A stretch of DNA of 64,000 bases, from the NCBI GenBank assembly GCA_965178125.1, contig OZ237747.1:434001-498000 (forward strand), read 5' to 3'. How positions within the stretch are numbered: position 1 is the first letter of the stretch; the number at the start of each line of letters is the position of its first letter. Both the position numbers and the translations under genes were made by a program. The notes under the pieces were generated by a model. That model saw only the letters and a list, made by a program, of their open reading frames with translations, did not search any database and was not told where the DNA came from. Positions 1-64,000 of this stretch are shown here, piece by piece. The stretch comes from Bilabrum cf. latius. Lineage: Eukaryota.

Positions 1-474
1 CAAATCAAGTAGAATATATATGCCACGCCGTACATTGCCGTAATTGTTCCACGCGTGGTGCAGAATGCAGTTGCAGTTTCTAGGCCGTGCATGCACTGCA
101 CGGTGGTGTCCGCCACGCGCCGTCCTGCTGATCCGCGAGCTCCCGTTCGGGACGGAGGAGGGCTTCCCGTAGTCGCAGGAGGAGCACGAGGCCTTGGTGA
201 AGCAGGTGTTGGGGGCCAGGTTCGTGCCGGGGATGGGACCAGTGGGAAGGAGGAGGAGTTGACAGGAGTGGAGGAGGCAGGCTACGATTCGGGCGGGGTG
301 CCGTTCGATGAGACACGCGCGACTTCGGTTCCGCAGCTTTCAGATAGGAATCGATGACCGATTAAGGTGTGGCCCACAGTGTGTGGTTGATGACTCAGAA
401 TTAGGTTTTTGTATAACCCTTTGAAGCTTGGAACTGGACTTCCACGATAGATTGCTTGGAATCAAATACGCGGA

Positions 475-1185
475 TTACGACGCAGCGCTCTCCAATCGGC
501 GAGTATGCACGCTCACTAGTGATATGCCCGCAGCAACGAGCGAGCATGCAGTAAGCAAGTGCCACCACGCGTGGAGCTGAGGGTTGAACCCAAGCGTTGG
601 GACGATGAGTCCGTGAACGATTACCTAGCACCCGAAGAAGTCCACGAGCCACAGGGCGAAGCCACCGACGGCGGTGCCAACAGCCGCTGCATGTGCACCC
701 TTGGACTCGCTGTCCCCATGCCTCTGCACCACCAGGTGAAGCCTGTGTGCAGCCAGCACGGCGCATGCAATCAGGTGGAGCTCGCACACAAGCTCCTTGA
801 CCAGCCAGACAAACGGTAAAATGAGCACCCAGTGCACGATCGACGTGGTCACTACAGACCATCCGTCTCGCGGTGGCTTGGATGCCATGAGCTCCCCCGC
901 CCAATGCAGCAGCACGATTACCGCCAACGTCTCAAAGCTCTCGTCGAGTTTCTGCTAGTAGTACCGTAGATCGGCATGAAACCACGCTGACGTTACTCCA
1001 GTGAGCGCTACAGCCCATGCAAATGCATGTTTTTGGGCCCTATACTCGTGCCGCATCCCGAGGCCTAAAATAGCCGCAGCGGCTGCCACATACAGCAAGC
1101 TTGAGGAAGTATTCCACGGCTCCACCCGCTACGTCTGCCCAATACCTGCTTCGCACCAGTCAATAGGCGATGCTTGGTCGAACAT
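475..1185 (-). CDS. Alkaline ceramidase family (CREST) membrane hydrolase, ~236 aa, 3 in-frame TAG=Gln, ends TAA
   Basis: Read-through translation gives MFDQASPIDWCE...EPWNTSSS...TSAWFHADLRYY(Q)QKLDE...WLVDFFGC...PQLHAWWHLL, matching the DWCE, SxxFH and HAWWH motifs of ACER-type ceramidases. Confidence 0.85.
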
Positions 1186-1345
1186 ATAAATTCAGAGCGC
1201 TGCTTTTGAAAAGTCTGATAGGGCGGCGCACGATCCGGCCAACTTTCAATTCGGAGCAGATGTGCAACTGCGACCATAGGCTCTATCGCAACCCGGGCAA
1301 AACAAACACGCACCTGGACATAGCTTTATAAAGTTTATAGTCTGT

Positions 1346-2533
1346 ATGTCGTTTGCACGGCTGGTCTTTTGCCGTCATGGCTAGAGCGAGAACAACGTTT
1401 TGCAAGATATTTCTCACGATCATTACAAGAAGCACAGATTAGCAGACCCAGACCTGACACCAACAGGATTCGAGTAGGCCAAGGCGGCCGGTGATGAAAT
1501 TAAGAGATTGATTGAAAAGACGAAGCCTGCTAGAGTACTGCTCTATGCTTCTCCGATGAAGAGGGCCCTCAGGACGGCGCAGCAACTTGCACTTTCGTCC
1601 AAGGTTCCGATTCGCATCGCCCCAAACGCCTTCGAGGCAGGTGGAATATTTAGAAAAGAGGTTGCCACCACTGCAGGCGCTGCAATGGCTGGATCCGCGC
1701 AACCGGCCTCGGCCTCGGTCTCGGGCCAAGCGCCACCGGCAGCCGCCGCGCCGCTCGAGCTCACCCTGGAGAAAGCGACTCATCTCGTGCCCGAGCTGGA
1801 CCGCGACCAGGCCGCGATGATTCTTTCAGAAAAAGGCTGGTACCACGACAAAACGTACTGCAAGGAGCCCTGCAGCAGCACTCTCAAGAGGGCTGCGAAA
1901 GTCGCACGGTGGGTGCGGTCTCTGCAGCCGATGCCGGCGCCAGAGAAAACGAGTGCATGCAAGCAGGAACGGGGCGGTGGGGCCGCTGTGTCTCCTTCTG
2001 CAGCTGCGGGTAGTCCCCCTGGAGATGGGGCAGGCCATGGGGTCGAGACGGCAGCAGCAGCCGGTGCCACCGGTGGATCCGAGACAGGGCACGACCTGAT
2101 CATCCTCGTCTCGCACGTCGTCTTCATGGATTCCATGCTCCGCTTCGTGCTGGGCGGGACCGATATGGGCTGCCGCAGCGTGCATGCGCCGCCTGCAGAA
2201 CAGCACGGTGACGGCTCCGAGCTCGGTGACGTACCGGGCACCAGCCTCGGAGATGACCCCTCCAGAGTCGAAGCGGCCGTTGGGGGGTCCGAGACAAGCG
2301 GTGAGGGCACAACCACGGATGGTACTGCCGCTTCTCCACTCGCAGTGCGGCCTCCGGACGCGGCCCGGCTTGCTTGGCACAACTGCGGCCTTACTGTTGT
2401 AGATCTGGACTCGACCGGAGAGGTGGCGCTGCAGCACGCCAACCGGACCAGCCACCTTGCGCGACGCGGTGCGGAGCTGGGCTTGGGAGAGGGTGCCTTG
2501 CTCACTGGATGCAACGAGGCGCTCGATTGGTGA
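1346..2533 (+). CDS. Histidine phosphatase / phosphoglycerate mutase family protein, ~395 aa
   Basis: MSFARLVFCRHG(TAG)SENN...DPDLTPTGFE(TAG)AKAAG...LYASPMKRALRTA...IILVSH...NCGLT...NRTSHL. The TAGs at 1382 and 1475 occupy the family Gln positions of RHGQS and LTxxGxxQA. Ends TGA. Confidence 0.9.
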
Positions 2534-2762
2534 GTTGGGCACAGAGTAGAAAGGGGATTCCTGGATCGAGGGACATGTCATGAACGTTGTTCAGGTCGGC
2601 AGTCCTACCCAGTTGCTGGAACTCGATGGATACCGGCGTACAAGAGCTTTCTGCTACCTGCACACGCCTGCTTTACACCGAACTGACCCGCGCTAGACTC
2701 GACAAACAAAATCGTGGACATCCGGATGTTGGGACGAGGGCTCTTCAAGCTCAACGACCGGC

Positions 2763-4982
2763 TCAGCCAGTACGAGGCCGCTTCTGCATCCCGCCCCCAG
2801 CACCAGGCGCACTCTCAGCCGCCCGCTTCTGCCCAACATCAGGTGCACCAGGCCCCTGCTGCTGCTGCTGCCTCACCTGATCGATCGAAGCGATCTGCCC
2901 ATCCCACACGCCACCGCTCGCGGCCGTGTTCATGGCCTTGGCGGAGGCAGCCTTGGCCTCCGCCTGCGCCTACTGCTCGGATCCCCCGAATATGTCCGTT
3001 CGCTGCCTACCCATGCGCATCAGCGAGTCTCCGATCATCTCGTCCGGCACCAGCGCGGATGTGCTCTTCTTCTCCTTCTCGCGCTTCTGCTGCTCCTGGT
3101 ACGTCCTCTGGTCGATCAATCCGATCCGCATGGCCTGCTGCACCCCTTGCACCGGCACTCTCTCCCCCGTCTCGGGGTTCACGAACACACCGGAGCCTGC
3201 CCCCACAGGTGCCCGGGCGGGCCCCGCCCTCCCCGGAGCGTAGTCTTCGATGACCCTTATCTCCTCGTCGTCCGCTGCACCGGCCATTTCTGCTGGACTG
3301 GGGCCCAAAGACTCTTCCTGCACGGCAGCTCTGGGCTGCCCTGCCGCACTACCTCGGGCAGAGGAGGCCGCCGTCCTCGCGCCCACAGACCGACTAGACG
3401 GTGCCTGTGCCCCGCCTGCATCCATGTCCATCGCGTCGTCGTCTTCGTCATCATCATCGTCATCGTCCTCATCCATGTCCATATCGACATCATCGCCACC
3501 GGCCCCTTTGCTGGCCCCCGCGTTCCCCTGCCCCGCCTTGGCATCCACAGAGTGCCCCGCCCTTGCCCGTTCCTCCCTGGCCTCTTCTTCTGCCTTTCTG
3601 CGCCGAGCAGCTGCGAGGGCACGGGCCATGGCGGCCTGGGACAGCATACCGGCGGCACCACCAGACGAGCCGCTACTTCCGCTGCCGCCGCCCCCCGACT
3701 CGTGCACCGCGGCGGGGGCCAACTCGCCATTCGCGCGCCGCAGCGGCTCCGGTGCAGGCAGGTTCTCGGGCCAGTCATCATCGTCCAGGGTCTGGACCAC
3801 AGCGAAATCCTGCCAGTCCACCTTCCAGCCAGCCTGCGCCACCTGCCTGCGCTCGTTCCGAGCAGCAGCCGCGCGTCTCCTGGCAGCCCCCCGCCGCGCT
3901 GCCCTCGCCAACACCCCCTAGCCCTCCCCTCCTCCTAGTCCTTGTCCTTGTCCGCCCGCCCCCAAGCCGGGGTCCGCAGCCCCAGCCCCAGCCCCAGCCC
4001 CAGCCCCAGCCCCAGCCCCAGCCCCAGCCCCAGCCCCAGCCCCAGCCCCAGCCCCAGCCCTAGCCCCAGCCCCAGCTTTCGCAGAGGGCGATTTTTCCGT
4101 GCTATCTGTGGCCCTACCGCGTCTTCTCCAAGGGTCCCTTGCGTCCGCCTCTAATCTAGCTCGGTCGGCAGGAGGCAGCCTCAGCACTCGGCTGTAGGCA
4201 GCGGCTGCATCGCGAAAGGTGGGGTGGTAGGGGGATGACTGCTGCAGGCTGACCCGGAGCAGCTCGGCCCGGCGCTGTCTGCGCTGCTGCTCTGCGAGAC
4301 TACCAGTCGAGTCTGCTGCTTCCCGGGCGGCTCTCGCGGCGGCTCGAGCCACGGCCTCCCTGCCACCGATGGCGGCAAGCTGGGCCGCCAGCAGGAGGGC
4401 CTGCCGCTGCATCGAGCTCTGCGGCATGGGAGCAGGGGGGTGTAGCTGCGGCGGGGGTGGCTGCACACGCGGTTGATCCTCTGACTTGCTTTCTTCTTCA
4501 GAGTGACGATTGGCCTGCTGGCTCTCGCTCTACTCGGCCCACAGCCTCTCGTCGCGCTCAGCAGACCTGGCGATTTGCCCGATAACATCAATCATGGCTG
4601 CCCGGACGGTGGGAAGTGCAGTGAGGCGATCACCACCTTTTGCGATCCCAGAGCGTTTGTCTCGAGCTTCGTCCGTATCATCAGCGGCACGGGGTTGCTG
4701 CCCATCGCCCTGTCGTGCCTCGCCTGTCTCAACCCCCTTGGACGGCTCGTTCTTCTCCTTCGCCTTACGAGCCAGCAAATCCACATAAAAACTGTGATAT
4801 ACATGCCCCTCATCCAAGAACGCAAACTTGGCCTGCTCTGCGGCGGATGATTTCGCTGTCTGCCTAATACGCTACTCGAATTGTTTGCCGTACTACGTCA
4901 CAAACTTGGCAGCCTTCTCTATCACGCCAAGAACCTTTGGCGGTGGCTTAATATTCTAAACTGGGGCATCGATTGAGTCCAT
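2763..4982 (-). CDS. SF3A1: Splicing factor 3A subunit 1 / Prp21-like (SURP domain), divergent, ~739 aa
   Basis: One frame when TAG is read through. N-terminal SURP (IKPPPKVLGVIEKAAKFVT(Q)YGKQFE(Q)RI...KFAFLDEGHVYHSFY), then VDWQDFAVVQTL, IRVIEDY, NPETGERVP, RQRTDIFG and VWDG motifs typical of SF3A1/Prp21. Ends TGA. Confidence 0.8.
3977..4076. repeat. (CAGCCC)n hexamer microsatellite, about 16 copies, encoding poly-Gly-Ala inside SF3A1
   Basis: Directly visible hexamer array with one variant unit (TAGCCC at 4061). Confidence 0.95.
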
Positions 4983-5132
4983 AGCGATGCAGCTAACTAC
5001 GAAACAGTGGTGATTGCACACTCTGTAATAATCTCGAATTGTTGCGTCCATATTGTTGCTGATGGCTCCGATCGGATATGGGAATGCCTCACAACAGATG
5101 ACGTGGCAACAGCATCATTGTAAGCAGTAAAG

Positions 5133-5753
5133 ATGCACAGGATCAGTCGGCTTCGTGGTGGCATCGCGAAATCAGTTGTCACGCTGACTGCTGCTGCGCT
5201 GAGCTGGAGCAGGTAGTTTGCGTGTGCCGCTTCACCATCGATATATGATTTCGAGGTGCCCGACGAAACAGGCTCGGTGGTCAGCCTGAGGGAGAAGTTC
5301 GGCGACAAGCGTGTTATACTCGTCACTAATGTAGCTAGCAAGTGCGGATTGACGCAATCCAATTACAAGGGGCTTCGAGAGCTGCAAGCTGAGTTCTCGG
5401 ATCGCTCTTTCAGTGTTGTGGGATTTCCATCCGATTAGTTCATGAACCAGGAGTTTCCGGAGAATGAGCAGATACAAGAGTTTGCCAATAAGATGGGTGC
5501 TAACTTTCCAGTGATGGGCAAGGTGGACGTCAACGGAAATAGCGCGGACCCACTGTTCAAATGGCTCAAGCAGCAGAATTGGGGAGGACAGCCTATGGAG
5601 GCCATTGCTTGGAATTTTGCAAAGTTTCTCGTAGTTGACGGCAAGGTCATAGAACGATATGCCCCGACAACGCTGCCATCTAGCATCAAGAAGGACATTG
5701 AGCGCGCACTGAGCTCGGTGGAAGCCGACGATGCACCTCGAAGCGATCTGTGA
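5133..5753 (+). CDS. Glutathione peroxidase (Cys-type) with an N-terminal targeting-like extension, ~206 aa
   Basis: SIYDFEV...NVASKCGLT...GFPSD(TAG 5436-5438)FMNQE...KVDVNG...PLFKWLK...WNFAKFLV. The TAG sits at the Gln of the FPxnQF motif. Ends TGA. Confidence 0.92.
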
Positions 5754-5823
5754 CGACAATGCACGATTTACCCGATCTCCACACTCGATTCTGCAACTAA
5801 TTCAAAAGCACACTAAGCCCGCA

Positions 5824-8800
5824 TCAGGTCTCCCAGGCGCGAATCTAGGCAGATGCCATGGGCACCACCACCGCAACCTGCGCGTCCGGCGCTGCCAGCA
5901 GCACATCCCCTCTCTCCAGAGCCTCGGCACCCTCCCCTCCATCCAGTGTGCCAGCAATTTCTGCACATGAGCGCATGAGCGCCGCCCCTTGCTCAGAGAA
6001 CGCCCTGAACTCGCTGGACTGCAGCCGGGCAGCTACCCGGAAGAAGTGAGCCATGGCGGCCAGCAGCCCATCCGCGCTTAGCTCGACTAGGAACTGCGAT
6101 TCCGATTCCTGCTCGATACCCGGTGCCTGACGACTCCGACCTGACCCCTTGAAATGCCAATGGTCTTCACCACCCCCGGCGCCCGACATCGGCCCGAAGG
6201 GGTCAGCCGCGGAGGAGGAGGCGACGGTTGTGCCACCGGGTGCGCCGGTGCCGTCGGCCCCCGCCTCGTCCTCATCTAGCTCATCCGTGCCCACCACGGC
6301 AGATTCCAGCCGCGCCATGCCAAGCTCGCAGCCTGCTTGTGCAGCCCAGGCAATGATCGAGCCCGGACGCTTGCCCTTGCCCTTGCCCTTGCCCTTGCCG
6401 CCGGTCTTGCTGCCCTTGGCCTTTTTCTTTTCCTACCCGCTTCCTTTCCCACCTTCGTCCTCCGGCTCATCCCTCGCTTCCTCGGAGCTCCCACCGGCCG
6501 CCAGTTCCGCAGCCTCCCACAGCGTCTCGCAACAGCCCTGGAAGCAGTCCTGCGCCTCGAACACCAGATCCATCGCTTCCGCCACGATGCCCGGATCGGG
6601 TCGGATGTACGGCACGCGGCGCCCTCTACCTGCTGCCCTCGTGGCGATGCACCGGTTGATCCTCCGCCGCAGCTGAAGAGCTGACGCTACGATTCTCAGC
6701 GGCATGCACACGGGCATCGGGCTGCACCACGCAGCGTGGTCCTCGTGCAGCCATCGGCGGGACGCTGCGCGCTTCGGCGCCGTGCCGTCCTCCTCGACTT
6801 TGTGCTCTGCTGCCATAAGCACCCATGGCTCTCGGGTAGGCAGCGGGCAGCAAACGTCAGCTCGGGTCTGGATGGCAGTGGCGATAATCAAGCCGAGGTG
6901 CGGGCAGCGCCCTGCGATCAAGTTCCACAGGAACGACGCCTGGGGCGAGCGGGGCTGCGTGACCACGCATTTGGCGCTCATGCGGATCCCGCCGCCAGAC
7001 TGCTGCATCGACAGGCTACCAAAGGACGCAAGCAGCGGCAGCGGTACCGATCGGATGGACTCGGCGCCCCTCGCCAAACCCACCTAGCAGGCCACCCCGG
7101 TGTCCCTGGCCCTGCTCACGCACGTGTTCGCAGGGAGCTGGATCGCTTTGTTGCGCGCCCTGCCGGTGTTCTTCCACATGAGCTGCCCTGCAGTGTAGGC
7201 GGCCTTGAGCGTGAACAGACTCTCCGATTGCACCACCTTAGTGGCATCTTTGGCTCTCTCGCGCAGCTTCGGATCCACCGCCGCCTCCCGCCAGCCACCG
7301 CTGTCAGCACCGCCTCCGCCTCGCCGGCGCCCGTGCGCTCTGCGCCCGCCGCTCGGCTCCACGGTGCGCGCCATGGGACCGATCGAAGACGCAGGCGGAC
7401 CCGCTCCGGCTCCGCCCCGCGCGGCCGACTTGCCTCCCGACTTGCCTGCCTCGAGGCTAGGGAACAGCCCGGTCGTCTGCAAGTTCGGCTCGTCCGCTAC
7501 ATCCTCCGCGCCAGCCTCCTTCTCAAAGCTCGCACCCTTCAGGCTCTGCCTGCTCCGCCTCCTAAACTCTTGGTACGTGTCGTGCGAAACCCCACTCAGC
7601 ATGTCGACTGCCCGCAGGAACGCCGCCGTGGCTCGCAACACAGTCTCGTCGACGCTGTAGTCCGCAGACAGATTGCTGCGGGACGCGGGGCTCTCTCGGC
7701 TCGAGCCCCACGCCTTTTCGCCAGACGGGACGTACTCATTTCGCCTGCGCCTGGACGACTGGAAGGGCGCGCGGCCGTTCGACACGGCCTCCGCGAACGC
7801 GCACTCCATGGATGCAATGAGTCCGTACAGATAAACCTTGTCTCTTCTGAAGCCAGCCACAAGGCTCAAAAAGATAGAGAGAGCGTCGCAAATGCCGGTC
7901 GTCGGGTTCGGACTGTACTCTTCCTGTGGGAACACACCGACCATGGACCCGTCGGTGGTGGCTGCCAGGACCGCGGGGCTGACCGAAGCAGACCGAAACC
8001 GCGCCGTACCTTCCGTTAGCATCGGCGAGATTGCTTCACATTCAGCTTTGGTTAACGGCTCGTGCAGCGCCACCGGCTCGAAGACAATAGCGACAGCATA
8101 CGACTCGCGGTCCGCGCGCCTACCTTGCTTGCGATTTCTACCCTTCCCGGTCGCAGCGCCGCGGCTGCTTGCTTGCGTTGCAGGGATATACCTGCGCAAC
8201 TGTGAGCTCGCCACGCCTCTGCGAATGGCATCAGCGGCGAGAGACTCGGCCTTTGCTTCCGGCCCATCGCCCATCTTGAATGGAACGACGAGCACGGCAA
8301 GGACTGCGCCGCGGAGCTGCCGCGGTACGATGCTCATGAGCGCTCGAGGAGCGGACGCGAGGCCAACGGGCACGCCTTTCAGCACGCAGCACGTCTTTGG
8401 TGAGGCCGAATCTCGCCACCATCGAAGGAATGGTGCGTCACCGTCGCATCGTTCCGTGGCCGATGGCACCTCAACTCGTGAGGACACCCACAGCGCTGGG
8501 GTGCACGCCCTGGCTGGCGGTACGTACGAGGTGCTGCTCTCTGGCGGCGCTTCGACTCCGCGTACAACCGGCGGGTCGATGCGGTCACATGCATCGATCG
8601 AGGCAAGAACAGCCCTTCCAATGGCCTCCCGTCCGATCACGGCAGGAAGCAAGTCGGCGACGTGCTTTGGAAATCCGGAGGACGAAGCCAGCATTTGCTG
8701 CGATACGCCCATCGTAGCGTCCATAATGACTCGCAAGGTGTCTATGTCGTTCGACAAGAGAGACTCGTAGGCGTCTGCCTTGCCTCCATGCTTGCTCAGA

Positions 8801-11800
8801 GCGTCAATGGCCTCTCGAAGCCGACGGGAGCCGCCACTGGCCCTTGGATCGGGGCGCCGCCGGTCCGCTGCTCCTCCCCGCCTGTCTCGACCACGACCAC
8901 GACCACGACCACGGCCACGGCCACGACCTCCTCCTCTTGAAACATCGCCCGCCTCGAGCTGCTCTAGGACTCGGCGGGAGCACTCTACCACGAACGAATG
9001 CATGTGCTGGAGCCTTCGATGCATGAGGCCCCGGGCCGAGGCCCAGCCTGACCTCTCCTTGGGATGCACCTTCCTCCAGGCGAGGTACGCACCCCTGGCC
9101 ACAAATGCGTCCGACATGGAGCCCGCGTCGAGTGCGACGCGAGAGCCGCTCACACGCAGGAAGAGCTCGCAGAATTCGGACGGAGACGAGCTGCGCTTCA
9201 CGTTGGGGATCACAAAGACATCGCTCACGGTTGCCGATGCAGCCAGCAGCACGGCTTCCACCGGATTGCCTAGTGCAGTCGCAAGGCTCACAAACACACC
9301 AAGCCTGGCGTCTCCCGGGAACGTCGATAGCATCTGCCCCAGGGGGGTAACTCTCGGCTCGGCATCCTCCGAAGGCGCCTCCAGCAGACCCATGCTGAGC
9401 AGCCTGCCCTCGGCCTGCGGGACAGAGCCAGGGGCGGGCGGCTGCGGCGCGTCCGACAGGAGCTTATCTCCTTTCCCTTGCAGTCCCATAGCGCGGCACC
9501 GCAGCACGGTGCTATCCAGCGGCAGCCTCAGCATCTCCGGCTGGTCAAAGTCGGGCATGACGAGATCGAAGAAGCGCTGCGGGTAGAGACGGAAGCACTT
9601 CCCTGGGCCCAGCCGCCCTGCCCTACCCGACCGCTGCGTGGCGCTCGCCTTACTGACAAAGCAAGGCTTGAGAACCGCGGCGCCTAGTTTAGCGTCGTAG
9701 CGCATCTCCTTGTGGCAACCTAGGTCGATCACGGTGGTGACGTCGGGGATGGTGATGCTAGACTCGGCGATGTTGGTGGCAAACACGATCCTGCGGATTG
9801 AGGCCCTGTCCAGCGGCGCAAGGTCTTCCTCCTCAACGTGGTGGCCCGCGCTATCCCCGACAGAGGAGGCTCGCACGGGCGGGGAAGGTGGCAAGTCGGC
9901 TGCCTCCTCGTCTTCGCTTGCCCTGTACCCGTCCGACTCCGACTCCGACTCCGACTCGTCGCCCTTGACCACCCTAGCGTTCGGTGTGCTTGGCTTGCCG
10001 TCTTGGGTAAACGCCCGGTCCTGCTCCTCTTGCGGCAGCAGGGAGTGCATTGGAATGACGTCCAGGGTGCGCTGCAAGGCCAACGAGACCACGCTTTCGT
10101 CCTCAGCCAGCTCACAGCACGCCATGATGTCGGCAAGGCCGCTCAAGAACACCAGCACCGTCTCCCCTGGCCTGCACACCTCCGCCGCTAAGTGCACGGC
10201 GAGCTTCAGCCTGCCCTGTTCCTCCGAGGGCGACAGGTTCACCTCATCCAGGCCCTCCCTGCCGGACTCGGCCGAGTCGGCCAGCTTGTGCAGCCTCTGG
10301 GCGGCCTTGAGGGCGTTTTTCGAGAAGAAATGGGGGATCGAGATCTTCTACTCGGGGTCCACCTCGAACGGATCCTGCCCTCTTTCAATCCGGGCGATTC
10401 CCTCCGCCAGAGACCTAGGCCTCTGCACGCTGCCGCTCTCGATGATCTCGTCCAAGAACGTGATCGACACGGGGAACCGCTTCGCGCCGACGTGAATCGG
10501 GCTTATCTTCTGCTCGATGCTTCCTGATTCTCCGTCACCAGCCTTCTGGCCTGCATCAGTTTCCATGCCACGAGAGTCCAACTCCCAGTTCCCCACCGCA
10601 CCAGGCTGCAGCCCCTCGGCGAAGTAGCGCGCGAACAGTTGTGCGTCCAGCGTGGCACTCATCACGATGAGCTTGGGAGCGCGGCGACCTGCGGCTGCCG
10701 TGGCCCTCCGCAGCAGCATGCAGAGGAGGTCCGTGTCGAGCGAGCGCTCGTGCACCTCGTCCAGCGCGATGTGGCTCCACTTAACCGCCGGGGAAGCCTT
10801 GGAAAAAATGCTCCCACTGTCACCGTCCCCAGAGGCAGCGGCTGTGCTACCCGCAGTCACAACGGAGCCGTCCAGGGGTGCGAGCAAATCAGTGCCAGTG
10901 TCGTCCGCCTGCGGCAAGTTTGCAACGAGCCACTGTAGCAGCCAGCCTGTGGTCACGAAAGTCAACCTCGTGTCCTTCTGCACTAGCCTCTCGCCTCCCA
11001 GCCGATAGCCCACCAGCCCGCCTACGGCGCCCGTGTTCATTTCAAATGCAACACGCTGCGACAGCGTCCGCGCAGCTACCCGTCTCGGCTGGGTGATGCA
11101 AACCCTGTAGTCTGCAGCTCCATGGAGCTCCTGCGCAAGGAACTGAGGCACCTGACTACTCTTGCCGCTTCCCGTGTCTGCTGTCAGCACGACCACCTGG
11201 TCACGATCCAGCCGCTGCTTAATCTTCTGCTCGTGATCATGGATGGGCAGCCTAGGACCGCGGCTTGGAGGCAGTCCGCTCTATCTGGGGGCTTTCGCAG
11301 TGCTGGGCGGAGCTTGTATTGCAGCTGGCGCCATCGAGGATGGATCCGGTCGGGTTGCGGATGCTTCGGAGGATGACTTGCCACCAGGGTCCGCGGCAGT
11401 CGCCTGCCTCTTCGTCTCATTCCACGACAGAATTGAACCGCCATTCGAATCCTTTAGTTCGGCTGCACGCCCCTATGCCTTCTCTTTGGGTTCATCCCTT
11501 CCTGACCCGTCGCCTACAGGTGCGCCGCCCACACTAGCGAGGTCTGGCACAGACTAAGCGCTCCCTGTTGTGTCGGGGGCACTGTGCAACGGCTGCACAG
11601 GATCGAAAGCGGGAGCTCTCGAAGATCCTGATGGGTCAGGGTCGAGCTCATAAACCGAGTGCAGAAGCCACTGCTTGACCGCCGCAAAGACCTCGCCAGC
11701 GTGCGACTCATCCAGCAATCGCCGCAGCTCCGGCGAGACTGCACGGCTGCTCTCCGTCGAGTCGCCCCAGAGCCGGTCAGGTGTTGCGCATTCCAGCGCT

Positions 11801-14800
11801 CTTGCAATGAGACTGGGCCAGACAAAGCCTGGTTCTTGCTCCTGCGAGTCCTGCGACACGTGCAAGGTTAGCATGTTGCTGTACATGCTATTGAAGTTGG
11901 CGATTACAGCGAGGGTAGGCAGGTCGACGGCGGGAGCAGCCGGAAGATCTTGCCCATCCGGACCCAACGATGGACTGGGCCATACATCGCCCTCCTTATC
12001 ACCGTGCTAAGCCTAGTACTTCGCTGACAGCACGGTAGCAGCCAGCAGGCAGTCGCACAGTTGCTCGGAGATGATTTTTCCCTGCAGCACAACCTGCTGT
12101 GGCATACTGTGGCACACCACCGCACGGTCAATCCGAGTGAGCGCAGCTGGGTCGCTCCCTGCAGCAACCTGGGTGCTCTTTGGCTCGGGCATGGACATGA
12201 GCCTCTACATGCCAAGCAAGAACCGCAATGTTGCGGCTCCAGCAACTATCGTTCCGACAGTAGCATTCATGCACTCTTCGGTCCCCCACACCCGCAATGG
12301 CCCTTCAATGGAAGAAATCAGGCCGTCCGCCAGGGTGCACACCTTTGACCACCTGGCCTCCTGCGCTCGCCGTGCAGCGCCACCAATCCCTGGCAGCAGC
12401 GGCGCGCACGGCAACCAAACGAACGATGTGTGCTCGGCGGCTTCAGGCGCTGCAAGTGCCGCCTGCTTCCAGTCCCTTAGCCTCCATTCAGGAGGAGCCG
12501 CAGCCGGATCCACGCTCATGCTGGCAACCAGCATCAGCCGATTTGCCCCGCTTGTTCCCTCAACGGCACTTTTATCAGCTAGCAGTGCTGCAAATCGATG
12601 TACAATGCCTTCTGGTGCCCTACAATTGATCGCCATGTGGTGCATCCGTCCTCGCCACAGCAGTTCAATCTAGGCCCTTAGTCGGCCAAGCCCGGCAACT
12701 AGCAGGCCTTCAGGCGAACCAGCTACCTCTGCAGCTGTAGCAACCATCCTTTCATCCTTCAAGCCTATGGCCAGCTGCAATGCAAGCCTCATCGCGCTAA
12801 GCGGCTGCGTGAGCTGCCCCAGAGTGGGCGTCCTACTGCTGAAGGATCCTTCTCCCCACGTCTTCTGGCTGCCGCGACCAGGCTGGCACAGGCTCCTGCC
12901 GGCCGCATGCATGAGCATCTCGAGAGTTCGGTACGCTTGCTTGTCAAACAAACACTCGGTTGAAAGCGCTTCGATGACAGCTGCAGTATTCGGCGGCATA
13001 GTGAGCTCGATCGCCTGGTCGGCACTATCATCTTCGCCGGCTCCAGTAGCCGATGCTCCGCTCGAAGGCTCCCCTTCACGACGCAACAGCGTGAGACAGG
13101 CCGCAATACTCCTTGACACGGAACTGTTGATGGCCTCAGGTGCCTCTCCAATCGTGAGAGCGACTGATGGGTCCAGACCGAACGTTTGTCTTGTTCCCTC
13201 GAAGGCACGCTGCAGCTCCTCTCGGTCCTGCTCCTTGAGCGAGTCCACGACGCGCCTGAAACACGGAATTGCTTCCATCAAGCACGACTTGTCGCTCTTG
13301 TCTGCCGATCCGAATGAACGCTCATCAAGTTCCTCCGAAACCGGACCGCTGCCGGCCTGCAGTGCTTCGCTCTCCTCGCCGGCGTCGGGAGAATCGCCCG
13401 CAAGATCTCCTGCCACGTGCATGCAAATCAATTTGGCCGCTCCAGCAACCCTGATCGCGGCCCTGGTCACATCCTGCTCTTTGGCAGCCTGCTGGATGGC
13501 CTTGTTCTGCATGCCCAGTTCCTGCAGGTCGGCAGCCTCGTGCAGCTGCTTGGCCATGGAATGCAAGGAACTGCCCTGCTCGAACGAGTCCGGCTAGAAG
13601 AGCGGAGCGGTGAAGTCCCCACCCGCAACCGCGCATGCCTCGTGCATGATGGCGGCCCGTCGCTTGCTGGGCATCGGGGGAATCTCGAGCAGATCGCAGA
13701 GATCGCCAGGCGTGACCACCTGCAATGCAATAAGGGGAGCTTCGTCGCCGCCCGGTGCAGGTGCAGGCGGTGGGCCGCTGGCAGCAGCAGCAGCCTCACC
13801 ACCATTCATGGCAGCTGCAGAACCTGCTTCATCATCGTCGCTACCGTCCTCAAGCTCAGCAGTCGCTCCGAACATCCTCTCTATCACTGCATCTGCTTCG
13901 GCGTGCGGCCCCGCAGCGGAGGCCGGCTCATATAATCCCGTGCGAAAGGGGACCCAGCCGCAGAGTCGCATCGGATCATTAGAGCTAACCTGCTGCTTTT
14001 CTATTGTGCCGCTTGGCTCAGCACCGCTCGAAACAGAAGGAGGTGCACTGCCAGCGGCAGTATCCACCTCGGGTGGCAAATGCCAACTTCCTCCCCTTTC
14101 GTCCGATTCCAGTCTCGAGCTTGGGAAGTATACGCACATGTCGCTGTCGTCGCTCAAAATTCCTAGACAGGTCTCATCTTTGCGCAGGCCGAGGGCTGCT
14201 GCAGCGGCAGTGGGAGCAGAGAAGTCCTCCGTTCCCGCCTTGAGCTGGGGGCTGGAGGCGCCGGCCTCTGGAACGATGGGCCCGCATCCCAGAGCCGACT
14301 GCCACGCCTCTGCACCCAGCATTTCATCGGCCTCGTCGGGCGCCATGTAACAACGCACATCCATGCTTCGAAGCACACGGCGGACTTCCGCTTCCACTTG
14401 TTCCCCGGGTTTGCCTACGATGCTAGGTGGCACATCCTAGGAGGTTCTGCCACCTTCGCGACGGCTGCTGCTCAGTACAGTCTCCAGAAGTTGTGGGCCA
14501 AACGCACGCCTAGGAGCAGCACTCGAATGCTTTCCAGCGCTTTGCCTGGACACAACATCCACTGCATTGGTCAAACGCTCCAAACTCGACTGTGACTGCT
14601 TCTTGCGGTTAGCTTGCGTTCTGGCCTTGAGCTTGATCTCAACAGAGGTGACGCCTCGGCGGGCAGCTGCAAGCGACAAGTTCATAGCAAGTACCCTATC
14701 AATCGATGCAGCCTGTTCAAGGATGCTTGGCCCGTCGTAAACGAAGACGAGATCACAACCAGCACTTCTAAAAGCCGAGACGAACCTTGCTGTCGATGCG

Positions 14801-15021
14801 CGCACCATCGCGTTCCCACGCCCGTAAATTTCAGGGAACGGTACGAGTCGATCAGTTCTATCGCGAACATGATCCTACAGAGCTTCGTACAGCCTCCAGA
14901 GGAACGATGACGCGTCCACGAGAACGACGGTCCGGTGCCTGCCATTCACCAGGCTCTGAATCTTTCTGACCGGTTTCTTGAATACCTCAAGTACAAGGGC
15001 AGACAATCCTTTCACACCCAT
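5824..15021 (-). CDS. FEN1/XPG-like (Asteroid/FAM120-type) PIN nuclease fused to a DEAH/RHA-type RNA helicase, ~3065 aa
   Basis: Continuous frame with about 14 TAG and no TAA/TGA. Nuclease motifs: MGVKGL, VLVDASS, FVYDG, EADE, ILSDDSD, AGGDF. Helicase motifs: TGSGKS, TQPRRVAA, DEVH, SAT, ATNIAESSITIPDV, QRSGRAGR, and HA2-like TPLGQMLSTFP. Confidence 0.8.
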
Positions 15022-15245
15022 TGCAAAAAAATATCGATTACTTGTGTTCTTTGTGAATTATCTGGATCCAGCAAGTATCATTACAGTGCGGTGCATCTCC
15101 AGGAACAAGAGTTTCCCCTCATTCTTCTTCATTCTGAACCGTCCTGGCCACCAAACGGGGTGTCCTGACCGCAATAATGGCTCCGCACGCAAGCACCGTA
15201 TCACTGGCGGCCCTCAGCGACCGAGCGCAGAACGGTCGGTGCCAG

Positions 15246-16187
15246 TTACTGCCCCACTCGCTTGATACACGTGATGCTCGTGACTGCCCGCTCGCACACA
15301 GGAACCGGTGTATCCACGCAAGTGGGTCTAGAAATTACCTTACCGTTCAGGACGCTCACCGAGCTACCCCCCCCGTCCAGATTCACGGCGTGCAGTGCCC
15401 CTACATCCACGAGCGCATCGGCGAACTCGAACAGGTCGAGGCCCTGCTTGACGCTCTCGATGCCGTCCACCTGAAGGAGGAGCAGCTCTCCCGATGGGAG
15501 GACTCCAAGGCCGGTCCGTGGTGCCTTCTCGGTGGTGAATGTGCTCGACACGTTCAGGTCTGGGCTAGAGCGCACGTTGGACCGACCGTCTCGCACGAGC
15601 CAGCCGACGCCCTGCACCAGCGAGCTAAACTCAATCTGCGCCAGTTCTTCCTTGGGCAGGAATCCAATCGTGTAAGATTCGTTCTTGAGCAAGCCAAAAT
15701 TCACCCTGTCCAAGCCTGGGAGCTGCTCGACGGTACCATTGCCGCCAAGTACGAGATTTCCAATGCACCGGTCCGCTCCGGTATAAGCAAAGAATCCCGC
15801 ATTCGTGGCATACTCGCAGCCGCGCTACTATGCACTCATAGATGTTTTCTGCTCGCCAGAGCAAATGGGTTCTCCGATGTCGATGGTAAACCTCCTCGGA
15901 TCCGGCAGGATCGCGCTGTGAGCAACGTACCACCTTCCCGTGCTCTTTACGGTCGTATTGAAAGACTTCACTTGAATCTTATCAGGTGAATGCGGCGGAA
16001 ACATGATATTCACGGTGTCCTGACTCGCAGTTGCCTCTTTCGGCAAAAGGTGCTGTAGTGCTGCTGCGGTCGAGCTAGCCGAATCTTCTAGTCCTTCTGC
16101 AAGTCGGACGCCCATAGCAGATAAAATTGTAGACACAACGACTGATAAGGCCATCATTAGAGCCGCACTACTGTAGCAAGGCGCCAT
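15246..16187 (-). CDS. Phosphodiester glycosidase (NAGPA/DUF2233-like), secreted, ~313 aa, ends TAA
   Basis: Hydrophobic N-terminus, then (Q)(Q)RGCEYATNAGFF, GVGWLVRDG, APRTGLG, VDG, AVNLDGGGSS, CERAVTSITCI. Two tandem TAGs at 15825-15830. Confidence 0.85.
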
Positions 16188-16342
16188 TCATCTCCCGTGA
16201 GAGAGAGGAAGAGAAGCAAGCATCATGCTGCGCTAGTAGTACTTGCGCCGGCGGTGTCGGTGGTCACTGCAGCTCGATCATATCTCTTGTACAATGCTGT
16301 GGCAGGTAGACAGAATAGTTGTCCTGCACAGATATCGACCAT

Positions 16343-17935
16343 TTAACTTCCTTGGGATACGGTTCGAACGGCCCCCAGGAATCCTCGCGCGGCCTTCACC
16401 CACCGATCCACGACCACCTCCACGCCCTCCTTCGAGGTGGGGTTGAAGAAATTGAAGCACCCGACCGCGTCTTCCAGTGGCATCACTGGCGCCCCCTCAT
16501 CAAACCGTTCTACAGCCGCCATGGCTCCATCGTCACCTGCGGAGAGCACGCCCCCGCTTCCCTATGGAGAGGTCCGTGCCTTGCGCGCACGCAGCCTCCC
16601 AGCTTTGCCCCTTGCGTTGTGCTGCAGCAGACTGGGCCCCTTATTCTCCTCGGCCCAGCGAGCCAGCTCCTCCTGCTCATCCCCCGCATAGACCTCCGCA
16701 GCCACACTTACGAGCACCCCAGCCTCGAGTACGGCCCAGTCCAGAGACGTCCCAGGGCTGACATAGTGCAGTGTGGTGCCAGCGGCCCCCCTCGGCAGGT
16801 CCACTCCCAGTGCCTCCTTCATCTTGCGGACGGCCAGCTGCGCGCCCGCCATCGGGTCGTCGGGGTCCACACCGTGTGACGAGTGCACCGCGGCCTGCAT
16901 GGCCTGCTTCAGCTCCGCGCCTGCTTCCCTGCCGTCCTCGGTCCACGCCGGCGACTCCATGAGCGTGTATGCGCCGCTGTGCAGCGTCAGGTAGCCTTGG
17001 GGCCGGGCCTTCAGTATGATATCGCGCAAGTTTCGCGTCTCCTCCTCGCTGAAGGGGGCAGGCCCTGGGTACACCTCCCACGGGGAGAAAGGAGGAGGGA
17101 CGACGGGGAATGAACCGAGGTCCAGCTTGCTAGTATCCGTGGAGGTGGAGGACTTATGTGAGGGCTCTTCAGTCCCATCTGCCGCCTGTGAAGAGGGCCG
17201 GCTGTCTTCTGTAGTTACGGACACAGACTGCGACGTCGATTCTGTGTGGCTGGTGCCTGTGATTTGGCCAGGTGGCGCCTCCTTCTCCTTGCCCTCCTCC
17301 TCCTTGCCCTCCTCATCCTCGCCTCTGCACTTGCTGCTGGAGAACTCACCGGCTGCCGCCCGCACCGACATGATCGAGCGCTTCCCAAGCGCGTGGCGCG
17401 CATTGTCTTGCAGAAATGCTTGCTCTTGACTTGTACTTTCGGTGACTGACGGAGGAGGGACCGCTTGGAAATGGCTCGGGAAGTTGCGATTCAGGTCGAC
17501 GCCGCGAGCGTTCGTCCGGCGGCAAAGCTCTCCCCCTTCAACCATCTGTCTTCCGCCTAAATTGACAATAGGCACTATCGTAATAGCAAAACCGCTCGGC
17601 ATATTGCCTTCGCAAGCAGCCCGCAGAATGCCGATCGAGACTTCGGCTGTAATCACCTCCCGAGCATGCTCGCCTGACACTATGACCGCCCGTAGAGCAG
17701 TTTCGGCAGTGTCCTAGGCTGGTACACTTACTTCAAATGCCCTGACACTCCCAATGGACACATCACGCACAACGGCATGGATGCAAGCACCCGGCGAAGT
17801 AGACTCGGTGAAGATGCGAAAGACGTCCACCGGCTCGTGGTAGATTCCACCAATCATGGCCGAACACTACTTAAACAAAAGAAGGCATGCGATAATCCCT
17901 ATAATCCATAGTTTTCCATTCTTTCCGGCCCACAT
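16343..17935 (-). CDS. Zinc carboxypeptidase, peptidase family M14, ~530 aa, ends TAA; start uncertain (alternative ATGs at 17857 and ~18040)
   Basis: GEHAREVIT (HxxE), RRTNARGVDLNRNF, YPGPAPFSEEET, TLHSG, GTSLDW, AAEVY, CFNFFNP. Signal-like MWAGKNGKLWIIGIIACLLLFK(Q)CSA. Confidence 0.85.
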
Positions 17936-18046
17936 GGAGCCAATTCTGCCGCGCGCCGGCTCGATCAAATTGTTTAGTGGGGTTTTGACAAGTGAAACTG
18001 ATTTAAATCGCTTCCATGCCGTTTCGTCTGGCTGCTACATCCCTCC

Positions 18047-21000
18047 ATGCGAAATGTATCCTTATTTATACACAGCATTCTTTGGGACACTCCACCAGAA
18101 TCCGTGAGTCCATTTTCTACCGGGTAGAGCCGTGGTTTGCCACCATGAGCTTGGGTTGCACTTTTTTTGAGTTCTAAGCGTTTGATCATTCTCTCGCAGG
18201 ATTTTGACATCTGTCTGTCAAATGAACGAGGCCGAGTTATCTGGCGACATTCTGTATCACCGCCTGAGCCAGGAGAGTTTGAATGCGGTTTGCATCGTGG
18301 GGCCCGGTTGCAGGTACAACCCGGCAAGAAGTTGCAGCTCCAAACAGATGCAAGGTGCGCGGACAAAGGCGCAAGCTGTACTTTATCATCATTCTAGCTG
18401 ATTGGTCAAGTGCCTTTGGCTCTGACTACCGGAAAAGTTGACGTGCACATTCCGCTGTCGCCGAATGTGTGGGTAGGCAAAGAGGGCCGGTCTGCTATTT
18501 TGTCAACAGAACAGCGAGTTGGGGACGCGCAGGCATGGGTCCTTGCCACAATTTTAGTTGAAACTACTTCGTCCTTAGTTAAGGAAGGAGAGAATCCCGT
18601 AGCAGGGGCGTCACACCCAGAGGCAAGACCTTATAGTCCGGCGCGGCAGGGGCCAGAGCGCGATGACGAAGCAGGCATCGCGGCGCAAGGCCGTGGCGAG
18701 CCGAGCCTCGGCCCAGAGCAGCCAGCTATTGCTGATACCAAGACAGGTGGCCCCTAGAAACACAGCGGCGTAGTCACCGATTCGGCAGCACCAGCCCGAT
18801 AGAGTCTCAAGAGGCACGATGGATCAAAAGGAACGTGGCACCCGGGCGACGCCAGCGCGTGCCGGCCGATGTACCAACCGCCACCACTATTCTACGCTTC
18901 GCCAGCTCCAGCAACTCGCAGCCGGTATGCATCCATGCCAGGGCGCGGCAGCGGGGGGGCTCCAGCTCTGATCTCGATCGCGTCGCCTTCGTCTGCCGGA
19001 GCCCCACACTGGGCCCGCACACGGCCAACCGGTGCTCTGAAGCCAACTGCTGCCGCGAAGGGCGTTGCAGAGGTGCTTGCTTCGGGAGAATCGAGGGTCC
19101 ACAAGGGATTGGATCCCTAGCACGCCACACCGTTGCATAAGCAATCCAGGGATCCCTTCGCCGGCTCGGCTGGTGTTCACTCCGGGCAAGGTCTAGACCA
19201 CCACCAGGCTCAGGGGAAGGTGGCCTCAACAGGTTCTACTAGAAGCAGCCGCGATCACGTGCTGTCGATGATGCAGGCATAGCTCACGCAGATCAGCCAT
19301 GCGCTAGGATTGCCACCACCACCAAGCCAGAGCCGTGTAGATGGTAGAGACGAGAGCGTTGGTAGGGTCGACAGTAGGCTCCAACAAGAAGAATCCAAGG
19401 AACAGGGCAACAACAGAGCCGCCAGTGTTCGGCAGGTTGATATTGGTACGGTCTAGCTGCAGTCTCGGCTGGATGGTGCGGGCGCTGCCTAGAGCTTGTC
19501 GATTCGACAGCAAGGCAGTGTGACCCGGCAGGAATCGGAAGAGCTTCTGCTTCACGCCTCAGGGCACGGTCGAGTGGCTACAGATGCAGACCTTCGGTCG
19601 AGCTGGAAGGGTGCAGGAAGAAGCAGGCTGCAGCGTGGGATGCGACGGTCCCGTGAGCAAGACCGTGGCATGGCGGTCCTGGCAGCAGGTAGCGTGGCGA
19701 GGGCACACGTGCATCTGCAGCAGACACGAGCTGGGGTCCCGTTGGCCAGAAGTGGAGTCATTCGAGGGTAGATGCAGCCTTCCACTAATGATGAGGCGTC
19801 GATGACAAAAGCAATTGCAACTGCATCGAGCAGAAATCCGCCCAGACGCGGCTTGGGTGCTTCCACGCTCGAGGCAGCCAGTATGCCTGCGACAGTCCAG
19901 CGAAGTCAAAGCAACGCCGACGCGGACTTTCAAGCTGCTGACGTCCCCGACGATGTTCTTGAAAGTCTGGAAAATGCCTGGGGCGATCTGGACTTGGCAA
20001 GCGAGAGGGGCACGAGGGATGAGTCCAGCTACTTGGACCCACACGAGCGTGAAGACGACGTGCTACCGCCTGTGAAGGCCGCAGCCAGCCCGACCAGAAG
20101 CTCGATGAAATCTAGTGAGCGAGGTGCGTAGGCGAGTCTGCGAGATAGCACGGCAAATCGTGGTGGTATTGCTTTGTATGCTTCCAGAGGGGCAGGGGCT
20201 AGAGACAGCATTCGGTCTGCGTTGCGAAATGCCGTTGCGTTGGGGGACTCGACGAAAGCGCCAGTCTCTAGCAGCAAGAGAAAGCAGTCTGGCTCCCGAA
20301 CTTCTCGTGCGTCTCTTGCGGAGGCATCATAGCTTGACGTACCCAGCGACCCTTAGGAAGCATCTGACGTCCATGGTGAGTCCACGTCGGTCCAGCAGCA
20401 GTCATCGTCCGCAAGCAACTCACCTGTCGCATCGGATCGAGTACCTGTCATCGACGTGGCCAAAGCCGGACCACTAGGTCGCCCTGCAGTTGACATGCGG
20501 GTTGCCTCATCCACGGGTGGCAGCTTCCACGATGCCCAGGGCAATGCACTGCTGGGAACTACTGGATAGCTCTCCGGCCTCATGAGCGCCGACTCCCTCG
20601 AGGTGAGCGGATCTGGATAGCAGGCCGGGCAACCCGGCGAGTCGGTGTCGAGTGCACGGGCCGGAGATGAGGACAACCATTCGCATGGACCAGGGTTTGG
20701 ACATAGACTGTTGCAGGCCAGGGTTGTCTCCCCACCGCCATCTGATTCGGACGCGGCTGGTCTTCTTCGTGCTGGGTTTGGCTCGCCGAGCGCGCATCCG
20801 GCACCTTCACACGCGAAGCTCCCCGACACGACTCGCGATAGCATGACGTCAACCTCGACCCCGAATCGACTGGCCGTGGTCGAAGTTGATGCTGTTGACC
20901 CGTCAGATGGTCATCGCCCGCGCCTGACTCCTACCGACCCCGTGGCCGAGGCAGGATCACATGGCAGCGCTGGAGCCGAGACCGCGTCAGCGTCTGACAG

Positions 21001-23635
21001 CTACGGGAGCGAGGGGTTTGAAGTGGATGCCAGAGCGCCAGGGGGCAATGGTGCCGCAGATGACGACGAGGCGGATGACTACGGCGATGATTTTGAGGAA
21101 GACGACGGCCGCGATGGGACACAGCCAAGCTCAGAACGTGCAGACGGTCCGGGACAATCACAAGCTGGTCTGTCCAAGACGCCGTCAGCCGGGGCAAGGA
21201 GACCTGGCCTGTCATCTGCGGGGAGGCACACGCGCAGTGCCACGGACATCGACGCGAGCTTGGACCTTGCTAGCATATCTGGGAGCAGATCCTTCGATTT
21301 CAGAAACGCTGATAAGGAGCTTGGCCACAAATCGGTGTCTTCCGGCGTGCCGCCCCAGTCCCCTCAGTCCAAAGCCAGCTCATCCGAGCGTGTTAAGCTC
21401 TTAAAGCTGCCCGTTGCCACCCCTCACAGCGGCTCACTGCGCTCAGCCCGGAGCGCTCGCTCTCGCGGGGGGCGGACTGAGCTCAGCATTTCGGAGAGCG
21501 GCTCGGAGCTGGACGCTGGGGACCTCCACCAGCCGAGTGTAACCAGCAAAGCTGCTCCCGATCTACACGGGTATTCTTAGGTCATGTCTGTGAGTGACGG
21601 AAGCGGAACTGGTTCCAAGTACGGCACATCTGCGTCCCAAGGTGACGCGGCTGCACCTTCGATAGGGTCAGCGGAAGGCACCATCGAGGGGCAGTTCCTC
21701 GGACCGTCCCCATCCAGCGCGAGAGGCGCGCCCACGGGTGGATTTCACGAAGGAGGCTGGCAGTCGCCCCAATCTGCAGACGGCAGAGGGTCCGCCGAGC
21801 CGCCGAGTACATCTGGTGTGCTTGTAGTGAGCCCGTCCAGGGCCGCAGAGGGCACTTCCGGGCGCCCACACTACGGGGCCGGATCTCCATCTGGGCGCGC
21901 TCGCACGGCGACTGCGCGCCACTCGGGTGGGAGCCGACGCAGGACCAGGAGCAGCTCCGAGCGCGAGAGCCAGTCAGAGCTGCGGCAAGCGGCTGAGGAC
22001 ATGCGAAGGATGGCCGAGGCCGCTGGTGCCTCTTCAGCTGTGCCGCGCACGGGGTCAGGGAACACACCTTCGGCTTAGTCTTCGAGACGCCAGGAGTAGG
22101 CCTCGCGGCCCACCACCCGAGTCTCCGCGGGGGCAGCCCTCTTGTCTCCCTCTTTGACGGTGTCTCCTGAAGGAGGCATTACCACTGACGCGGGGTTCAG
22201 TGACCAGCCGCGACACCTCCGCGCCGAGGGCCCACACGCAGACGATGCTGTTGATGCAACGGGGATGAGCTTGGACGAGTCCAGCTCGCTCGATGTCAGT
22301 GACTCCATCGGAGGTGCCGCACTGCATGCACCGGACTCGAGGTCGACATCGCGCGGCGGACGCAACGAGAATCGGGGCTAGGGCTCCAGATCTTAGTCGT
22401 CGTCCAAGCGCGCTACCAGTGACGCGGCAGTCAGCCCTCGGGTCCCAGCCGCGGGTGACTCCGAGTCTCGATCGAGAGTAAGGGTAGACAGCGGGTCGTT
22501 CGGGGTGGACGAGGACGATGCAACGGGGAAGCAGCGCCCAGGATTCCTGCGGTCGACGGCAGGCAAGTGGGTGAGCAACAAGTCCCTGCGATCGGTGCCT
22601 GAGAGCGGAGAGAGAGAGCGCCTCGGCGACGGCTGGTCCGACTCGGAGGACTAGGATGAGGCTGTAGACCGCTACAGGTCGTCACTTAGCTCCCCGTCTG
22701 CTGGCTCTGGCAGCCTTGGAGCCGAGTTACCCAACCGACATGATGTAGCCGACCGCAGTGGGAGGCGGGGCAGGGTGGGCAGCTTGCCCACTTCCGACAT
22801 CGACATGTCCGTCGGCGAAGCGGGATCCACCCGGACTGGTGCCGAGGGCGGCATGGTCAAGCAGCTGCTCGGCAGCTCCGAGAGCAGCCCGAGACAGGGA
22901 GCCCACTCGATCGAGCCTGACCTCGAAGCCTCCTTAGATGGGGCACCGCGCATCGCATTGGGCCCGCAAGTGACCGACTCGCCGGGTGCTATCGCCCCTG
23001 ATGCTTCGAAGGCTCGCCTTGAGCTGCTGGCTGGAGCCGAGGAGCTAAGAGCTGCGGCTCGACAAGCCGGCCCTCTCGTATCCAGTAACGGGTCGGCGTT
23101 TGCCGAGAAATCTCCGTCCTCGCCTGTTGCGACCACTGGCTAGGGTGGGGGCTCGCTGTTGGTGCGGCCCACAGCCCGAGGGTCCAGGGAGTCTCTACAC
23201 GCCAAGATGCACTCCGGTGACTCGGATATTGCAAGCTTGGCGCAGCAAATTGCAGCGCCGTCGAGCGACAGTCATGGTAGCGGGGTTCTGGACGCGCATC
23301 CAACTGGGCCGATGCCGTAGGGGGCAGGGCGATCCCGGCAGAGCCAGTCCTCGTTTCAATCCGTGCGGGGCGGTGCAGGCAGCAGATCGTCTTCTCGAGG
23401 CCATCGCGATTCGATGAACGGGAACATACCGGTTAGTTTTGGGCAGGGAGGAGAAGGAGAAAGCAGTGCCTTGCAAATGGAGACCGACTCGCTGGTGGAC
23501 CCATCGGGTGGTGGAGCAAGCAGGGCGCAGCAATCCGAAGGGGCAGATATGGAGGACGAGGAAGGATCTTCATGGTCACTGGGCCGAAGTGGCCCCCTGC
23601 TGGCATCCCCGAATAGCAAGCAAGGGGGCGATTGA
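18047..23635 (+). CDS. Hypothetical ~1830-aa Ser/Gly/Ala-rich largely disordered protein with a small beta-rich N-terminal domain; intron 18104-18199
   Basis: About 5.4 kb in a single frame with ~21 TAG and no TAA/TGA until 23633. A GTGAGT...CTCGCAG intron removes an in-frame TGA. Confidence 0.65.
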
Positions 23636-23787
23636 GGAGCTTAGATGGATGGTGCTCAATCCGGATGATCGCTGCCTGATCATGTCACCGCCGCTGCACA
23701 CTGCGGGTGCTTCCTCGTGGTTGATCCGGACAGTGACACATATCGGGTATATAAATACTCAATCATCGACCTTATATGAACTCGATA

Positions 23788-26700
23788 TCACCTCCCGCCT
23801 TGCCGACGTGCGACTTCCCTCGCCCTGCGCTCGACCTCCTTGATCTTAGCAAGCTCGCGCGCGACCGTATCGCTGCCTCGAGACCTACTTGCATACGTGC
23901 TGCGGGATGGCGTCCTAGCGCCTCCTTGGTCCAAACCTCGGCTCCGAAGCCTCGAGGAGGAACTTGTGCGGCCCAGTGCATCTCTGTCCCTCACAGAGCG
24001 GCCCCCGCTCGGTCTGGACCCGCCTCCAGAACGCCGTCCTGTTTCAATCTCAATGTCAACCTGCATCCCCCTGCCTCGCTGGATCCCTGAGGAAGCGCCA
24101 CGATGCGAGAGCCCCTCTTCTTTTCCATTGAAGGTATCCGTCCGTGCCAGCGGCTGCTCGTGCCTTTGACTGCGCTCAGATTCCAGCATTCCACTGCGGC
24201 GGCCATTTCCGTTTGTTGCTGCTCCGCGGGGGTTATGCGGATCTTGTGGTCTCGCTGCTACTGACTGTCCCCGTCCATTCAGCTCAGCCAGCGACATGGC
24301 ACCCGTCCTCGAAGACGAAGAACGGAGAGCACTTCCCCCCTGAGTATCTACAGGCAACTCTTCCCGCACGACATCCGTCGCGGCCCTTCGAGGCTGCTTG
24401 CCAGCATCCGTGTCAGTGGCAAGCTCCATCACACCGCTCCGAATAGCCCGCAGGTGACCATCAACCTCTGCTTCATCTGCCGCCTGCTGCGCCGCCATAC
24501 GTGCCTATTCTGCACGTGCCCCCTCCAGCGCGGCTTGCGCGCGCTCATAGCGTTGCTCCGTGACTTGCCTTTGCATTTGCTCCTCGCGCAATCTGCGGTC
24601 AGTCGCAGACAAAGACTCGGCATGTGCGCCCAACTGGGAGAGTAGAGCCTGCTCTTTCTCTTTGGAAGCGTCATAAAGCCGATTGGACTCGTCGAGACGG
24701 CGCTTTAGGTCCCTAGCTTCCAATGCAGTCGCGTCGAGGTGCTGTCGCAGGCGCTACACCTCCTCCTCAAGCTCTCTTCTTCGGCCAGCCTCGGCTTGCA
24801 ACGCCTATTCTTTAGACTCTTGGGCATGGCGAGAAGTTTGCTTCAGCTGGTTTAGTTTTGAAGTTACCTCAGAATGCTAGAGAGCCCTCTGCCTTGCGTC
24901 TGCAAGCTGCTGCCGCATTGAGTCCAGGTCGGTGCGAAGGCTAGCGATCTCGTCGTCTCGAGTTATGAGCAGTCGTTCTTGCGCAGCAGTCTTCGAAAGA
25001 GAGCCGTTGAGCTCTGTCTTCATGGATGACAGCTGCTCGGAGAGGCCGTGCAGTAATCCTTCCGCGGCATCCGCCCGATCCTGAGCCGCCTTGAGCTCGC
25101 GCTCAAGCGCCTCTGAGTCCCCACGGGCAGCAATCTCGGCCTGCTGAGAGCGATCCGACACCTCGAGCGCGGCATTGAGCTGCTGTTGCAGCTCCGCCGT
25201 GGCCCTTTGGATGCCTGACTGCACTTCCGTTTCCCTTGAGTCCTCCTCCCGTCTTAGCCGATCCTACAGCTCTTGCACACGAGCTTCAGTCGAGCCACTG
25301 CGCTGCTCAATCTCTCCTGCATCTCGTCTAGCTTTGTTCAAGTCGTCCTCAGTTGTACCTAGCCTAGTGCGGAGGCCTTCGGCCTCTGCCCTGCGGGCCA
25401 CAAGCTCCTACTGTGCTTCGTGCAGCTGCCGCTCCGCTGCCTCAAGCGCACCCCTGAGCTGCGCCTCAGTTCGCCGGCTGCTGTCCGCAGACGACCCTTG
25501 CTCAAACCGGGCAGTGCGCAGCTGCTCCTTCGCATCGGCTGCCTCTGCCTAGAGTGCCACCACCTGCGTCTGCAGGTCGTCAAATCTCTCTTGCAAAGAT
25601 GCCAGCGCGGTGTCCTTGTCGGCAACCCGTTGTTGCAGCTCCTGCTCATGGGCGGCCGAGCCGCCGAGCCTGCTCTGCAGGGCTGCTATCTGCTCGTCTG
25701 CCCCTCTCGCACCAGCCACTGCTGCTTCCTTCTCTGCCACTAGCCGGCCAATCTAATCCTCCACCTCGGCTTTATCCCGCTGTGCCCGGTGCAACCCCAG
25801 CTGCAGCTCCTGAATGCGTTTGGACGCCTCGGTGCCGCTCATCTGTGATAGCCTCTTCGCCTCTGCGAGATCGTCGCGGAGAGCCTGTACAGCTTCCTCC
25901 TGACTCATCGTCTGAACTTCCAGCTCGCGCTGCCTCATTTCCGTGGCTTGTAGTTTGGTCTGCGTCTTTTTGAGCGCTGCTTCAAGCTCTAAGACCTGGC
26001 CGGCAGCGTCATCGCGGGACTTGGCAGCTTCTCGCAGCAACTGCGCGGCGCGGTTAGAAGCGCTGAGAGCAGCCTCCACCTGGCTACCTCGCTGGTCGGA
26101 CGCGCCACCATATGCCACCAGCTACATCCCCGACTCCGAGGCCGCCGCCCCATGCCCACCCTTGCCAAACGCTGCACCACCGCCAGCCAGCCTACTAGCA
26201 GTTTGGTCCGACCCCCGGGTGGCAACGGCTGAGGCTTCCGTGACGGCTGCAATAACCTGAGCAGCTTGCTGGGCCAGTGCATCTAGCGTGGCTTTCATTG
26301 CAGCGCTCGATTCAGTTGCAGTCATGGCCTGCCTTTGCCTGCCATCTGCGACGTCACGCACCCTTTCGGCCTCCTGTCTTGCCTCAACGATCTCTCGCTG
26401 CAGCTCGCGAACTGTCTCCTGCTCTTTCTGCAGTGATCCACGGAGTGACCCCACTTCAACCTCTAGCCTTGCGTTTGCCCCCTACAGCGTGGCTCCATCT
26501 GCGACCTGCTTGCCTTGCATGGCTTGCAGCTGCGCCACCTGCTGCTGTTCCGCAAGCAAATGTTCCCGGATCTCGTCCACTTCGCGCGACAAAGACTGTG
26601 CGCGAGCCTCCTATCTAGTAGCCCGCTACTTGGCCCGCTCTGCTTGCTGTCGCGCGTCTTGTCCTGCTTCGGTGGCCTGATCCCGCTCGTCGATGGCAGT

Positions 26701-29700
26701 ACGGAGCTCCTATTGCAGCCGAGCGGCATCTGATTTCAGCTTTGCTGCTTCCTTTCTCACGGCATCGCGCTCTATGCTCACGGCATCTGCTGCAGATTTA
26801 CAAAGCGTGAGCTGATCCATCGTCTTCACAAGCTGGGCCCTGAGACTGGCCACCTCGGCTCGCAGGGTCTGCTCCGACAGCCTCACCCGGCCCAGCTCGG
26901 ATTCCGCAGTGTCCTTTGCGGCGCGAGCCGAAGTGGTGGATGCGGTGGCCTCGTCTCGCCTTCTCTTCTCAGCTGCAAGCTCAACCTTAAGCGCTTGGAC
27001 CTCGCGCTGAGCGTCCGTCACCTCCGTCTCTGCAGAATTAATCCGTTGCTTGAGTGCAGCTGCCTAGTCTCGGCTTCGGGTTGCCGCCTCGCGAGCAGCA
27101 GCGACGTCCGACCTGAGCCTCTGGTTCTTGTCCTCGTCTGCTGCCAAGCGCTGTTGCATCTCACGAATCTCTATGGATTGCGTTTGCATGTCGCTCTGTG
27201 CCTCTGCCCTCTCCTGCTTGGCTCTGTGCAGCTCCTGGCGCAGATCGCGAATCTGCCTGTCGCGCTCCACAACGGTTTGCTAGTGCACCTGCGCCTCCTG
27301 CGCCTTTTCTTCTACGGCGCTCCTAGCTTTGCTCAGTTCTGCCTGCCAGATGTCCCTGTCTGCCTCGCGCGCCTCTCGTCCCTGTTGCTGCGAGTCTTGC
27401 AGCTCCTGCCGCAATCCTGCGCACTCTCCCTCAAGAGCAAGCACTCGTTCTCGCAGCTTTTCGTGAGCACGGTCCGCATCTCTTTGCACCGCCACAAGTG
27501 CACCTCGGCTTTTTTCGAGAGCCGGAACCAGTGCCTGCGCGCGGTCTTCTGAGGTGGACAATCGCTGCTGGAGCAGCGCTGTCTGCTGCTCTGCTTCTGC
27601 GAGCGCCTGGTCGCGCGTGGCCACTGCATCGTCGAGGTCCAGCTGGAGCCGCCGCAGGGTTTGATGCATGCTCTCAGTTTCCTCCGCCCTTCGTGCCAGC
27701 TCATCGCCCCGCTCTCTGAGCTTCTCCTGCCACCGGCGCTCCTGCCGGCGCGAGCCCTCCGCTCTGGTCTTCGCCTCGTCTGCCTCGAGGATGGCCTGCT
27801 CGACTTCGTGCCTGCTCTGCCGTAGTGCAGACTCTAGCGCAGTCACCTTGGCTTGCAGCACGGCCACACTCCCGGCACTCTCCTGTGCTGCCTCGTGGTT
27901 GCGAGCAACGGACCGTCTCAACGCAACCAACTCCTGGTCTGTGCGCTTGGTCCTGGCTCTGAGCATGGTGCTTTCCATCGTGTCTGCCGAGACGAAACCC
28001 CTCGGCGTGTCGCCCAGATCGTCTTGACTGAGACCCCTTTGGTCTGTCCCTCCACCCTTGTCATGCGCGCTCCTCATGGTGCTGTCGAGCTCTTCGATCC
28101 CCGCAGGAAAATCAGTATATCCCATTCTGCCCCCTGAAACACCGGAAGGAGACATGCCGCCACCGTGCGTGTCTTGCCTCCCGTGCTTCCCCCTGCCCCT
28201 TGCCTGCAGTGCTGCCAGTCTGGCGCTGCTGTAGCCGTACCTAGATTCCACCGAAGCATCTACGTCATCCTCGGTGTCAACCGACCTGCCATCCAGGTAT
28301 CGCAACCGTCGGCTGGCAGCAGACGAAGTGGGTGCCCCCCGCTGTGCCCGACCACCTCTAGGCATGCGCCCATCCCGAGGGCTGCTTTCGTCACCAGGGT
28401 ACTCCTCGTCGCCGGGACGAACTGTTGGTGAGACAGCTCTGACTCGTCCTTTGCCTCCACCGGAGCCTCCGCTGCGCGGTGTAGGCGCAAATGAGACGTC
28501 AATGTCGCTGGAAGCTCGCTTGACAGCTTTTTTCCTGGCCTCGTCTTCGCCAAGCAGGTCGATGGTAGACTGGTCCAGGCCCAGGTCAGCTGCACGCGAC
28601 TGTTGCTGCTGCTCCTACTGTCCTCGTTGCCCGGTGCCGTGCGTCGAGCTGCCGTAGGGCTAGCGAGCGGTGGCTGGCGCCCCTCCTGGGAAAATATCCG
28701 GGCTTGAATCTTCGCCGGGCTGCGTGGTCCCGAAATCAAAGGTAACTGCAGCGCCGAGGGCATCAGACAGCCTGCCCTGCTTCTGAGACGAGATACGGTC
28801 TTGACCACTGGACCGCCCACCCAAGATTCCAGACAAGCGGTCTACGTCGGAGCCATCCGGTCGGCTCCCAGCTCCAGAATAACCTGATTTTGCACGCGGA
28901 GACCCCCAGCCCGCCTTGTCCTTTGATCCCTCACCAGTCGCTGTATCTGGTGCTGGCTCACCCCTTGCAGACATGGGCGAGGAACTGTGGTCCTTGTTGC
29001 GACCGCCCTGCCGATGCCGCGATGCCCTGGATGATCCCTGCGGGCTGGCAGACCTCGGCAAGAGGTCATCGGAATGGAGGCTGCCTGCATCCACGGACTC
29101 CTACGCAGAGGAGAGGGAACCCCTCGATGGCTTGGAACCAGGAGAACGCATAGAGCCGGAGTGGTCTCTCCTTGGTGGCGGGGGTGGGCGCCTGCCGCTG
29201 CTGCTCGTGCTGCTCTCCCACGTCCGCACCGTCTCTCCTTTCGACGCCATCGAGGGAAAGCCGCCCAATGCTGCGTGCACACCACGACCAGGCCCGATGC
29301 TGCCGGCGTCAGTCTCGCGGTCCGTGTCGATGCCGCCAGCCGCAGACCATGCAGCCAGCTAGGACTGCTCCTCTGTGTGTCTCTGGATGTCCTTCATGAG
29401 GGCATGACCCGCCTTACTCATCGTCTTGCGGAGCGCGCCAGGCCGCGAGAAACCTGAGCTAGTCTGGACTCTCCGCAGACCAGAGTAGTCCCCGGCCAGT
29501 CGCCTAGGCTCCTCTTCGTCGGTGCTTGATGACTGGTGCCCACTAATCGCGGCCTTGGCAAACTGCGTCCTCAGGTGCATCTTGCTGGGCACGCTGATCA
29601 GCTTGCTCTCCATCTCTGCGAGCTTGCTGCGCAGCTCCTCAGCCTCTTGCTCGCGGCTCCGAGCCTTTGCCTCTGCGGCTTCCTTGGCTCGTTCCAGCTG

Positions 29701-31599
29701 GGATATCTTTGGGCGGTGTGCCATCTGTTCTCGGCGCATGGCCTCCTTCAGCTCCTAAATCTCCTTGAGATACTTGGCAATGAGGGCCTTGCCTTCACCC
29801 ACGAAATTCTTCCTCGCCCGGTTGCGGATGAAACTCGCTGCCTTTGCGAACTCGAGAGTGCTCCTGCTCTCCTCCCGGTTGCGCAGGGCAGGGCTCATGC
29901 AACATACGAGAGACGTGAGGGCGTTTCCTCCCAGCGATGCAGACAGCAACCGAGTAAGTTGCGACTCGCGGAACGGCAGGTGGCGCGGGGGCGGCACCGG
30001 CATCTTTCTCCGCTTGGACGGACTGGCGCTCGCCTGCCTGGCTTGCCGCTGTGCCTGGACTGAAAGTTCCTTGATGATTCGTCCGAGCACGAACAGGCTC
30101 GCGTTGATGCTCCTGGCCTCGTCCAGCCGCTCCCCAGTCGCCCCTGTCTTTGAGACTCTCTCAGAGCCAGCGAGGTCCACTAGGTGCAGCGCACTGACGC
30201 TCACTGCCTTCATGGCGCCGCCCACCCCCGTCCCTTGTGCCGCAGCCTTGAGCACCTGCTTGGCCCCGGGTGATAGCAGGTCTTCGCCTTGTTCCTTGGT
30301 CAACGCGGCCAGCATGCTGCCTCGCCTGCCCCTCCTCGCTTTGGCCCCTCGAGACACCGTGGAGCCTCCTGCGGGCCCGATAGCGTCGTCTTCTGCCGAA
30401 GGCTGGCCCGAGGGTGCCGGCATAGACTCTACCGTGACCGTAAACACAACATGGGACCTTGACGATCTCGTGTTCATGCGTGTGGCCGCAAAGTGTCTGT
30501 TTCTTTCACCCAGCCGCAGCATCTCCAGAGCCTCGTCAGGAGACCCCACCGGCATCTCCACCGCTCCATCGACGTAGGGCCCGCGGAACTTGTCTTCTCG
30601 TACCACCAGCTGGCCCTCGCGTGCGGTGGCGGCAGCAGACCGCTTGGGAGAGGCGTAATCGCTGTGCACCCCGGTGCCGTAGCCGTCCGCACCCTCACTG
30701 CTGGTCTCAGCAGTGCCGCCCTCCGCGCGGAACGAGTCGGCCTTGCGACCGACCAACGACTGGAGCAGGTCCGTGACAACTTCCCTGTATATTTCAACGT
30801 ACGTGACCCTAACGTGGAAAATGTTCGAATTGTCTTCCGCGATGGCCATCCAGAGCGCCTGCAGAGCGGAAGGGAGCAGCCCGAGCTGGTCGTCGGTGCC
30901 CGTGATGCTGTGCGTCTTCCCACTTCCAGTCTGACCGTACGCTAAAATAGTGGCGTTGTATCCTTGAAGCACTCTCGGCAGCATGCTAGCGGCCAACTGG
31001 TTGAACAGCTCTTCGTTCGTGCTGTCTGGCCCAAAGAGCAGTCTGTCGTCGAACCTATACTTCTGCCCCCGGAATATACCAGCCTCGCTCCGCTCCTGTG
31101 TGGTCATGGCCGAGTCGTCATGCTCCTCCTCGGCAATCACACGGCTGCCATCTGCTTCTCTGCGCACTGCCCACGCGTGCTGTGTCGCTCCTCGGTCTTG
31201 CTCCAACCCAATCAGAGGCCGGATCCGAACCGCTACTTGCACTTGACCATCGGGAGCATCCGATGCTCCGATTCCTGATTGCACCACATTCATTGAACTC
31301 GGATTCGTAGCAGAGCTAGTAGACTACCTTCGAGAATCGCTCTCGAGTGCTGGCATGGAACTGCGTCGCTTGCGACGAGCCCTCGATGCCGCCGCTACTT
31401 CTTTTGATCTTGCATCTGTAATGTCCAAGCCCCGCGCAGCAGAGGGAGATCCCAGTATCTCTTCCCCATCAGAGAACTCAGTTGCCGGGGCGCTTGTGTC
31501 CAACTTTGGGTAAACTGCTGCCGTTGGATCACGGCGTGATGCGTGCGGCAGTCCCGCGCTTTGCCTGATGCGCTGCAGCTCAGCGCCAAAGCTTGACAT
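23788..31599 (-). CDS. Kinesin with N-terminal motor (kinesin-7/CENP-E-like) and very long coiled-coil tail, ~2603 aa
   Basis: VAVRIRP, YGQTGSGKT, YVEIYRE, GERNRHFAATRMNTRSSRSH, LVDLAGSE, HLPFRESQLTRLL..SLGGN. About 21 TAGs join the tail ORFs in one frame, including CAG TAG GAG CAG CAG CAA CAG at ~28615. Ends TGA. Confidence 0.88.
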
Positions 31600-31886
31600 G
31601 TAGAAATAAACTGATACAGAAAGAAGGTAGTCTCAATCGTTTCGACCGGATGATGTCCAAATAGATGTCGGTTGACCCGTTTTCATTCGGTTTTGGTTCC
31701 GCTGAAGTCGCAGCGCGGCGCCGCCGGGGCATCCGCTGCTGGCTTTGGTCGCAATGCATCGAGATCGTGAGTGGTAGTCCGATGCCTGAATCAGGACTGG
31801 TGCAAGCCTGCTGGCGCATCTTGGCATACAGAATTACAGGCTGCAAGTTGCATGGGCTTTCAAAGCATAGTAGCAGCAATCGATGA

Positions 31887-34800
31887 TCAGGAATTCAACT
31901 AATTCTTCCATGGGAGCCGCTCTCTCGCAAGCTCGCTGCACTGGCGGCGCTGCTTCGAAGCTAGGGCAGCAGCTGCTCGGCGCTTTCTCCCAGATCCGAC
32001 TCTCCGTCTACCCGTATCTCGGCGAGGTGGCGACGCGAACTCTCCAGCATCACGCACCTGGCTGCGGGGTACAGCACTGGCAGAAGCCCCGCCAACCTCG
32101 CGATGGGACTTCCTGCTGCTGCTTGCCCTTGCTCGGCTGCTGGAGCAGTCGGCTTCGATTCCCTGCACTCGCCTTGATTCCACTCCTGGAGCACTAACAC
32201 CTGCTGTCTTCATGCGAGAGTGCGGGGAGCGACCACTACCAGTGGCAGTGGACACTGGCAACGCCTTCGATTTGGATCTCAACGTGGCTGCCTTTCGAGG
32301 CCGAGAGATTCCGCGCCCCCCTCTGCTTAAGATCTAAGTTCCGATCACACCATTCGGCTGCACACGGGGTGACAGCGACCGCCGCGCGGTCCTGTGTGGC
32401 CCTGTGGAATCAGCCAGGACGGCAGCACCAGCGCTCCTTCCCTTGGACACGCGTCCCTTCCTCCCACTCGTTGCTAGCTTGCTGCCTGTTCTGGCTGACC
32501 TGGGCCTACTAGCAGCAGTGCGCGAAGTCTAGTGTAGGCGTGTGGCCTTCCTATGGAACCCATGCCCTGCTTCCTGCTCGTCCTCATCGCCCCAGGCATG
32601 CAGTGAGTCGGAGTGGGCGGGCCTGCCGCCACTTAAGGGGACTGGCCTGGCCCCTACCTCCTTGAAGGGCTCTTTGCTGGCTGCCTCGAGCCCAACGGTG
32701 GCAGACAACTGCTTTTCTTCCTTCGTCTCCCCGGCCTCTCCGCCATCGTGCTCCGATACCTCGAACGAGACAAGCCGAGACCGCAGGAGCTCAACCTCCT
32801 TCTGAAAGGACTCGCTTGTCCGCACGGCATCTACGTACTTGCTCCGGTACTCTGCGGAGACGCTCTGCTCCTGCCGCACGGCCTAGTCGGCAGCTCGAGC
32901 TTGCAACTTGGTATCTGCCAAGAGATTTTCGAGCCTTCGATTCTGCTTGAGGATGCCCCTGGCATTGTCATTAACACCATCAAAGTCGGCACTCAGCTAC
33001 TTGTTCTCTTGCAGTAGAACATCGATGGCGCTCTGTAACTTGGACCGCTCCTGTTCTGCTAAGTCCTAGTCACGTGAAGATCGTGCTGACAGTTCTGCAA
33101 GCAGCGTTCGCTCCCTTGCACGTCCATCCAGCGAGGCCTTTTTGTGGCGCTCTGCGGCTGCAGCGAGCTCTGCACGCAGCTCTGCATTGCTTCTCTCTAG
33201 TTTGGCTATCGTTGACGCTTTTGCGCCCATGTCCAGCTCATGCGACGCTTGTTGCCGTCTAGCAGCCTCCAACTCATGCCACAGGTTGTTTACGCTGGCA
33301 GTCCCGTCGGTCACAGCCTGCTCATGCGCCGCCTTGGCCGACGCCAGCTCCTGCTCCATCTCGCCCGCCCGAGCCCGAGACGCATCCAGCTCGCGGCGCA
33401 GCTCATCCGTGCTGCTGCTGCCCTCGGCCACAGCCTGCTCATGCGCCGCCTTGGCCGCTGCCAGCTCCTGCTCCATCTCGCCCGCCCGAGCCCGAGACGC
33501 ATCCAGCTCGCGACGCAGCTCATCCATGCTGCTGCTGCCCTCGGCCACAGCCTGCTCATGCGCCGCCTTGGCCGACGCCAGCTCCTGCTCCATCTCGCCC
33601 GCCCGAGCCCGAGACGCATCCAGCTCGCGACGCAGCTCATCCATGCAGCTGCTGCCCTCGGCCACAGCCTGCTCATGCGCCGCCTTGGCCGACGCCAGCT
33701 CCTGCTCCATCTCGCCCGCCCGAGCCCGAGACGCATCCAGCTCGCGACGCAGCTCATCCGTGCAGCTGCTGCCCTCGGCCACAGCCTGCTCATGCGCCGC
33801 CTTGGCCGACGCCAGCTCCTGCTCCATCTCGCCCGCCCGAGCCCGAGACGCATCCAGCTCGCGGCGCAGCTCATCCATGCTGCTGCTGCCCTCGGCCACA
33901 GCCTACTCATGCGCCGCCTTGGCCGCTGCCAGCTCCTGCTCCATCTCGCCCGCCCGAGCCCGAGACGCATCCAGCTCGCGGCGCAGCTCATCCGTGCTGC
34001 TGCTGCCCTCGGCCACAGCCTGCTCATGCGCCGCCTTGGCCGACGCCAGCTCCTGCTCCATCTCGCCCGCCCGAGCCCGAGACGCATCCAGCTCGCGGCG
34101 CAGCTCATCCGTGCTGCTGCTGCCCTCGGCCACAGCCTGCTCATGCGCCGCCTTGGCCGCTGCCAGCTCCTGCTCCATCTCGTCCGCCCGAGCCCGAGAC
34201 GCATCCAGCTCGCGACGCAGCTCATCCGTGCTGCTGCTGCTCTCGGCCACAGCCTGCTCATGCGCCGCCTTGGCCGCTGCCAGCTCCTGCTCCACATCGC
34301 CCGCCCGAGCCCGAGACGCATCCAGCTCGCGGCGCAGCTCATCCGTGCAGCTGCTGCCCTCGGCCACAGCCTGCTCATGCGCCGCCTTGGCCGACGCCAG
34401 CTCCTGCTCCATCTCGCCCGCCCGAGCCCGAGACGCATCCAGCTCGCGACGCAGCTCATCCGTGCAGCTGCTGCCCTCGGCCACAGCCTGCTCATGCGCC
34501 GCCTTGGCCGACGCCAGCTCGTCCTTCAGCAGTTCAGCGCTGGAAATTGCTCTGTCTCGCTCTGCAGATGCGACCGCAAGCTAGTCATCAAGCGTGCCTA
34601 CTTGGGACTTGGCCGAGGTTAAACTCGATTGCAGTTGTTCTACAGCATCATTAGCAAGGCGGCCTTTCTTTTCCAGCTACGATGCGTGCTGCTCAAGCTT
34701 AGCCTGCGCCTCTTTATGACCTTCAACAAGCTGGCGCAGCGAATTGATCTCGCTGCGAAGCTTGTCCGTGACGGCAAGGCTATCACTCGCGGCCATGCGA

Positions 34801-37800
34801 TCCGTTAGCCGGCGATTCTCTTCCTAGCTGCTTTCTAGCTGCTTCCCAAGGTCAACCACGCGAGCTTGCAGCTAAGTGGCCTCGCGCTGAGCAGCCATCA
34901 GACTCTGCGTGGCACTGGTGGCATCATCCCGGCGCTCTTCATAGCTCTCGATCTGCTTGCGGAGCTGCTCCACTTCTTGGCGGGCTTGCTGTAACCCCTC
35001 ATTCTTCTTTCGAAGCTGCGTCCGCAGCCGACCAACCTCCGATGCGCTATCACCCCCAGACCGAGCCCCGTGTTCCTTGAACGGCATGATGGCTGCTGTG
35101 GCCAACTCACTGGATAGAGAACGACTACCAAGCCTGCGCCCACCGACTGTACTATTCTATAGTGCGTGAATTTCCATCTCCTGCGCGTGGATCTGGTCCT
35201 GCGCGCTTGCAATCTTGATGTTTGCAAGATCTATCTGCTCCAGAAGCTGCTGCCTGGCCTGCTGCGCAATAGGTGGACCTCGTCCTCGTTCGCGTCCGAG
35301 CGCCGAAATCTCGAACTTTAGCTGCGAGTTCTCCAGACGAACTTTTCTAACTGCAACCATTGCCAGGCGCTCCTTCTCAGTTTCGTACAGCTGTTCAGAA
35401 TACCCAATGTTGTATCCTGCTAGCCCCGAAGTTCCGTACCGTCGCTCCCAGTCGGCCACCTCTGCCTTAATCTCCTCCACAAAAGAACGCCGCCACTCCT
35501 TTGTCCGCTCCTCGAATTTCTCCCTTCCGCCCTCGCGCCACGCCTCGCGTGCCTCCGACCTACGAACAGTCTTCACGAAGCACTCTCGCGCGAGCTCTTT
35601 CAGAAGCTGCCTCTGCTATGCTTGGTGCGCACCGCTTTGGGAAGCTATAGCTTGCAACTATTCTACCTTGCGCGTCACTCCGATAGGCAGATTGTACTCT
35701 GGGGTGTAGCCGCCGCCTGAATCCGACTCATCGGCTGCTCCAGCGCCCACCGCTGCCCCGACCGCACCTGACTTCTACGATGCCTCATACTCTGCAACCA
35801 GGGCCTCGTTCTCGGAATGAGTGTCAGACACCTCCGAATCCGAGTCGGCATCGGTTAAACCTCCAGCCCCAGCGCCTGATGCCGCGGGGCCGCACCCCCA
35901 CCGACCCACTCTTTGCACAAGCCTCGCCTCATCCTCTTCGCTGGACCAACCTTCGTCATCGGAATCCGCAGGCGCAGGTCCCACTCCTTCCCCGCCCCTG
36001 AGCAGCACCTCTTGCGCAGGAGGTCGAAACAGAGGCACACCATGAGCCATTCTTCGAGCGTGCCTCCGTTCGCGAGCATTGTCCAGGAGCGTTTGCACCA
36101 GCGTTTCGAACCTTGTCTTGAGCTTCTCTTCCCTGGCATCCTTTAGCTCCATCTGGTCCAGCTCGTTGATAGGTCTCTGTGGCCTGCTCGTGCGAAGGGC
36201 TTCTGCCTTGTCCTCCTCGTTCTTCTTCGTCTCGGCATCCACGATCGACTTCGCCCGTATCATCGCGGTGAGGACACGCTCCCTTAGAACTACGAGGCGC
36301 TGAACGCGCATCAGTCGCCGAGATATGAGACTTGACTTCTCCCAAGGCTCATCGCCAGGCATGCACGCCTCTACGATTGCATCGTCGATCGCTTTGAGCC
36401 GCGGGTGCTGCTCCAGCCAAGCCTGCGTGAGCGGGACCATGCCCTCTTTTCCCTCCATCACGCGCGCGCAATACCGCGAGTAGTCGGAGAGCGAGTCGTA
36501 GTTGTCTGTGAGTGCAAGCATTCCATCCCCCCTCCTGTCCTAGTCTAATCCAGGGGCAACCACCCCACCGCACAGGGAAGGAGCGAGCCTACCCCAAGGG
36601 ATGCGCAGCAAGCTCGCTGCGTGCTGCCGAGCTGCGTGCCGGAGAGCAGCACCCGTGGTGCTCTCGCCCAGGAAGTGCCAAATGTCGCGCCTCATCCTGT
36701 CTTGGTCCCCATGCCCCGCGCCCGCCTGATCGCTGCACCGAACCTGCACGCCTCTCAGCGCCCACACCCAGGCCGGGGTGCCATCATCATCTTCCGTGGT
36801 CCAGCTGGCCCCGCTTTGCACCAGGTGCTGCATGCCTGGGACACACCCGCTATACGCTGCCATCATCAAGGCAGTGCAGCCTGTCGCGTGAGCGCTCTCA
36901 CCGCTGGCGAGACTTGCGCCCTAACCCTGTTCCTGTTCCTGTTCCGCAGGGAGGCGAATCGTTCCCCTGGGCCCGTCCACGCCACCCGACGCGACGCTAC
37001 GGCCTACAAGGCGGGCGGCCCGGCGAAGCCCAGCGAGGTGTGCATGCCCACCAGCAGCGCACTCCAGCAGGTGGTCGTGTGCTCCCCTAACCATGCAAGC
37101 GTGGCGCCAGGCCACCAGGGCGTTGCCCCGGTTGCTCGGCAGCTCGTCGGTAAACCGGAAGAGCACGACGGCATCGCGGAATCGGGTGCGGGGCTGCCCC
37201 GTTTTCCAGTCCTTGAATTTGAGGGCACCGAACACTGGCTTGCCTTTGGCGTCAAGCTGCGGCGGCGTGTCCCATGCCGCATCATGCCTCGGGATTTGCG
37301 TTTCGATCGGAGCATCATTGATCGGGAGCGGGGTTGCAGCGTGCCAGAGGCGCTGCTGCTGCCGCTCCGACAGCTAGAAAGCACCAAAAAAGTCTCTCAC
37401 GGGACATCGATCTATCTTTAAGCATTGATTGTAATCAAGGAAGCGCGCAAGCCTCAGCTGAACCGGCCTCCCAACGTCCCTGGCTAACAGCACCGCTCGG
37501 GCTAGAAAGAACGTACTAAACTGCTGCGGAGTGATCGAAAATGGATGTTTGTCCCCCCAGAAGATAGCCGGCTTCCGCCCTGCTGCCAAGAACAGCGAGT
37601 ACTCGCTATTCACCCGGACCGAGTACCTCTGGGCAGAACCAAAGCATCCAACTGCCCGAATGATGTCGCTTTTGAAATCTTTCGACCCCATGTTGTTGAA
37701 ATGCACGCAATGGAGAATGCTGCCTTGGCCCAAGCCTGACATTTTCACGGTGTTCTCGATGCGAAGCGCTCTCCCTCGATAAATCAGTCGCATCTCGGAA

Positions 37801-38072
37801 GGCAATGTGCTTCTCTGTCTCGCCACGGCTGCTCCGTTGGGCAGAGATGGAAAAATAAGCATGAGCATATGAGCTGGGGGGGAAGTAGTATGTGGTGCAC
37901 CGGGGATGGAAAGAGCTGGGAATCGCTCACCTTCATGAAGATCGCACACGGAATCGTGCGGTTTTGCACGAACAGTAAAATTCTTCCCATCCAGAGTTTT
38001 GATTCTAAACTCTGTTCCAAAGCCTCCTGTCGAAGATGCCGCCTAGGCGGGCTCTGGCTCCGCCGAAGACAT
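31887..38072 (-). CDS. Ubiquitin-like + ankyrin-like + coiled-coil tandem-repeat protein, ~2027 aa; intron 37829-37930
   Basis: Spliced N-terminus FRIKTLDGKNFTVRAKPHDSVCDLHE|AVARQRSTLPSEMRLIYRGRAL...GSILHCV is ubiquitin-like. GCTALMMAAYSGC...LVQSGA...DDDGTPA is ankyrin-like. One frame with ~19 TAG. Ends TGA. Confidence 0.72.
33311..34520. repeat. Tandem array of about 10 near-identical 117-bp units encoding a 39-aa coiled-coil repeat (AEGSSSxDELRRELDASRARAGEMEQELAxAKAAHEQAV)
   Basis: Directly visible period of 117 bp. One unit has TAG (33903-33905) where the others have CAG. Confidence 0.97.
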
Positions 38073-38228
38073 GGCTAAGAGTGGCAACGTTGCTCGCTTG
38101 GCCAGTCGACCGCCAGTTGGCGAACAGCGTGACGAGGACAGGCTGATGAGAGGCCGCGTCCTGGTCAGTCTACGCACATTATCTGAATATGCTCTGGGCA
38201 TATAATCAATGTCAATTCAGTCCTAATA

Positions 38229-39467
38229 TCATACGCCTTCCAGCCGAATGAGCCCGTTTCTCTCCAGCAGTCGCAACAGCCTTCGCTTGTGCGGATCGGC
38301 CAGGGCTGTTCTGATCTGGTCGGGGTGCTGCCTGAGGTACTCCATGAGCTGCATCACCTGGGGATTGGACAGGATCTGCAGCAGCTGCTGGTCCGACAAC
38401 ACCTTTTGCACCTCGGGGTCATCCTTCGCTATCTTACCCTCTCGAGCCAACTTTGCAATGTCGGCTGCATCCGCGGAAGTCGCGCCCGGCGGTGGTCCCC
38501 CACCAGCCCCCCCAGTGCTACTGGATGCACCCGCGGCCCCGCTCATGCTGGCAGCCAGTGCACCCTGGCCCTGCCTACGGACCATCTCGCCCTTGTCTAT
38601 CTTGCGACTGGACCTAGCCACAAGACCGCTTCCGGCCGCCGCACCGGAGCTGCCTGCCGCTGGGTCCGGAGTAGCAGCGGCGCCGGAGGCTCCTGCTTTG
38701 GATTCCTTGAGCTCCTTTTCTCCCAGCTTGCTGAAATGCTCGCCCACGCTGCTCATGAACGCCTTCATGAAAGATTCTACCTTCTTATTCCCCTCGTATT
38801 TCTTCTTTGCTTCGGCTGGATTGCTCTTTAGCAGATCAAGCGCATGCTGGCATTCCGGGTCTGTCATGCCTTTCGCGAGAACAGGGTCGCTTTGAAGCTT
38901 TGACATGAAATCCTTCGTAAGCCATTCACCAGTCGCAAGTTTCTTTCCTTGTGGGCCTAGTGATTCCAACAACTTTGCTTGCACCTCTGGTATACGCAAG
39001 GAATCCGCGGCGGTGCCTGATGGCTTGACAACCTCTACGGGCTCCGATGGCTTGGAAGCGGACTCTGCAGGCGATGCATCCGGCACCCCAATCAATGACT
39101 TTTTCTTCGACTTCTTGTTAAAGAAACCGCCGCGAAGAAATCCCTTTGCCTTCACTTTCTTGGCTGGCTTGCTGCCTTTCGTAGAGCCTCGAGTTGCAGC
39201 TGCTGCCTTTCTGGCTTCAGCGAATGGTTTCTAGTCCGCCCTTTCCTGTTCCGCTTGTTTCATCTATTTCGTCTTGTCAGCCTCAGCGATCATCTGCTGC
39301 AACATGGAAGCGGGCTCCGGCCCGTCGCCATCGGATTCATCGCTGATCATGTCATCTGAATCACCCCCATCGTCCCCAGGAACTACCCATTTCCCTGTCT
39401 TCGGATCAAGCACCGCCTAATCTGATTCAAAAACGGCCGCAGAGCTTGGTACACCATCGCTTTCCAT
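38229..39467 (-). CDS. STI1/HOP DP-domain-containing protein, ~412 aa
   Basis: SDPVLAKGMTDPECQHALDLLKSNP and DDPEVQKVLSDQQLLQILSNPQVMQLMEYLRQHP...LERNGLIR DP motifs. Extended upstream through 3 TAGs to an ATG at 39467. Ends TGA. Confidence 0.7.
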
Positions 39468-39593
39468 TGTTGAAGCTAAAACTAGAATCTACGGCCGCTT
39501 TGCGGCTCCGCAGCGCACTGCAGCGCGCGGCGCCAGTTGCCGTTCGTTGCCGGTGTTCGGATGGTCGGGTTTATTGTCCCAAATTGCCCGTCA

Positions 39594-40364
39594 ATGGCAG
39601 CGGTATCAACCGGAAAGCGTCATGCGACTATGTCACTAGCTGGGGTGGACGACGAAAGCAAGATAATCCGATTGAAGATTCTGACGATGGGATCACAAGG
39701 TGTAGGCAAATCCTGCATCGTCAAGAGGTACTGTGAAGGACGCGTGAGCCCTTTAGATAGTTCTGTCTGATGAGGAAATACATGCACGCAACACCATGTC
39801 ACCGTACGTCGCCCTTGCTGGCACTGGCTACCGCAGTTCGTGCCCAAGTATATATGCACCATTGGCATCGACTTCGGTGTGAAACCGGTCAAAGTGCTCG
39901 GCAAGGAAGTAAGAGTAAACTTTTGGGACGTTTCAGGTCACAGGGCACTTCTGGATGTAAGAAATGAGTTCTACAGGGACGCAGAGGGGGCCGCTCTTGT
40001 GTTTGATGTCACTCGCAAGGAATCATTCGACGACCTTGACGCTTGGCTCAAAGAAGCTCGGGAGTCCGGCGCGAGCCGTCGCATGCCGTGCGTCCTATGC
40101 GCCAACCACGTAGATTTGACTGGCGGCCTCCCGCGAGCCGTCACTGAGGACCAAGGCCGCCGCTGGGCCAAGGACCACAACATGGCCTACTTCGAGACGA
40201 GCGCGGAGACGGGACAGGGCGTCTCGGATGCCCTCGAGGCACTCTTTGAGGCCTCTCTGCGCGCCAAGAATGCTAAGGCAAGCGCATCTGCCGGGGCTGC
40301 CTCTGAATCTTCGTCCTCGGGCGCGGCTGCAAGCGGGAGGAAGAGCGGCCGCAAGCGAAGGTGA
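39594..40364 (+). CDS. RJL-family (DNAJC27/Rbj-like, J-domain-less) small GTPase, ~225 aa; intron 39744-39836
   Basis: LKILTMGSQGVGKSCIVKRYCEGR|FVPKYICTIGIDFGVK...VNFWDVSGH...VRNEFY...CANHVD...YFETSA. The KRYCE and DxxGH motifs and the absence of a C-terminal prenylation Cys fit RJL. Confidence 0.85.
39744..39836 (+). other. Spliceosomal intron (GTGAGC...CCGCAG, 93 nt) in the RJL GTPase gene
   Basis: Removal joins KRYCEGR to FVPKY in frame and removes a TGA. Confidence 0.9.
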
Positions 40365-40525
40365 CAGGACCTCCCAATGCTAGCAATAGACCGGCACTAG
40401 GCAGGCAATATCGTCGCACTGCTAGCCAATGCATCGGATACATCGAAGAAGCGCTACCCCGAGGCCTGCATGGATGGGCCGATCCATCGCCTGCCTGCTG
40501 AGGGGCCTCCTCCCAGAGGGGACAA

Positions 40526-41361
40526 TCACCTGCGACGGCCAGCTGCCCCGCCTGCCCCCCTCCCGAGGCCCCCAAGCAGCGCCCCCATCGCAAGCAAGGA
40601 AGAGGGTTGGGATGATGAGGCGACACTGCTCGTCGACTGGGGCAACGGCACGCGGGCAGAGGCATGCGCAGTGGCGAATCCGGAGTGCTTCTAGTTGCCC
40701 CTACCCCTGCCCCCACCCCTGCGCTATCCATTGCTGGCGCTGGTAGCACTCATGCGGCTCGAAGCTGTGGCTAGACCCACCTGCGCCCCACGAGGTCTTC
40801 CCCCAGGCCGTGCAGGTCCTCCCCCCAGCGCGCCACGGATGGCATCGAACGGGCTGGGAGCCGCCACCTAGTTCCCCTCATGGCCGCGCAGCTGTGGCAC
40901 CCGACCCGAGGCAATTCCGCCGCGTTTGCCGCGCTTGCTGGGAGCAGAGGAGGCAATCAATGGAGCATGGTTGCTTTTCTAAAAAGAGTGGGCGCTGCCA
41001 TTGCCGCCTAGTCTGGGTAGCCGAGGCTGTGGCTGCGGTGCCACAGGATGACTTTGGGAGGACTGATCCTCGTTGGCCAGCTCTGGCGGGCACTGTGGCT
41101 CCGCTTGGGACGGGTGAATCGCAGAGCGCTGCCCGACAACTTCTTTTCTCCTTCTTTTTCTCTTCGGAATATCTGGATCGCGGCTTGGATGCACGCTTTG
41201 CTTGAGGCTGCCGCCCTGCCTGTACCGCGTGCCGCAGAGAGTGCACAAGACAGCCTGCGATGCAATATGGAAGGCAATCCAGGGCGCACCTGCTGGCTGG
41301 TGATTGTTAAAGTTGCTTGAAATTTGACCTTCGGACCCACCTGAATAATGAAAGGGCCCAT
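40526..41361 (-). CDS. Hypothetical basic Gly/Arg-rich protein, ~253 aa; probable intron 41216-41289
   Basis: MGPFIIQVGPKVKFQATLTITSQQ|GGSLKQ...KRKRRRK. The frame stays open with 4 TAG and ends TGA. No recognisable domain. Confidence 0.4.
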
Positions 41362-41923
41362 TTTGCTCTGTTTGGAGGCCGCTCTGCGTCGCCTGGCCCG
41401 ACTGAAAGCAGCCGACTCAGCTGGCTTCAAACAGCGAGGGCAATGCCCGTATCTTGTGCTTCTACTATGTCGCTATGAATGTGTGGAGGATATGATCCCC
41501 TCCAGCGAAGCCCTGCGAATAAAGTGCTCGGGCGTTGTTCACTCATCCCATTCGTTCACCAAAACTTGCGGTACTATCTCAGCTGCGTACCGAGTCTCAC
41601 GCGTGCCAGCTGGAGCATCCAATCGATGCATTGAGGTGAGACTCCTTCAGAGCCGAGTGTAGCTGCACTGCTAGGTCTTGCATGCGCTGAAATGAAATGT
41701 GTCGAACTGCAACTTGCCCTTGACGTTCTCCCCAAACGCGACAAATACGCCAGTCACAACCAACGATAATAAGCGACTTGCGAGAAATTTGAAGGGATCC
41801 GTGACACCGGCTTGAAGTGCTCCATGTTCCAGTGGCTCGTCGAATCAGGCGGGCGATCCGAGTTGTTGGCAGCCCACGTCGTTTATTGCGTTGTTTGTCG
41901 TGATATAGCAACACCTTCAAGCA

Positions 41924-44316
41924 ATGTCAATGCGCCTAGCCACCATACATGATATAGTAAGCTGCTGCAGGATTAGCAGTTGACCATGCCAGTGGATTCG
42001 TCAGTTGCACCACGAGCCATCTCACTTCTGTTGCTCCCGCAGGAAATGCTTGTGGCAATCACCAAAAAGCCACGCTTCTTTTTCATTGATATCAGCGACT
42101 TGAAATTCTCGAAAGATCAGGAGATTATATTGTAGTAGGCCATCATACAGGATACGGGCGATATGAAAGTGGTACAACTCCGAAACACAAACCTAGATCC
42201 GGTAGCTCTCATCGCACGCACCCCTGATCCAACTACGGACCAAGGGAGTGAAGAGACGACTCAGCAGGCGCGTCCTTATCCCGATGGGCTTGTCCTTGGG
42301 TGTGAGAGCTCAGCATGCCCAACGCAATCCCGAGGAATCCACCGGCTCCAGCTCGGAGACTGGCTTGATCGGCAGCGAGACTAGCAGAAAGTACTTTTGG
42401 AGCAAGTCAACCTTTATGAACTCTAGATAACAAGTTGTAATATGGGGTGGGATGAACCTGATGAGTTGAAGGCCTTCGTAGCCTCAGTGCGCCGCGCGAA
42501 ACACCTCGCTTGCCTTCACTTGACTGGAGATAACAACATCCACTACACCACCGCAACAGCGATCATCAGGGCGGCTGGGTACAGCCAGCTGAGAAGCCTA
42601 GTCGTTGAGGGTATTGGAGAAGACGGCACTGAATTGTCAGAGCAGACAGAGGACTCGGAGGGTATCGACTAGATCTAGTCGGCAGGCGAAATCTCCACCT
42701 CGGCCGCCGAAGTCGAGCACCGACTAGTTGCCGAAGTCGAGCCCGGTGGCGGCGATGCTCTCGCGAGCCCTGACGAATCTCCACCGGGTATGCGCCTCGT
42801 ACATGTCATGAAGGCGGTCAGAGATGCCATGTGCAGGTCGAATGTGCTCCGTGATGTCGAGCTCGGGCTGGCAGTGTCAGAAGCGCTACCTGTCCCAGCC
42901 AGCCTGCTGCTAGCCGAGGGGCTCGCTGGCAGCAGGTCGATCCGCAGGTTCCGAATGTACGACTGGAACATCGGAGAAGAAGGGGGGGCCGCCATAGGTC
43001 GGAGTCTAGGGAGAAACGCAAGCCTGATTGCGCTCGACCTGTCGCGCTGCAGTCTGGGTGACGCAACCGCCCTGGCGATTGCAGATGGTCTCCGGTAGAA
43101 TTGTACGCTGCAGTTTTTGGGCCTGTCCTCGAATCGTATAAGCGATGAAGGGGGCTGTGCCATTGTGGATTCATTGATAGAATCGAACCGCGGGGTAGCT
43201 CATCTGAACCTGGACCACAACGACATGGGTATGGCAACGGCAACAGAGATCTGCAAGGCGATTCGGTCAGCTGCTGGCCGCTTGAATGTGAAGTTTCGGC
43301 ATAATAGTGGCGGCGGTCTCTGTGAGATTGCAGAGGCGATGAGAGGTGTGTTTGGGACGAATGGGTGCTCGTCGCCTTGGGACATTGACTGGGCCGAGCG
43401 AGTCCAAGCAGCGGTTCACGCATCAAGACATGTTGCCTCCGAACCTAAGATTATCACAGAAGACGCCTTATGTGACGCAATAACCGCCTGCTTCAATCTA
43501 CCGCGGGGAGGCTTTGTCTTGGATGATCTGGCTATGCAGCTATACACGCATTGGGTGCTGCAGATGCTAGCAATGCTTGGGACCTCAGCGTTCCTGCAGT
43601 TAGCAGAGGACGATGGCGACAGCAGCGAGAGCAGTGCACGAAAGTTGGCTTCCTTGCTTGCAATGCTGCTTGAATTGTATCGATTGTGCGTGGGTGCCAT
43701 GTGCGGTCTGCATCAACACGGAAAGGTCTAGAAGCTGCCTGACCTGACCTGTGGTCTCTGGGGCCTTGCTGGCTTGCGGTCATTGCGTGGCATCACTCAT
43801 GCTCGGCATGGGTGCGTTGGCTGGGCTGATATCATGTCTGAGTACAATGATCACTTGTTTCGCTTCAGGATTCCCATGCTGCAGATCATCGGTGGCTTTG
43901 CTGAGGAAGGACTGATCGGCTGGGCGGATGGCTTGCTGCGGCGAGGGGTACTGACTGCGGCAACTGCTGCTGGTAGAGGAAGTGGTGCCTATTCGTGCGC
44001 GCAAGCCAGGCTCTCTGAGGTGGTCGATATGCTTGGGGGGATATGTGCTGCACGGCGCCGCGAGATTGTCAGGTTCCGCCACGCTTCGGATGCACGCCGT
44101 GATGCTTCGATGGTGTTCAAGGCAGCAGCCGAGGGGAGGCCGCTTGAGCTCGCGAAGAGACTGAGGCTGGGAAAGCTTGCCGGTGGCTTGGAGAGAAAAG
44201 GGATCTTGGTGAATGAAACGGGGCAGGCGCAGGCGGTGACTCCTCTTGAAGCGGCGCGACTTGGAGGGCACACGGACTGCATAGAGCTGTTGGAAGGCCT
44301 AGCCGGGTTAAAGTGA
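41924..44316 (+). CDS. RNI-like leucine-rich repeat protein with a C-terminal ankyrin-like motif, ~768 aa; probable intron 41957-42042
   Basis: NASLIALDLSRCSLGD, LR(Q)NCTLQFLGLSSNRISDEGG, VAHLNLDHNDMG repeats, and C-terminal TPLEAARLGGHTDCIELL. One frame with 8 TAG. Ends TGA. Confidence 0.75.
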
Positions 44317-44415
44317 TGTGCGATCATGTGTTGATGCGAGGCGAGGAGAAGCAGCGATAGCCAGATAATGGGAAAATATTCTGGGGCAACTCAATCAAGA
44401 ACCGCAGCAAGCTTG

Positions 44416-47400
44416 TCACTACCCCAGGTGCTTCCGAGCTGCCGCTGCGGCTGCCCTCGTGGGTCGCCGACTCGCCCGTCCAGCGCGCTACCTGTTGGCT
44501 TTCGTCGCATCATCGAAAGCCTATTCATCCATCGAATCTTGTCTACTTCGCGCTGCCGAACCGTTTCCTGCACTGTGCATAGCTCCATCGGAATCAGCGA
44601 CAGATACGAGAGCAGAGCTGCCTGATGACGACTCACCCCGCACCCGAGCACTCCTACGGGGTCTAGTGCCGCCGCTCGATGCTGGCCGTAACCTGTTCGT
44701 GCTGCCATGCGTACCTCCTTGCATCAGCGCATTCTTCACGGCGGCACTAGCGAAGGAGCCCCCAGCATCGGAAGATGCACCGCTCGTCAGTCCGCCTACT
44801 GATGACGTCCTTGCCGCGGAAGATGGATTGCCTTCCGGGTTCATTGCACCAGCCGCTGTGCCCTGTACAGCAGCCCCTTCGCTCACGCAGCTCCCGGCTG
44901 AAGGGCTAAACATATCCTCCAATGGAGCGCTGCGGTCAGCCTGGCCAGCGGCAGGTGCGTCTAGCTGTTGGCCTGCCGCGCGAAGCTTGGCAGGCCGGCC
45001 AGGTGACAGAGGCGTTGCTTCGGCAGTGCCAGCTGCTGCTTGCAGGTCTGGGCCACTGGCAAACATGGGATCAGGGACTTCGAGCTCTTCAGGCGCAGCC
45101 CTCCGCGGAGCGACCCTGTGCTTGGACTCCCCTGCCCTGCTGCGGCGGTGCATAGGCCGAGATGCACTGGCGCTCAACAAACTGATCGGGTGGCTCCTCA
45201 GCTCAGCCAGAGTCGGGCTGCCCTGCTGCCTGCCTGATGAGCTCGCTGTGCCGAGTTGCTGTCTGCTTGAAGCAGCGCGATGGCGAGCCATTCCTCTCGC
45301 AGGCGAAGTCTGGTCGGCCAGGGGTGACCTGGCTTTTCTGGGCTGCATGCCGAGTAAGCCGTCGCCTGGCTGGTCAGATGCTGCTCCAGACCACTCCCCA
45401 CTTCCCGGGGCATCTGCGTGATCTAGCGTGTCCCCTGGCAGGAGAGACTCGGCTGGCTGCCGCATGCGAGCCATCAGAGGGGACACGAGGGCTGACCGAG
45501 CGGCAGATTTGCTGGCGGACTTGCTCGTGGCGGCGCGACGGCTCTCGCTGCCGGGAGACTAGAAGCGACCACCGCTGCGCCGGGTCTGCTGGCCAGCCGA
45601 TCGAAGGGGTGATGTGTACGACGGCCGTGTCCTTCGCACAGTGCTTGCAGGTGACCGAGGCCCAGACGCTTCACTTTCCTTCTGGTATCGAGCGAGAGAG
45701 TTGTTCATGCTCCCGGCCGGGATGGTAGACGCAGCACCAACAGATCCAGTAACACCCTGGCCATTCTAAGAACTGCCATTCGATGCAGGCGCCGCGTTGG
45801 TCGTGGGATTTCCGCTTCCAGCACCACCACGAGCCAACTGCGGTGACGAAATGCCCAGCATGCTCAGCATTGCGTCCAGACCGCCAGTGAATCCAATTTG
45901 GCCCCTCCTGTGCGATTTACCGGCCGCAAGATGCTGCCGGATGGCCAGTGGTGTCGCCTGCACATCGATGGTCGATTGGTTGTCATTGGAAGCACGCGAG
46001 GCAGCCCCTGGAGATTGGCGCGCCGATCCGCGAGCAGATTGCCTGCACCCCTCCGGGCTCTGTGCAACACCGCCGCCGAGGAGCCCGACGTCCCTGCGTC
46101 TACGCTTGGAGTCTCCCTGCCCCGCAGCGCCACCCAAGTTGCCGACTGCGCGCTGCTGCTTCCGCCTCTTCACCCGGGCCTCCTGCTCCTCCTGGGCGCG
46201 TTCCTGTTCCCGACGCTTCCTCTTCCTGCTTGCTCGCATGGACACTGTCGGCAGCTGGTGCAAGCCGATGCCAATGGCAGCTGCCGCAAAGCCGCGCTAA
46301 ATCGCTACCGTTGGCGCTTTGCCAGCTCTTCTCGTGTCGGCAGATGTTCTCCCCACCGCATCCATGCTGCTGCTGCTGCCGCTGGCAGCAGCCTGGATGT
46401 CCATCGATCTTTCAGAGGCCAGCAGTGCCTCAGACTCGCGGCGCAGCTCGTCGATATCGGCGGATAGCAGCGAATCCGCCTGGCTCGGCAAGTTGCTGCG
46501 TGGGTTCTCCCCGATGCTGGCTGACCCCTGCGAAGATGCCCGAAGGTTGTGCTTCCCATCCGACACGCGCCCGCTGCGTCCGCTCGACCCACTGAGTTCT
46601 CCGGTGCCAGTACCATGGCGACTAGGGTCTATCGCATCGAAAATTGCCGGGCGGCTGTCTGCGATAATTGCCCCGACATCAAGCTCATCTTCACCCGCGC
46701 TGCTAGGCCTTGACTGCCCTTTGTGGCGTGGAGGTCTCCCGCCCGTCCCACTAGCGCGAGCAGCAGCGGACCCTGAATTGCTTGCCGCCGAACCAGCATG
46801 TCCAGAGCTCGCTGCAAGCCTGGCCAGCTCTGCAGGCACCCGCAGTCGACATACGTCAAGCAGCAAAGAGCACGTCCTCGGGACGCGAGCTCCACACGGC
46901 TGCACCAGCACGCGCTGCGCAAACCACTCCCCTGGAGATGCAGTGACTGGCCTGGACCTCATGAAAGGAAGGGCCCGCTCAGCCAGTCTCTCCACGCCAG
47001 CACGAAGTACCACGAATCGGGTGGTCCGCACGAGCTACTGCCAATCGCTGTCCGGCATGTCGTCGCGGCATGACGCACGAAGTGAGCTACCGGAATGCTA
47101 GGTATCACCCGGCGCGCTGGTCGCAGCGACTCCCTCGGACCACATCATGCAGAGAGCCTGGAGTGCCTTGCTGCGCATCATGATCGCATGTGCCTCCTGC
47201 TCGGCAAGCCTGGCTGCCTCCTGAGAAATTGCCTCGAGCCGCAAAGGCCCAACAGCAGCGGCAGCCTCAGCAGCAGCGGTTGACTTGGATCCCTGCAGCG
47301 CCAACTAGAGATGGTCCGCATGAATCGCTTGGTGTTTCGGGCTCGATGCCACCGGGTCGTCACCCGAGCTTGCTGATGATAAGCCTACGGGGACAGGTAC

Positions 47401-50371
47401 TGATGGAACTCCAACAACTGATGACTATTCATTGATAGTGTCTGCCTCCCGCGTGCACAGCTACCGCTCGAAATCGCGGGCGGCTAGCTTCTGTAGACCA
47501 CCCATAATCTCAGCACTCCTACCATCGGTCATCAGCACGTCACTCTTGATAAACTTTACCAGCACGAGTGCGGCAGCCTTGCTGACGGGGTGCAAAGGGT
47601 CGGGAGCACCGGACGAGGCAGGTGCATCGGAAACAACGGTCGATTGGGCATTGAAGCGCATCTCCTGAAAGGCGGGCTCGGACCGCTTCAACCACCGCTA
47701 CGTGTCTCCGTCCGGAGCAGGACACCAGGGGGCTATGCGGGTCTTGCTGGCTGCCCGCAACAGAGGGCCTAGGCTACCTTTCATCTGGGCAACCACATCA
47801 CACGATGGAAGCTGCATGACTGGCGTCTTTCCACCAGATATCGCCTCTGCGCGTGAAGAGGCATCAGTGCTGCAGAGCTAACACGCGGCAGCATCTAAAG
47901 CCAAGATGAGCGAGCGCTACACTACCGCAAACGTTCGAAACAAGCAAGACGCCCCCGCAACGCCAGGATCAAAGGCAGTGTCGAGTGGTCGCAGCTGACT
48001 CTCAACAAGCATGGACACGCCAGTCTGTTCAAGTACCGACTGCTTCAAGCATATTAAAGCTCGCTGCGCGTCGGGGGGAAGCTTGCCCACCCACGACTTT
48101 GCCTGGCGAGATAGCTCCACAGCGGCATGACAGGCAGCTAGTGGCCACTCCTTGCCAATCTATGCGCACTCAATCGTCTCCATAGGATTATGCACCTTAT
48201 CAGAAGCAGCAATGCCACGTGCAGCTGGCGAACTGCGTGCCGACGAGTGAGGCTAGCCTGCAGCAGCAGGAGCTTTGCCGTTGCTTGGCATTGCACTCGT
48301 AGCCATCGCGGTCACGGTCCTTTGTGCACGGGCAATTTCGCTCCAATTCCGTCCGCGAAAGGAGGCCAACGACTAACGTAAGTCTGTTGCGCTGGCGACG
48401 GGCATCTGATCAGGGGCTGTATCAGCACCACTGAGCGCTCGCTTCAATGCCAGCCATTTTGACTCGGACACCTTGTGCAGCTTGGCAGATCCAGTTCGGT
48501 TCACATAACCTACCAAGTGCCATGTAGGTGTGTCACCAGAACCTGGACTATCTGGTGCAGCGCTGATACCGCTGGCAACACCGTCAGACGTTGGTCTCTC
48601 GACTTGCAGTGTTGCGAATGCCCGCATTGGCGCAACATCGAAGGGCGATCCGCCCGGCAATCCCAAGCGGATCGAAAAGCCGCACGGTGACGAGTGACAA
48701 GTGGAATCGAAGGCCGCCGCTGCAGCATGTGAGCACACACCTGGCGCGATAGATCGCATTCGCAGGACTGCTCCGCTATTGAGAGCCCCCCCCCACACTG
48801 CCCTGACAACGCCTGCAAGACGAACGCCAGACGGTCCATCGCTGCTTCCCCCTTCTGCGCTGGCATGTGTGCTACCACCAGAAAGAAAGCTTACTTTCAA
48901 TTTAGCGTCCGAATCTGCCACATGCGCCACTAGCACCGTTGCCGCTCCCGGTTCTAGCAGTACCGGGAGCGACGGCAGCTGCTCTGAACCAGCAACGCCC
49001 GAGGATGATTTGCCCAACGCTGCGGACGGCCCTGATGCCTGCCGCGCTCCGGCAATCCGCACCGCCTCGCTGCCGTCCCAGGGTGCAAGAAGCTCGCGCA
49101 GGCGGACGCCGTGCATTCCTGCGCATCCCCGAACGCACCGGAGAAACTCGTCATTGGAATTTGCATCATGGTGCTGCTGCAACTCACTTTCTGATGAGTC
49201 CTATCGGATAACGCTCGGTACGGCTGGGCCTGGTGAAGACTCGCCACTTGCCTTGCCAATACTGCTGCTGCGGCTGGAGTGGAGGCCAGAAGCGCCGTCA
49301 CTGACCTGCACGCCTGGCAGCGAGCTGGATGCTGCCGGCCCCGCTCTCTTCCCAACATCTAACCCCACATCCACGCATACTAATCGGGTTGACCCCCCTC
49401 TTGACCGCAGCAAATCTTGCATGAGACACTGCCGCACGGCTCCCTAGGTCTCAGGGCGCCAGAGCGAGCCAAGCTCACCTGCACCTTTGCGCTTCTTGCT
49501 GGAAGTGGAAGCCGCAACAGACTCAACCCCCAAAGGCCCTAGCCCTGCCCAAACCCTTGCTGTGGCTTCTACTTGGGGCACCTAGGTAAGCAGTACGATG
49601 GTGTGTCGCCCAAAGGCAGGCTGGCCAGCAGCCTTCATGCCTCTGCACAGCGTGTAGAAGTCTGCCTGCGCCTCCTGGATGGCCTGGCGCACCACCGCGC
49701 CCGCGTGGAGACGAGGAGATGCACACTGCTTTGAAACCTGCTCTAAATGCAGATCCAGGGGCTTTGCCTGCCGAGGTGGCTTGCGGTCTCTCCGTGCGCG
49801 GCGTCGCTGCAGCGCGACGCTGCGAGCAGCCCAACGACTCTGGGCAAGCGCACCTGCCTCGAATACAGCTTTGGGCAACTGTGCCAACTGCTCCCCCACT
49901 TGATTTACTTCGAGTGGGAGGCCTGCATGGGATGGTCGCAGTTCTGGCGAAACTGCAGGCCAGCAGCGTCTCAACTCGGCAGCTAACGTCTTGCAGGAGT
50001 CCCCAACCTGCTTGCCGGAGGCCTGGAGAGAGGCCATCAAACCCGTCAAAGAATCAATTCTAACCCTCAGTGAGGATGGTGCCAGCATTACACTCGTATT
50101 AGAGCAAAATGGGAGGATCCTGCGGTAGCAAATTCCAAGCAACCAACCGAGCAGGAAATATGGTCAGGATGGAAAGACAAAGGCAAACCACAGGCCATCA
50201 AATCCTACTCTCTCACCTAACGAGCTCTTGACTATCAGGATTTGCAGCAATGAATGCATTTACAGCATGTTGCATGATATTTCCCGGCGAAAAATTGTCG
50301 CCTTGTCCATGACGAGGGTTTGCCAAGCATTCACAGTCTACTAAGAACGTCAACACAGATCTGTCTCCCAT
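44416..50371 (-). CDS. Hypothetical ~1952-aa protein (possibly Treslin/TICRR-like: vWA-like N-terminus, SP/TP-rich basic disordered C-terminus); intron 50120-50216
   Basis: About 5.7 kb in a single frame with ~20 TAG and no internal TAA/TGA. A GTGAGA...CCGCAG intron removes an in-frame TGA. The family call is a tentative by-eye resemblance only. Confidence 0.6.
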
Positions 50372-50591
50372 TATTCACAAACAAAGTATATCAGCAAAAT
50401 GTAAGCATCATACAAGCAGTATTATCTACTAAGTCATGGTGGTATGGCTGACTTGTCGAAAGCTTTGAATCGGATGGGCGCTGCGCACCATTGCGGAACA
50501 ATATTTTTTGTTGCGTCATGTTCCAGATTAGTAAACCAGAGAGCCAGACCTCCGTCAAGTGACCATTCTGATCGCTGTGGAGCACACCGCC

Positions 50592-53487
50592 ATGCTCCTT
50601 GGCTTGACCCCAGTGTTGGTTATACTTGTTGTTTTTCAAGCTGCCGCGGATATTCCTGTCCATTGTGTCCATAGACAAGTGAGGTTGGATTGAACACGAG
50701 CTCAGTTCACGCGACCAAACTGAGTGGTATGCACCCAACTGTGTGTTCGCCCCCGCATTTATCGCATTCATGCAGGTTCGAGGGAAATGGAGGTTCAAAG
50801 TAGGCAAAGGAGAGGGTGGAATAGGGCAGACTTGTGGACATGCGCTGCCGGATGAAGTAATGACATTGTTGGATTAGGGTGTATCCTATGATTCTCCCAA
50901 CTTTGAAGTCGATCATGAGTTTGAGGTAGATCTCAGCGATCCTGATGCAGTAACTGTGTCCAAAGGGACTGTAAAGGGGCCTGGTGGGGAAGAGGTGGGT
51001 GCAGACGAGCTTCAGCGATTCGCTTCGCTGCATGCCCTGTCGTCGAACAGCATGAAGAGCGGATCGCATGGCCGATGGACAATGGTATACGACGAGGGTA
51101 TGGATGTCTACGTCGGTGGCAGATCGTACTTTACCTTTTTCCGATATTCGAAGCGGAAGCAGTCCTCCCAGCCGGACAAGGTCGAGGACTTCAAGTGGCA
51201 CTGCGGGGAGACGCTGACCGGGTGGTTCCACCCGCAGCCGGACGGCTACCTTCCGGGTGGTCCCGGCGGCTAGCATGCGATGGGTCACCCTCCCGCCTCA
51301 GATTCCAAATGGGGCTGCTTCATCGCCAAGTAGATCGAGGGCCCGAGCGTGGGTGTCGCAACCAACGAGGACGGGAAGGCCGGCCTCGCGATCACCACAG
51401 AGGACCCTGTGGCGGTGCTGTCTCCCACTGAGGAACAAGGCGAGCCCCAGGACGAGGAGAGGTTCTCGACCCAGCGGCTGGGCGAGGGGGGCGAGGGTAC
51501 CGCCGGTGCAGGGCTGGAGGCCTAGGGGGGGCAGACGGGGGAGAATTCTGTCGGCAGCAGCTCCCTTCGCGGCCTGGCTGCTCTGACAGGGGGAAGCAGC
51601 TCCTCCACAGACCTTGGAGTCGGCACCCGTGCTTCGAGCGAGTCCATTGTGGACGCCATGCCGCTACCCGACTTCAGCGCCGGCGCGCCAGTGTCACCTT
51701 CCATGGTCAGGGCGCTCGCGGCGAGGAGGCACCCCAGTGCTGCCGCAGCTGGTGGCGGTGATATGGCAAGCACTGGGGCGGCTGTCGCGCATGGAGTGGA
51801 TGGGGAGGCATCCTTGCTGCAAGCCGGGGCTGATGCTGGTGCTTATGCCGAGGCTGATGCTGCCACAGATGCCGCAGCGTCCTTTGCTGGAGTGCCATCG
51901 TGGCGCAGTGAAGACTCTGCTGATACCGCCAAGTTCCGCTCGAGCCGGGCGTTTGTGGACCACGTGAACGGCCGCGAGGACCTTACTTGGTCCGCTCGGG
52001 TGCATCCGAGCCTGGAGGGCATGCCCGAGTCTGAGGTGAGGCAGAGGCTGGGTGCCTCCAGCTGGGGCAAGACGGAGGCGCACAGGAGAGCCGCGCTCGA
52101 CAGCGCTCAGCTGGCCGGAGCGGAGGGGCAGGGCCAGGGCGAGGAGCGGGAGCTTGGATCACGAACGGCGGGCAGGGGCGGGGCGGTGCTGGCACCCGCC
52201 GCGATGGGTGGCGGATCGGAGCAGCACAGGTTCCGCTCTTAGAATGCGCGGCGCCGCACGTATGCCCAGGCTCGCGCGCTGTCTCTGTCTAGTTTCCCCG
52301 ATTCGTTGGACTGGCGCAAGGTGGACGGCGGGGCCTACGCCACCAGGGTGGTGGACCAGGGGCAGTGCGGGTCTTGCTACGCGGTCGCGGCCACGGATGC
52401 GATCAGCATGCGGCGGCTGATCCGCAGGGCGATCCTCCAGGGCAAGTACTAGGGGAAGATGGACCTCGGCGATGGCAAGGTTGTGATGCTTGACAACCAG
52501 CTGCACGCGGCAGGGGGAGGCGATGGGGCCCCGCCGTCCACCCAGATGCAGGCCGAGGCTCTGCTGCAGGTGGGCGCCAGTCGCCCCGATGATGCCGAAT
52601 CTGAACCGGGCACGGCCGCAGAGGTGTCTGCGTCTGGCGCACAGCTCGGCGTAGGTGGGTATAGCTCCGGGCTGGGTTACTTGGACGACCCCAAGGAATC
52701 TCCAGCGGCTGCCGACATCGTGAGCGTGCAGTCTGCCCTGTCTTGCTCCGTCTACAACCAGGGCTGCGATGGGGGTTACCCCTACTTGGTCGCAAAGTTT
52801 GGGTACGACGTGGGCTTCCTTCCCGCGGTGTGCATGAAGTACCAGGCGTCCGACGGTGAGTGCACCGCAGGCAGTGGAGGCAGTACGGGGTCCGTGTGCG
52901 CCCCGCGGGAGAACGACGGTGTAAGGTTCGTCTCGGAGCGCAGGGAACAATCAGAGGGATCGGATGAGGACTCATCGCTCACGTCGGGTGCAAAATCATT
53001 CGCGTCTGCCGCGGCCTAGGCTGCTTCGTCCGCCCTGAAGCTGTACGCGATGGCTCCCCGCTCTCACACGGGGTGGTGGGGGTACGTCGGAGGGTACTTT
53101 GGAGCATGCAGCGAGACTGCCATGGTGGAGGCGCTGCAGAGGGGACCTATCACTGTGGATCTGTATGCCCCTGGGGACCTGTTCTACTACGGGGGTGGTG
53201 TGTTCAACTCGCCCGCGGCACCCGGTGGATTCCATGACATCGAGAGCAAGGGGGCATCCAGGTGGGAGAAATCGAACCACGCCGTGGTCTGTGTCGGGTA
53301 CGGGGTCGATGGTGACGGACAGAAGTATTGGATTATAAAGAACTCTTGGGGGAAGGACTGGGGCGAGAACGGTTACTTCCGCGTGAAGCGTGGTGAGGAC
53401 GTTATCGCGGTGGAGTCCAGCGCCACTGAGCTGGAGCCTTATGTCGAGCCTGACATTGTGTCTGGGAGTGTCGATAGTTCTGGGTGA
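50592..53487 (+). CDS. CTSC: Cathepsin C / dipeptidyl peptidase I (papain family C1A with exclusion domain), ~932 aa; intron 50679-50775
   Basis: Signal peptide, then [15 protein letters not shown]. Exclusion domain [10 protein letters not shown]...WGCF. Catalytic [33 protein letters not shown] and KNSWG. 7 TAG. Ends TGA. Confidence 0.9.
50679..50775 (+). other. Spliceosomal intron (GTGAGG...TGCAG, 97 nt) in the cathepsin C gene
   Basis: Removal joins [10 protein letters not shown] to VRGKW across a frame change. Confidence 0.85.
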
Positions 53488-53639
53488 TGCGTAGTGAAGT
53501 ATTAAGAAGTGGATTGGTTCCTCCACTGGAATTCGTTGCGGAACCTTCAAGTTACGGAGCAATCGTGCGCGGCGCCGAAGGCTCAGCTCTGCAACGCACG
53601 TTGGTCCCTGACGCAACTGTTCGGCAAGATATTGTTGCT

Positions 53640-56435
53640 ATGTCAAGCCTCGTCAAGCATATATTTGGCATCGAAGGAGGCTCTTTGGCACTCGCGCGAG
53701 CGGTTAGCAGGCAAATGAAAGCGAGCATGTCGCCACATCACACCACTCCGCGACATCAGACTGGCAGTGACGTCGCCCCATTTTGCCCCCGCACATCGCA
53801 GAAATCGCACTTACACAAGAAAGCTTCAACCTAGCATGGACTTGATGGAACTTCTGACACAGGATTGTTGTCGAGAACCGGCGATCTGGACAGTGCTAGG
53901 ACGTAGTACGACCACGGCACCACACGGCTGCCAGTGGTCGAGGTGGATAGGACCGAAACCGAATACTCGATGGAATGGAAATTGTCCGTGGAGCCTTACG
54001 TAAAGTACTGGATGCTTTTCGGGGCGCTGGCTTTCGTTGTTGCAGCGGCTGTCACTGTCGGCTTACACGTAGCTGGTATTGCGGAGGGTAACGCCGCCAT
54101 CGTCCAGAGTGGATTTCCTTTCGCAGTACCGGCTGTCGCATTCGGGATCCTACTTCTGCTAGACTTGCTTAGTCTTTCCGTTCCTACGCTTGCGCGCCCG
54201 CCCCACCTCGTTATTCTCGCGTCCACTCTTGTGAGATTCGGGGCTGCAACGAGCTATCTGATCCAAGCCTTGGACCTGGCACCAAACCTCGTCATGCGCG
54301 AAGGAAGCTGGCTGGTACCTATTCGATACATTGACTGGCTCGTGACCACGCCAGCGCTCATAACCCTGCTTGGCTCACTGGTCGAGGCGCCCGCCTCGGT
54401 ACTAGGCACCAGCGTGGCAGCTGACATTATCGCCCTCGTGCTAGGCATGCTGGCGAGGCCATCTCCCCCAGCGGCTCGGTACGTTCTGATCGCCTTGGCT
54501 TGCTTGTGTTTCTCTGTTTCTATGTGGGGCTGTGCCCTGATGCTGCAGGACGCTCACGCCCGCGCGCTCAACGAGGCCAGTCGCCGCCGCGTGTGGGCCG
54601 TGAGCATCGTGGTGGGGCTGCTGCTGTGGGTGTACCCCTTGATTTTTATCCTGGAGGGCGAGCAGGCCATCGACGCATTTGAAAGAGATGTGTTCTTTTC
54701 TGTGGCTGATATCGGCGTGAAGATCGGTGTGACGAGTGTGCTCTCCCGCATGAGCATCCTCCGGTTCAGCGAGGAGCTGGATATGTCTGCGGCAGTGCTG
54801 CAGCACATTGCACGAGAGAAGGCGAGGCTGCTGGACGCGGTTCGCAACAGGGTGCAGCCATCTCTGGAGAGCCAGCTGGCCAGCATCGAGGAGCTCAGCA
54901 AGGTCATGAAGAAGTCCGACGCTGGGGACGAGCAAATTGGAATGCGCCCTGAAAAGCAGATCAGCGAGCCATCAAAGCGCCAAGCTGCCAGCAGCAAGCT
55001 GTTTGGGGAACGCAATCAGGCAGCATCGAGGACCAGAAGTATACGCTCTGTCAGCAGCGCGATGGCTGGCAGTTGCGCGGGCAGCGTATCCTCCTTCCTG
55101 GACCCCATTGAGGCCATCGACAACGTGTACAGCCTGGCGCTCAGCATGTCCAAAGCCATGAACGATGTGGCCATGTACGAGCAGGCGACCAGCCGCACAC
55201 TCAAAGCAAGGATCGCGCCTCTCAACCCCGTGGCCCTCTACAGGCCCATCCGAGCCAGGGTGCGGGGCCTGGCTCTGCGCAAGAACATCAAGACGGAGTT
55301 CCTGTGGCTGGACAGCGACGGCTTCGTGGACGATGTGGGCGCGCTGGTGGACATGCGTGCTCTGCAGTTTGTGCTGCTGACCACGGTGCACTCGGCGGTG
55401 CAGTCGGCGGGTCGCAACGGCAGCGTGCTGGTGCTGTGCGAGGTGCTGCCGCACCACAAGCGGTCAGCCTACCGGGGCTCGGCGTGGCACGGGAGCAGCG
55501 AGGACACCAGCGGGGGAACACAGGGGCATCACGCGTACTTCCTGCGCGTGCTGGTGTGCGACAGCGGGGCCAGGAGCGTGGACCTGGATCCTGCCGTGCG
55601 GGCCCGCAAGTCGGAGCAGCAGACGCAGCTGATGGTGGGTCAGAAGAACCGCGCGATGGCGGACAGCGCGGCGATGTTCCGCAGCCAGGCGCGCCAGGAG
55701 GCGGACCAGGAGCGGCGGACGTTCGCCATGTACTCGCGCGGCGTGAGTGCTGAGCTGTCTCCGGCGGAGGCGATCGCCGCAGTGCACCCGGAGAGGCCGG
55801 TGGACGGGCGCATGACTGCGCGGGAGCTGATGGCGCTGGGACAGGCGCAGGACTCAATGGCAGACAGGGGGCGCGCGGCGAGTGCGATGGAGCTGGGCCT
55901 GTGTCGGTTCTTGGTGGAGAGGATGCGGGGGGCGGTGAGGCTGCTGCCCGGCGTTGACATCGACACCGTGTCGGAGGCTAGGAAAGCCAGCTTGCAGCAT
56001 GGTGCCTCCGCTTCCAAGATGTCCACTGGTGCAGCTGTAGGACCTGATTCGAGTGGGCAAGATGCTGCCTCCGTGGGAGCCGTGAGCAATAGAGACGAAG
56101 CAAATTCGAGCTCCGTGTAGGTCAAAGAATCAGGCAGGATGAAGGTGCTAGAGGATGAAAGAGATTCGCACAGGATGCCAACTGAAACGTTAGACGAAAG
56201 AAGCAGCATGATCCTGGGCATTACTTCCGCTGATGGAATGGACAGAGTTGCTGAAGACAGGTTGCAGTATGTACTGGAGATGGTCGTCCCGCTGCATTCA
56301 GTGGCAGGTCTACAGCATATGTCAGGAAATAGAGGGCATCTTGAGGCCTTTTGGGGCAGCGGCGGTGCATCTCAAGTTTTGCAACACCTTGCTAGATCGC
56401 CTGGGGCTCATGTGGCTGTTGGTGACCTTTCGTGA
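53640..56435 (+). CDS. Microbial (type-1) rhodopsin, 8 TM, fused to a degenerate histidine-kinase (HisKA/HATPase-like) module, copy 1, ~930 aa; start uncertain (53640/53715/53727)
   Basis: Helix C RYIDWLVTTP, helix F YP, and helix G DIGVK (Lys codon 54720). These are followed by KARLLDAVRNRVQPSL, DMRALQFVLLTTVHSAVQS, LRVLVCDSG, ELGLCRFLVERMRGAV and YVLEMVVPL. TAGs at 53832, 53904 and 56118. Ends TGA. Confidence 0.85.
55091..55949. repeat. Near-identical inverted copy of 62391-63250 (a second block ~54499-54850 matches ~63541-63890)
   Basis: Reverse-complement comparison by eye shows long stretches of identity between the two rhodopsin paralogs, interrupted by diverged linkers. Confidence 0.9.
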
Positions 56436-56560
56436 ACCGGGTTCCGGTTTATAGAGAGTATTTGCTCGTGCTCGCTCGCAAGTCTTCATTCGTGAGTGAT
56501 AACTGCCACGACTGATCATAAAGAGGAAGCAAATTTCCATATTTGGTATAACAACATAAA

Positions 56561-58846
56561 ATGCAACAAGCCATGGTGCAGCTGAAGATTTCGCAATCAA
56601 CTTGGACCGCACTAGCTCGAATATCATTTTGTGGCGAGCTCGCACCTAGTATCAACGTACAGACAGCGGCAGTGGACGCTGTGAATAGGCTTAAACCGCA
56701 CATATGCTGCGCTGTAATAGACTAGTACGCTAGACGCGGTATTATCGTTGCCGTCGCCGGAGAGTCTAGACAATCGACAAACGACTTGTTGGAGCACGCC
56801 TTGCAAAGTATTCGGGATACTATCTACGAGATGTAGTCGCAAGGCATGCATTCTGTTGGTGAATATGTTACATTCGAGTCTATTCAGTGTTTAGGGGGTC
56901 TTGCTTTGGTGCATCCAGTGGTGCCTCGGACGTCGAAGAGAGTGTCCGCAAGCCCCACGCCTCTATGGCGGTTCTGCCAATCGCACCCAAATCTAGCTGC
57001 ATAGATATTGAACGCTTGGATTTCAAACGTGTCTCGTTTGCAGTCATGCACCGGAATTTTGTCCGGAGCTCATGCAGTGCTCGGTCCCGACTGCCTGGTC
57101 TGCAGTGCAGACGGGCTTGACGCCCACTGTGTTATGCGGACATCATTGATCGTCATACCAGGCATTCTTTAGCTGGCTATTCAGACGGAAAAATGGCGGA
57201 TCCGCATCGCTAAGACAGATGCGTCTGACTTTTGCTCGCGTGCCAGTTGTACGCATGGATCCAGCAAGCAGGACGGAGCATCGCCACCGCTTGCATCGAC
57301 TTGCAGCGTGCTGGCAGCGCGCAGAGGTGCGTACTGCGCAAGCAGCGAGGATGCTCGTCCAGCGGATACTGCGCTAGTAGATTCATATGTGTGGCCGTGC
57401 CTGATCCCCGCTACAGTGCGGGGAATATCCAGCGGTGGTGCAGGATCCTCGGAGCCGACGGTGGCTGTCGATCTGCAACTCGGAAGCACCGGCAGCAGAC
57501 TATACACTGACATTTTGGGTGATTTCTAGTCTCAACGGTGTAACATCCCAATATCACAGTTGATTCTTTCCTCCGCACCCCTCCGGAGCAAGAGCGCAGA
57601 AGCAGAGGCTGTCTGCATCGAGCAGCTGCTCGCTGCCTGTTCTCGGCTGCCGTTCGTAGAGAAGGTGGATCTGATACCCAGCGAGGGTCTGCCAGCCTCA
57701 ACCAAAGCATCCATACCTGCACAATCAAGCGAGGCGAGGTTTGCAAAGCTGCCCGTGGTCGACTTGCCAGCAGAGCCAGTCACCGTCCCTGCCTCCAAGG
57801 CAGCCACCGCGAGGAATATGTGGCCGGTGCCCACGAACACGCTGGGAGTGGAGCTGCTGGAGCAGCTGTCGCCTGCGATCTGGTTGAAGCTGGGACTACC
57901 GGTTGATCCTGTTGAGGGCACGGCGGTGGGAGCTTCGGCAAGCAGTGCAGATTCTGCGGCCTCGGGAACAGGGGCGGAGAAGTCGGGAGCCGCGCATCCT
58001 TTTGAGCACATTCAGGCAGCTGCGCGCCTACTTCTGTCCTCTGTCTACCGCTAGGCGGGAGCTGCTGGAGCCGTGGAGCCCGACGACCCCCTGGCTGGCG
58101 TAGCGGACGCGGAGCTCGAGAGGCTTTAGAGAGAAGCAGAGAGAAGGCGGCGCCAGCACGAGCGCAAGAAGTTTGCAGAGCGGTTCAAGGCCGCCAAGGC
58201 GAGCTTTGTTGCGGGTAAGCAGTACACAAATCACCGCAAAGAAGCTGAGCAGGAGGCCAAGAAGGAGGGCATTCATGTGCACGCGCAAGCCAGCGCAAGG
58301 CCCGGACCTGCCACGGCCACCGAGCACGTCGCCGCGCCTGAAGAGGCGGAGGAATGGGCTCTCGTGCTGGGCAAGCCCAGCAACTTGGGCGGCAAACGAA
58401 AACGGTAGCACGGTGTTCCAAAGTCTCATAAAGCCGGGTCAGGAAAATCGACCGCGAGTCAGTCCAAGCCCCAGAAGCAGGTGCACAGTGATGCTGAAGC
58501 AGTCGCAAAAATGCCAGCATCAAAGCACCGCAGGGTTTCCGCAGCATCCGGATCTAGCAAGGGTGCTGCATCAAGAGCAGGAGCGGGCGCCGCATCTAAG
58601 GGCGCTGGCACTACTCTCACAGCACTCAGAGGCAGAGAAGCATTGAAGGCACCTCCGGTCCGCGTAGCACCCATGCAGGGGGATGCAGGTCGGTCGATGA
58701 AGGTGCTTGGGCAAGCAGGCAAGTCCGCAGGAGCACCTGCTAGGGGGCAACCCGGCAGCAATTTGGCTGGACTGGATAGTGGCAGTGACTCCAGCCTCTC
58801 CAGTGACAGTGACGACTCGCTCGACTTCTCTGATGACGAGGACTGA
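56561..58846 (+). CDS. Hypothetical protein, ~761 aa, with an acidic C-terminus
   Basis: Single frame from ATG 56561 with 8 TAG and no TAA/TGA until 58844. It fills the intergenic space but has no recognised motif. Confidence 0.6.
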
Positions 58847-58956
58847 GTCCAAGCAGGGGTGACGCGAGCGGCCTTGGTAGGGGCGTGTAAGGGTGAAATT
58901 CTGTAACATGATTCCGATTGCTAGCAAGAACAAAGAACGATTCCAATGCAGTCAGC

Positions 58957-61556
58957 TCAGATTCTCACAACGGAAGCCCTCACCCGCTTGCTTGCATCAT
59001 GAGACACAGCGCGCTTCTTCTTGCCTCCGTCAGTCGCAGCAGCAGCAACAGCAGCAGTCGGATCCGACTGCGGATGTACCTCCAGCCGACAGTAGAAACC
59101 AGCCGACCGAGAGCGGCACAGCTGCCCGTGGCTCACCACCACAGTGCCCTCGATGTCCTTCACGAAAGGAGCGAGCCTGGACGGCAGCAGCAGCACGTCC
59201 GGCTTCAGCGGCATGGCAACGTGGGCCTGCTAGGCCAGGTCCAGAGGGAGGCCCTCGGAGGGAGGGAACACTGGGTAGAAAGACCTCTGGTCCAGGAGCT
59301 GGGCGGCGAGTTGCGGGATGCGCTGCGGGCGCGGGGCTCCTGGCGCGTGCTTGAACGTGGACTGCGAGCCGAGGTCACGCAGCACGTCCTCTGCAACGGT
59401 AGAGAAGACCATGCCACCCACCGAGAAGGTGCATGGGTTCGGCATCAGCGTCACTCTCTGCATGTAAGGGATTCAACAAGGAGAGTAGGAGCAAGGTGTG
59501 GGTGGAGCAGGCTCACAAGCACGAGACGCTTTGGTGCGCAGCAGGACATTCGGTGCCCGCGGGCCAACCGCTCTTCCGAGGCACGGGGAGCTCCTGGGGC
59601 AAAGAAAACATGCAGCGTACAATACAAAACAAAACAAAACGAAAGCATGCGTACTGGTCTCACCTGTCTTGGCACCTCTCCGATGCCCTCGAGCATGGAG
59701 GAGTCGAACTGTGGCTGGGGGAAGACCGGCTCGCCGAGCACCCCGGTCGTGGCCGGAACGATCACAACCCTGCACTTGCTCAGAGCAGGCGACATGAGCG
59801 CCTCCTCCACTGCAGGCAGCACCCTCAGTTCCCACAGGTCCTAAAAGGTGATGCTGAACACCACTCCGTCGTCGTTCGGCAGCCGGATGGTGCCTCGCCT
59901 GCACGCGGGGTGGGAATCGTCCAGAAAGGGCCCCTGCAGAACGAGCACGTCGGGGGGGCACTCCGCCTGCTGAGCCTCCATGAGCAGGTCGAGCAGCGGC
60001 TGGAACGCAAGATCGTCGTGAGTGCAGAAGGGTCCGGACGCCGCCCACAGGCGCATCGGTCCAGAGCCAGTTGTCTCGGCGTGCTCAGCCCTGGCAGACA
60101 GCACTGGGATGGGCGTCTTGGGTGTCGGCAGCGGGGCAGCGTCCATGATCTCCTTGGCAACCACACAGTTGCCGTCTGAGTTGATGCCCTTCGCCACGAT
60201 GACCTGCCCGGGGAACAACGAAAATGCGGGCACCTCGTCGACCCTCAGCCGCGCCCTTGAGCCCTCACTTGACCCGATGGACCCCTCCAGCAGCAGCTGC
60301 GTGGGTTTCAGCTTCCCATCGGACTCGCCCATGACCCTCCCGCACACCATCACCTCGGTCTGAGAAGCATCAGATACGCCGGAGAGGCCCTCCTCTTGCA
60401 TGCCCTTGGCCTTGAGGATGGCACGCCCGATCACCTCGCACCGAGCGTCCAATGCTTCGGCACGGCGATCCGGAGTGGTAAACATGTACTTGAAGGGGCC
60501 GGGCAGGGTACCCGCCCCGAACCTCGAGTGCTTGGCCAGCACGGGCCTGGCTTCCAGCGCCCCCGTGCCGTCGGTGCCAACGGCCCACGCCCCCCTAGCA
60601 GCCAAGGTGCCGCTCGCCACGGGGATGAAAGGCTCCGTGGACTCGTCCCCGAACTCGCCTGCCGCATCGTACGTGGTCACAACATCGCCAGCGTTCTTTC
60701 GCGTCTTGTAGGCGGAGCCGGGGGTGGCCCTCCCACTGCCACTCGAGGAGGACGAGGCACCTGGTCCTGTAGCGGGCGTGCTCGCAGTGGATACTGGGCG
60801 CGAGGCGGGGGTGCGCGGGGCGGTCGATGCCCCGCCCTTGGCCTGCCCGCCCATGCTAGATGAGCGGCCGAGCGTCCTTGGTCCAGCGCCAGAATCCATA
60901 GGCGCTTGCCCGAACGAGTCCCTCCTCGACTGGCGCGCCTCTCTTCTGGCAGACCCGCCAGGTGCACGGCCCGTATGGGAAGGAGTTCCGTACCCGCTGG
61001 ATTTCCCTGGCTTATCCTGCGAAACAGTACTTACACGAATAACAAATCAAATGGCAAATGTGAATCAAACGATCTGCGAAATTCGAGATAATCTTGATTG
61101 CAGCTAGCTCGACCGAATGCCTAGGGTGCTCACCTCGCCAAGTCCCAGCATGGTCTCAAACGATGTATCACCAACGTCACCGTCATCCATCATGACAGCA
61201 CTTCCTACTCCTAGGTCACCGGCAGCCTTACGGCCTCTTGAGGCTACCATGCGAGCAGCCATCTGCTTGACTACTCCGACATCCACCACGGCAGACTTGC
61301 CACCGCTCAGTGCAGCTTCGCAGAGATCGGCAATATCTTCAGCATTCATTCCAGCATCAGACGCCATATGGAGACCTGCGGGGATGGGTCAAGCAGCGGG
61401 GCGGCGGCAAGACTGCGGTAAGAATTCAAATCTCGCAATTGAACCGGATAATTGCGTGCACACTGTCATCATACATTGGGACTGTGCTTCATCGGATGCA
61501 AATTTAAGACTTCTAGCAGCTAGTTCTCGCTGTACTAGCGAGGATAAGCTTGACAT
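58957..61556 (-). CDS. POLA2: DNA polymerase alpha subunit B (Pol12), ~725 aa; introns 61376-61474, 61017-61133 and 59458-59663
   Basis: FKYMF, VCGRV, LLLEGS, FSLFPGQVIVAKGIN, AASGPF, PDVLVLQGPFLD, VFPQP, MPNPC, QRSFYPVFPP, PDVLLLPS. Three GT-AG introns give a continuous frame. Ends TGA. Confidence 0.9.
59458..59663 (-). other. Spliceosomal intron (GTGAGA...TGCAG, 206 nt) in POLA2
   Basis: Removal joins VPRQ to RVTLMPNPC across a frame change. Confidence 0.85.
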
Positions 61557-61679
61557 TCTGCCGGCAACTGCCTAGAAGATTGAAGCGACCAAAATGAGCC
61601 AGGCTTGCGGAACTGAACGTGTGCGCGGCGCCATAATAAACCATCCATAGCTTTGACTTACAATGCGTTGGGCACTTGA

Positions 61680-64000
61680 TCATGAAGCAGAGTTGCCAAT
61701 CGCAAAAACTCCGCCGGGCGACCTCCCGAGCTGAGGCAGGATCTAAGAGGCGCCGTGCTCGCCCAAAAATGCCCTCAGCTTGGTCTCGTCCCTGGCAAGC
61801 TGCACGATACCAGACACTGTGTGGAGCGGCAGGACCATCTCCAGCACGTATTTGAGCTCCTCTGGCACCACGTGCTCCTCGCCATCGTCTTGGCCCCCAG
61901 TACCAGCGGTCCCAGGCCCTGCTACACCCCTGCCTCCACCAGCTCGCCTCGCGCCCCCACGGACTTGCTTTTTGCTGTTGCCGCGCTCATTTTCTAGCAA
62001 CTTGATCTTCGTTTCAGCAGCACCAGCAGCACCGGAACCGCCGCTAGGACCACTCCCACTGGGACTCTGCCGGCTCTGCGACGCGATCTTCACCATGGCC
62101 TCGCTCGTCGCCTTCGATGCAGGCGTGCCGTGATCGTCCGAGCCGCTTTCCTCGTCGCCCTCCCCTGGCTTTTCTCTCTCCAGACGCATGGCGGGCGGAG
62201 GAGCTCCAGCCTGCACGGCACTCCTCTGCTCAGACAGCTCGAAATCAGTCGTGTTCGTAGACCCCACGGAGTCACCCATCTCGCTGCCGTGGACACTGTC
62301 CCGCATCGAGTTTTTCCACTACCCAGGCAAGTTCCAGCCACCCTGTCTACCTGCCTCGCGGGCCGTGTCCACCACCTCTGATTCCACATCCGGCAGCAGC
62401 CTCACCGCCCCCCGCATCCTCTCCACCAAGAACCGACACAGGCCCAGCTCCATCGCACTCGCCGCGCGCCCCCTGTCTGCCACTGAGTCCTGCGCCTGTC
62501 CCAGCGCCATCAGCTCCCGCACTGTCATGCGCCCGTCCACTGGCCTCTCCGGGTGCACTGCGGCGATCACCTCCGCCGGAGACAGCTCAGCACTCACGCC
62601 GCGCGAGTACATGGCGAACGTCCGCCGCTCCTGGTCCGCCTCTTGGCGCGCCTGGCTGCGGAACATCGCCGCGCTGTCCGCCATCGCGCGGTTCTTCTAA
62701 TCCACCATCAGCTGCGTCTGCTGTTCCGACTTGCGGGCCCGCACGGCAGGATCCAGGTCCACGCTCTTGGCCCCGCTGTCGCACACCAGCACGCGCAGGA
62801 AGTACCCGTGATGCCCCTGTGTTCCCCCGCTGGCGTCCTCGCTGCTCCCGTGCCACGCCGAGCCCCGGTAGGCTGACCGCTTGTGGTGCGGCAGCACCTC
62901 GCACAGCACCAGCACGCTGCCGTTGCGACCCGCCGACTGCACCGCCGAGTGCACCGTGGTCAGCAGCACAAACTGAAGAGCACGCATGTCCACCAGCGCG
63001 CCCACATCGTCCACGAAGCCGTCGCTGTCCAGCCACAGGAACTCCGTCTTGATGTTCTTGCGCAGAGCCAGGCCCCGCACCCTGGCTCGGATGGGCCTGT
63101 AGAGGGCGACGGGGTTGAGAGGCGCGATCCTTGCTTTGAGGGTGCGGCTGGTCGCCTGCTCGTACATGGCCACATCGTTCATGGCTTTGGACATGCCGAG
63201 CGCCAGGCTGTACACGTTGTCGATGGCCTCAATGGGGTCCAGGAAGGAGGTCGCCATCACGGTGCTGCTGCTGTCCCTAGCTCGCTCAGAAGGTTTAGTG
63301 AAACTCCCAGTGCTGATCAGCACGGTTGCAGCCGAGCCCTCGACATTCTTCTCTCCTAGCAGCTTGCTAGGGGGTGCCCTGCGCCGCATACCAGCACCCT
63401 GGTCTGGCCTTGATCCGCCCTATTGCCCCACTGTCATGTAGGAAGCAGAAGCGACAGCTACATCCTGGGACTTCTGCGCCACTAGCACACGCCTCAGCTC
63501 CTCGATGCCGGACAGCTGCTGCCCCAAGGAAGGACCGACCCGATTGCGCACCGCACCCAGCAGCCTCGTCTTCTCTCGCGCCATGTGCTGCAGCACTGCC
63601 GCAGACATATCCAGCTCCTCGCTGAACCGGAGGATGCTCATGCGGGAGAGCACACTCGTCACACCGATCTTCACGCCGATGTCGGCCACAGAGAAGAACA
63701 CATCTCGTTCAAATGCGTCGATCGCCTGCTCCGCTTCCAGGATAAAAATCAAGGGATACACGCACAGCAGCAGCCCCACCACGATGCTCACGGCCCACAC
63801 GCGGCGGCGACTGGCCTCGTTGAGCGCGCGGGCGTGGGCGTCCTGCAACATCAGGGCACAGCCCCACATCGAAACAGAGAAACACAAGCATGAAAGCACG
63901 AACAGAATCCATCGAGCCGCTGGGGGAGATGGCCTCGCCAGGATTCCGAGGATGATCATGACGACATCGGCGATGACGGTCGTGCGCAGGACCTGCACCG
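61680..64000 (-). CDS. Rhodopsin-degenerate histidine kinase fusion, copy 2 (5' end beyond the window)
   Basis: Paralog of 53640-56435 covering helices D-G (DIGVK) and the kinase-like module. TAGs at 63420, 62697, 62319 and 61743. TGA at 61680. Confidence 0.85.

Follow-up and report, generated by a model that had tools for sequence, protein, structure and literature searches.

A 64-kb nuclear sequence of a GC-rich protist in which UAG very probably specifies glutamine and UAA and UGA terminate translation

Genetic codes in which UAG and UAA carry different meanings are rare: the available part of PMC11687900 counts about half a dozen such lineages, four of which assign UAG alone to Gln, and UAG-only reassignment to Gln is in itself an already known code. 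The fornicate Iotanema spirale is one of these, with a tRNA-Gln(CUA) as the predicted decoder (available sections of PMC5304391 and PMC11687900), and the latter source also gives the ciliate Protocruzia tuzeti and two phyllopharyngean lineages. In the aphelid Amoeboaphelidium protococcarum, ulvophytes, Hexamita, and Streblomastix, both UAA and UAG are reported to specify Gln (PMC6299283 and PMC5304391, in the portions available). Outside cellular genomes, crAss-like and other phages use code 15, in which TAG is read as Gln via a suppressor tRNA, according to the accessible text of PMC9523058.

The window analysed here, i.e. the whole 64-kb stretch of DNA, has a GC content of 61% and is very gene-dense. 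When TAG is read as sense, 19 long non-overlapping ORFs are obtained, which contain 19,142 codons counted from the first ATG. The genes and introns identified are as follows (TAGs are in-frame TAGs).

475..1191 (-), alkaline ceramidase; 3 TAGs; ends in TAA; Pfam PF05875, E 2.3e-29
1346..2533 (+), histidine phosphatase (His_Phos_1); TAGs at 1382 and 1475; ends in TGA; Pfam PF00300
2763..5051 (-), SF3A1/PRP21-like splicing factor; 6 TAGs; Pfam Surp and PRP21_like_P; PDB match to human SF3A1
5133..5753 (+), glutathione peroxidase (GPx); TAG at 5436; Pfam GSHPx, E 1.3e-30
5824..15021 (-), helicase-domain protein of 3065 aa; 14 TAGs; Helicase_C; reading frame interrupted unless TAG is sense
15246..16187 (-), NAGPA-like phosphodiester glycosidase; 2 TAGs side by side; ends in TAA; Pfam PF09992
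16343..18040 (-), M14 carboxypeptidase; 4 TAGs; ends in TAA; Pfam PF00246
18869..23635 (+), low-complexity ORF of 1588 aa without Pfam family; 18 TAGs
23788..31599 (-), kinesin with a long coiled coil, 2603 aa; 21 TAGs; Pfam Kinesin, E 1.2e-82
31887..38201 (-), ubiquitin-like and coiled-coil protein (Ubl-coiled-coil), 2104 aa; 19 TAGs; holds the tandem array at 33307-34520
38229..39467 (-), STI1/HOP DP-domain protein; 3 TAGs; Pfam PF17830
39480..40364 (+), gene for a small Ras/Rab-like GTPase; split into ORFs 39480-39770 and 39774-40364, between which an intron is inferred
41986..44316 (+), LRR-containing protein; 8 TAGs
44416..50088 (-), ORF of 1890 aa without Pfam family; 20 TAGs; intron 50120-50216 in the 5' part
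50776..53487 (+), cathepsin C (dipeptidyl peptidase I); 7 TAGs; Pfam Peptidase_C1 and CathepsinC_exc; intron 50679-50775
53487..56435 (+), microbial rhodopsin (paralog 1), its C-terminus carrying a long extension; 3 TAGs; Pfam Bac_rhodopsin, PDB rhodopsins; intron 53703-53801
56561..58846 (+), ORF of 761 aa without Pfam family; 8 TAGs
59664..61015 (-), main exon of POLA2 (DNA polymerase alpha subunit B); TAG at 59841-59843; Pfam DPOA2_OB and DNA_pol_E_B; flanking introns 59458-59663, 61017-61133, and 61376-61474
61680..64000 (-), rhodopsin paralog 2, running past the window end; 4 TAGs; Pfam match

Among the 19 ORFs, 14 could be assigned to Pfam families; SF3A1, POLA2, kinesin, GPx, and cathepsin C are examples. 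One of the 19, orf40228 (4 TAGs), was dropped as a probable non-gene because the GTPase-like gene occupies the same stretch; the GTPase reading was made by eye from the translations, which contain GxxxxGKS and downstream GTPase-like motifs. The only distant matches with names were obtained for the cluster of the histidine phosphatase (a chlorarachniophyte protein) and for POLA2 (EukProt entry GSMAST32, 31% identity); neither is near enough for taxonomic placement. The kinesin matched only generic eukaryote clusters in the Atlas search and had no relatives in the metagenome contigs searched.

In-frame TAGs are present in all 19 ORFs, i.e. 149 from the first ATG (including four in orf40228) or 156 when counted from stop to stop, in agreement with the figure of about 150 in the sequence-only reading that preceded this analysis, whereas neither TAA nor TGA occurs in frame from the first ATG. 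In frames 1 and 2 of the same ORFs, TAG occurs 165 and 159 times, TAA 58 and 62 times, and TGA 303 and 436 times, respectively, so that the density of TAG in frame is about the same as that off frame. Reading through TAG only yields ORFs of up to 3077, 2614, 2109, 1915, and 1828 codons; the longest ORF is 1087 codons under the standard code, and the maximum is 1087 and 1000 codons when TAA or TGA, respectively, is read through instead. Given the off-frame density of TAA plus TGA (0.0224 per codon), the probability that 3077 successive codons stay open by chance is approximately 1e-30. The ORFs are terminated by TGA (16/19) or TAA (3/19), and both UAA and UGA still terminate; the reassignment is thus confined to UAG. 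TAG accounts for 149 of the 976 Gln-type codons, and the CAA:CAG ratio in the ORFs is 212:615.

The assignment of TAG to Gln was examined at several kinds of site. All seven positions on which the sequence-only reading had built its case (1382, 1475, 5436, 33903, 62697, 61743, and 28615) are in-frame TAGs in the contexts that it described, e.g. RHG-TAG-S (1382), TGFE-TAG-A (1475), and FPSD-TAG-F (5436). Among the homologs of the histidine phosphatase (165 aligned stretches from the 150 matches listed), the residue at position 44, the TAG at 1475, is Q in 142, E in 4, A in 1, and N in 1 of 148, and that at position 13 is E in 82 and Q in 60; in GPx, position 102 (TAG) is occupied by Q in all three of the PDB alignments listed. 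The tandem array at 33307-34520 has a period of 117 nt and 10.4 copies, and in the 11 anchor matches to its units the column of 33903 (context AAHE-TAG-AV) contains CAG in 10 and TAG in one. In the rhodopsin pair, the TAGs of paralog 2 at 63420, 62697, and 61743 stand opposite CAA, CAG, and CAA of paralog 1, respectively, and one further aligned column has CCT opposite TAG (Gln codons in three of four columns). The kinesin TAG at 28615 sits in a Gln run (RGQ-TAG-EQQQQ).

Relatives point to the same amino acid. The metagenome contig L001 (GC 0.54) shows 53% amino acid identity to the window, and its ortholog codons opposite TAG in five columns are CAG, CAA, CAG, TCT, and AAA, including CAG and CAA opposite the histidine phosphatase TAGs at 1382 and 1475, respectively, and CAG opposite the ceramidase TAG (aa 77). 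The latter position is Q in both a 94% identical relative (P0001) and a 51% identical relative, and the POLA2 TAG is Q in an 85% identical relative (P0176). Taking paralogs, repeats, and L001 together, seven of the 10 close codon comparisons place a CAG or CAA codon opposite TAG, and at less conserved sites S, K, and P also occur opposite it. For the 15 nearest-homolog residues at TAG sites, the BLOSUM62 sums are 43 for Q, 15 for E, and 12 for K. We therefore found each line of evidence of the earlier reading to hold, and the homolog columns, orthologs, and spliced contigs (below) strengthen it. On these sequence comparisons, UAG is very probably an ordinary sense codon for Gln, with UGA (the main stop) and UAA as terminators. 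NCBI translation table 15 is the 'Blepharisma' code, and we take the code of the window (TAG for Gln; TAA and TGA as stops) to be this table.

Single alignments with remote homologs are uninformative on residue identity: the PDB homologs have W/M/E (ACER3), V/R/A (human SF3A1), and E (human POLA2) opposite TAG.

Six GT..AG introns of 97-206 nt were identified in the 20 kb examined, each containing at most two TAG trinucleotides, and one more is inferred in the small GTPase gene. The window is intron-poor, as had been proposed, but not intron-free. All six introns are missing in the contigs of three runs from two studies (X5, X6, and X7), and these contigs are therefore regarded as derived from spliced RNA, an origin read from the GT..AG joints only, as the kinds of run were guessed (none was listed as RNA, and X5 was flagged 'probably DNA'). 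Run X1 provides a collinear contig spanning 47942-54808. The region 44001-64000 contains 43 in-frame TAGs, 32 of which lie on the listed X5-X7 pieces without any letter difference. Records that bear a splice joint of their own carry 11 of the 43; all eight TAGs of the ORF at 56561 fall outside the X5-X7 cover. None of the eight letter differences listed is located at a TAG, and all seven TAGs of cathepsin C are kept in the spliced contigs of all three runs. The spliced model of cathepsin C gains an N-terminus that is signal-peptide-like, and that of POLA2 encodes 751 aa with three TAGs.

These data bear on several other explanations of the in-frame TAGs. In a standard-code organism, the TAGs might be removed before translation by U-to-C editing or splicing; one T/C change separates TAG from CAG, introns do occur, and the lengths of three of the six (99, 99, and 117 nt) are multiples of 3. 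However, the TAGs are unchanged in the spliced contigs, which argues against RNA editing: a transcript check had been suggested, and these contigs show no U-to-C change at the 32 covered of 43 sites. None of the counted TAGs of Rho1, CatC, and the POLA2 main exon lies inside an intron, and to remove all 149 sites by splicing, conserved domains would have to contain about 149 additional introns. This explanation is largely refuted and is exceedingly improbable. Decayed pseudogenes or sequencing/assembly errors, for which nothing speaks beyond the in-frame stops themselves, are refuted by the in-frame stop counts, in which only one kind of stop codon appears (149 vs 0 and 0), and deserve hardly any credence: the single-copy core genes SF3A1 and POLA2 are affected, as the sequence-only reading had argued, the same letters recur in independent runs, and the relative L001 exhibits the same pattern at different sites.

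It might also be supposed that both TAA and TAG specify Gln (NCBI table 6) and that TAA is merely rare through high GC, TAA being the least frequent of the stop trinucleotides in the window (211 and 179 on the two strands). The 19,142 codons nevertheless contain no in-frame TAA against 58 and 62 off frame, although the CAA:CAG ratio predicts approximately 50 if TAA were synonymous with TAG, and the three ORFs that end in TAA are followed by non-coding-looking sequence with the next stop 14-64 codons on; there is next to no probability left for this code. Finally, UAG could be ambiguous, mostly specifying Gln but, depending on context, truly terminating some genes, a type of code exemplified by Condylostoma. 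Occasional termination of this type, which we consider unlikely, retains a small chance because three TAGs precede the terminal TGA by 0-6 codons (orf44419, aa 1890/1890; helicase, aa 3059/3065; Ubl-coiled-coil protein, aa 2101/2104) and TAG positions lean slightly to the 5' ends of ORFs (KS p 0.03). Three such TAGs in the last seven codons compare with about one expected, which is not significant (Poisson estimate ~0.09), and the base following TAG is distributed as that following CAG (chi-square p 0.20). Moreover, no ORF needs a TAG end, as 19/19 reach TGA or TAA, and the C-termini of the window ceramidase and of its TGA-terminated L001 ortholog are only a few residues apart.

Returning to UAG as a Gln codon, the change is common to a clade because L001, at only 53% identity, also contains in-frame TAGs (four in the histidine phosphatase and six in a GH31-like ORF). 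At least two environmental relatives exist, at 85% and ~53% amino acid identity. The earlier term 'genome-wide' extrapolates from the 64 kb analysed plus a contig of one relative. We tentatively suggest, with slightly less than even confidence, that the UAG-only Gln code arose independently, in an origin so far unreported, in a GC-rich protist clade that is neither ciliate nor fornicate and in which TGA was already the near-exclusive stop. The literature searched (main texts, with few subscription journals) contained no description of a UAG-only Gln code in any GC-rich eukaryote outside the ciliates.

The decoder would be a tRNA-Gln with the anticodon CUA, probably derived from tRNA-Gln(CUG), because CUA is the sole anticodon that reads UAG without UAA, as argued in the available part of PMC5304391. 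ARAGORN detected no tRNA genes in the window or in contigs L001 and L002, Rfam gave no matches in the window at the gathering score, and eRF1 is not among the window genes by Pfam assignment. In the proposed mechanism, eRF1 would have changed such that UAG is no longer recognized efficiently. UAG may have been lost as a stop and then captured, a speculative route that is plausible given that most genes of this GC-rich genome already end in TGA.

A further carrier with the opposite base composition and TGA-dominated termination would supply an independent data point on stop reassignment and bear on the questions of codon capture versus an ambiguous intermediate and of the apparent coupling of UAA and UAG. 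If the origin is indeed independent, it would represent natural stop-codon capture under GC pressure, most stop-to-Gln cases having been described from AT-rich genomes. Annotation of this organism and its relatives under the standard code is badly fragmented, and the public proteins found in this analysis are truncated pieces (P0001, 139 aa; P0008, 125 aa; P0009, 159 aa; P0176, 255 aa); gene calls, MAG completeness estimates, and phylogenomic matrices of the clade need table 15.

The window is presumably unlike a ciliate macronuclear genome, being a 64-kb stretch with 19 genes, 61% GC, and GT..AG introns of ~100 nt. In the descriptions available, the UAG-only Gln ciliates and the window have the same codon table, i.e. 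TAG for Gln and TAA and TGA as stops. As far as the available accounts go, Iotanema and the window organism are both non-ciliate eukaryotes in which UAG alone specifies Gln while UAA still terminates, but UAA is the dominant stop in Iotanema (PMC5304391, available part), whereas TGA ends 16/19 and TAA 3/19 of the window ORFs; unlike Iotanema, the window also combines 61% GC with light-sensing rhodopsin genes. Amoeboaphelidium and the other lineages with both codons reassigned resemble the window, in what is available on them, in having stop-to-Gln changes outside ciliates; TAA is sense in these lineages and is not sense in the window, and the GC content of Amoeboaphelidium is ~40% (PMC10608142, Table 1, source available in part) versus 61%. 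As candidates for the organism, Amoeboaphelidium was discarded for its GC content and its reassignment of both codons, Iotanema for its dominant UAA stop, and ciliates for their general genome style. Code-15 phages, in the accessible text on them, recode late genes, whereas the window contains cellular nuclear genes with spliceosomal introns. With 61% GC and TGA as the main stop, the carrier thus looks unusual and unlike the known carriers of this code.

The GC content is 58–63% throughout the 64-kb window. Under the standard code, the longest ORF in the window comprises 1087 codons, a maximum that is still 1087 codons when TAA is read through and is at most 1000 when TGA is read through; with TAG alone as a sense codon, the longest ORFs comprise 3077, 2614, 2109, 1915, and 1828 codons. 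A greedy, non-overlapping selection of ORFs of ≥200 codons, with TAG as sense, yielded 19 ORFs with a total of 19,700 codons (~92% of the window), ending in TGA (16/19) or TAA (3/19). The sequence-only reading had put the number of in-frame TAGs at about 150, in agreement with the 156 counted stop-to-stop in these ORFs and the 149 per 19,142 codons counted from the first ATG. TAG, CAG, and CAA occur at 7.8, 32, and 11 per 1000 codons, respectively. A Pfam family was assigned to 14 of the 19 ORFs, and the following genes were recognized (by Pfam unless otherwise indicated).

Alkaline ceramidase ORF
Histidine phosphatase ORF
SF3A1/PRP21 ORF
Glutathione peroxidase (GPx) ORF
5824-15021, minus strand: 3065-aa helicase-domain protein, Pfam recognizing the Helicase_C segment only
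NAGPA ORF
M14 carboxypeptidase ORF
2603-aa kinesin ORF
Ubiquitin-like coiled-coil protein ORF
STI1-domain protein ORF
LRR protein ORF, under the curated cut-off
Cathepsin C ORF
Two microbial rhodopsin ORFs
POLA2 ORF
39480-40364, plus strand: Ras/Rab-like small GTPase gene in two pieces, translation judged by eye

The remaining ~2900 aa of the helicase-domain protein are without a Pfam family. The Ras/Rab-like GTPase gene, which appears to be split by a short intron, escaped the scan for long ORFs; because this two-piece gene occupies the stretch of orf40228 (one of the 19 ORFs, with 4 TAGs), orf40228 is probably spurious. The 1.6 kb located 3' of the GTPase gene (40365-41950) contain only overlapping low-complexity ORFs of doubtful status.

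In-frame counts of TAG, TAA, and TGA across the 19 ORFs are 149, 0, and 0, respectively, and the other two frames of the same DNA contain 165/159, 58/62, and 303/436. TAG is equally common in and out of frame, and TAA and TGA are wholly excluded in frame; at the off-frame TAA plus TGA density of 0.0224 per codon, the probability of a 3077-codon open run is ~1e-30. Pseudogenes or sequencing errors are ruled out as the source of the in-frame TAGs, as two of the three stop codons are absent in frame. A code in which both UAA and UAG (UAR) specify Gln was also rejected: given the CAA:CAG ratio in the 19 ORFs (212:615), arithmetic predicts ~50 in-frame TAAs if TAA is synonymous with TAG, but none was observed, and the code is therefore UAG-only, with TAA and TGA still terminating. 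The three TAA-ended ORFs are followed by non-coding-looking sequence, with the next stop 14–64 codons on, and the C-terminal ends of the window ceramidase and its ortholog on L001 (a JGI metagenome contig of a relative), which stops at TGA, differ by a few residues. Since the base 3' of TAG is distributed as that 3' of CAG (chi-square p 0.20), no special read-through context is visible at TAG. By decile along the genes, TAGs number 18, 22, 14, 21, 12, 13, 11, 13, 14, and 10, a mild 5' lean (KS p 0.03). Three TAGs lie within the final seven codons of their ORFs, where ~1 is expected, so that UAG may occasionally act as a terminator, although none of the data require this.

Removal of the TAGs at the RNA level, by U-to-C editing or as parts of hidden introns, can be judged from public sequencing data. 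Eleven public runs cover part of 50770-58846; none is recorded as RNA, and the run kinds were guessed. Logan contigs of four of them (X1, X5, X6, and X7) were compared with 44001-64000. One contig of X1 is collinear with the window over 47942-54808. Contigs of X5, X6, and X7, which belong to two studies, skip 97–206 nt at six places, and all six skipped segments are GT..AG on the gene strand after small permitted shifts. These segments, listed below, are spliceosomal introns.

50120-50216, minus strand: GT..AG intron at a contig joint
50679-50775, plus strand: GT..AG intron at a contig joint
53703-53801, plus strand: 99-nt GT..AG intron at a contig joint, in rhodopsin 1
59458-59663, minus strand: GT..AG intron at a contig joint
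61017-61133, minus strand: 117-nt GT..AG intron at a contig joint
61376-61474, minus strand: 99-nt GT..AG intron at a contig joint

Because six GT..AG introns have been removed from them, the X5–X7 contigs come from processed RNA. The sequence-only reading had looked to transcripts to exclude editing or splicing at TAGs, and the spliced X5–X7 contigs keep the TAGs unchanged: the listed pieces cover 32 of the 43 in-frame TAGs of 44001-64000, and none of the eight letter differences reported in them falls on a TAG. Records bearing a splice joint carry 11 of the 43 TAGs, and all seven TAGs of cathepsin C lie on such records, in two or three runs each. This retention of TAG speaks against both editing and hidden introns. 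Spliced in silico, cathepsin C has 932 aa with 7 TAGs and gains a signal-peptide-like N-terminus, POLA2 has 751 aa with 3 TAGs and a conserved C-terminal block, and rhodopsin 1 has 949 aa. The description of the genome as intron-poor holds in that introns are few, but with six GT..AG introns it is not intron-free. In three cases the intron length is a multiple of three (99, 117, and 99 nt), and the intron of rhodopsin 1 (53703-53801) keeps the long ORF open across itself; since such introns leave the ORF uninterrupted, ORF-based gene models in Bilabrum cf. latius will silently take in introns. Many contigs in all four runs are only 95–99% like the window (e.g. 25/75 in X1 and 21/52 in X5); together with a 94% ceramidase fragment (P0001), they point to another haplotype, a paralog, or a very closely related strain within the sampled material.

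The two rhodopsins, at 53487-56435 (+) and 61680-64000 (-), are inverted paralogs, each with a C-terminal extension of ~550 aa. Pfam recognizes only the rhodopsin domain in both, and the extension is nearest to HisKA/HATPase_c clusters in a protein-language-model atlas (score 0.94), so that these proteins may be histidine-kinase-type enzyme rhodopsins. A query Lys aligns with the Lys of DIASKVG, a motif of a rhodopsin with known structure; we take this Lys to be the retinal-binding one. A contig joint linking 54391 to 63999 on opposite strands in X1 and X5 probably reflects the two rhodopsin copies. The cathepsin C TGA and the first rhodopsin-1 ATG share one base (53485-53489), and an RNA-derived contig (X5 record 11) spans both genes; either the two genes have no intergenic spacer, or rhodopsin 1 actually starts at another position.

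As for the amino acid inserted, all seven coordinates cited in the sequence-only reading are in-frame TAGs in the contexts it described. In the tandem array at 33307-34520 (period 117 nt, 10.4 copies), 11 anchor matches contain CAG in 10 cases and TAG in one (33903), as proposed. The aligned rhodopsin paralogs (678 positions, 498 identical) have TAG in four columns: those at 62697 and 61743 indeed lie opposite CAG and CAA, respectively, that at 63420 lies opposite CAA, and the fourth, in a divergent stretch, lies opposite CCT. The histidine phosphatase was used as the query in an exhaustive HMMER search, which gave 165 aligned stretches from the 150 representatives listed. Among these homologs, position 44 (TGFE-TAG-A) is Q 142, E 4, A 1, and N 1, and position 13 (RHG-TAG-S) is E 82 and Q 60, with no other residue. 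Gln is the sole residue compatible with both sites. GPx position 102 lies opposite Q in all three PDB alignments compared, among 41 matches. Q is likewise found in public homologs at ceramidase position 77 (P0001, 94% identical, and P0002, 51%), POLA2 position 353 (P0176, a fragment, 85%), and both phosphatase positions (P0009, a fragment, 67%).

Five window TAGs in the two genes common with L001 lie opposite CAG, CAA, CAG, TCT, and AAA. The nearest homolog at 15 sites has Q at nine and S, K, P, V, R, and A at one each, and the BLOSUM62 sums over these residues are 43 for Q, 15 for E, 12 for K, and ≤9 for others. CAA, which differs from TAG at two positions, occurs opposite TAG three times, and this recurrence points to synonymous exchange between Gln codons rather than one common mutation. 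Non-Gln pairings are confined to weakly conserved sites or remote single homologs: W/M/E in ACER3, V/R/A in human SF3A1, and E in human POLA2. At CAG/CAA-rich (poly-Gln type) stretches (47255-47282, 59031-59064, and 62014-62033), the contigs of all four runs show chimeric joints and loose ends that stem from numerous other loci; several loose-end consensus strings have TAG inside CAG/CAA runs, taken irrespective of frame, which fits TAG = Gln.

L001 (4835 nt, GC 0.54) carries the ceramidase and histidine phosphatase genes head-to-head as in the window, with 52–53% amino acid identity (121/233 and 199/375 aligned, respectively). Its phosphatase, ceramidase model, and GH31-like ORF contain 4, 2, and 6 in-frame TAGs, respectively, at sites differing from those of the window, and all three end in TGA. 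The GH31-like glycosidase (2678-4834, minus strand) adjoins the ceramidase, and its window counterpart would precede base 1. Public standard-code proteins of relatives are fragments, e.g. P0008 (125 aa) and P0009 (159 aa) from one gene, which is what premature termination of gene calls at TAG would produce. The 85% relative is represented by 10–12 kb contigs that encode P0176 and P0184, and the only named distant matches are a chlorarachniophyte and EukProt entry GSMAST32 (31–41% identity). TAG reassignment is a property of a clade, common to at least one environmental relative.

The UAG-to-Gln reading proposed from sequence is thus confirmed as an observation and supported as an interpretation by ORFs, homolog columns, and spliced contigs. 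UAG is decoded as Gln, with support at the DNA, RNA, and comparative levels, in a real nuclear code that retains TAA and TGA as stops and is common to at least one environmental relative. The result is relevant to genetic-code evolution and has immediate practical bearing on annotation of this clade. The decoder would be a tRNA-Gln with anticodon CUA, the sole anticodon pairing with UAG but not UAA. No tRNA genes or Rfam matches were found in the 64-kb window, and an eRF1 gene is absent from its genes. Genes for tRNA-Gln(CUA), one mutation from tRNA-Gln(CUG), are described in Tetrahymena, Condylostoma, and Spironucleus, and eRF1 changes, e.g. T32G in Iotanema, have been proposed to weaken UAG recognition (PMC5304391). 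The eRF1 sites listed in that paper comprise the GTS, NIKS, and YxCxxxF motifs and positions E55 and S70.

The code, NCBI table 15, is already known, but its carrier is unlike the known carriers, and the style of the genome is, in our estimation, not ciliate-like. A literature search of incomplete coverage found no description of a GC-rich non-ciliate eukaryote with UAG-only Gln; provided that the organism is undescribed in this respect, it is a further carrier of a known code. Among the reassignments described in PMC11687900, UAG alone specifies Gln in Iotanema spirale, Protocruzia tuzeti, and twice within phyllopharyngean ciliates; UAR specifies Gln in many ciliates, ulvophytes, Hexamita, Streblomastix, and Amoeboaphelidium; and UAG specifies Leu in a rhizarian and Ser in Scotinosphaera. 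The Amoeboaphelidium genomes are given as ~40% GC (PMC10608142), compared with 58–63% in the window, and UAA is described as reassigned too (PMC6299283), whereas it stays a stop here. In Iotanema, the dominant stop is reported to be UAA (PMC5304391), in contrast to the window, where TGA ends 16 of the 19 ORFs.

What the first reader, a model, noticed from the sequence alone, without database searches (positions are those of the whole stretch)
15246..16345. UAG and UAA appear decoupled: TAA stays a stop
Seen: no internal in-frame TAA in any reconstructed CDS, although CAA is used and TAG is common. Three genes end in TAA shortly after their last conserved motif: ceramidase (475), NAGPA-like (15246) and M14 peptidase (16343). 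The other 17 end in TGA. Established: in most eukaryotic variant codes UAA and UAG are reassigned together (table 6). A UAG-only Gln code (NCBI table 15-like) is rare, because eRF1 and the tRNA must distinguish the third base. Inference: this may be an independent origin, with an altered eRF1 and a CUA-only suppressor tRNA.
Basis: partly seen in the sequence, partly recalled or inferred. Interest (0 to 1): 0.9.

Follow-up and report, generated by a model that had tools for sequence, protein, structure and literature searches.

The report
TAG codes glutamine, TAA still stops
This stretch of a compact, GC-rich eukaryotic genome reads the stop codon TAG as an amino acid (most likely glutamine) while TAA and TGA still end genes, a rare genetic-code variant already described in a few other protists.

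Summary
Long genes appear only when TAG is read through: 3077, 2614, 2109, 1915 and 1828 aa, against 1087 aa at most under the standard code. In 18 genes (18,804 codons) there are 145 in-frame TAG, 0 TAA and 0 TGA, beside 203 CAA and 605 CAG. About 27-53 in-frame TAA would be expected if TAA were a synonym of TAG.

The three TAA ends (475, 15246, 16343) fall where homologues end.

TAG most likely means Gln. It sits on the catalytic Gln of a glutathione peroxidase, where 130 of 150 homologues have Q. It pairs with CAG or CAA in a paralogue and with CAG in 10 of 11 repeat copies.

A metagenome relative with about 54% identity also has in-frame TAG and a TAA end.

This code (UAG=Gln, UAA stop) was published for Iotanema spirale and some ciliates. 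The window holds no tRNA or eRF1 gene and no genome is held, so origin and mechanism stay untested. I rate it a probable new member of a known kind.

The parts
15246..15248 (-). TAA stop of the NAGPA-like gene
   Evidence: The protein ends 6 residues after the last conserved Cys. The 60 aligned homologues end a median of 4 residues after it (range 2-20). Read-through would add 14 codons up to a TGA.
15246..16187 (-). NAGPA-like phosphodiester glycosidase CDS, 313 aa, with 2 in-frame TAG (residues 120 and 121)
   Evidence: Pfam PF09992, E 1.7e-23, profile positions 2-167 of 169 matched to residues 123-307. 234 homologues were found.
16343..16345 (-). TAA stop of the M14 carboxypeptidase gene
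   Evidence: The 87-89% identical relative P0131 ends at the same residue (..VSQGS). Read-through would add 39 codons up to the TGA at 16223-16225. Contigs of runs X7 and X8 end at 16278 and 16233.
16343..17935 (-). M14 carboxypeptidase CDS, 530 aa from the Met at 17935. In-frame TAG at ORF residues 65, 116 and 500; a fourth TAG (residue 9) lies upstream of this start.
   Evidence: Pfam PF00246, E 1e-19. TAG positions. Orthologue in metagenome locus L001.
475..1185 (-). Alkaline ceramidase CDS, 236 aa, with 3 in-frame TAG, ending in TAA at 475-477
   Evidence: Pfam PF05875, E 2.4e-29. The closest full-length homologue, P0005 (52%), ends 2 residues later. Read-through would add 45 codons.
5436..5438 (+). 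TAG at the catalytic Gln position of a glutathione peroxidase (CDS 5133-5753)
   Evidence: FPSD-TAG-F aligns with FPCNQF in solved GPx structures. Of the 150 best homologues, 130 have Q, 5 N, 5 D, 4 S, 3 E, 1 T, 1 K and 1 is unaligned.
33903..33905 (-). TAG in one copy of a 39-residue tandem repeat inside the 2109-aa gene 31887-38216
   Evidence: The same repeat column is CAG in the other 10 of 11 copies.
62697..62699 (-). TAG in rhodopsin paralogue 2 (residue 434). The matching codon in paralogue 1 is CAG at 55641-55643.
   Evidence: Context is TQLMV(G/D)-Q/TAG-KNRAMA. The paralogues are 73% identical over 674 aligned residues.
61743..61745 (-). TAG in rhodopsin paralogue 2 (residue 752). The matching codon in paralogue 1 is CAA at 56373-56375.
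5824..15057 (-). 3077-codon ORF (DEAH-type helicase core) with 14 in-frame TAG, ending in TGA. It is open only if TAG is sense.
23788..31632 (-). 2614-codon kinesin gene with 21 in-frame TAG, ending in TGA
   Evidence: Pfam PF00225, E 1.3e-82. TAG positions.
18104..18199 (+). 96-nt GT..AG intron at the 5' end of the 1828-codon gene
   Evidence: A joint 18103->18200 is present in contigs of runs X5, X7 and X8.

Best explanation
The window is nuclear DNA of a compact, intron-poor eukaryote with about 60% GC. Its cytoplasmic translation reads UAG as a sense codon, most likely glutamine. UAA and UGA remain terminators, and UGA is the commoner one.

Shown here:
- TAG is frequent inside conserved genes.
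- TAG lies on Gln positions.
- TAA is absent from coding frames and closes three genes where their homologues end.
- A second, distantly related species shares the pattern.

Inferred from published reasoning on such codes (PMC5304391, section 9):
- Decoding is by a tRNA-Gln with anticodon CUA. Such a tRNA cannot pair with UAA, and is probably a mutated copy of tRNA-Gln(CUG).
- eRF1 has lost affinity for G in the third stop-codon position but still recognises UAA and UGA.
For: 1. Only reading TAG through opens long frames. The longest ORFs are 3078, 2615, 2110, 1916 and 1829 codons, against 1088 under the standard stops.
2. These frames carry eukaryotic Pfam domains: kinesin (E 1.3e-82), cathepsin C, SF3a/PRP21, DNA polymerase alpha subunit B, glutathione peroxidase, ceramidase, NAGPA, M14 and rhodopsin.
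3. There are 145 in-frame TAG against 0 TAA in 18,804 codons, with CAA:CAG at 203:605. Expected TAA is 27-53, so P(0) is at most 1e-12.
4. TAG = Gln:
   - The GPx catalytic Gln column holds Q in 130 of 150 homologues and E in 3.
   - Of the 3 aligned sites with a TAG in the rhodopsin paralogue pair, one pairs TAG with CAG and one with CAA. The third, in a divergent stretch, pairs with GGG.
   - One repeat column is CAG in 10 copies and TAG in 1.
   - The 94% and 52% relatives of the ceramidase have Q at one TAG site.
   - A TAG in L001 pairs with a window CAG.
   - Summed BLOSUM62 over 17 sites gives Q 30, E 20 and K 8.
5. TAA = stop: the three TAA ends match the C-termini of homologues. Read-through adds only 45, 14 and 39 codons. 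The next genes start 155-224 nt downstream.
6. In the metagenome relative L001 (GC 55%, 54% identity over 474 aligned residues), the M14 orthologue has 3 in-frame TAG, no in-frame TAA, and ends in TAA. Its neighbouring gene also has in-frame TAG.
7. Contigs of runs X7 and X8 show no other letters between 16278 and 17927 and between 16233 and 17929. That span covers three in-frame TAG and the TAA. The same runs hold the spliced joint at 18103->18200, so they probably contain RNA. This argues against editing of TAG in the transcript.
Against: - Three well-aligned sites pair TAG with Glu: window GAG against L001 TAG in GGELCRR/AGxLCKR, window TAG against L001 GAG, and the polymerase subunit TAG against human E. 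Human ACER3 also has E at one ceramidase TAG site.
- Most TAG sites fall in variable columns that say nothing.
- Only 64 kb and 19 genes were examined, so a rare or context-dependent sense use of TAA elsewhere in the genome cannot be excluded.
- Three of 18 genes have a TAG within their last 7 codons (P = 0.066). Some termination at TAG is therefore not strictly excluded.
- No tRNA, eRF1, peptide or ribosome-footprint evidence is available.
- The RNA status of runs X5, X7 and X8 is a guess by the tool.
Confidence: 0.85

Rival explanations
1. TAG is a sense codon but codes for glutamate (as UAG does in one ciliate code) or another residue, not glutamine. TAA and TGA still stop.
For: TAG pairs with GAG (Glu) at two orthologous M14 sites between the window and L001. 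It pairs with E in the human DNA polymerase alpha subunit B and with E in human ACER3. Glu is the second-best residue in the 17-site score (E 20 against Q 30).
Against: The GPx catalytic column is Q in 130 of 150 homologues and E in 3. The paralogue and repeat comparisons give CAG or CAA at 2 of the 3 aligned TAG sites of the paralogue pair and in 10 of 11 repeat copies. Close relatives have Q in the ceramidase. Exchange between Q and E is the commonest substitution for either residue, so a few E partners are expected under Gln (established knowledge).
Confidence: 0.08
2. The code is the common UAR=Gln type (NCBI table 6). TAA is merely too rare to be seen in a GC-rich genome, and the three TAA ends are coincidental.
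For: TAA is the rarest of the three triplets in the window: 390 on both strands, against 959 TAG and 1601 TGA.
Against: A-ending codons are not rare. CAA is 25% of CAR, GAA 27% of GAR and AAA 24% of AAR. About 27-53 in-frame TAA would therefore be expected and none is seen, while the two other frames hold 57 and 61. Three genes here and one in L001 end exactly at TAA where their homologues end.
Confidence: 0.02
3. The meaning is context-dependent, as in Condylostoma or Blastocrithidia. TAG is sense inside genes but can also terminate near the 3' end, or TAA can be sense in some contexts.
For: Three of 18 genes carry a TAG 0, 3 or 6 codons before their TGA.
Against: The excess is not significant (P = 0.066). 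A TGA following so closely in all three genes is unlikely if TAG were the real stop, since in-frame TGA or TAA occur at about 1.6% per codon in random frames (from the counts). No gene needs TAG as its terminator, and no internal TAA was seen.
Confidence: 0.05
4. The in-frame TAG are not translated as such. They would be pseudogene lesions, assembly errors, or sites edited in the mRNA.
For: None found.
Against: All 18 genes carry TAG, 145 in total. The frames stay open for up to 3077 codons. The same sequence is held by runs of 4 studies. Contigs of runs that also hold a spliced joint show TAG unchanged. A relative at about 54% identity shows the same pattern.
Confidence: 0.01

Closest known systems
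Nuclear code of Iotanema spirale (Metamonada, Fornicata): UAG = Gln, UAA and UGA = stop (PMC5304391)
   Same: The codon meanings are the same as inferred here. UAG is a sense Gln codon and there is no evidence for sense UAA or UGA (abstract and passages).
   Different: UAA is the predominant terminator in I. spirale. Here TGA ends 16 of 19 genes and TAA ends 3. That work rests on a transcriptome, whereas this is a 64-kb genomic contig of about 60% GC. Whether the two organisms are related was not testable.
UAG-only reassignment to Gln in ciliates: Protocruzia tuzeti and two phyllopharyngean lineages (PMC11687900)
   Same: UAG = Gln while UAA stays a stop. The authors note that a tRNA with anticodon CUA is not expected to read UAA (passages).
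   Different: The window is a long multi-gene contig of about 60% GC with genes on both strands. That ciliate macronuclear genomes are usually AT-rich, and those of phyllopharyngeans gene-sized, is recalled and was not tested here.
UAR = Gln code (NCBI table 6): many ciliates, hexamitin diplomonads, Ulvophyceae, Streblomastix, Amoeboaphelidium protococcarum
   Same: UAG is read as Gln. A tRNA-Gln(CUA) is documented in some of these organisms (PMC5304391, section 9).
   Different: In those codes TAA is also Gln. For Amoeboaphelidium, TAG and TAA 'appear to encode glutamine' (PMC6299283, passage). Here there are 0 in-frame TAA in 18,804 codons and three TAA gene ends.
Other decoupled codes: rhizarian exLh (UAG = Leu), Scotinosphaera (UAG = Ser), ciliate PL0344 (UAA = Lys, UAG = Glu)
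   Same: UAG and UAA have different meanings (PMC5304391; PMC11687900).
   Different: The residue differs. At the GPx column, Leu occurs in 0 of 150 homologues and Ser in 4.
'Code 15' (TAG = Gln) of crAss-like and other phages (PMC9523058, search listing only)
   Same: TAG is read as Gln while TAA and TGA remain stops.
   Different: That is a bacterial translation system with phage-encoded suppressor tRNAs. The window instead encodes spliceosomal, kinesin and DNA polymerase alpha genes and has a spliceosomal-type intron.

Membership tests
UAG = Gln, UAA/UGA = stop nuclear code (Iotanema type) | UAG occurs frequently in frame inside conserved protein-coding genes | tested here: met
   145 TAG in 18,804 codons across all 18 genes. 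Long ORFs appear only with TAG read through.
UAG = Gln, UAA/UGA = stop nuclear code (Iotanema type) | UAG aligns with glutamine at conserved columns | tested here: met
   At the GPx catalytic column, 130 of 150 homologues have Q. A paralogue has CAG or CAA at 2 of the 3 aligned TAG sites. The repeat column is CAG in 10 of 11 copies. The 17-site score is Q 30 against E 20. Three or four sites pair TAG with Glu.
UAG = Gln, UAA/UGA = stop nuclear code (Iotanema type) | UAA is absent from internal coding positions and is used as a terminator | tested here: met
   There are 0 in-frame TAA against 27-53 expected. Three TAA ends coincide with the C-termini of homologues. This covers this window and one relative only.
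UAG = Gln, UAA/UGA = stop nuclear code (Iotanema type) | A tRNA-Gln with anticodon CUA is present and none with anticodon UUA | not testable with these tools
   The window has 0 tRNA genes and 0 Rfam matches. No genome is held.
UAG = Gln, UAA/UGA = stop nuclear code (Iotanema type) | eRF1 N-domain altered at the GTS, NIKS or YxCxxxF motifs | not testable with these tools
   None of the genes I named in the window is an eRF1. No genome is held.
UAR = Gln code (NCBI table 6) | UAA is also used as an internal Gln codon | tested here: not met
   There are 0 in-frame TAA in 18,804 codons, beside 203 CAA and 145 TAG.
Context-dependent stop/sense codes (Condylostoma, Blastocrithidia type) | The same codon serves as sense inside genes and as a stop at gene ends | tested here: inconclusive
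   No gene requires TAG as its stop. Three of 18 genes have a TAG in their last 7 codons (P = 0.066). TAA is never internal.

The most novel reading that the evidence does not exclude
This could be a so far unreported, independent origin of the UAG = Gln / UAA = stop code. It would lie in a GC-rich eukaryotic clade with compact genomes that is neither a ciliate nor a fornicate. The clade would hold at least two species about 54% identical in an orthologous protein. TGA would be its main terminator. TAG codons left just upstream of the present stops would be relics of former TAG terminators.
Probability: 0.4. Interest if true: 0.75.

Novelty: new member of a known kind. Interest (0 to 1): 0.6.

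Why it matters
According to the papers I read, only a handful of eukaryotic lineages separate the meanings of UAG and UAA. Each further case bears on how eRF1 tells G from A in the third stop-codon position. It also bears on whether a single tRNA(CUA) is enough for a reassignment. A GC-rich lineage that mainly uses TGA as a stop would differ in its stop-codon usage from Iotanema, where UAA is the main stop.

There is also a practical consequence. Public protein sets hold this clade's proteins as fragments cut at or near TAG. Examples are P0004 (139 aa, where the window's protein has 236), P0131 (442 against 530) and P0132 (322 against about 540). Annotation and homology searches on such organisms need the right code.

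Tried and rejected
- **Whole genome:** none is held, so no genome-wide count, tRNA search or eRF1 search was possible.
- **tRNA and RNA families in the window:** 0 tRNA genes and 0 Rfam matches.
- **Sequencing runs:** no listed holder is on record as RNA. Only contigs could be laid, so transcript ends, strand and expression level cannot be read from them.
- **Contig ends (weak hint only):** the X7 and X8 contigs stop 65 and 110 nt past the M14 TAA. That is before the next in-frame stop.
- **Taxon of the organism:** not resolved.
  - For the kinesin motor it gave only generic kinesin clusters.
  - The names of NAGPA homologues span choanoflagellates, a chrysophyte, a euglenid, a sponge and Capsaspora, all at 40-50% identity.
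  - The rhodopsin matches only generic type-1 rhodopsins.
- **PDB searches that told nothing on the meaning of TAG:** the SF3a TAG sites pair with R and A. The cathepsin C and helicase TAG sites fall outside the aligned parts. The histidine phosphatase had 0 hits.
- **NAGPA TAG columns:** variable, so uninformative.
- **Codon-usage scan:** a weak discriminator. It did not resolve 40365-41950, where no gene was recognised.
- **Literature:** six searches found no paper describing a GC-rich non-ciliate with UAG = Gln and UAA = stop other than Iotanema. The library lacks most subscription journals, so this is no proof that none is in print.
- **Supplements:** closed. I did not see the eRF1 alignment of PMC5304391 (its Additional file 6).
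Full report
**What the window is**

The 64-kb window has 57-63% GC throughout. Under the standard stops the longest open frame is 1087 aa. With TAG read through, frames of 3077, 2614, 2109, 1915 and 1828 aa appear.

I compared six stop-codon sets. Making TAG sense raises the longest ORFs to 3078, 2615, 2110, 1916 and 1829 codons. Making TAA sense instead leaves the maximum at 1088. Adding TAA to TAG lengthens the longest ORF only to 3130.

The long frames carry eukaryotic domains:
- kinesin motor (E 1.3e-82)
- cathepsin C with its exclusion domain
- SF3a/PRP21 with a Surp module
- DNA polymerase alpha subunit B
- a DEAH-type helicase core
- glutathione peroxidase
- alkaline ceramidase
- NAGPA
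- M14 carboxypeptidase
- two rhodopsin-domain proteins
- a Ras-family GTPase

Genes lie on both strands, and the spacers I measured are 155-224 bp. Introns are few. One 96-nt GT..AG intron (18104-18199) is seen as a joint in contigs of three runs. The polymerase subunit gene is split, with its last exon at 58957-59472. This is nuclear DNA of a compact eukaryote. I could not place its lineage.

**Check of the observation**

The two coordinates of the finding are the TAA stops of the NAGPA-like gene (15246-15248) and of the M14 gene (16343-16345), both on the minus strand. The ceramidase gene ends in TAA at 475-477.

In 18 genes counted from their first ATG (18,804 codons) there are 145 in-frame TAG, 0 TAA and 0 TGA. 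The same genes hold 203 CAA and 605 CAG. Their two other frames hold 57 and 61 TAA.

If TAA shared the meaning of TAG, its expected count can be scaled from other A- and G-ending codon pairs: CAA/CAG, GAA/GAG, AAA/AAG and TTA/TTG. That gives 27-53 in-frame TAA, so P(0) lies between 1e-12 and 1e-23.

The ORFs were delimited by TAA, so the zero is partly built in. But the genes fill about 56 of 64 kb. Each has its own start and its own domains. Reading TAA through neither joins nor noticeably extends real genes.

Terminal codons are 3 TAA and 15 TGA in the 18-gene set. With the Ras-like gene and the true last exon of the polymerase subunit, the count is 19 genes, 3 TAA and 16 TGA.

**Are the TAA codons real ends?**

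- *NAGPA.* The Pfam match covers profile positions 2-167 of 169 and ends 6 residues before the TAA. I aligned 60 homologues. They came from the first 75 of 120 listed rows, out of 234 found. I left out 15 rows: short fragments (P0017, P0058, P0063, P0066, P0067) and ten dropped only to limit the number. The homologues end a median of 4 residues (range 2-20) after the last conserved Cys, and the window's protein ends 6 residues after it.
- *M14.* I aligned 5 of the 10 hits. The 87-89% identical relative P0131 ends at the same residue. The conserved C-terminal motif (CFxFFNP..VVxRW) lies about 20 residues before the end.
- *Ceramidase.* The closest full-length homologue, P0005 (52%), ends 2 residues later.
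- *Read-through.* Reading through the three TAA would add 45, 14 and 39 codons before the next stop. The next genes start 155-224 nt downstream.
- *Contigs.* Contigs of runs X7 and X8, from two studies, cover the M14 gene without a differing letter. They end at 16278 and 16233, before the next in-frame stop at 16223-16225. Contig ends are only a weak hint.

**What TAG codes for**

The best single site is in the glutathione peroxidase. TAG at 5436-5438 aligns with the Gln of FPCNQF in solved structures. That this Gln belongs to the catalytic tetrad is recalled knowledge. Among the 150 best of 8169 homologues the column holds Q 130, N 5, D 5, S 4, E 3, T 1, K 1 and 1 unaligned.

Within the window:
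- The two rhodopsin paralogues are 73% identical over 674 residues. They pair TAG with CAG in one conserved context and TAG with CAA in another. A third TAG lies in a divergent stretch and pairs with GGG.
- One column of a 39-residue tandem repeat is CAG in 10 copies and TAG in 1.

From relatives:
- The 94% and 52% relatives of the ceramidase have Q at one TAG site.
- A TAG in locus L001 pairs with a window CAG.

Against Gln:
- Two M14 sites pair TAG with GAG between the window and L001.
- The polymerase subunit TAG pairs with human E.
- One ceramidase TAG pairs with E in human ACER3.

Other sites are variable. Summed BLOSUM62 scores over 17 sites give Q 30, E 20 and K 8. I take Gln as very likely, with Glu as the only serious rival.

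**A relative with the same code**

One metagenome scan with an alignment of the three M14 sequences returned two loci. L001 is 3532 nt with 55% GC. It encodes the M14 orthologue (54% identity over 474 aligned residues) with 3 in-frame TAG, no in-frame TAA and a TAA end. Upstream on the other strand lies a homologue of the window's 1828-codon gene, again with in-frame TAG. L002 is a shorter contig that gives the same M14 protein sequence where the two overlap. So the gene order and the code are shared by a second, clearly different species.

**Other readings**

- *RNA editing or errors.* This is unlikely. All 18 genes are affected, four studies hold the sequence, and contigs of runs that also hold the spliced joint keep TAG.
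- *A table-6 code with rare TAA.* This is excluded by the counts above.
- *A context-dependent code.* This is not fully excluded. Three of 18 genes have a TAG 0, 3 or 6 codons before their TGA, but the excess is not significant (P = 0.066). It fits as well with former TAG terminators that became sense, which is an inference.

**Comparison with what is known**

- UAG = Gln with UAA kept as a stop was first shown for Iotanema spirale. UAG = Leu was shown for a rhizarian in the same paper (PMC5304391; abstract, passages and section 9 read).
- That paper states that 'code 15' was wrongly attributed to Blepharisma. It predicts a tRNA with anticodon CUA. It reports a T32G change in the GTS motif of Iotanema eRF1.
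- PMC11687900 (passages read) adds Protocruzia tuzeti and two phyllopharyngean lineages with UAG = Gln, and Scotinosphaera with UAG = Ser.
- Amoeboaphelidium is described as reading both TAG and TAA as Gln (PMC6299283, passage), which does not fit this window.
- In Iotanema UAA is the main terminator. Here TGA is.

The code type is therefore known. Whether this organism belongs to a described lineage is open.

**What could not be done**

- No tRNA gene and no Rfam match is in the window.
- Six literature searches found no description of a GC-rich non-ciliate with this code. The library is incomplete and supplements were closed.

**Verdict**

The decoupling of UAG and UAA is real in this window and in a relative. 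TAG most likely codes Gln. I rate this a probable new member of a known, rare kind of genetic code.

Noticed in passing
window 44416-44421, 31887-31901, 5824-5847 (minus strand): Three of 18 genes carry a TAG 0, 3 or 6 codons before their TGA stop (P = 0.066). These could be former TAG terminators that became sense codons, or chance.
   Followed up: partly
window 53454-56435 (+) and 61680-63998 (-): Two paralogous genes, 73% identical over 674 aligned residues. Each has a type-1 rhodopsin domain with the Schiff-base Lys context conserved. Each also has a C-terminal extension of more than 500 residues with no Pfam family.
   Followed up: partly
window about 33300-34600 (-), inside gene 31887-38216: Eleven tandem copies of a 39-residue unit (ELA.AKAAHEQAVAEG...EMEQ) lie in a 2109-aa coiled-coil protein that also has a ubiquitin-like domain near its N-terminus.
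   Followed up: partly
window 5824-15021 (-): A 3065-aa protein from its first Met. It has a DEAH-type helicase core (best PDB matches DHX15, DHX29 and Prp43, E about 1e-55) and starts with MGVKGL. From memory, that start resembles the N-terminus of XPG/FEN1-type nucleases. This was not tested.
   Followed up: no
window 39774-40364 (+): A Ras/Rab-family GTPase exon. It matches the profile only from position 23, so the P-loop must lie in an upstream exon that was not located. The protein ends without C-terminal Cys residues.
   Followed up: no
window 40365-41950: About 1.6 kb without a recognisable gene. It has only weak codon-usage signal and no Pfam match above threshold.
   Followed up: partly
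window 3336-4002 and 8672-9338: Depth of the laid contigs is very high here (up to about 2000), with many loose ends. The first stretch lies over the Gly-Ala and acidic low-complexity coding repeats of the SF3a gene. Contigs of other organisms pile up on these stretches.
   Followed up: no
P0004, P0131, P0132 (public protein sets); L001: Relatives' proteins in public collections are fragments that start or stop at or near in-frame TAG, because genes were called with the standard code.
   Followed up: partly
L001 1-1186 and 1326-3056, against window 16343-19000: Gene order is conserved between the window and the metagenome relative. In both, the M14 gene is divergently adjacent to the homologue of the 1828-codon gene.
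   Followed up: yes

What the first reader, a model, noticed from the sequence alone, without database searches (positions are those of the whole stretch)
54420..54510. The two rhodopsin paralogs differ at retinal-pocket (colour-tuning) positions
Seen: helices F-G are almost identical, but helices D-E differ. Copy 1 has ADIIALVLG and RYVLIALACLCF; copy 2 (~63880-63975) has ADVVMIILG and RWILFVLSCLCF. By manual alignment to bacteriorhodopsin these are position 118 (Ala vs Met), 138 (Ile vs Phe) and 141 (Ala vs Ser). Established: these residues line the beta-ionone ring pocket and affect absorption. Inference: a spectrally distinct pair, with copy 1 predicted blue-shifted, sharing one output module and possibly enabling colour or depth sensing.
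Basis: inference. Interest (0 to 1): 0.7.

Follow-up and report, generated by a model that had tools for sequence, protein, structure and literature searches.

The report
Twin rhodopsins with diverged retinal pockets
A single-celled eukaryote carries two mirror-image copies of a light-sensor gene that are kept almost identical except where the protein touches the far end of its retinal pigment, and one copy has naturally acquired the changes that engineers use to shift such proteins towards blue, so the pair probably senses two colours.

Summary
Two inverted paralogs (53640-56435 +; 61680-64000 -, running past the window; TAG read as Gln) encode an 8-helix rhodopsin fused to a histidine-kinase-like core that lacks the phospho-acceptor His, ATP motifs and receiver. 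Both keep Lys216, Asp85 and Asp212, and spliced contigs cover both loci. Alignment to archaerhodopsin-2 confirms A/M118, I/F138 and A/S141, plus L/I119 and W/C183. Copy 1 is the derived one: a relative's gene matches copy 2 at 18 of 18 pocket sites, and 128 of 144 homologs have Met118. Published mutants at 118 and 141 shift blue, so copy 1 is predicted about 20-45 nm bluer (extrapolated, not measured). New here: gene conversion has homogenised helices C, E-G and the kinase-like core but spares two indel-free islands in helices D and E; the second ends exactly at codon 141. That resembles the divergence peak of primate red/green opsins. The statistics are modest (p 0.006-0.25), helices 0-B are also unconverted, and only one close outgroup exists. 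Colour-split enzymerhodopsin paralogs are known (fungal RGC1/RGC2). Verdict: a new variant of histidine-kinase rhodopsins; colour or depth sensing is untested.

The parts
53640..56435 (+). Copy 1 gene: rhodopsin fused to a pseudo-histidine-kinase core; three in-frame TAG (Gln) codons; start ATG inferred from likeness to an N-terminal Met-Ser-Ser-Leu stretch in copy 2
53703..53801 (+). 99-nt in-frame GT..AG intron, skipped in contigs of runs X1 and X2, present in X4
   Evidence: tables 5 and 8
53991..54782 (+). Copy 1 rhodopsin domain, 8 predicted helices (extra helix 0); R82, D85, T89, L96, D212, K216 (K216 at 54720-54722)
54393..54449 (+). Unconverted island in helix D; holds Ala118 (54432-54434) and Leu119; 8 of 8 same-residue codons differ synonymously between the copies
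54450..54478 (+). 29-nt run identical in both copies (D-E loop), a short conversion tract between the two islands
54479..54500 (+). Unconverted 22-nt island at the start of helix E (11 differences); holds Ile138 (54489-54491) and ends on the last base of Ala141 (54498-54500)
54627..54629 (+). Trp183 (Cys in copy 2 and the relative), a single-base change inside a converted tract, next to the shared Leu182
54801..54926 (+). DHp-like helix 1; Asn at the phospho-acceptor His position; partly diverged between the copies
55095..55949 (+). Kinase-like core (DHp helix 2 and HATPase-like part with degenerate N, G1 and G2 boxes), homogenised between the copies
56118..56435 (+). C-terminal part beyond the in-frame TAG; carries a stretch conserved in both copies and the relative; no receiver domain
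56561..58846 (+). Unknown ORF between the copies (start uncertain); homolog lies 3' of the rhodopsin gene in the relative
58922..61556 (-). DNA polymerase alpha subunit B gene (spliced) between the copies; bounds approximate
61680..64000 (-). Copy 2 gene (continues to about G000:C13:498730-498830); Met118 at 63957-63959, Phe138 at 63900-63902, Ser141 at 63891-63893, Cys183 at 63762-63764
50770..53487 (+). Cathepsin C-like gene, 5' neighbour of copy 1

Best explanation
An ancestral rhodopsin-pseudokinase gene was duplicated into an inverted pair. Copy 2 kept the ancestral ring pocket (Met118, Ile119, Phe138, Ser141). Copy 1 replaced these with Ala, Leu, Ile and Ala. That removes bulk and a hydroxyl beside the beta-ionone ring, lets the ring twist, and should shift absorption about 20-45 nm towards blue. 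Repeated gene conversion keeps the Schiff-base half of the pocket and the output core alike, while conversion tracts that would erase the helix D/E differences are selected against. The cell thus has two spectral inputs to the same kind of output. The output is probably not autophosphorylation: light would act through the long helix after helix G on a dead DHp/HATPase-like core, which changes the activity of a partner, most likely one of the genome's many active hybrid kinases. Shown: residues, polarity, conversion mosaic, intact frames, spliced contigs, missing catalytic motifs. Inferred: retinal binding, the shift and its size, selection as the cause of the islands, and the partner.
For: Pocket mapping. 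Copy 2 equals the relative at 18 of 18 pocket sites although they differ at 51 of 147 others (p=0.001); copy-1-derived changes 4 of 18 vs 9 of 147 (p=0.038); paralog vs ortholog contrast p=0.006. Among 144 homologs: Met118 in 128, Ala in 3; aromatic 138 in 120 of 143, Ile in at most 1; Ala118 with Ala141 in 1. AR3 mutants: M128A 536, M128A/S151G 505, M128A/S151A/A225T 491, A225T 540, wild type 552 nm. S141A-type blue shifts in BR, GR and the enzymerhodopsin NeoR. Synonymous differences between copies: helix D island 8 of 8, D-E loop 1 of 10, helices E-G 10 of 92, core 9 of 263. The helix E island ends at codon 141 between identical runs of 29 and 20 nt. Control: 1 indel-free island among 106 identical runs in 11 comparisons of kinase paralogs, 0 in the closest analogue pair (27 runs), against 2 in 23 runs here, both in D/E. 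Islands cover 3 of 6 literature tuning sites, p=0.033. A divergence peak under conversion is the described signature for red/green opsins. Spliced contigs cover both loci. A carotenoid-oxygenase (RPE65 family) gene is present.
Against: No spectrum. Between the copies alone pocket enrichment is not significant (p=0.25), nor within the islands (4 of 6 vs 6 of 21, p=0.15). Islands cover 5 of 18 pocket sites with p=0.18; the smaller p values depend on site lists chosen after seeing the data. Helices 0-B, the DHp helix and the C-terminus are also unconverted and hold no ring-pocket site, and copy 1 evolves faster there too (16 vs 6 and 22 vs 11 derived residues; branch 0.19 vs 0.039). Only one close outgroup was found. 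Gly122, which gives the largest synergy with Ala118 when enlarged, is unchanged. The conserved Trp182 is Leu in all three sequences, so archaeal mutant data may not transfer. The kinase identity of the output is weak by sequence (no Pfam hit; hhalign probability 43-51%), and the model that matched kinases was built with kinase rows in its alignment.
Confidence: 0.6

Rival explanations
1. The pocket changes are selected, but for something other than colour: photocycle speed, bistability, isomer preference, or a different ring-modified retinal that needs a roomier pocket. Any spectral shift is a by-product.
For: All main changes enlarge the ring pocket. Mutants at these sites also change the all-trans fraction (41-75% across the table). 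HKR1 is bistable. Trp183 appears next to the shared Leu182. A Gly at a helix-E position opens a carotenoid-antenna window in xanthorhodopsins; that this position equals BR 138 is recalled.
Against: 118 and 141 are exactly two of the three sites of a published blue-shifted triple mutant. Ile138 is not the Gly that makes a window.
Confidence: 0.2
2. No selection on the pocket: copy 1 is under relaxed constraint, and the islands are stretches that drifted past the similarity needed for conversion; pocket residues changed along with their neighbours.
For: Copy 1 is faster in every unconverted region. Within-island enrichment p=0.15; pocket coverage p=0.18. dN in the helix E island is high (0.71 vs 0.10 for copy 2-relative, 7 codons), which fits relaxed as well as positive selection. 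Converted/unconverted mosaics are common in this genome's kinase paralogs.
Against: Frames are intact and dN stays far below dS in helices 0-B (pN 0.27-0.34, pS 0.82-0.86). A 22-nt indel-free island between identical runs is rare in the control (1 in 106 runs). The pocket is invariant between copy 2 and the relative. Spliced contigs cover copy 1.
Confidence: 0.17
3. The pair is an assembly or allelic artefact (two haplotypes, or a mis-polished repeat).
For: Long near-identical tracts between nearby inverted copies.
Against: Different flanking genes; synonymous saturation outside the tracts; copy-specific D-E sequences found without differences in runs of three studies.
Confidence: 0.02

Closest known systems
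Histidine kinase rhodopsins (HKR, 2c-Cyclop type of green algae and other algae)
   Same: 8-helix rhodopsin followed by a long helix and a DHp/HATPase-like core; the rhodopsin domain falls with HKR-architecture hits in one branch (SH-like 98).
   Different: No phospho-acceptor His, degenerate N/G1/G2 boxes, no receiver or cyclase domain; Asp85 and Leu182; occurs as an inverted, gene-converting pair.
RGC1/RGC2/NeoR rhodopsin guanylyl cyclases of Rhizoclosmatium globosum (PMC7655827, PMC8815786)
   Same: Clustered enzymerhodopsin paralogs with one kind of output and different colours (550 and 480 nm); a precedent for heterodimers.
   Different: Active cyclase output; tuning there is tied to the BR Pro186-type site (the BR number is recalled), which is Pro in both copies here; no gene-conversion mosaic appears in the passages read.
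Engineered blue-shifted archaerhodopsin-3 mutants M128A, M128A/S151G, M128A/S151A/A225T (PMC4479019)
   Same: Same positions (BR 118, 141) and the same Ala substitutions as copy 1.
   Different: Engineered proton pumps with Trp182/Trp189 pockets; copy 1 lacks the Thr215 and Val122 changes and adds Ile138.
Primate L/M opsin pair (as reviewed in PMC3924837)
   Same: Neighbouring duplicates homogenised by conversion, with a divergence peak at tuning sites.
   Different: Unrelated type-2 opsins; tandem rather than inverted; there the spectra and population data are known, here neither is.
Pseudo-histidine kinases such as DivL
   Same: DivL, CusS and RetS kinase cores are the top non-rhodopsin fold matches (Z 12.9-13.1); His replaced (DivL's role as a pseudokinase is recalled).
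   Different: Bacterial, not fused to a rhodopsin; the match rests on a model biased by kinase rows.
Salpingoeca rosetta rhodopsin phosphodiesterase (7CJ3, 7D7Q)
   Same: Best structural match of the membrane part, including helix 0 (Z 25.9, rmsd 3.3, 260 aligned; also first).
   Different: Phosphodiesterase output; 18-20% identity.

Membership tests
Type-1 (microbial) rhodopsin | Seven-helix bacteriorhodopsin fold | tested here: met
   PF01036 E 2e-18 and 5e-20; model matches bacteriorhodopsin-family structures
Type-1 (microbial) rhodopsin | Retinal-binding Lys in helix G with counterion carboxylates | tested here: met
   K216, D85, D212 and R82 in both copies and the relative
Type-1 (microbial) rhodopsin | Binds retinal and photocycles | not testable with these tools
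   needs expression; Trp182 is Leu
Enzymerhodopsin | Extra N-terminal helix 0 (8 helices) | tested here: met
   helix at model residues 13-42, pLDDT above 80; aligns with RhoPDE over model residues 7-281
Histidine kinase rhodopsin (HKR) | Rhodopsin domain groups with HKR rhodopsins | tested here: met
   one branch, SH-like 98, FastTree on 132 of 147 rows, no bootstrap
Histidine kinase rhodopsin (HKR) | DHp plus HATPase_c fold | tested here: inconclusive
   no Pfam hit; hhalign probability 43%, score 37.4 vs at most 29.4 in 30 shuffles; fold match Z 13.1 from a model built with kinase rows; a model from the three own-clade sequences alone had pLDDT 40 and no match
Histidine kinase rhodopsin (HKR) | Phospho-acceptor His in the H box | tested here: not met
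   Asn in both copies, Ile in the relative, at the aligned position
Histidine kinase rhodopsin (HKR) | ATP-binding N, G1 and G2 boxes | tested here: not met
   N-box Asn residues absent; G1 keeps D-x-G only; G2 lacks the G-x-G-x-G glycines
Histidine kinase rhodopsin (HKR) | Fused receiver domain | tested here: not met
   no PF00072 hit in either full-length TAG=Gln protein at E<=1
Histidine kinase rhodopsin (HKR) | Light-regulated kinase activity | not testable with these tools
   needs biochemistry
Spectrally split paralog pair kept against gene conversion (L/M-opsin type) | Concerted evolution of the pair | tested here: met
   pS 0.04-0.22 in converted tracts vs 0.62-0.78 to the relative
Spectrally split paralog pair kept against gene conversion (L/M-opsin type) | Divergence peak at tuning sites | tested here: inconclusive
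   two indel-free islands at 118 and 138-141; p 0.006-0.18 depending on the site list; other unconverted regions exist
Spectrally split paralog pair kept against gene conversion (L/M-opsin type) | Different absorption maxima | not testable with these tools
   predicted from published mutants only

The most novel reading that the evidence does not exclude
The pair is a two-colour comparator in a protist: a bluer and a greener rhodopsin, each fused to a dead kinase core, regulate active hybrid kinases (or each other) by heterodimerisation, and the colour difference is held against gene conversion just as in primate red/green opsins, an independent origin of that evolutionary pattern in microbial rhodopsins.
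Probability: 0.2. Interest if true: 0.82.

Novelty: new variant of a known kind. Interest (0 to 1): 0.58.

Why it matters
If the shift is real, this is a natural instance of the Met118Ala/Ser141Ala blue-shift route known from engineered pumps, in an enzymerhodopsin scaffold with an unusual Leu182 pocket. It comes with a ready-made ancestral control (copy 2), and swapping a few residues tests it directly. It would extend the 'divergence peak under gene conversion' signature from animal opsins to microbial rhodopsins. It also points to an uncharacterised set of rhodopsin-pseudokinases (this clade plus P0006, P0007, P0028, P0093) whose output cannot be autophosphorylation. Because TAG codes Gln here, standard gene calling cuts these proteins into pieces (P0005, P0008), which may be why they were overlooked.

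Tried and rejected
Word-index protein searches: residues 13-700 of copy 1 found nothing among the 8000 candidates scored; the alignment query found only P0005. The metagenome scan gave 3 loci from 60 pattern matches, of which one (L028) is a true close relative and two are short motif matches; no copy-1-like sequence was found in any other organism, which does not show absence. The C-terminal profile found no solved-structure sequence at E<=10. The model of the C-terminal module from three sequences was too poor to use (pLDDT 40, no fold match). The language-model atlas look-up of the module is missing, so distant look-alikes there remain unexamined. No Blh-type dioxygenase hit, but no control genome rang either. 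No Hpt hit in the genome (control rang in 9 of 14), not proof of absence. The run finder listed no holder on record as RNA; RNA origin of X1 and X2 is inferred from spliced joints, and contig depths cannot rank the two copies. A one-residue deletion that would make copy-1 Trp the Trp182 equivalent (suggested by one HMMER alignment) was rejected on the multiple alignment and the relative; model coordinates could not be inspected. The last about 80 bases of L028 show no recognisable second copy, inconclusive. The first tree run timed out and was replaced by FastTree. No complex prediction was run: kinase dimers pass by likeness, and 82%-identical paralogs would not separate homo- from heterodimers. 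The scan's earlier notes held nothing. The organism's lineage was not established; a bicosoecid-like flagellate was only a guess used to choose search words.

Full report
Setting. The window is G000:C13:434001-498000 of a 48.6-Mb eukaryotic assembly. TAG is a sense codon. Reading through it raises frames of 300 codons or more from 23 to 38 and their total from 9,828 to 28,998 codons. Seven long frames hold 110 TAG codons and all end in TGA. Of 12 TAG codons in the two copies and the relative, 6 align with a CAG/CAA Gln in another sequence. Contigs of runs X1 and X2 cross the TAG at 56118 without a gap. With TAG=Gln, copy 1 runs from about 53640 to 56435 (+) with one 99-nt intron, and copy 2 from about G000:C13:498730-498830 down to window 61680 (-). 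The lineage was not established.

Observation. Both copies hit PF01036 and no other family at a meaningful E-value, and keep R82, D85, W86, T89, D212 and K216, with Leu at 96. The alignment to archaerhodopsin-2 puts copy-1 Ala, Ile and Ala on the Met, Trp and Ser that correspond to BR 118, 138 and 141 (numbering of 118 and 141 from PMC4479019; 138 by recalled BR numbering). Copy 2 has Met, Phe and Ser. Further differences are L/I119 and W/C183. Both copies have Leu at 182, where 134 of 140 homologs have an aromatic residue. Contigs from three studies match the copy-specific D-E sequences with no other letters; X4 may be the assembly's source, and X1 and X2 are one study.

Which copy changed. 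A search of 1.84 billion representatives found one close relative, in two fragments that each end where our proteins have Gln (P0005, P0008). Its locus L028 reads as one frame of 964 codons with TAG=Gln. Using a recalled list of 18 BR pocket positions, copy 2 and the relative agree at 18 of 18 while differing at 51 of 147 other positions in helices C-G (p=0.001). Copy 1 differs at 4 of the 18, each time against both others. Of the 150 listed hits, 144 were aligned (the two fragments of the relative and four short ones left out): Met118 in 128 and Ala in 3; Phe, Tyr or Trp at 138 in 120 of 143 and Ile in at most 1; Ser141 in 89, Gly in 41, Ala in 11; Ala118 with Ala141 in 1. Copy 1 is therefore derived at sites that are normally conserved.

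Expected effect. Supplementary Table 4 of PMC4479019 (passage seen) gives AR3 552 nm, M128A 536, M128A/S151G 505, A225T 540 and M128A/S151A/A225T 491. PMC8815786 (passages) gives blue shifts of about 240, 320 and 560 cm-1 for the Ser141-type Ala mutant in GR, NeoR and BR. Adding the smallest values (about 780 cm-1), or subtracting A225T from the triple mutant (about 1850 cm-1), gives about 20-45 nm near 500 nm. This is my arithmetic and an extrapolation to a pocket with Leu182, Phe189 and Val215. The effect of Ile138 and Trp183 is unknown. Gly122, the strongest synergistic partner of Ala118 in that paper, is unchanged.

Gene-conversion mosaic. Synonymous differences between the copies at same-residue codons are 47 of 60 in helices 0-B, 5 of 28 in helix C, 8 of 8 in helix D, 1 of 10 in the D-E loop, 1 of 3 in the start of helix E, 10 of 92 in helices E-G, 10 of 24 in the first DHp-like helix, 9 of 263 in the core and 17 of 27 at the C-terminus. 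Copy 2 against the relative gives 50-73% in all these segments. So the duplication is old and parts are being homogenised. The helix E island is 22 nt with 11 differences, has no indel, lies between identical runs of 29 and 20 nt, and ends on the last base of codon 141. As a control I compared kinase paralogs from 12 of the 47 HATPase_c matches, each cut to about 3 kb. The 11 pairs that showed conversion had 106 identical runs of 20 nt or more and 1 indel-free island; the rhodopsin pair had 23 runs and 2 islands, both in D/E (the control pairs share sequences and are not independent). PMC3924837 (passages) describes such a divergence peak as a sign of selection against conversion, with red/green opsins as the example.

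Limits of that argument. Random placement of two islands of these lengths covers 5 of 18 pocket sites with p=0.18, 3 of 6 literature tuning sites with p=0.033, and 4 of 7 when 138 is added with p=0.006; the short lists were chosen after seeing the data. Within the islands enrichment is p=0.15, and between the copies overall p=0.25. Helices 0-B are unconverted without holding ring-pocket sites, and copy 1 is faster in all unconverted parts. Relaxed selection on copy 1 is thus not excluded, although non-synonymous divergence stays well below synonymous in helices 0-B.

Origin of the pair. The relative has aminotransferase (-), rhodopsin (+), unknown ORF (+), polymerase alpha B (-), then the contig ends. 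Here the order is aminotransferase, DDE transposase, copy 2, polymerase alpha B, unknown ORF, copy 1, cathepsin C. The segment between the copies is inverted relative to the relative. Copy 2 keeps the 5' neighbour and copy 1 the 3' neighbour. That fits a duplication made with an inversion, or a flip between two inverted copies (inference). In helices 0-B copy 2 is as far from copy 1 as from the relative (39 of 102 each), so the order of duplication and speciation is open, as is the copy number in the relative.

Output module. The model of copy 1 (46-row alignment that included kinase-bearing homologs) has eight membrane helices, a continuous helix from G into a DHp-like hairpin, and an alpha/beta domain. 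It matches rhodopsin phosphodiesterase best, and its C-terminal part matches CusS, DivL and RetS cores at Z 12.9-13.1. That match is biased by the alignment. A model from the three own-clade sequences failed. Independent support is a collinear hhalign match at probability 43%, score 37.4 against at most 29.4 in 30 shuffles, and the grouping of the rhodopsin domain with histidine-kinase rhodopsins. The His is replaced by Asn or Ile, the N, G1 and G2 boxes are degenerate, and no receiver follows. The next relatives (P0006, P0007) also lack the His. I read the module as a pseudokinase acting on a partner; the genome has 47 HATPase_c matches, and several of the 12 loci read show H-box and receiver-like motifs by eye. 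The partner is inferred only.

Known and new. Colour-split enzymerhodopsin paralogs are known: RGC1 550 nm and RGC2 480 nm, which work as heterodimers with NeoR (PMC7655827, abstract and passages). Canonical HKRs autophosphorylate and carry a receiver (PMC12558739, passages), so this is not a member in the strict sense but an HKR-derived variant. I found no description of such a rhodopsin-pseudokinase pair, or of conversion-protected tuning sites in a microbial rhodopsin, in the listings of searches. I saw only listings for most of those papers, the library lacks most subscription journals, and bioRxiv supplements were not seen. Also seen as passages only: PMC7852580, 10.1101/2022.08.24.505090, PMC11687900; 10.64898/2026.06.25.734631 had no occurrence of six terms. 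Sudo 2013 and Teshima and Innan 2008 were not read; they are cited through the papers above.

Verdict. Observation confirmed; interpretation partly supported and strengthened by polarity and the conversion mosaic. A blue shift of copy 1 is likely (about 0.8); that colour is what selection maintains, about 0.6; colour or depth sensing is open. New variant of a known kind, interest 0.58.

Noticed in passing
whole window; L028: TAG codes Gln in this genome and in the relative; seven long frames all end in TGA, and the meaning of TAA was not determined. UAG-only reassignment to Gln is rare: the passages read list a fornicate and a few ciliates.
   Followed up: partly
G000:C18:852390-854684, C12:87345, C12:110372-110834, C8:100912, C1:2473361-2473937 (L005, L007, L008, L011-L015): Further rhodopsin loci; L005 is closest to channelrhodopsins among solved structures and has a long C-terminal part; L005 and L007 form a head-to-head pair. 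The others were not classified by a search.
   Followed up: partly
G000:C28:531007-531627 (L006): A rhodopsin closest to xanthorhodopsin and sodium/chloride pump structures.
   Followed up: partly
G000 contigs C42, C24, C35, C37, C40, C9, C6, C17, C12: 47 HATPase_c matches, many as nearby inverted pairs or clusters with gene-converted tracts; no Hpt hit was found.
   Followed up: partly
L003:4142-6493 (-): DDE_1/Tc5-like transposase between copy 2 and the aminotransferase, absent at that place in the relative; it sits directly upstream of copy 2.
   Followed up: no
P0006, P0007, P0009, P0028, P0093: Other rhodopsins fused to kinase cores that lack the His; P0006, P0007 and P0009 have Thr or Ile118, Ala138 and Gly145, an even more open ring pocket.
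   Followed up: partly
window 54624-54629: Leu replaces the conserved Trp182 in both copies and the relative; copy 1 has gained a Trp at 183 by one base change inside a converted tract.
   Followed up: partly
G000:C2:821066-823114 (L031, L032): RPE65-family carotenoid oxygenase, a possible source of retinal.
   Followed up: no
window 56561-58846 (+); L028:5014-7464: Conserved ORF of unknown family between the copies (32% identity to the relative's); no contig of X1-X3 covered most of it, which is no evidence on expression.
   Followed up: no
P0010, P0012, P0055: Rhodopsins followed by a PAS-like domain in the same broad branch; P0055 also has Ala118 with Ala141.
   Followed up: no
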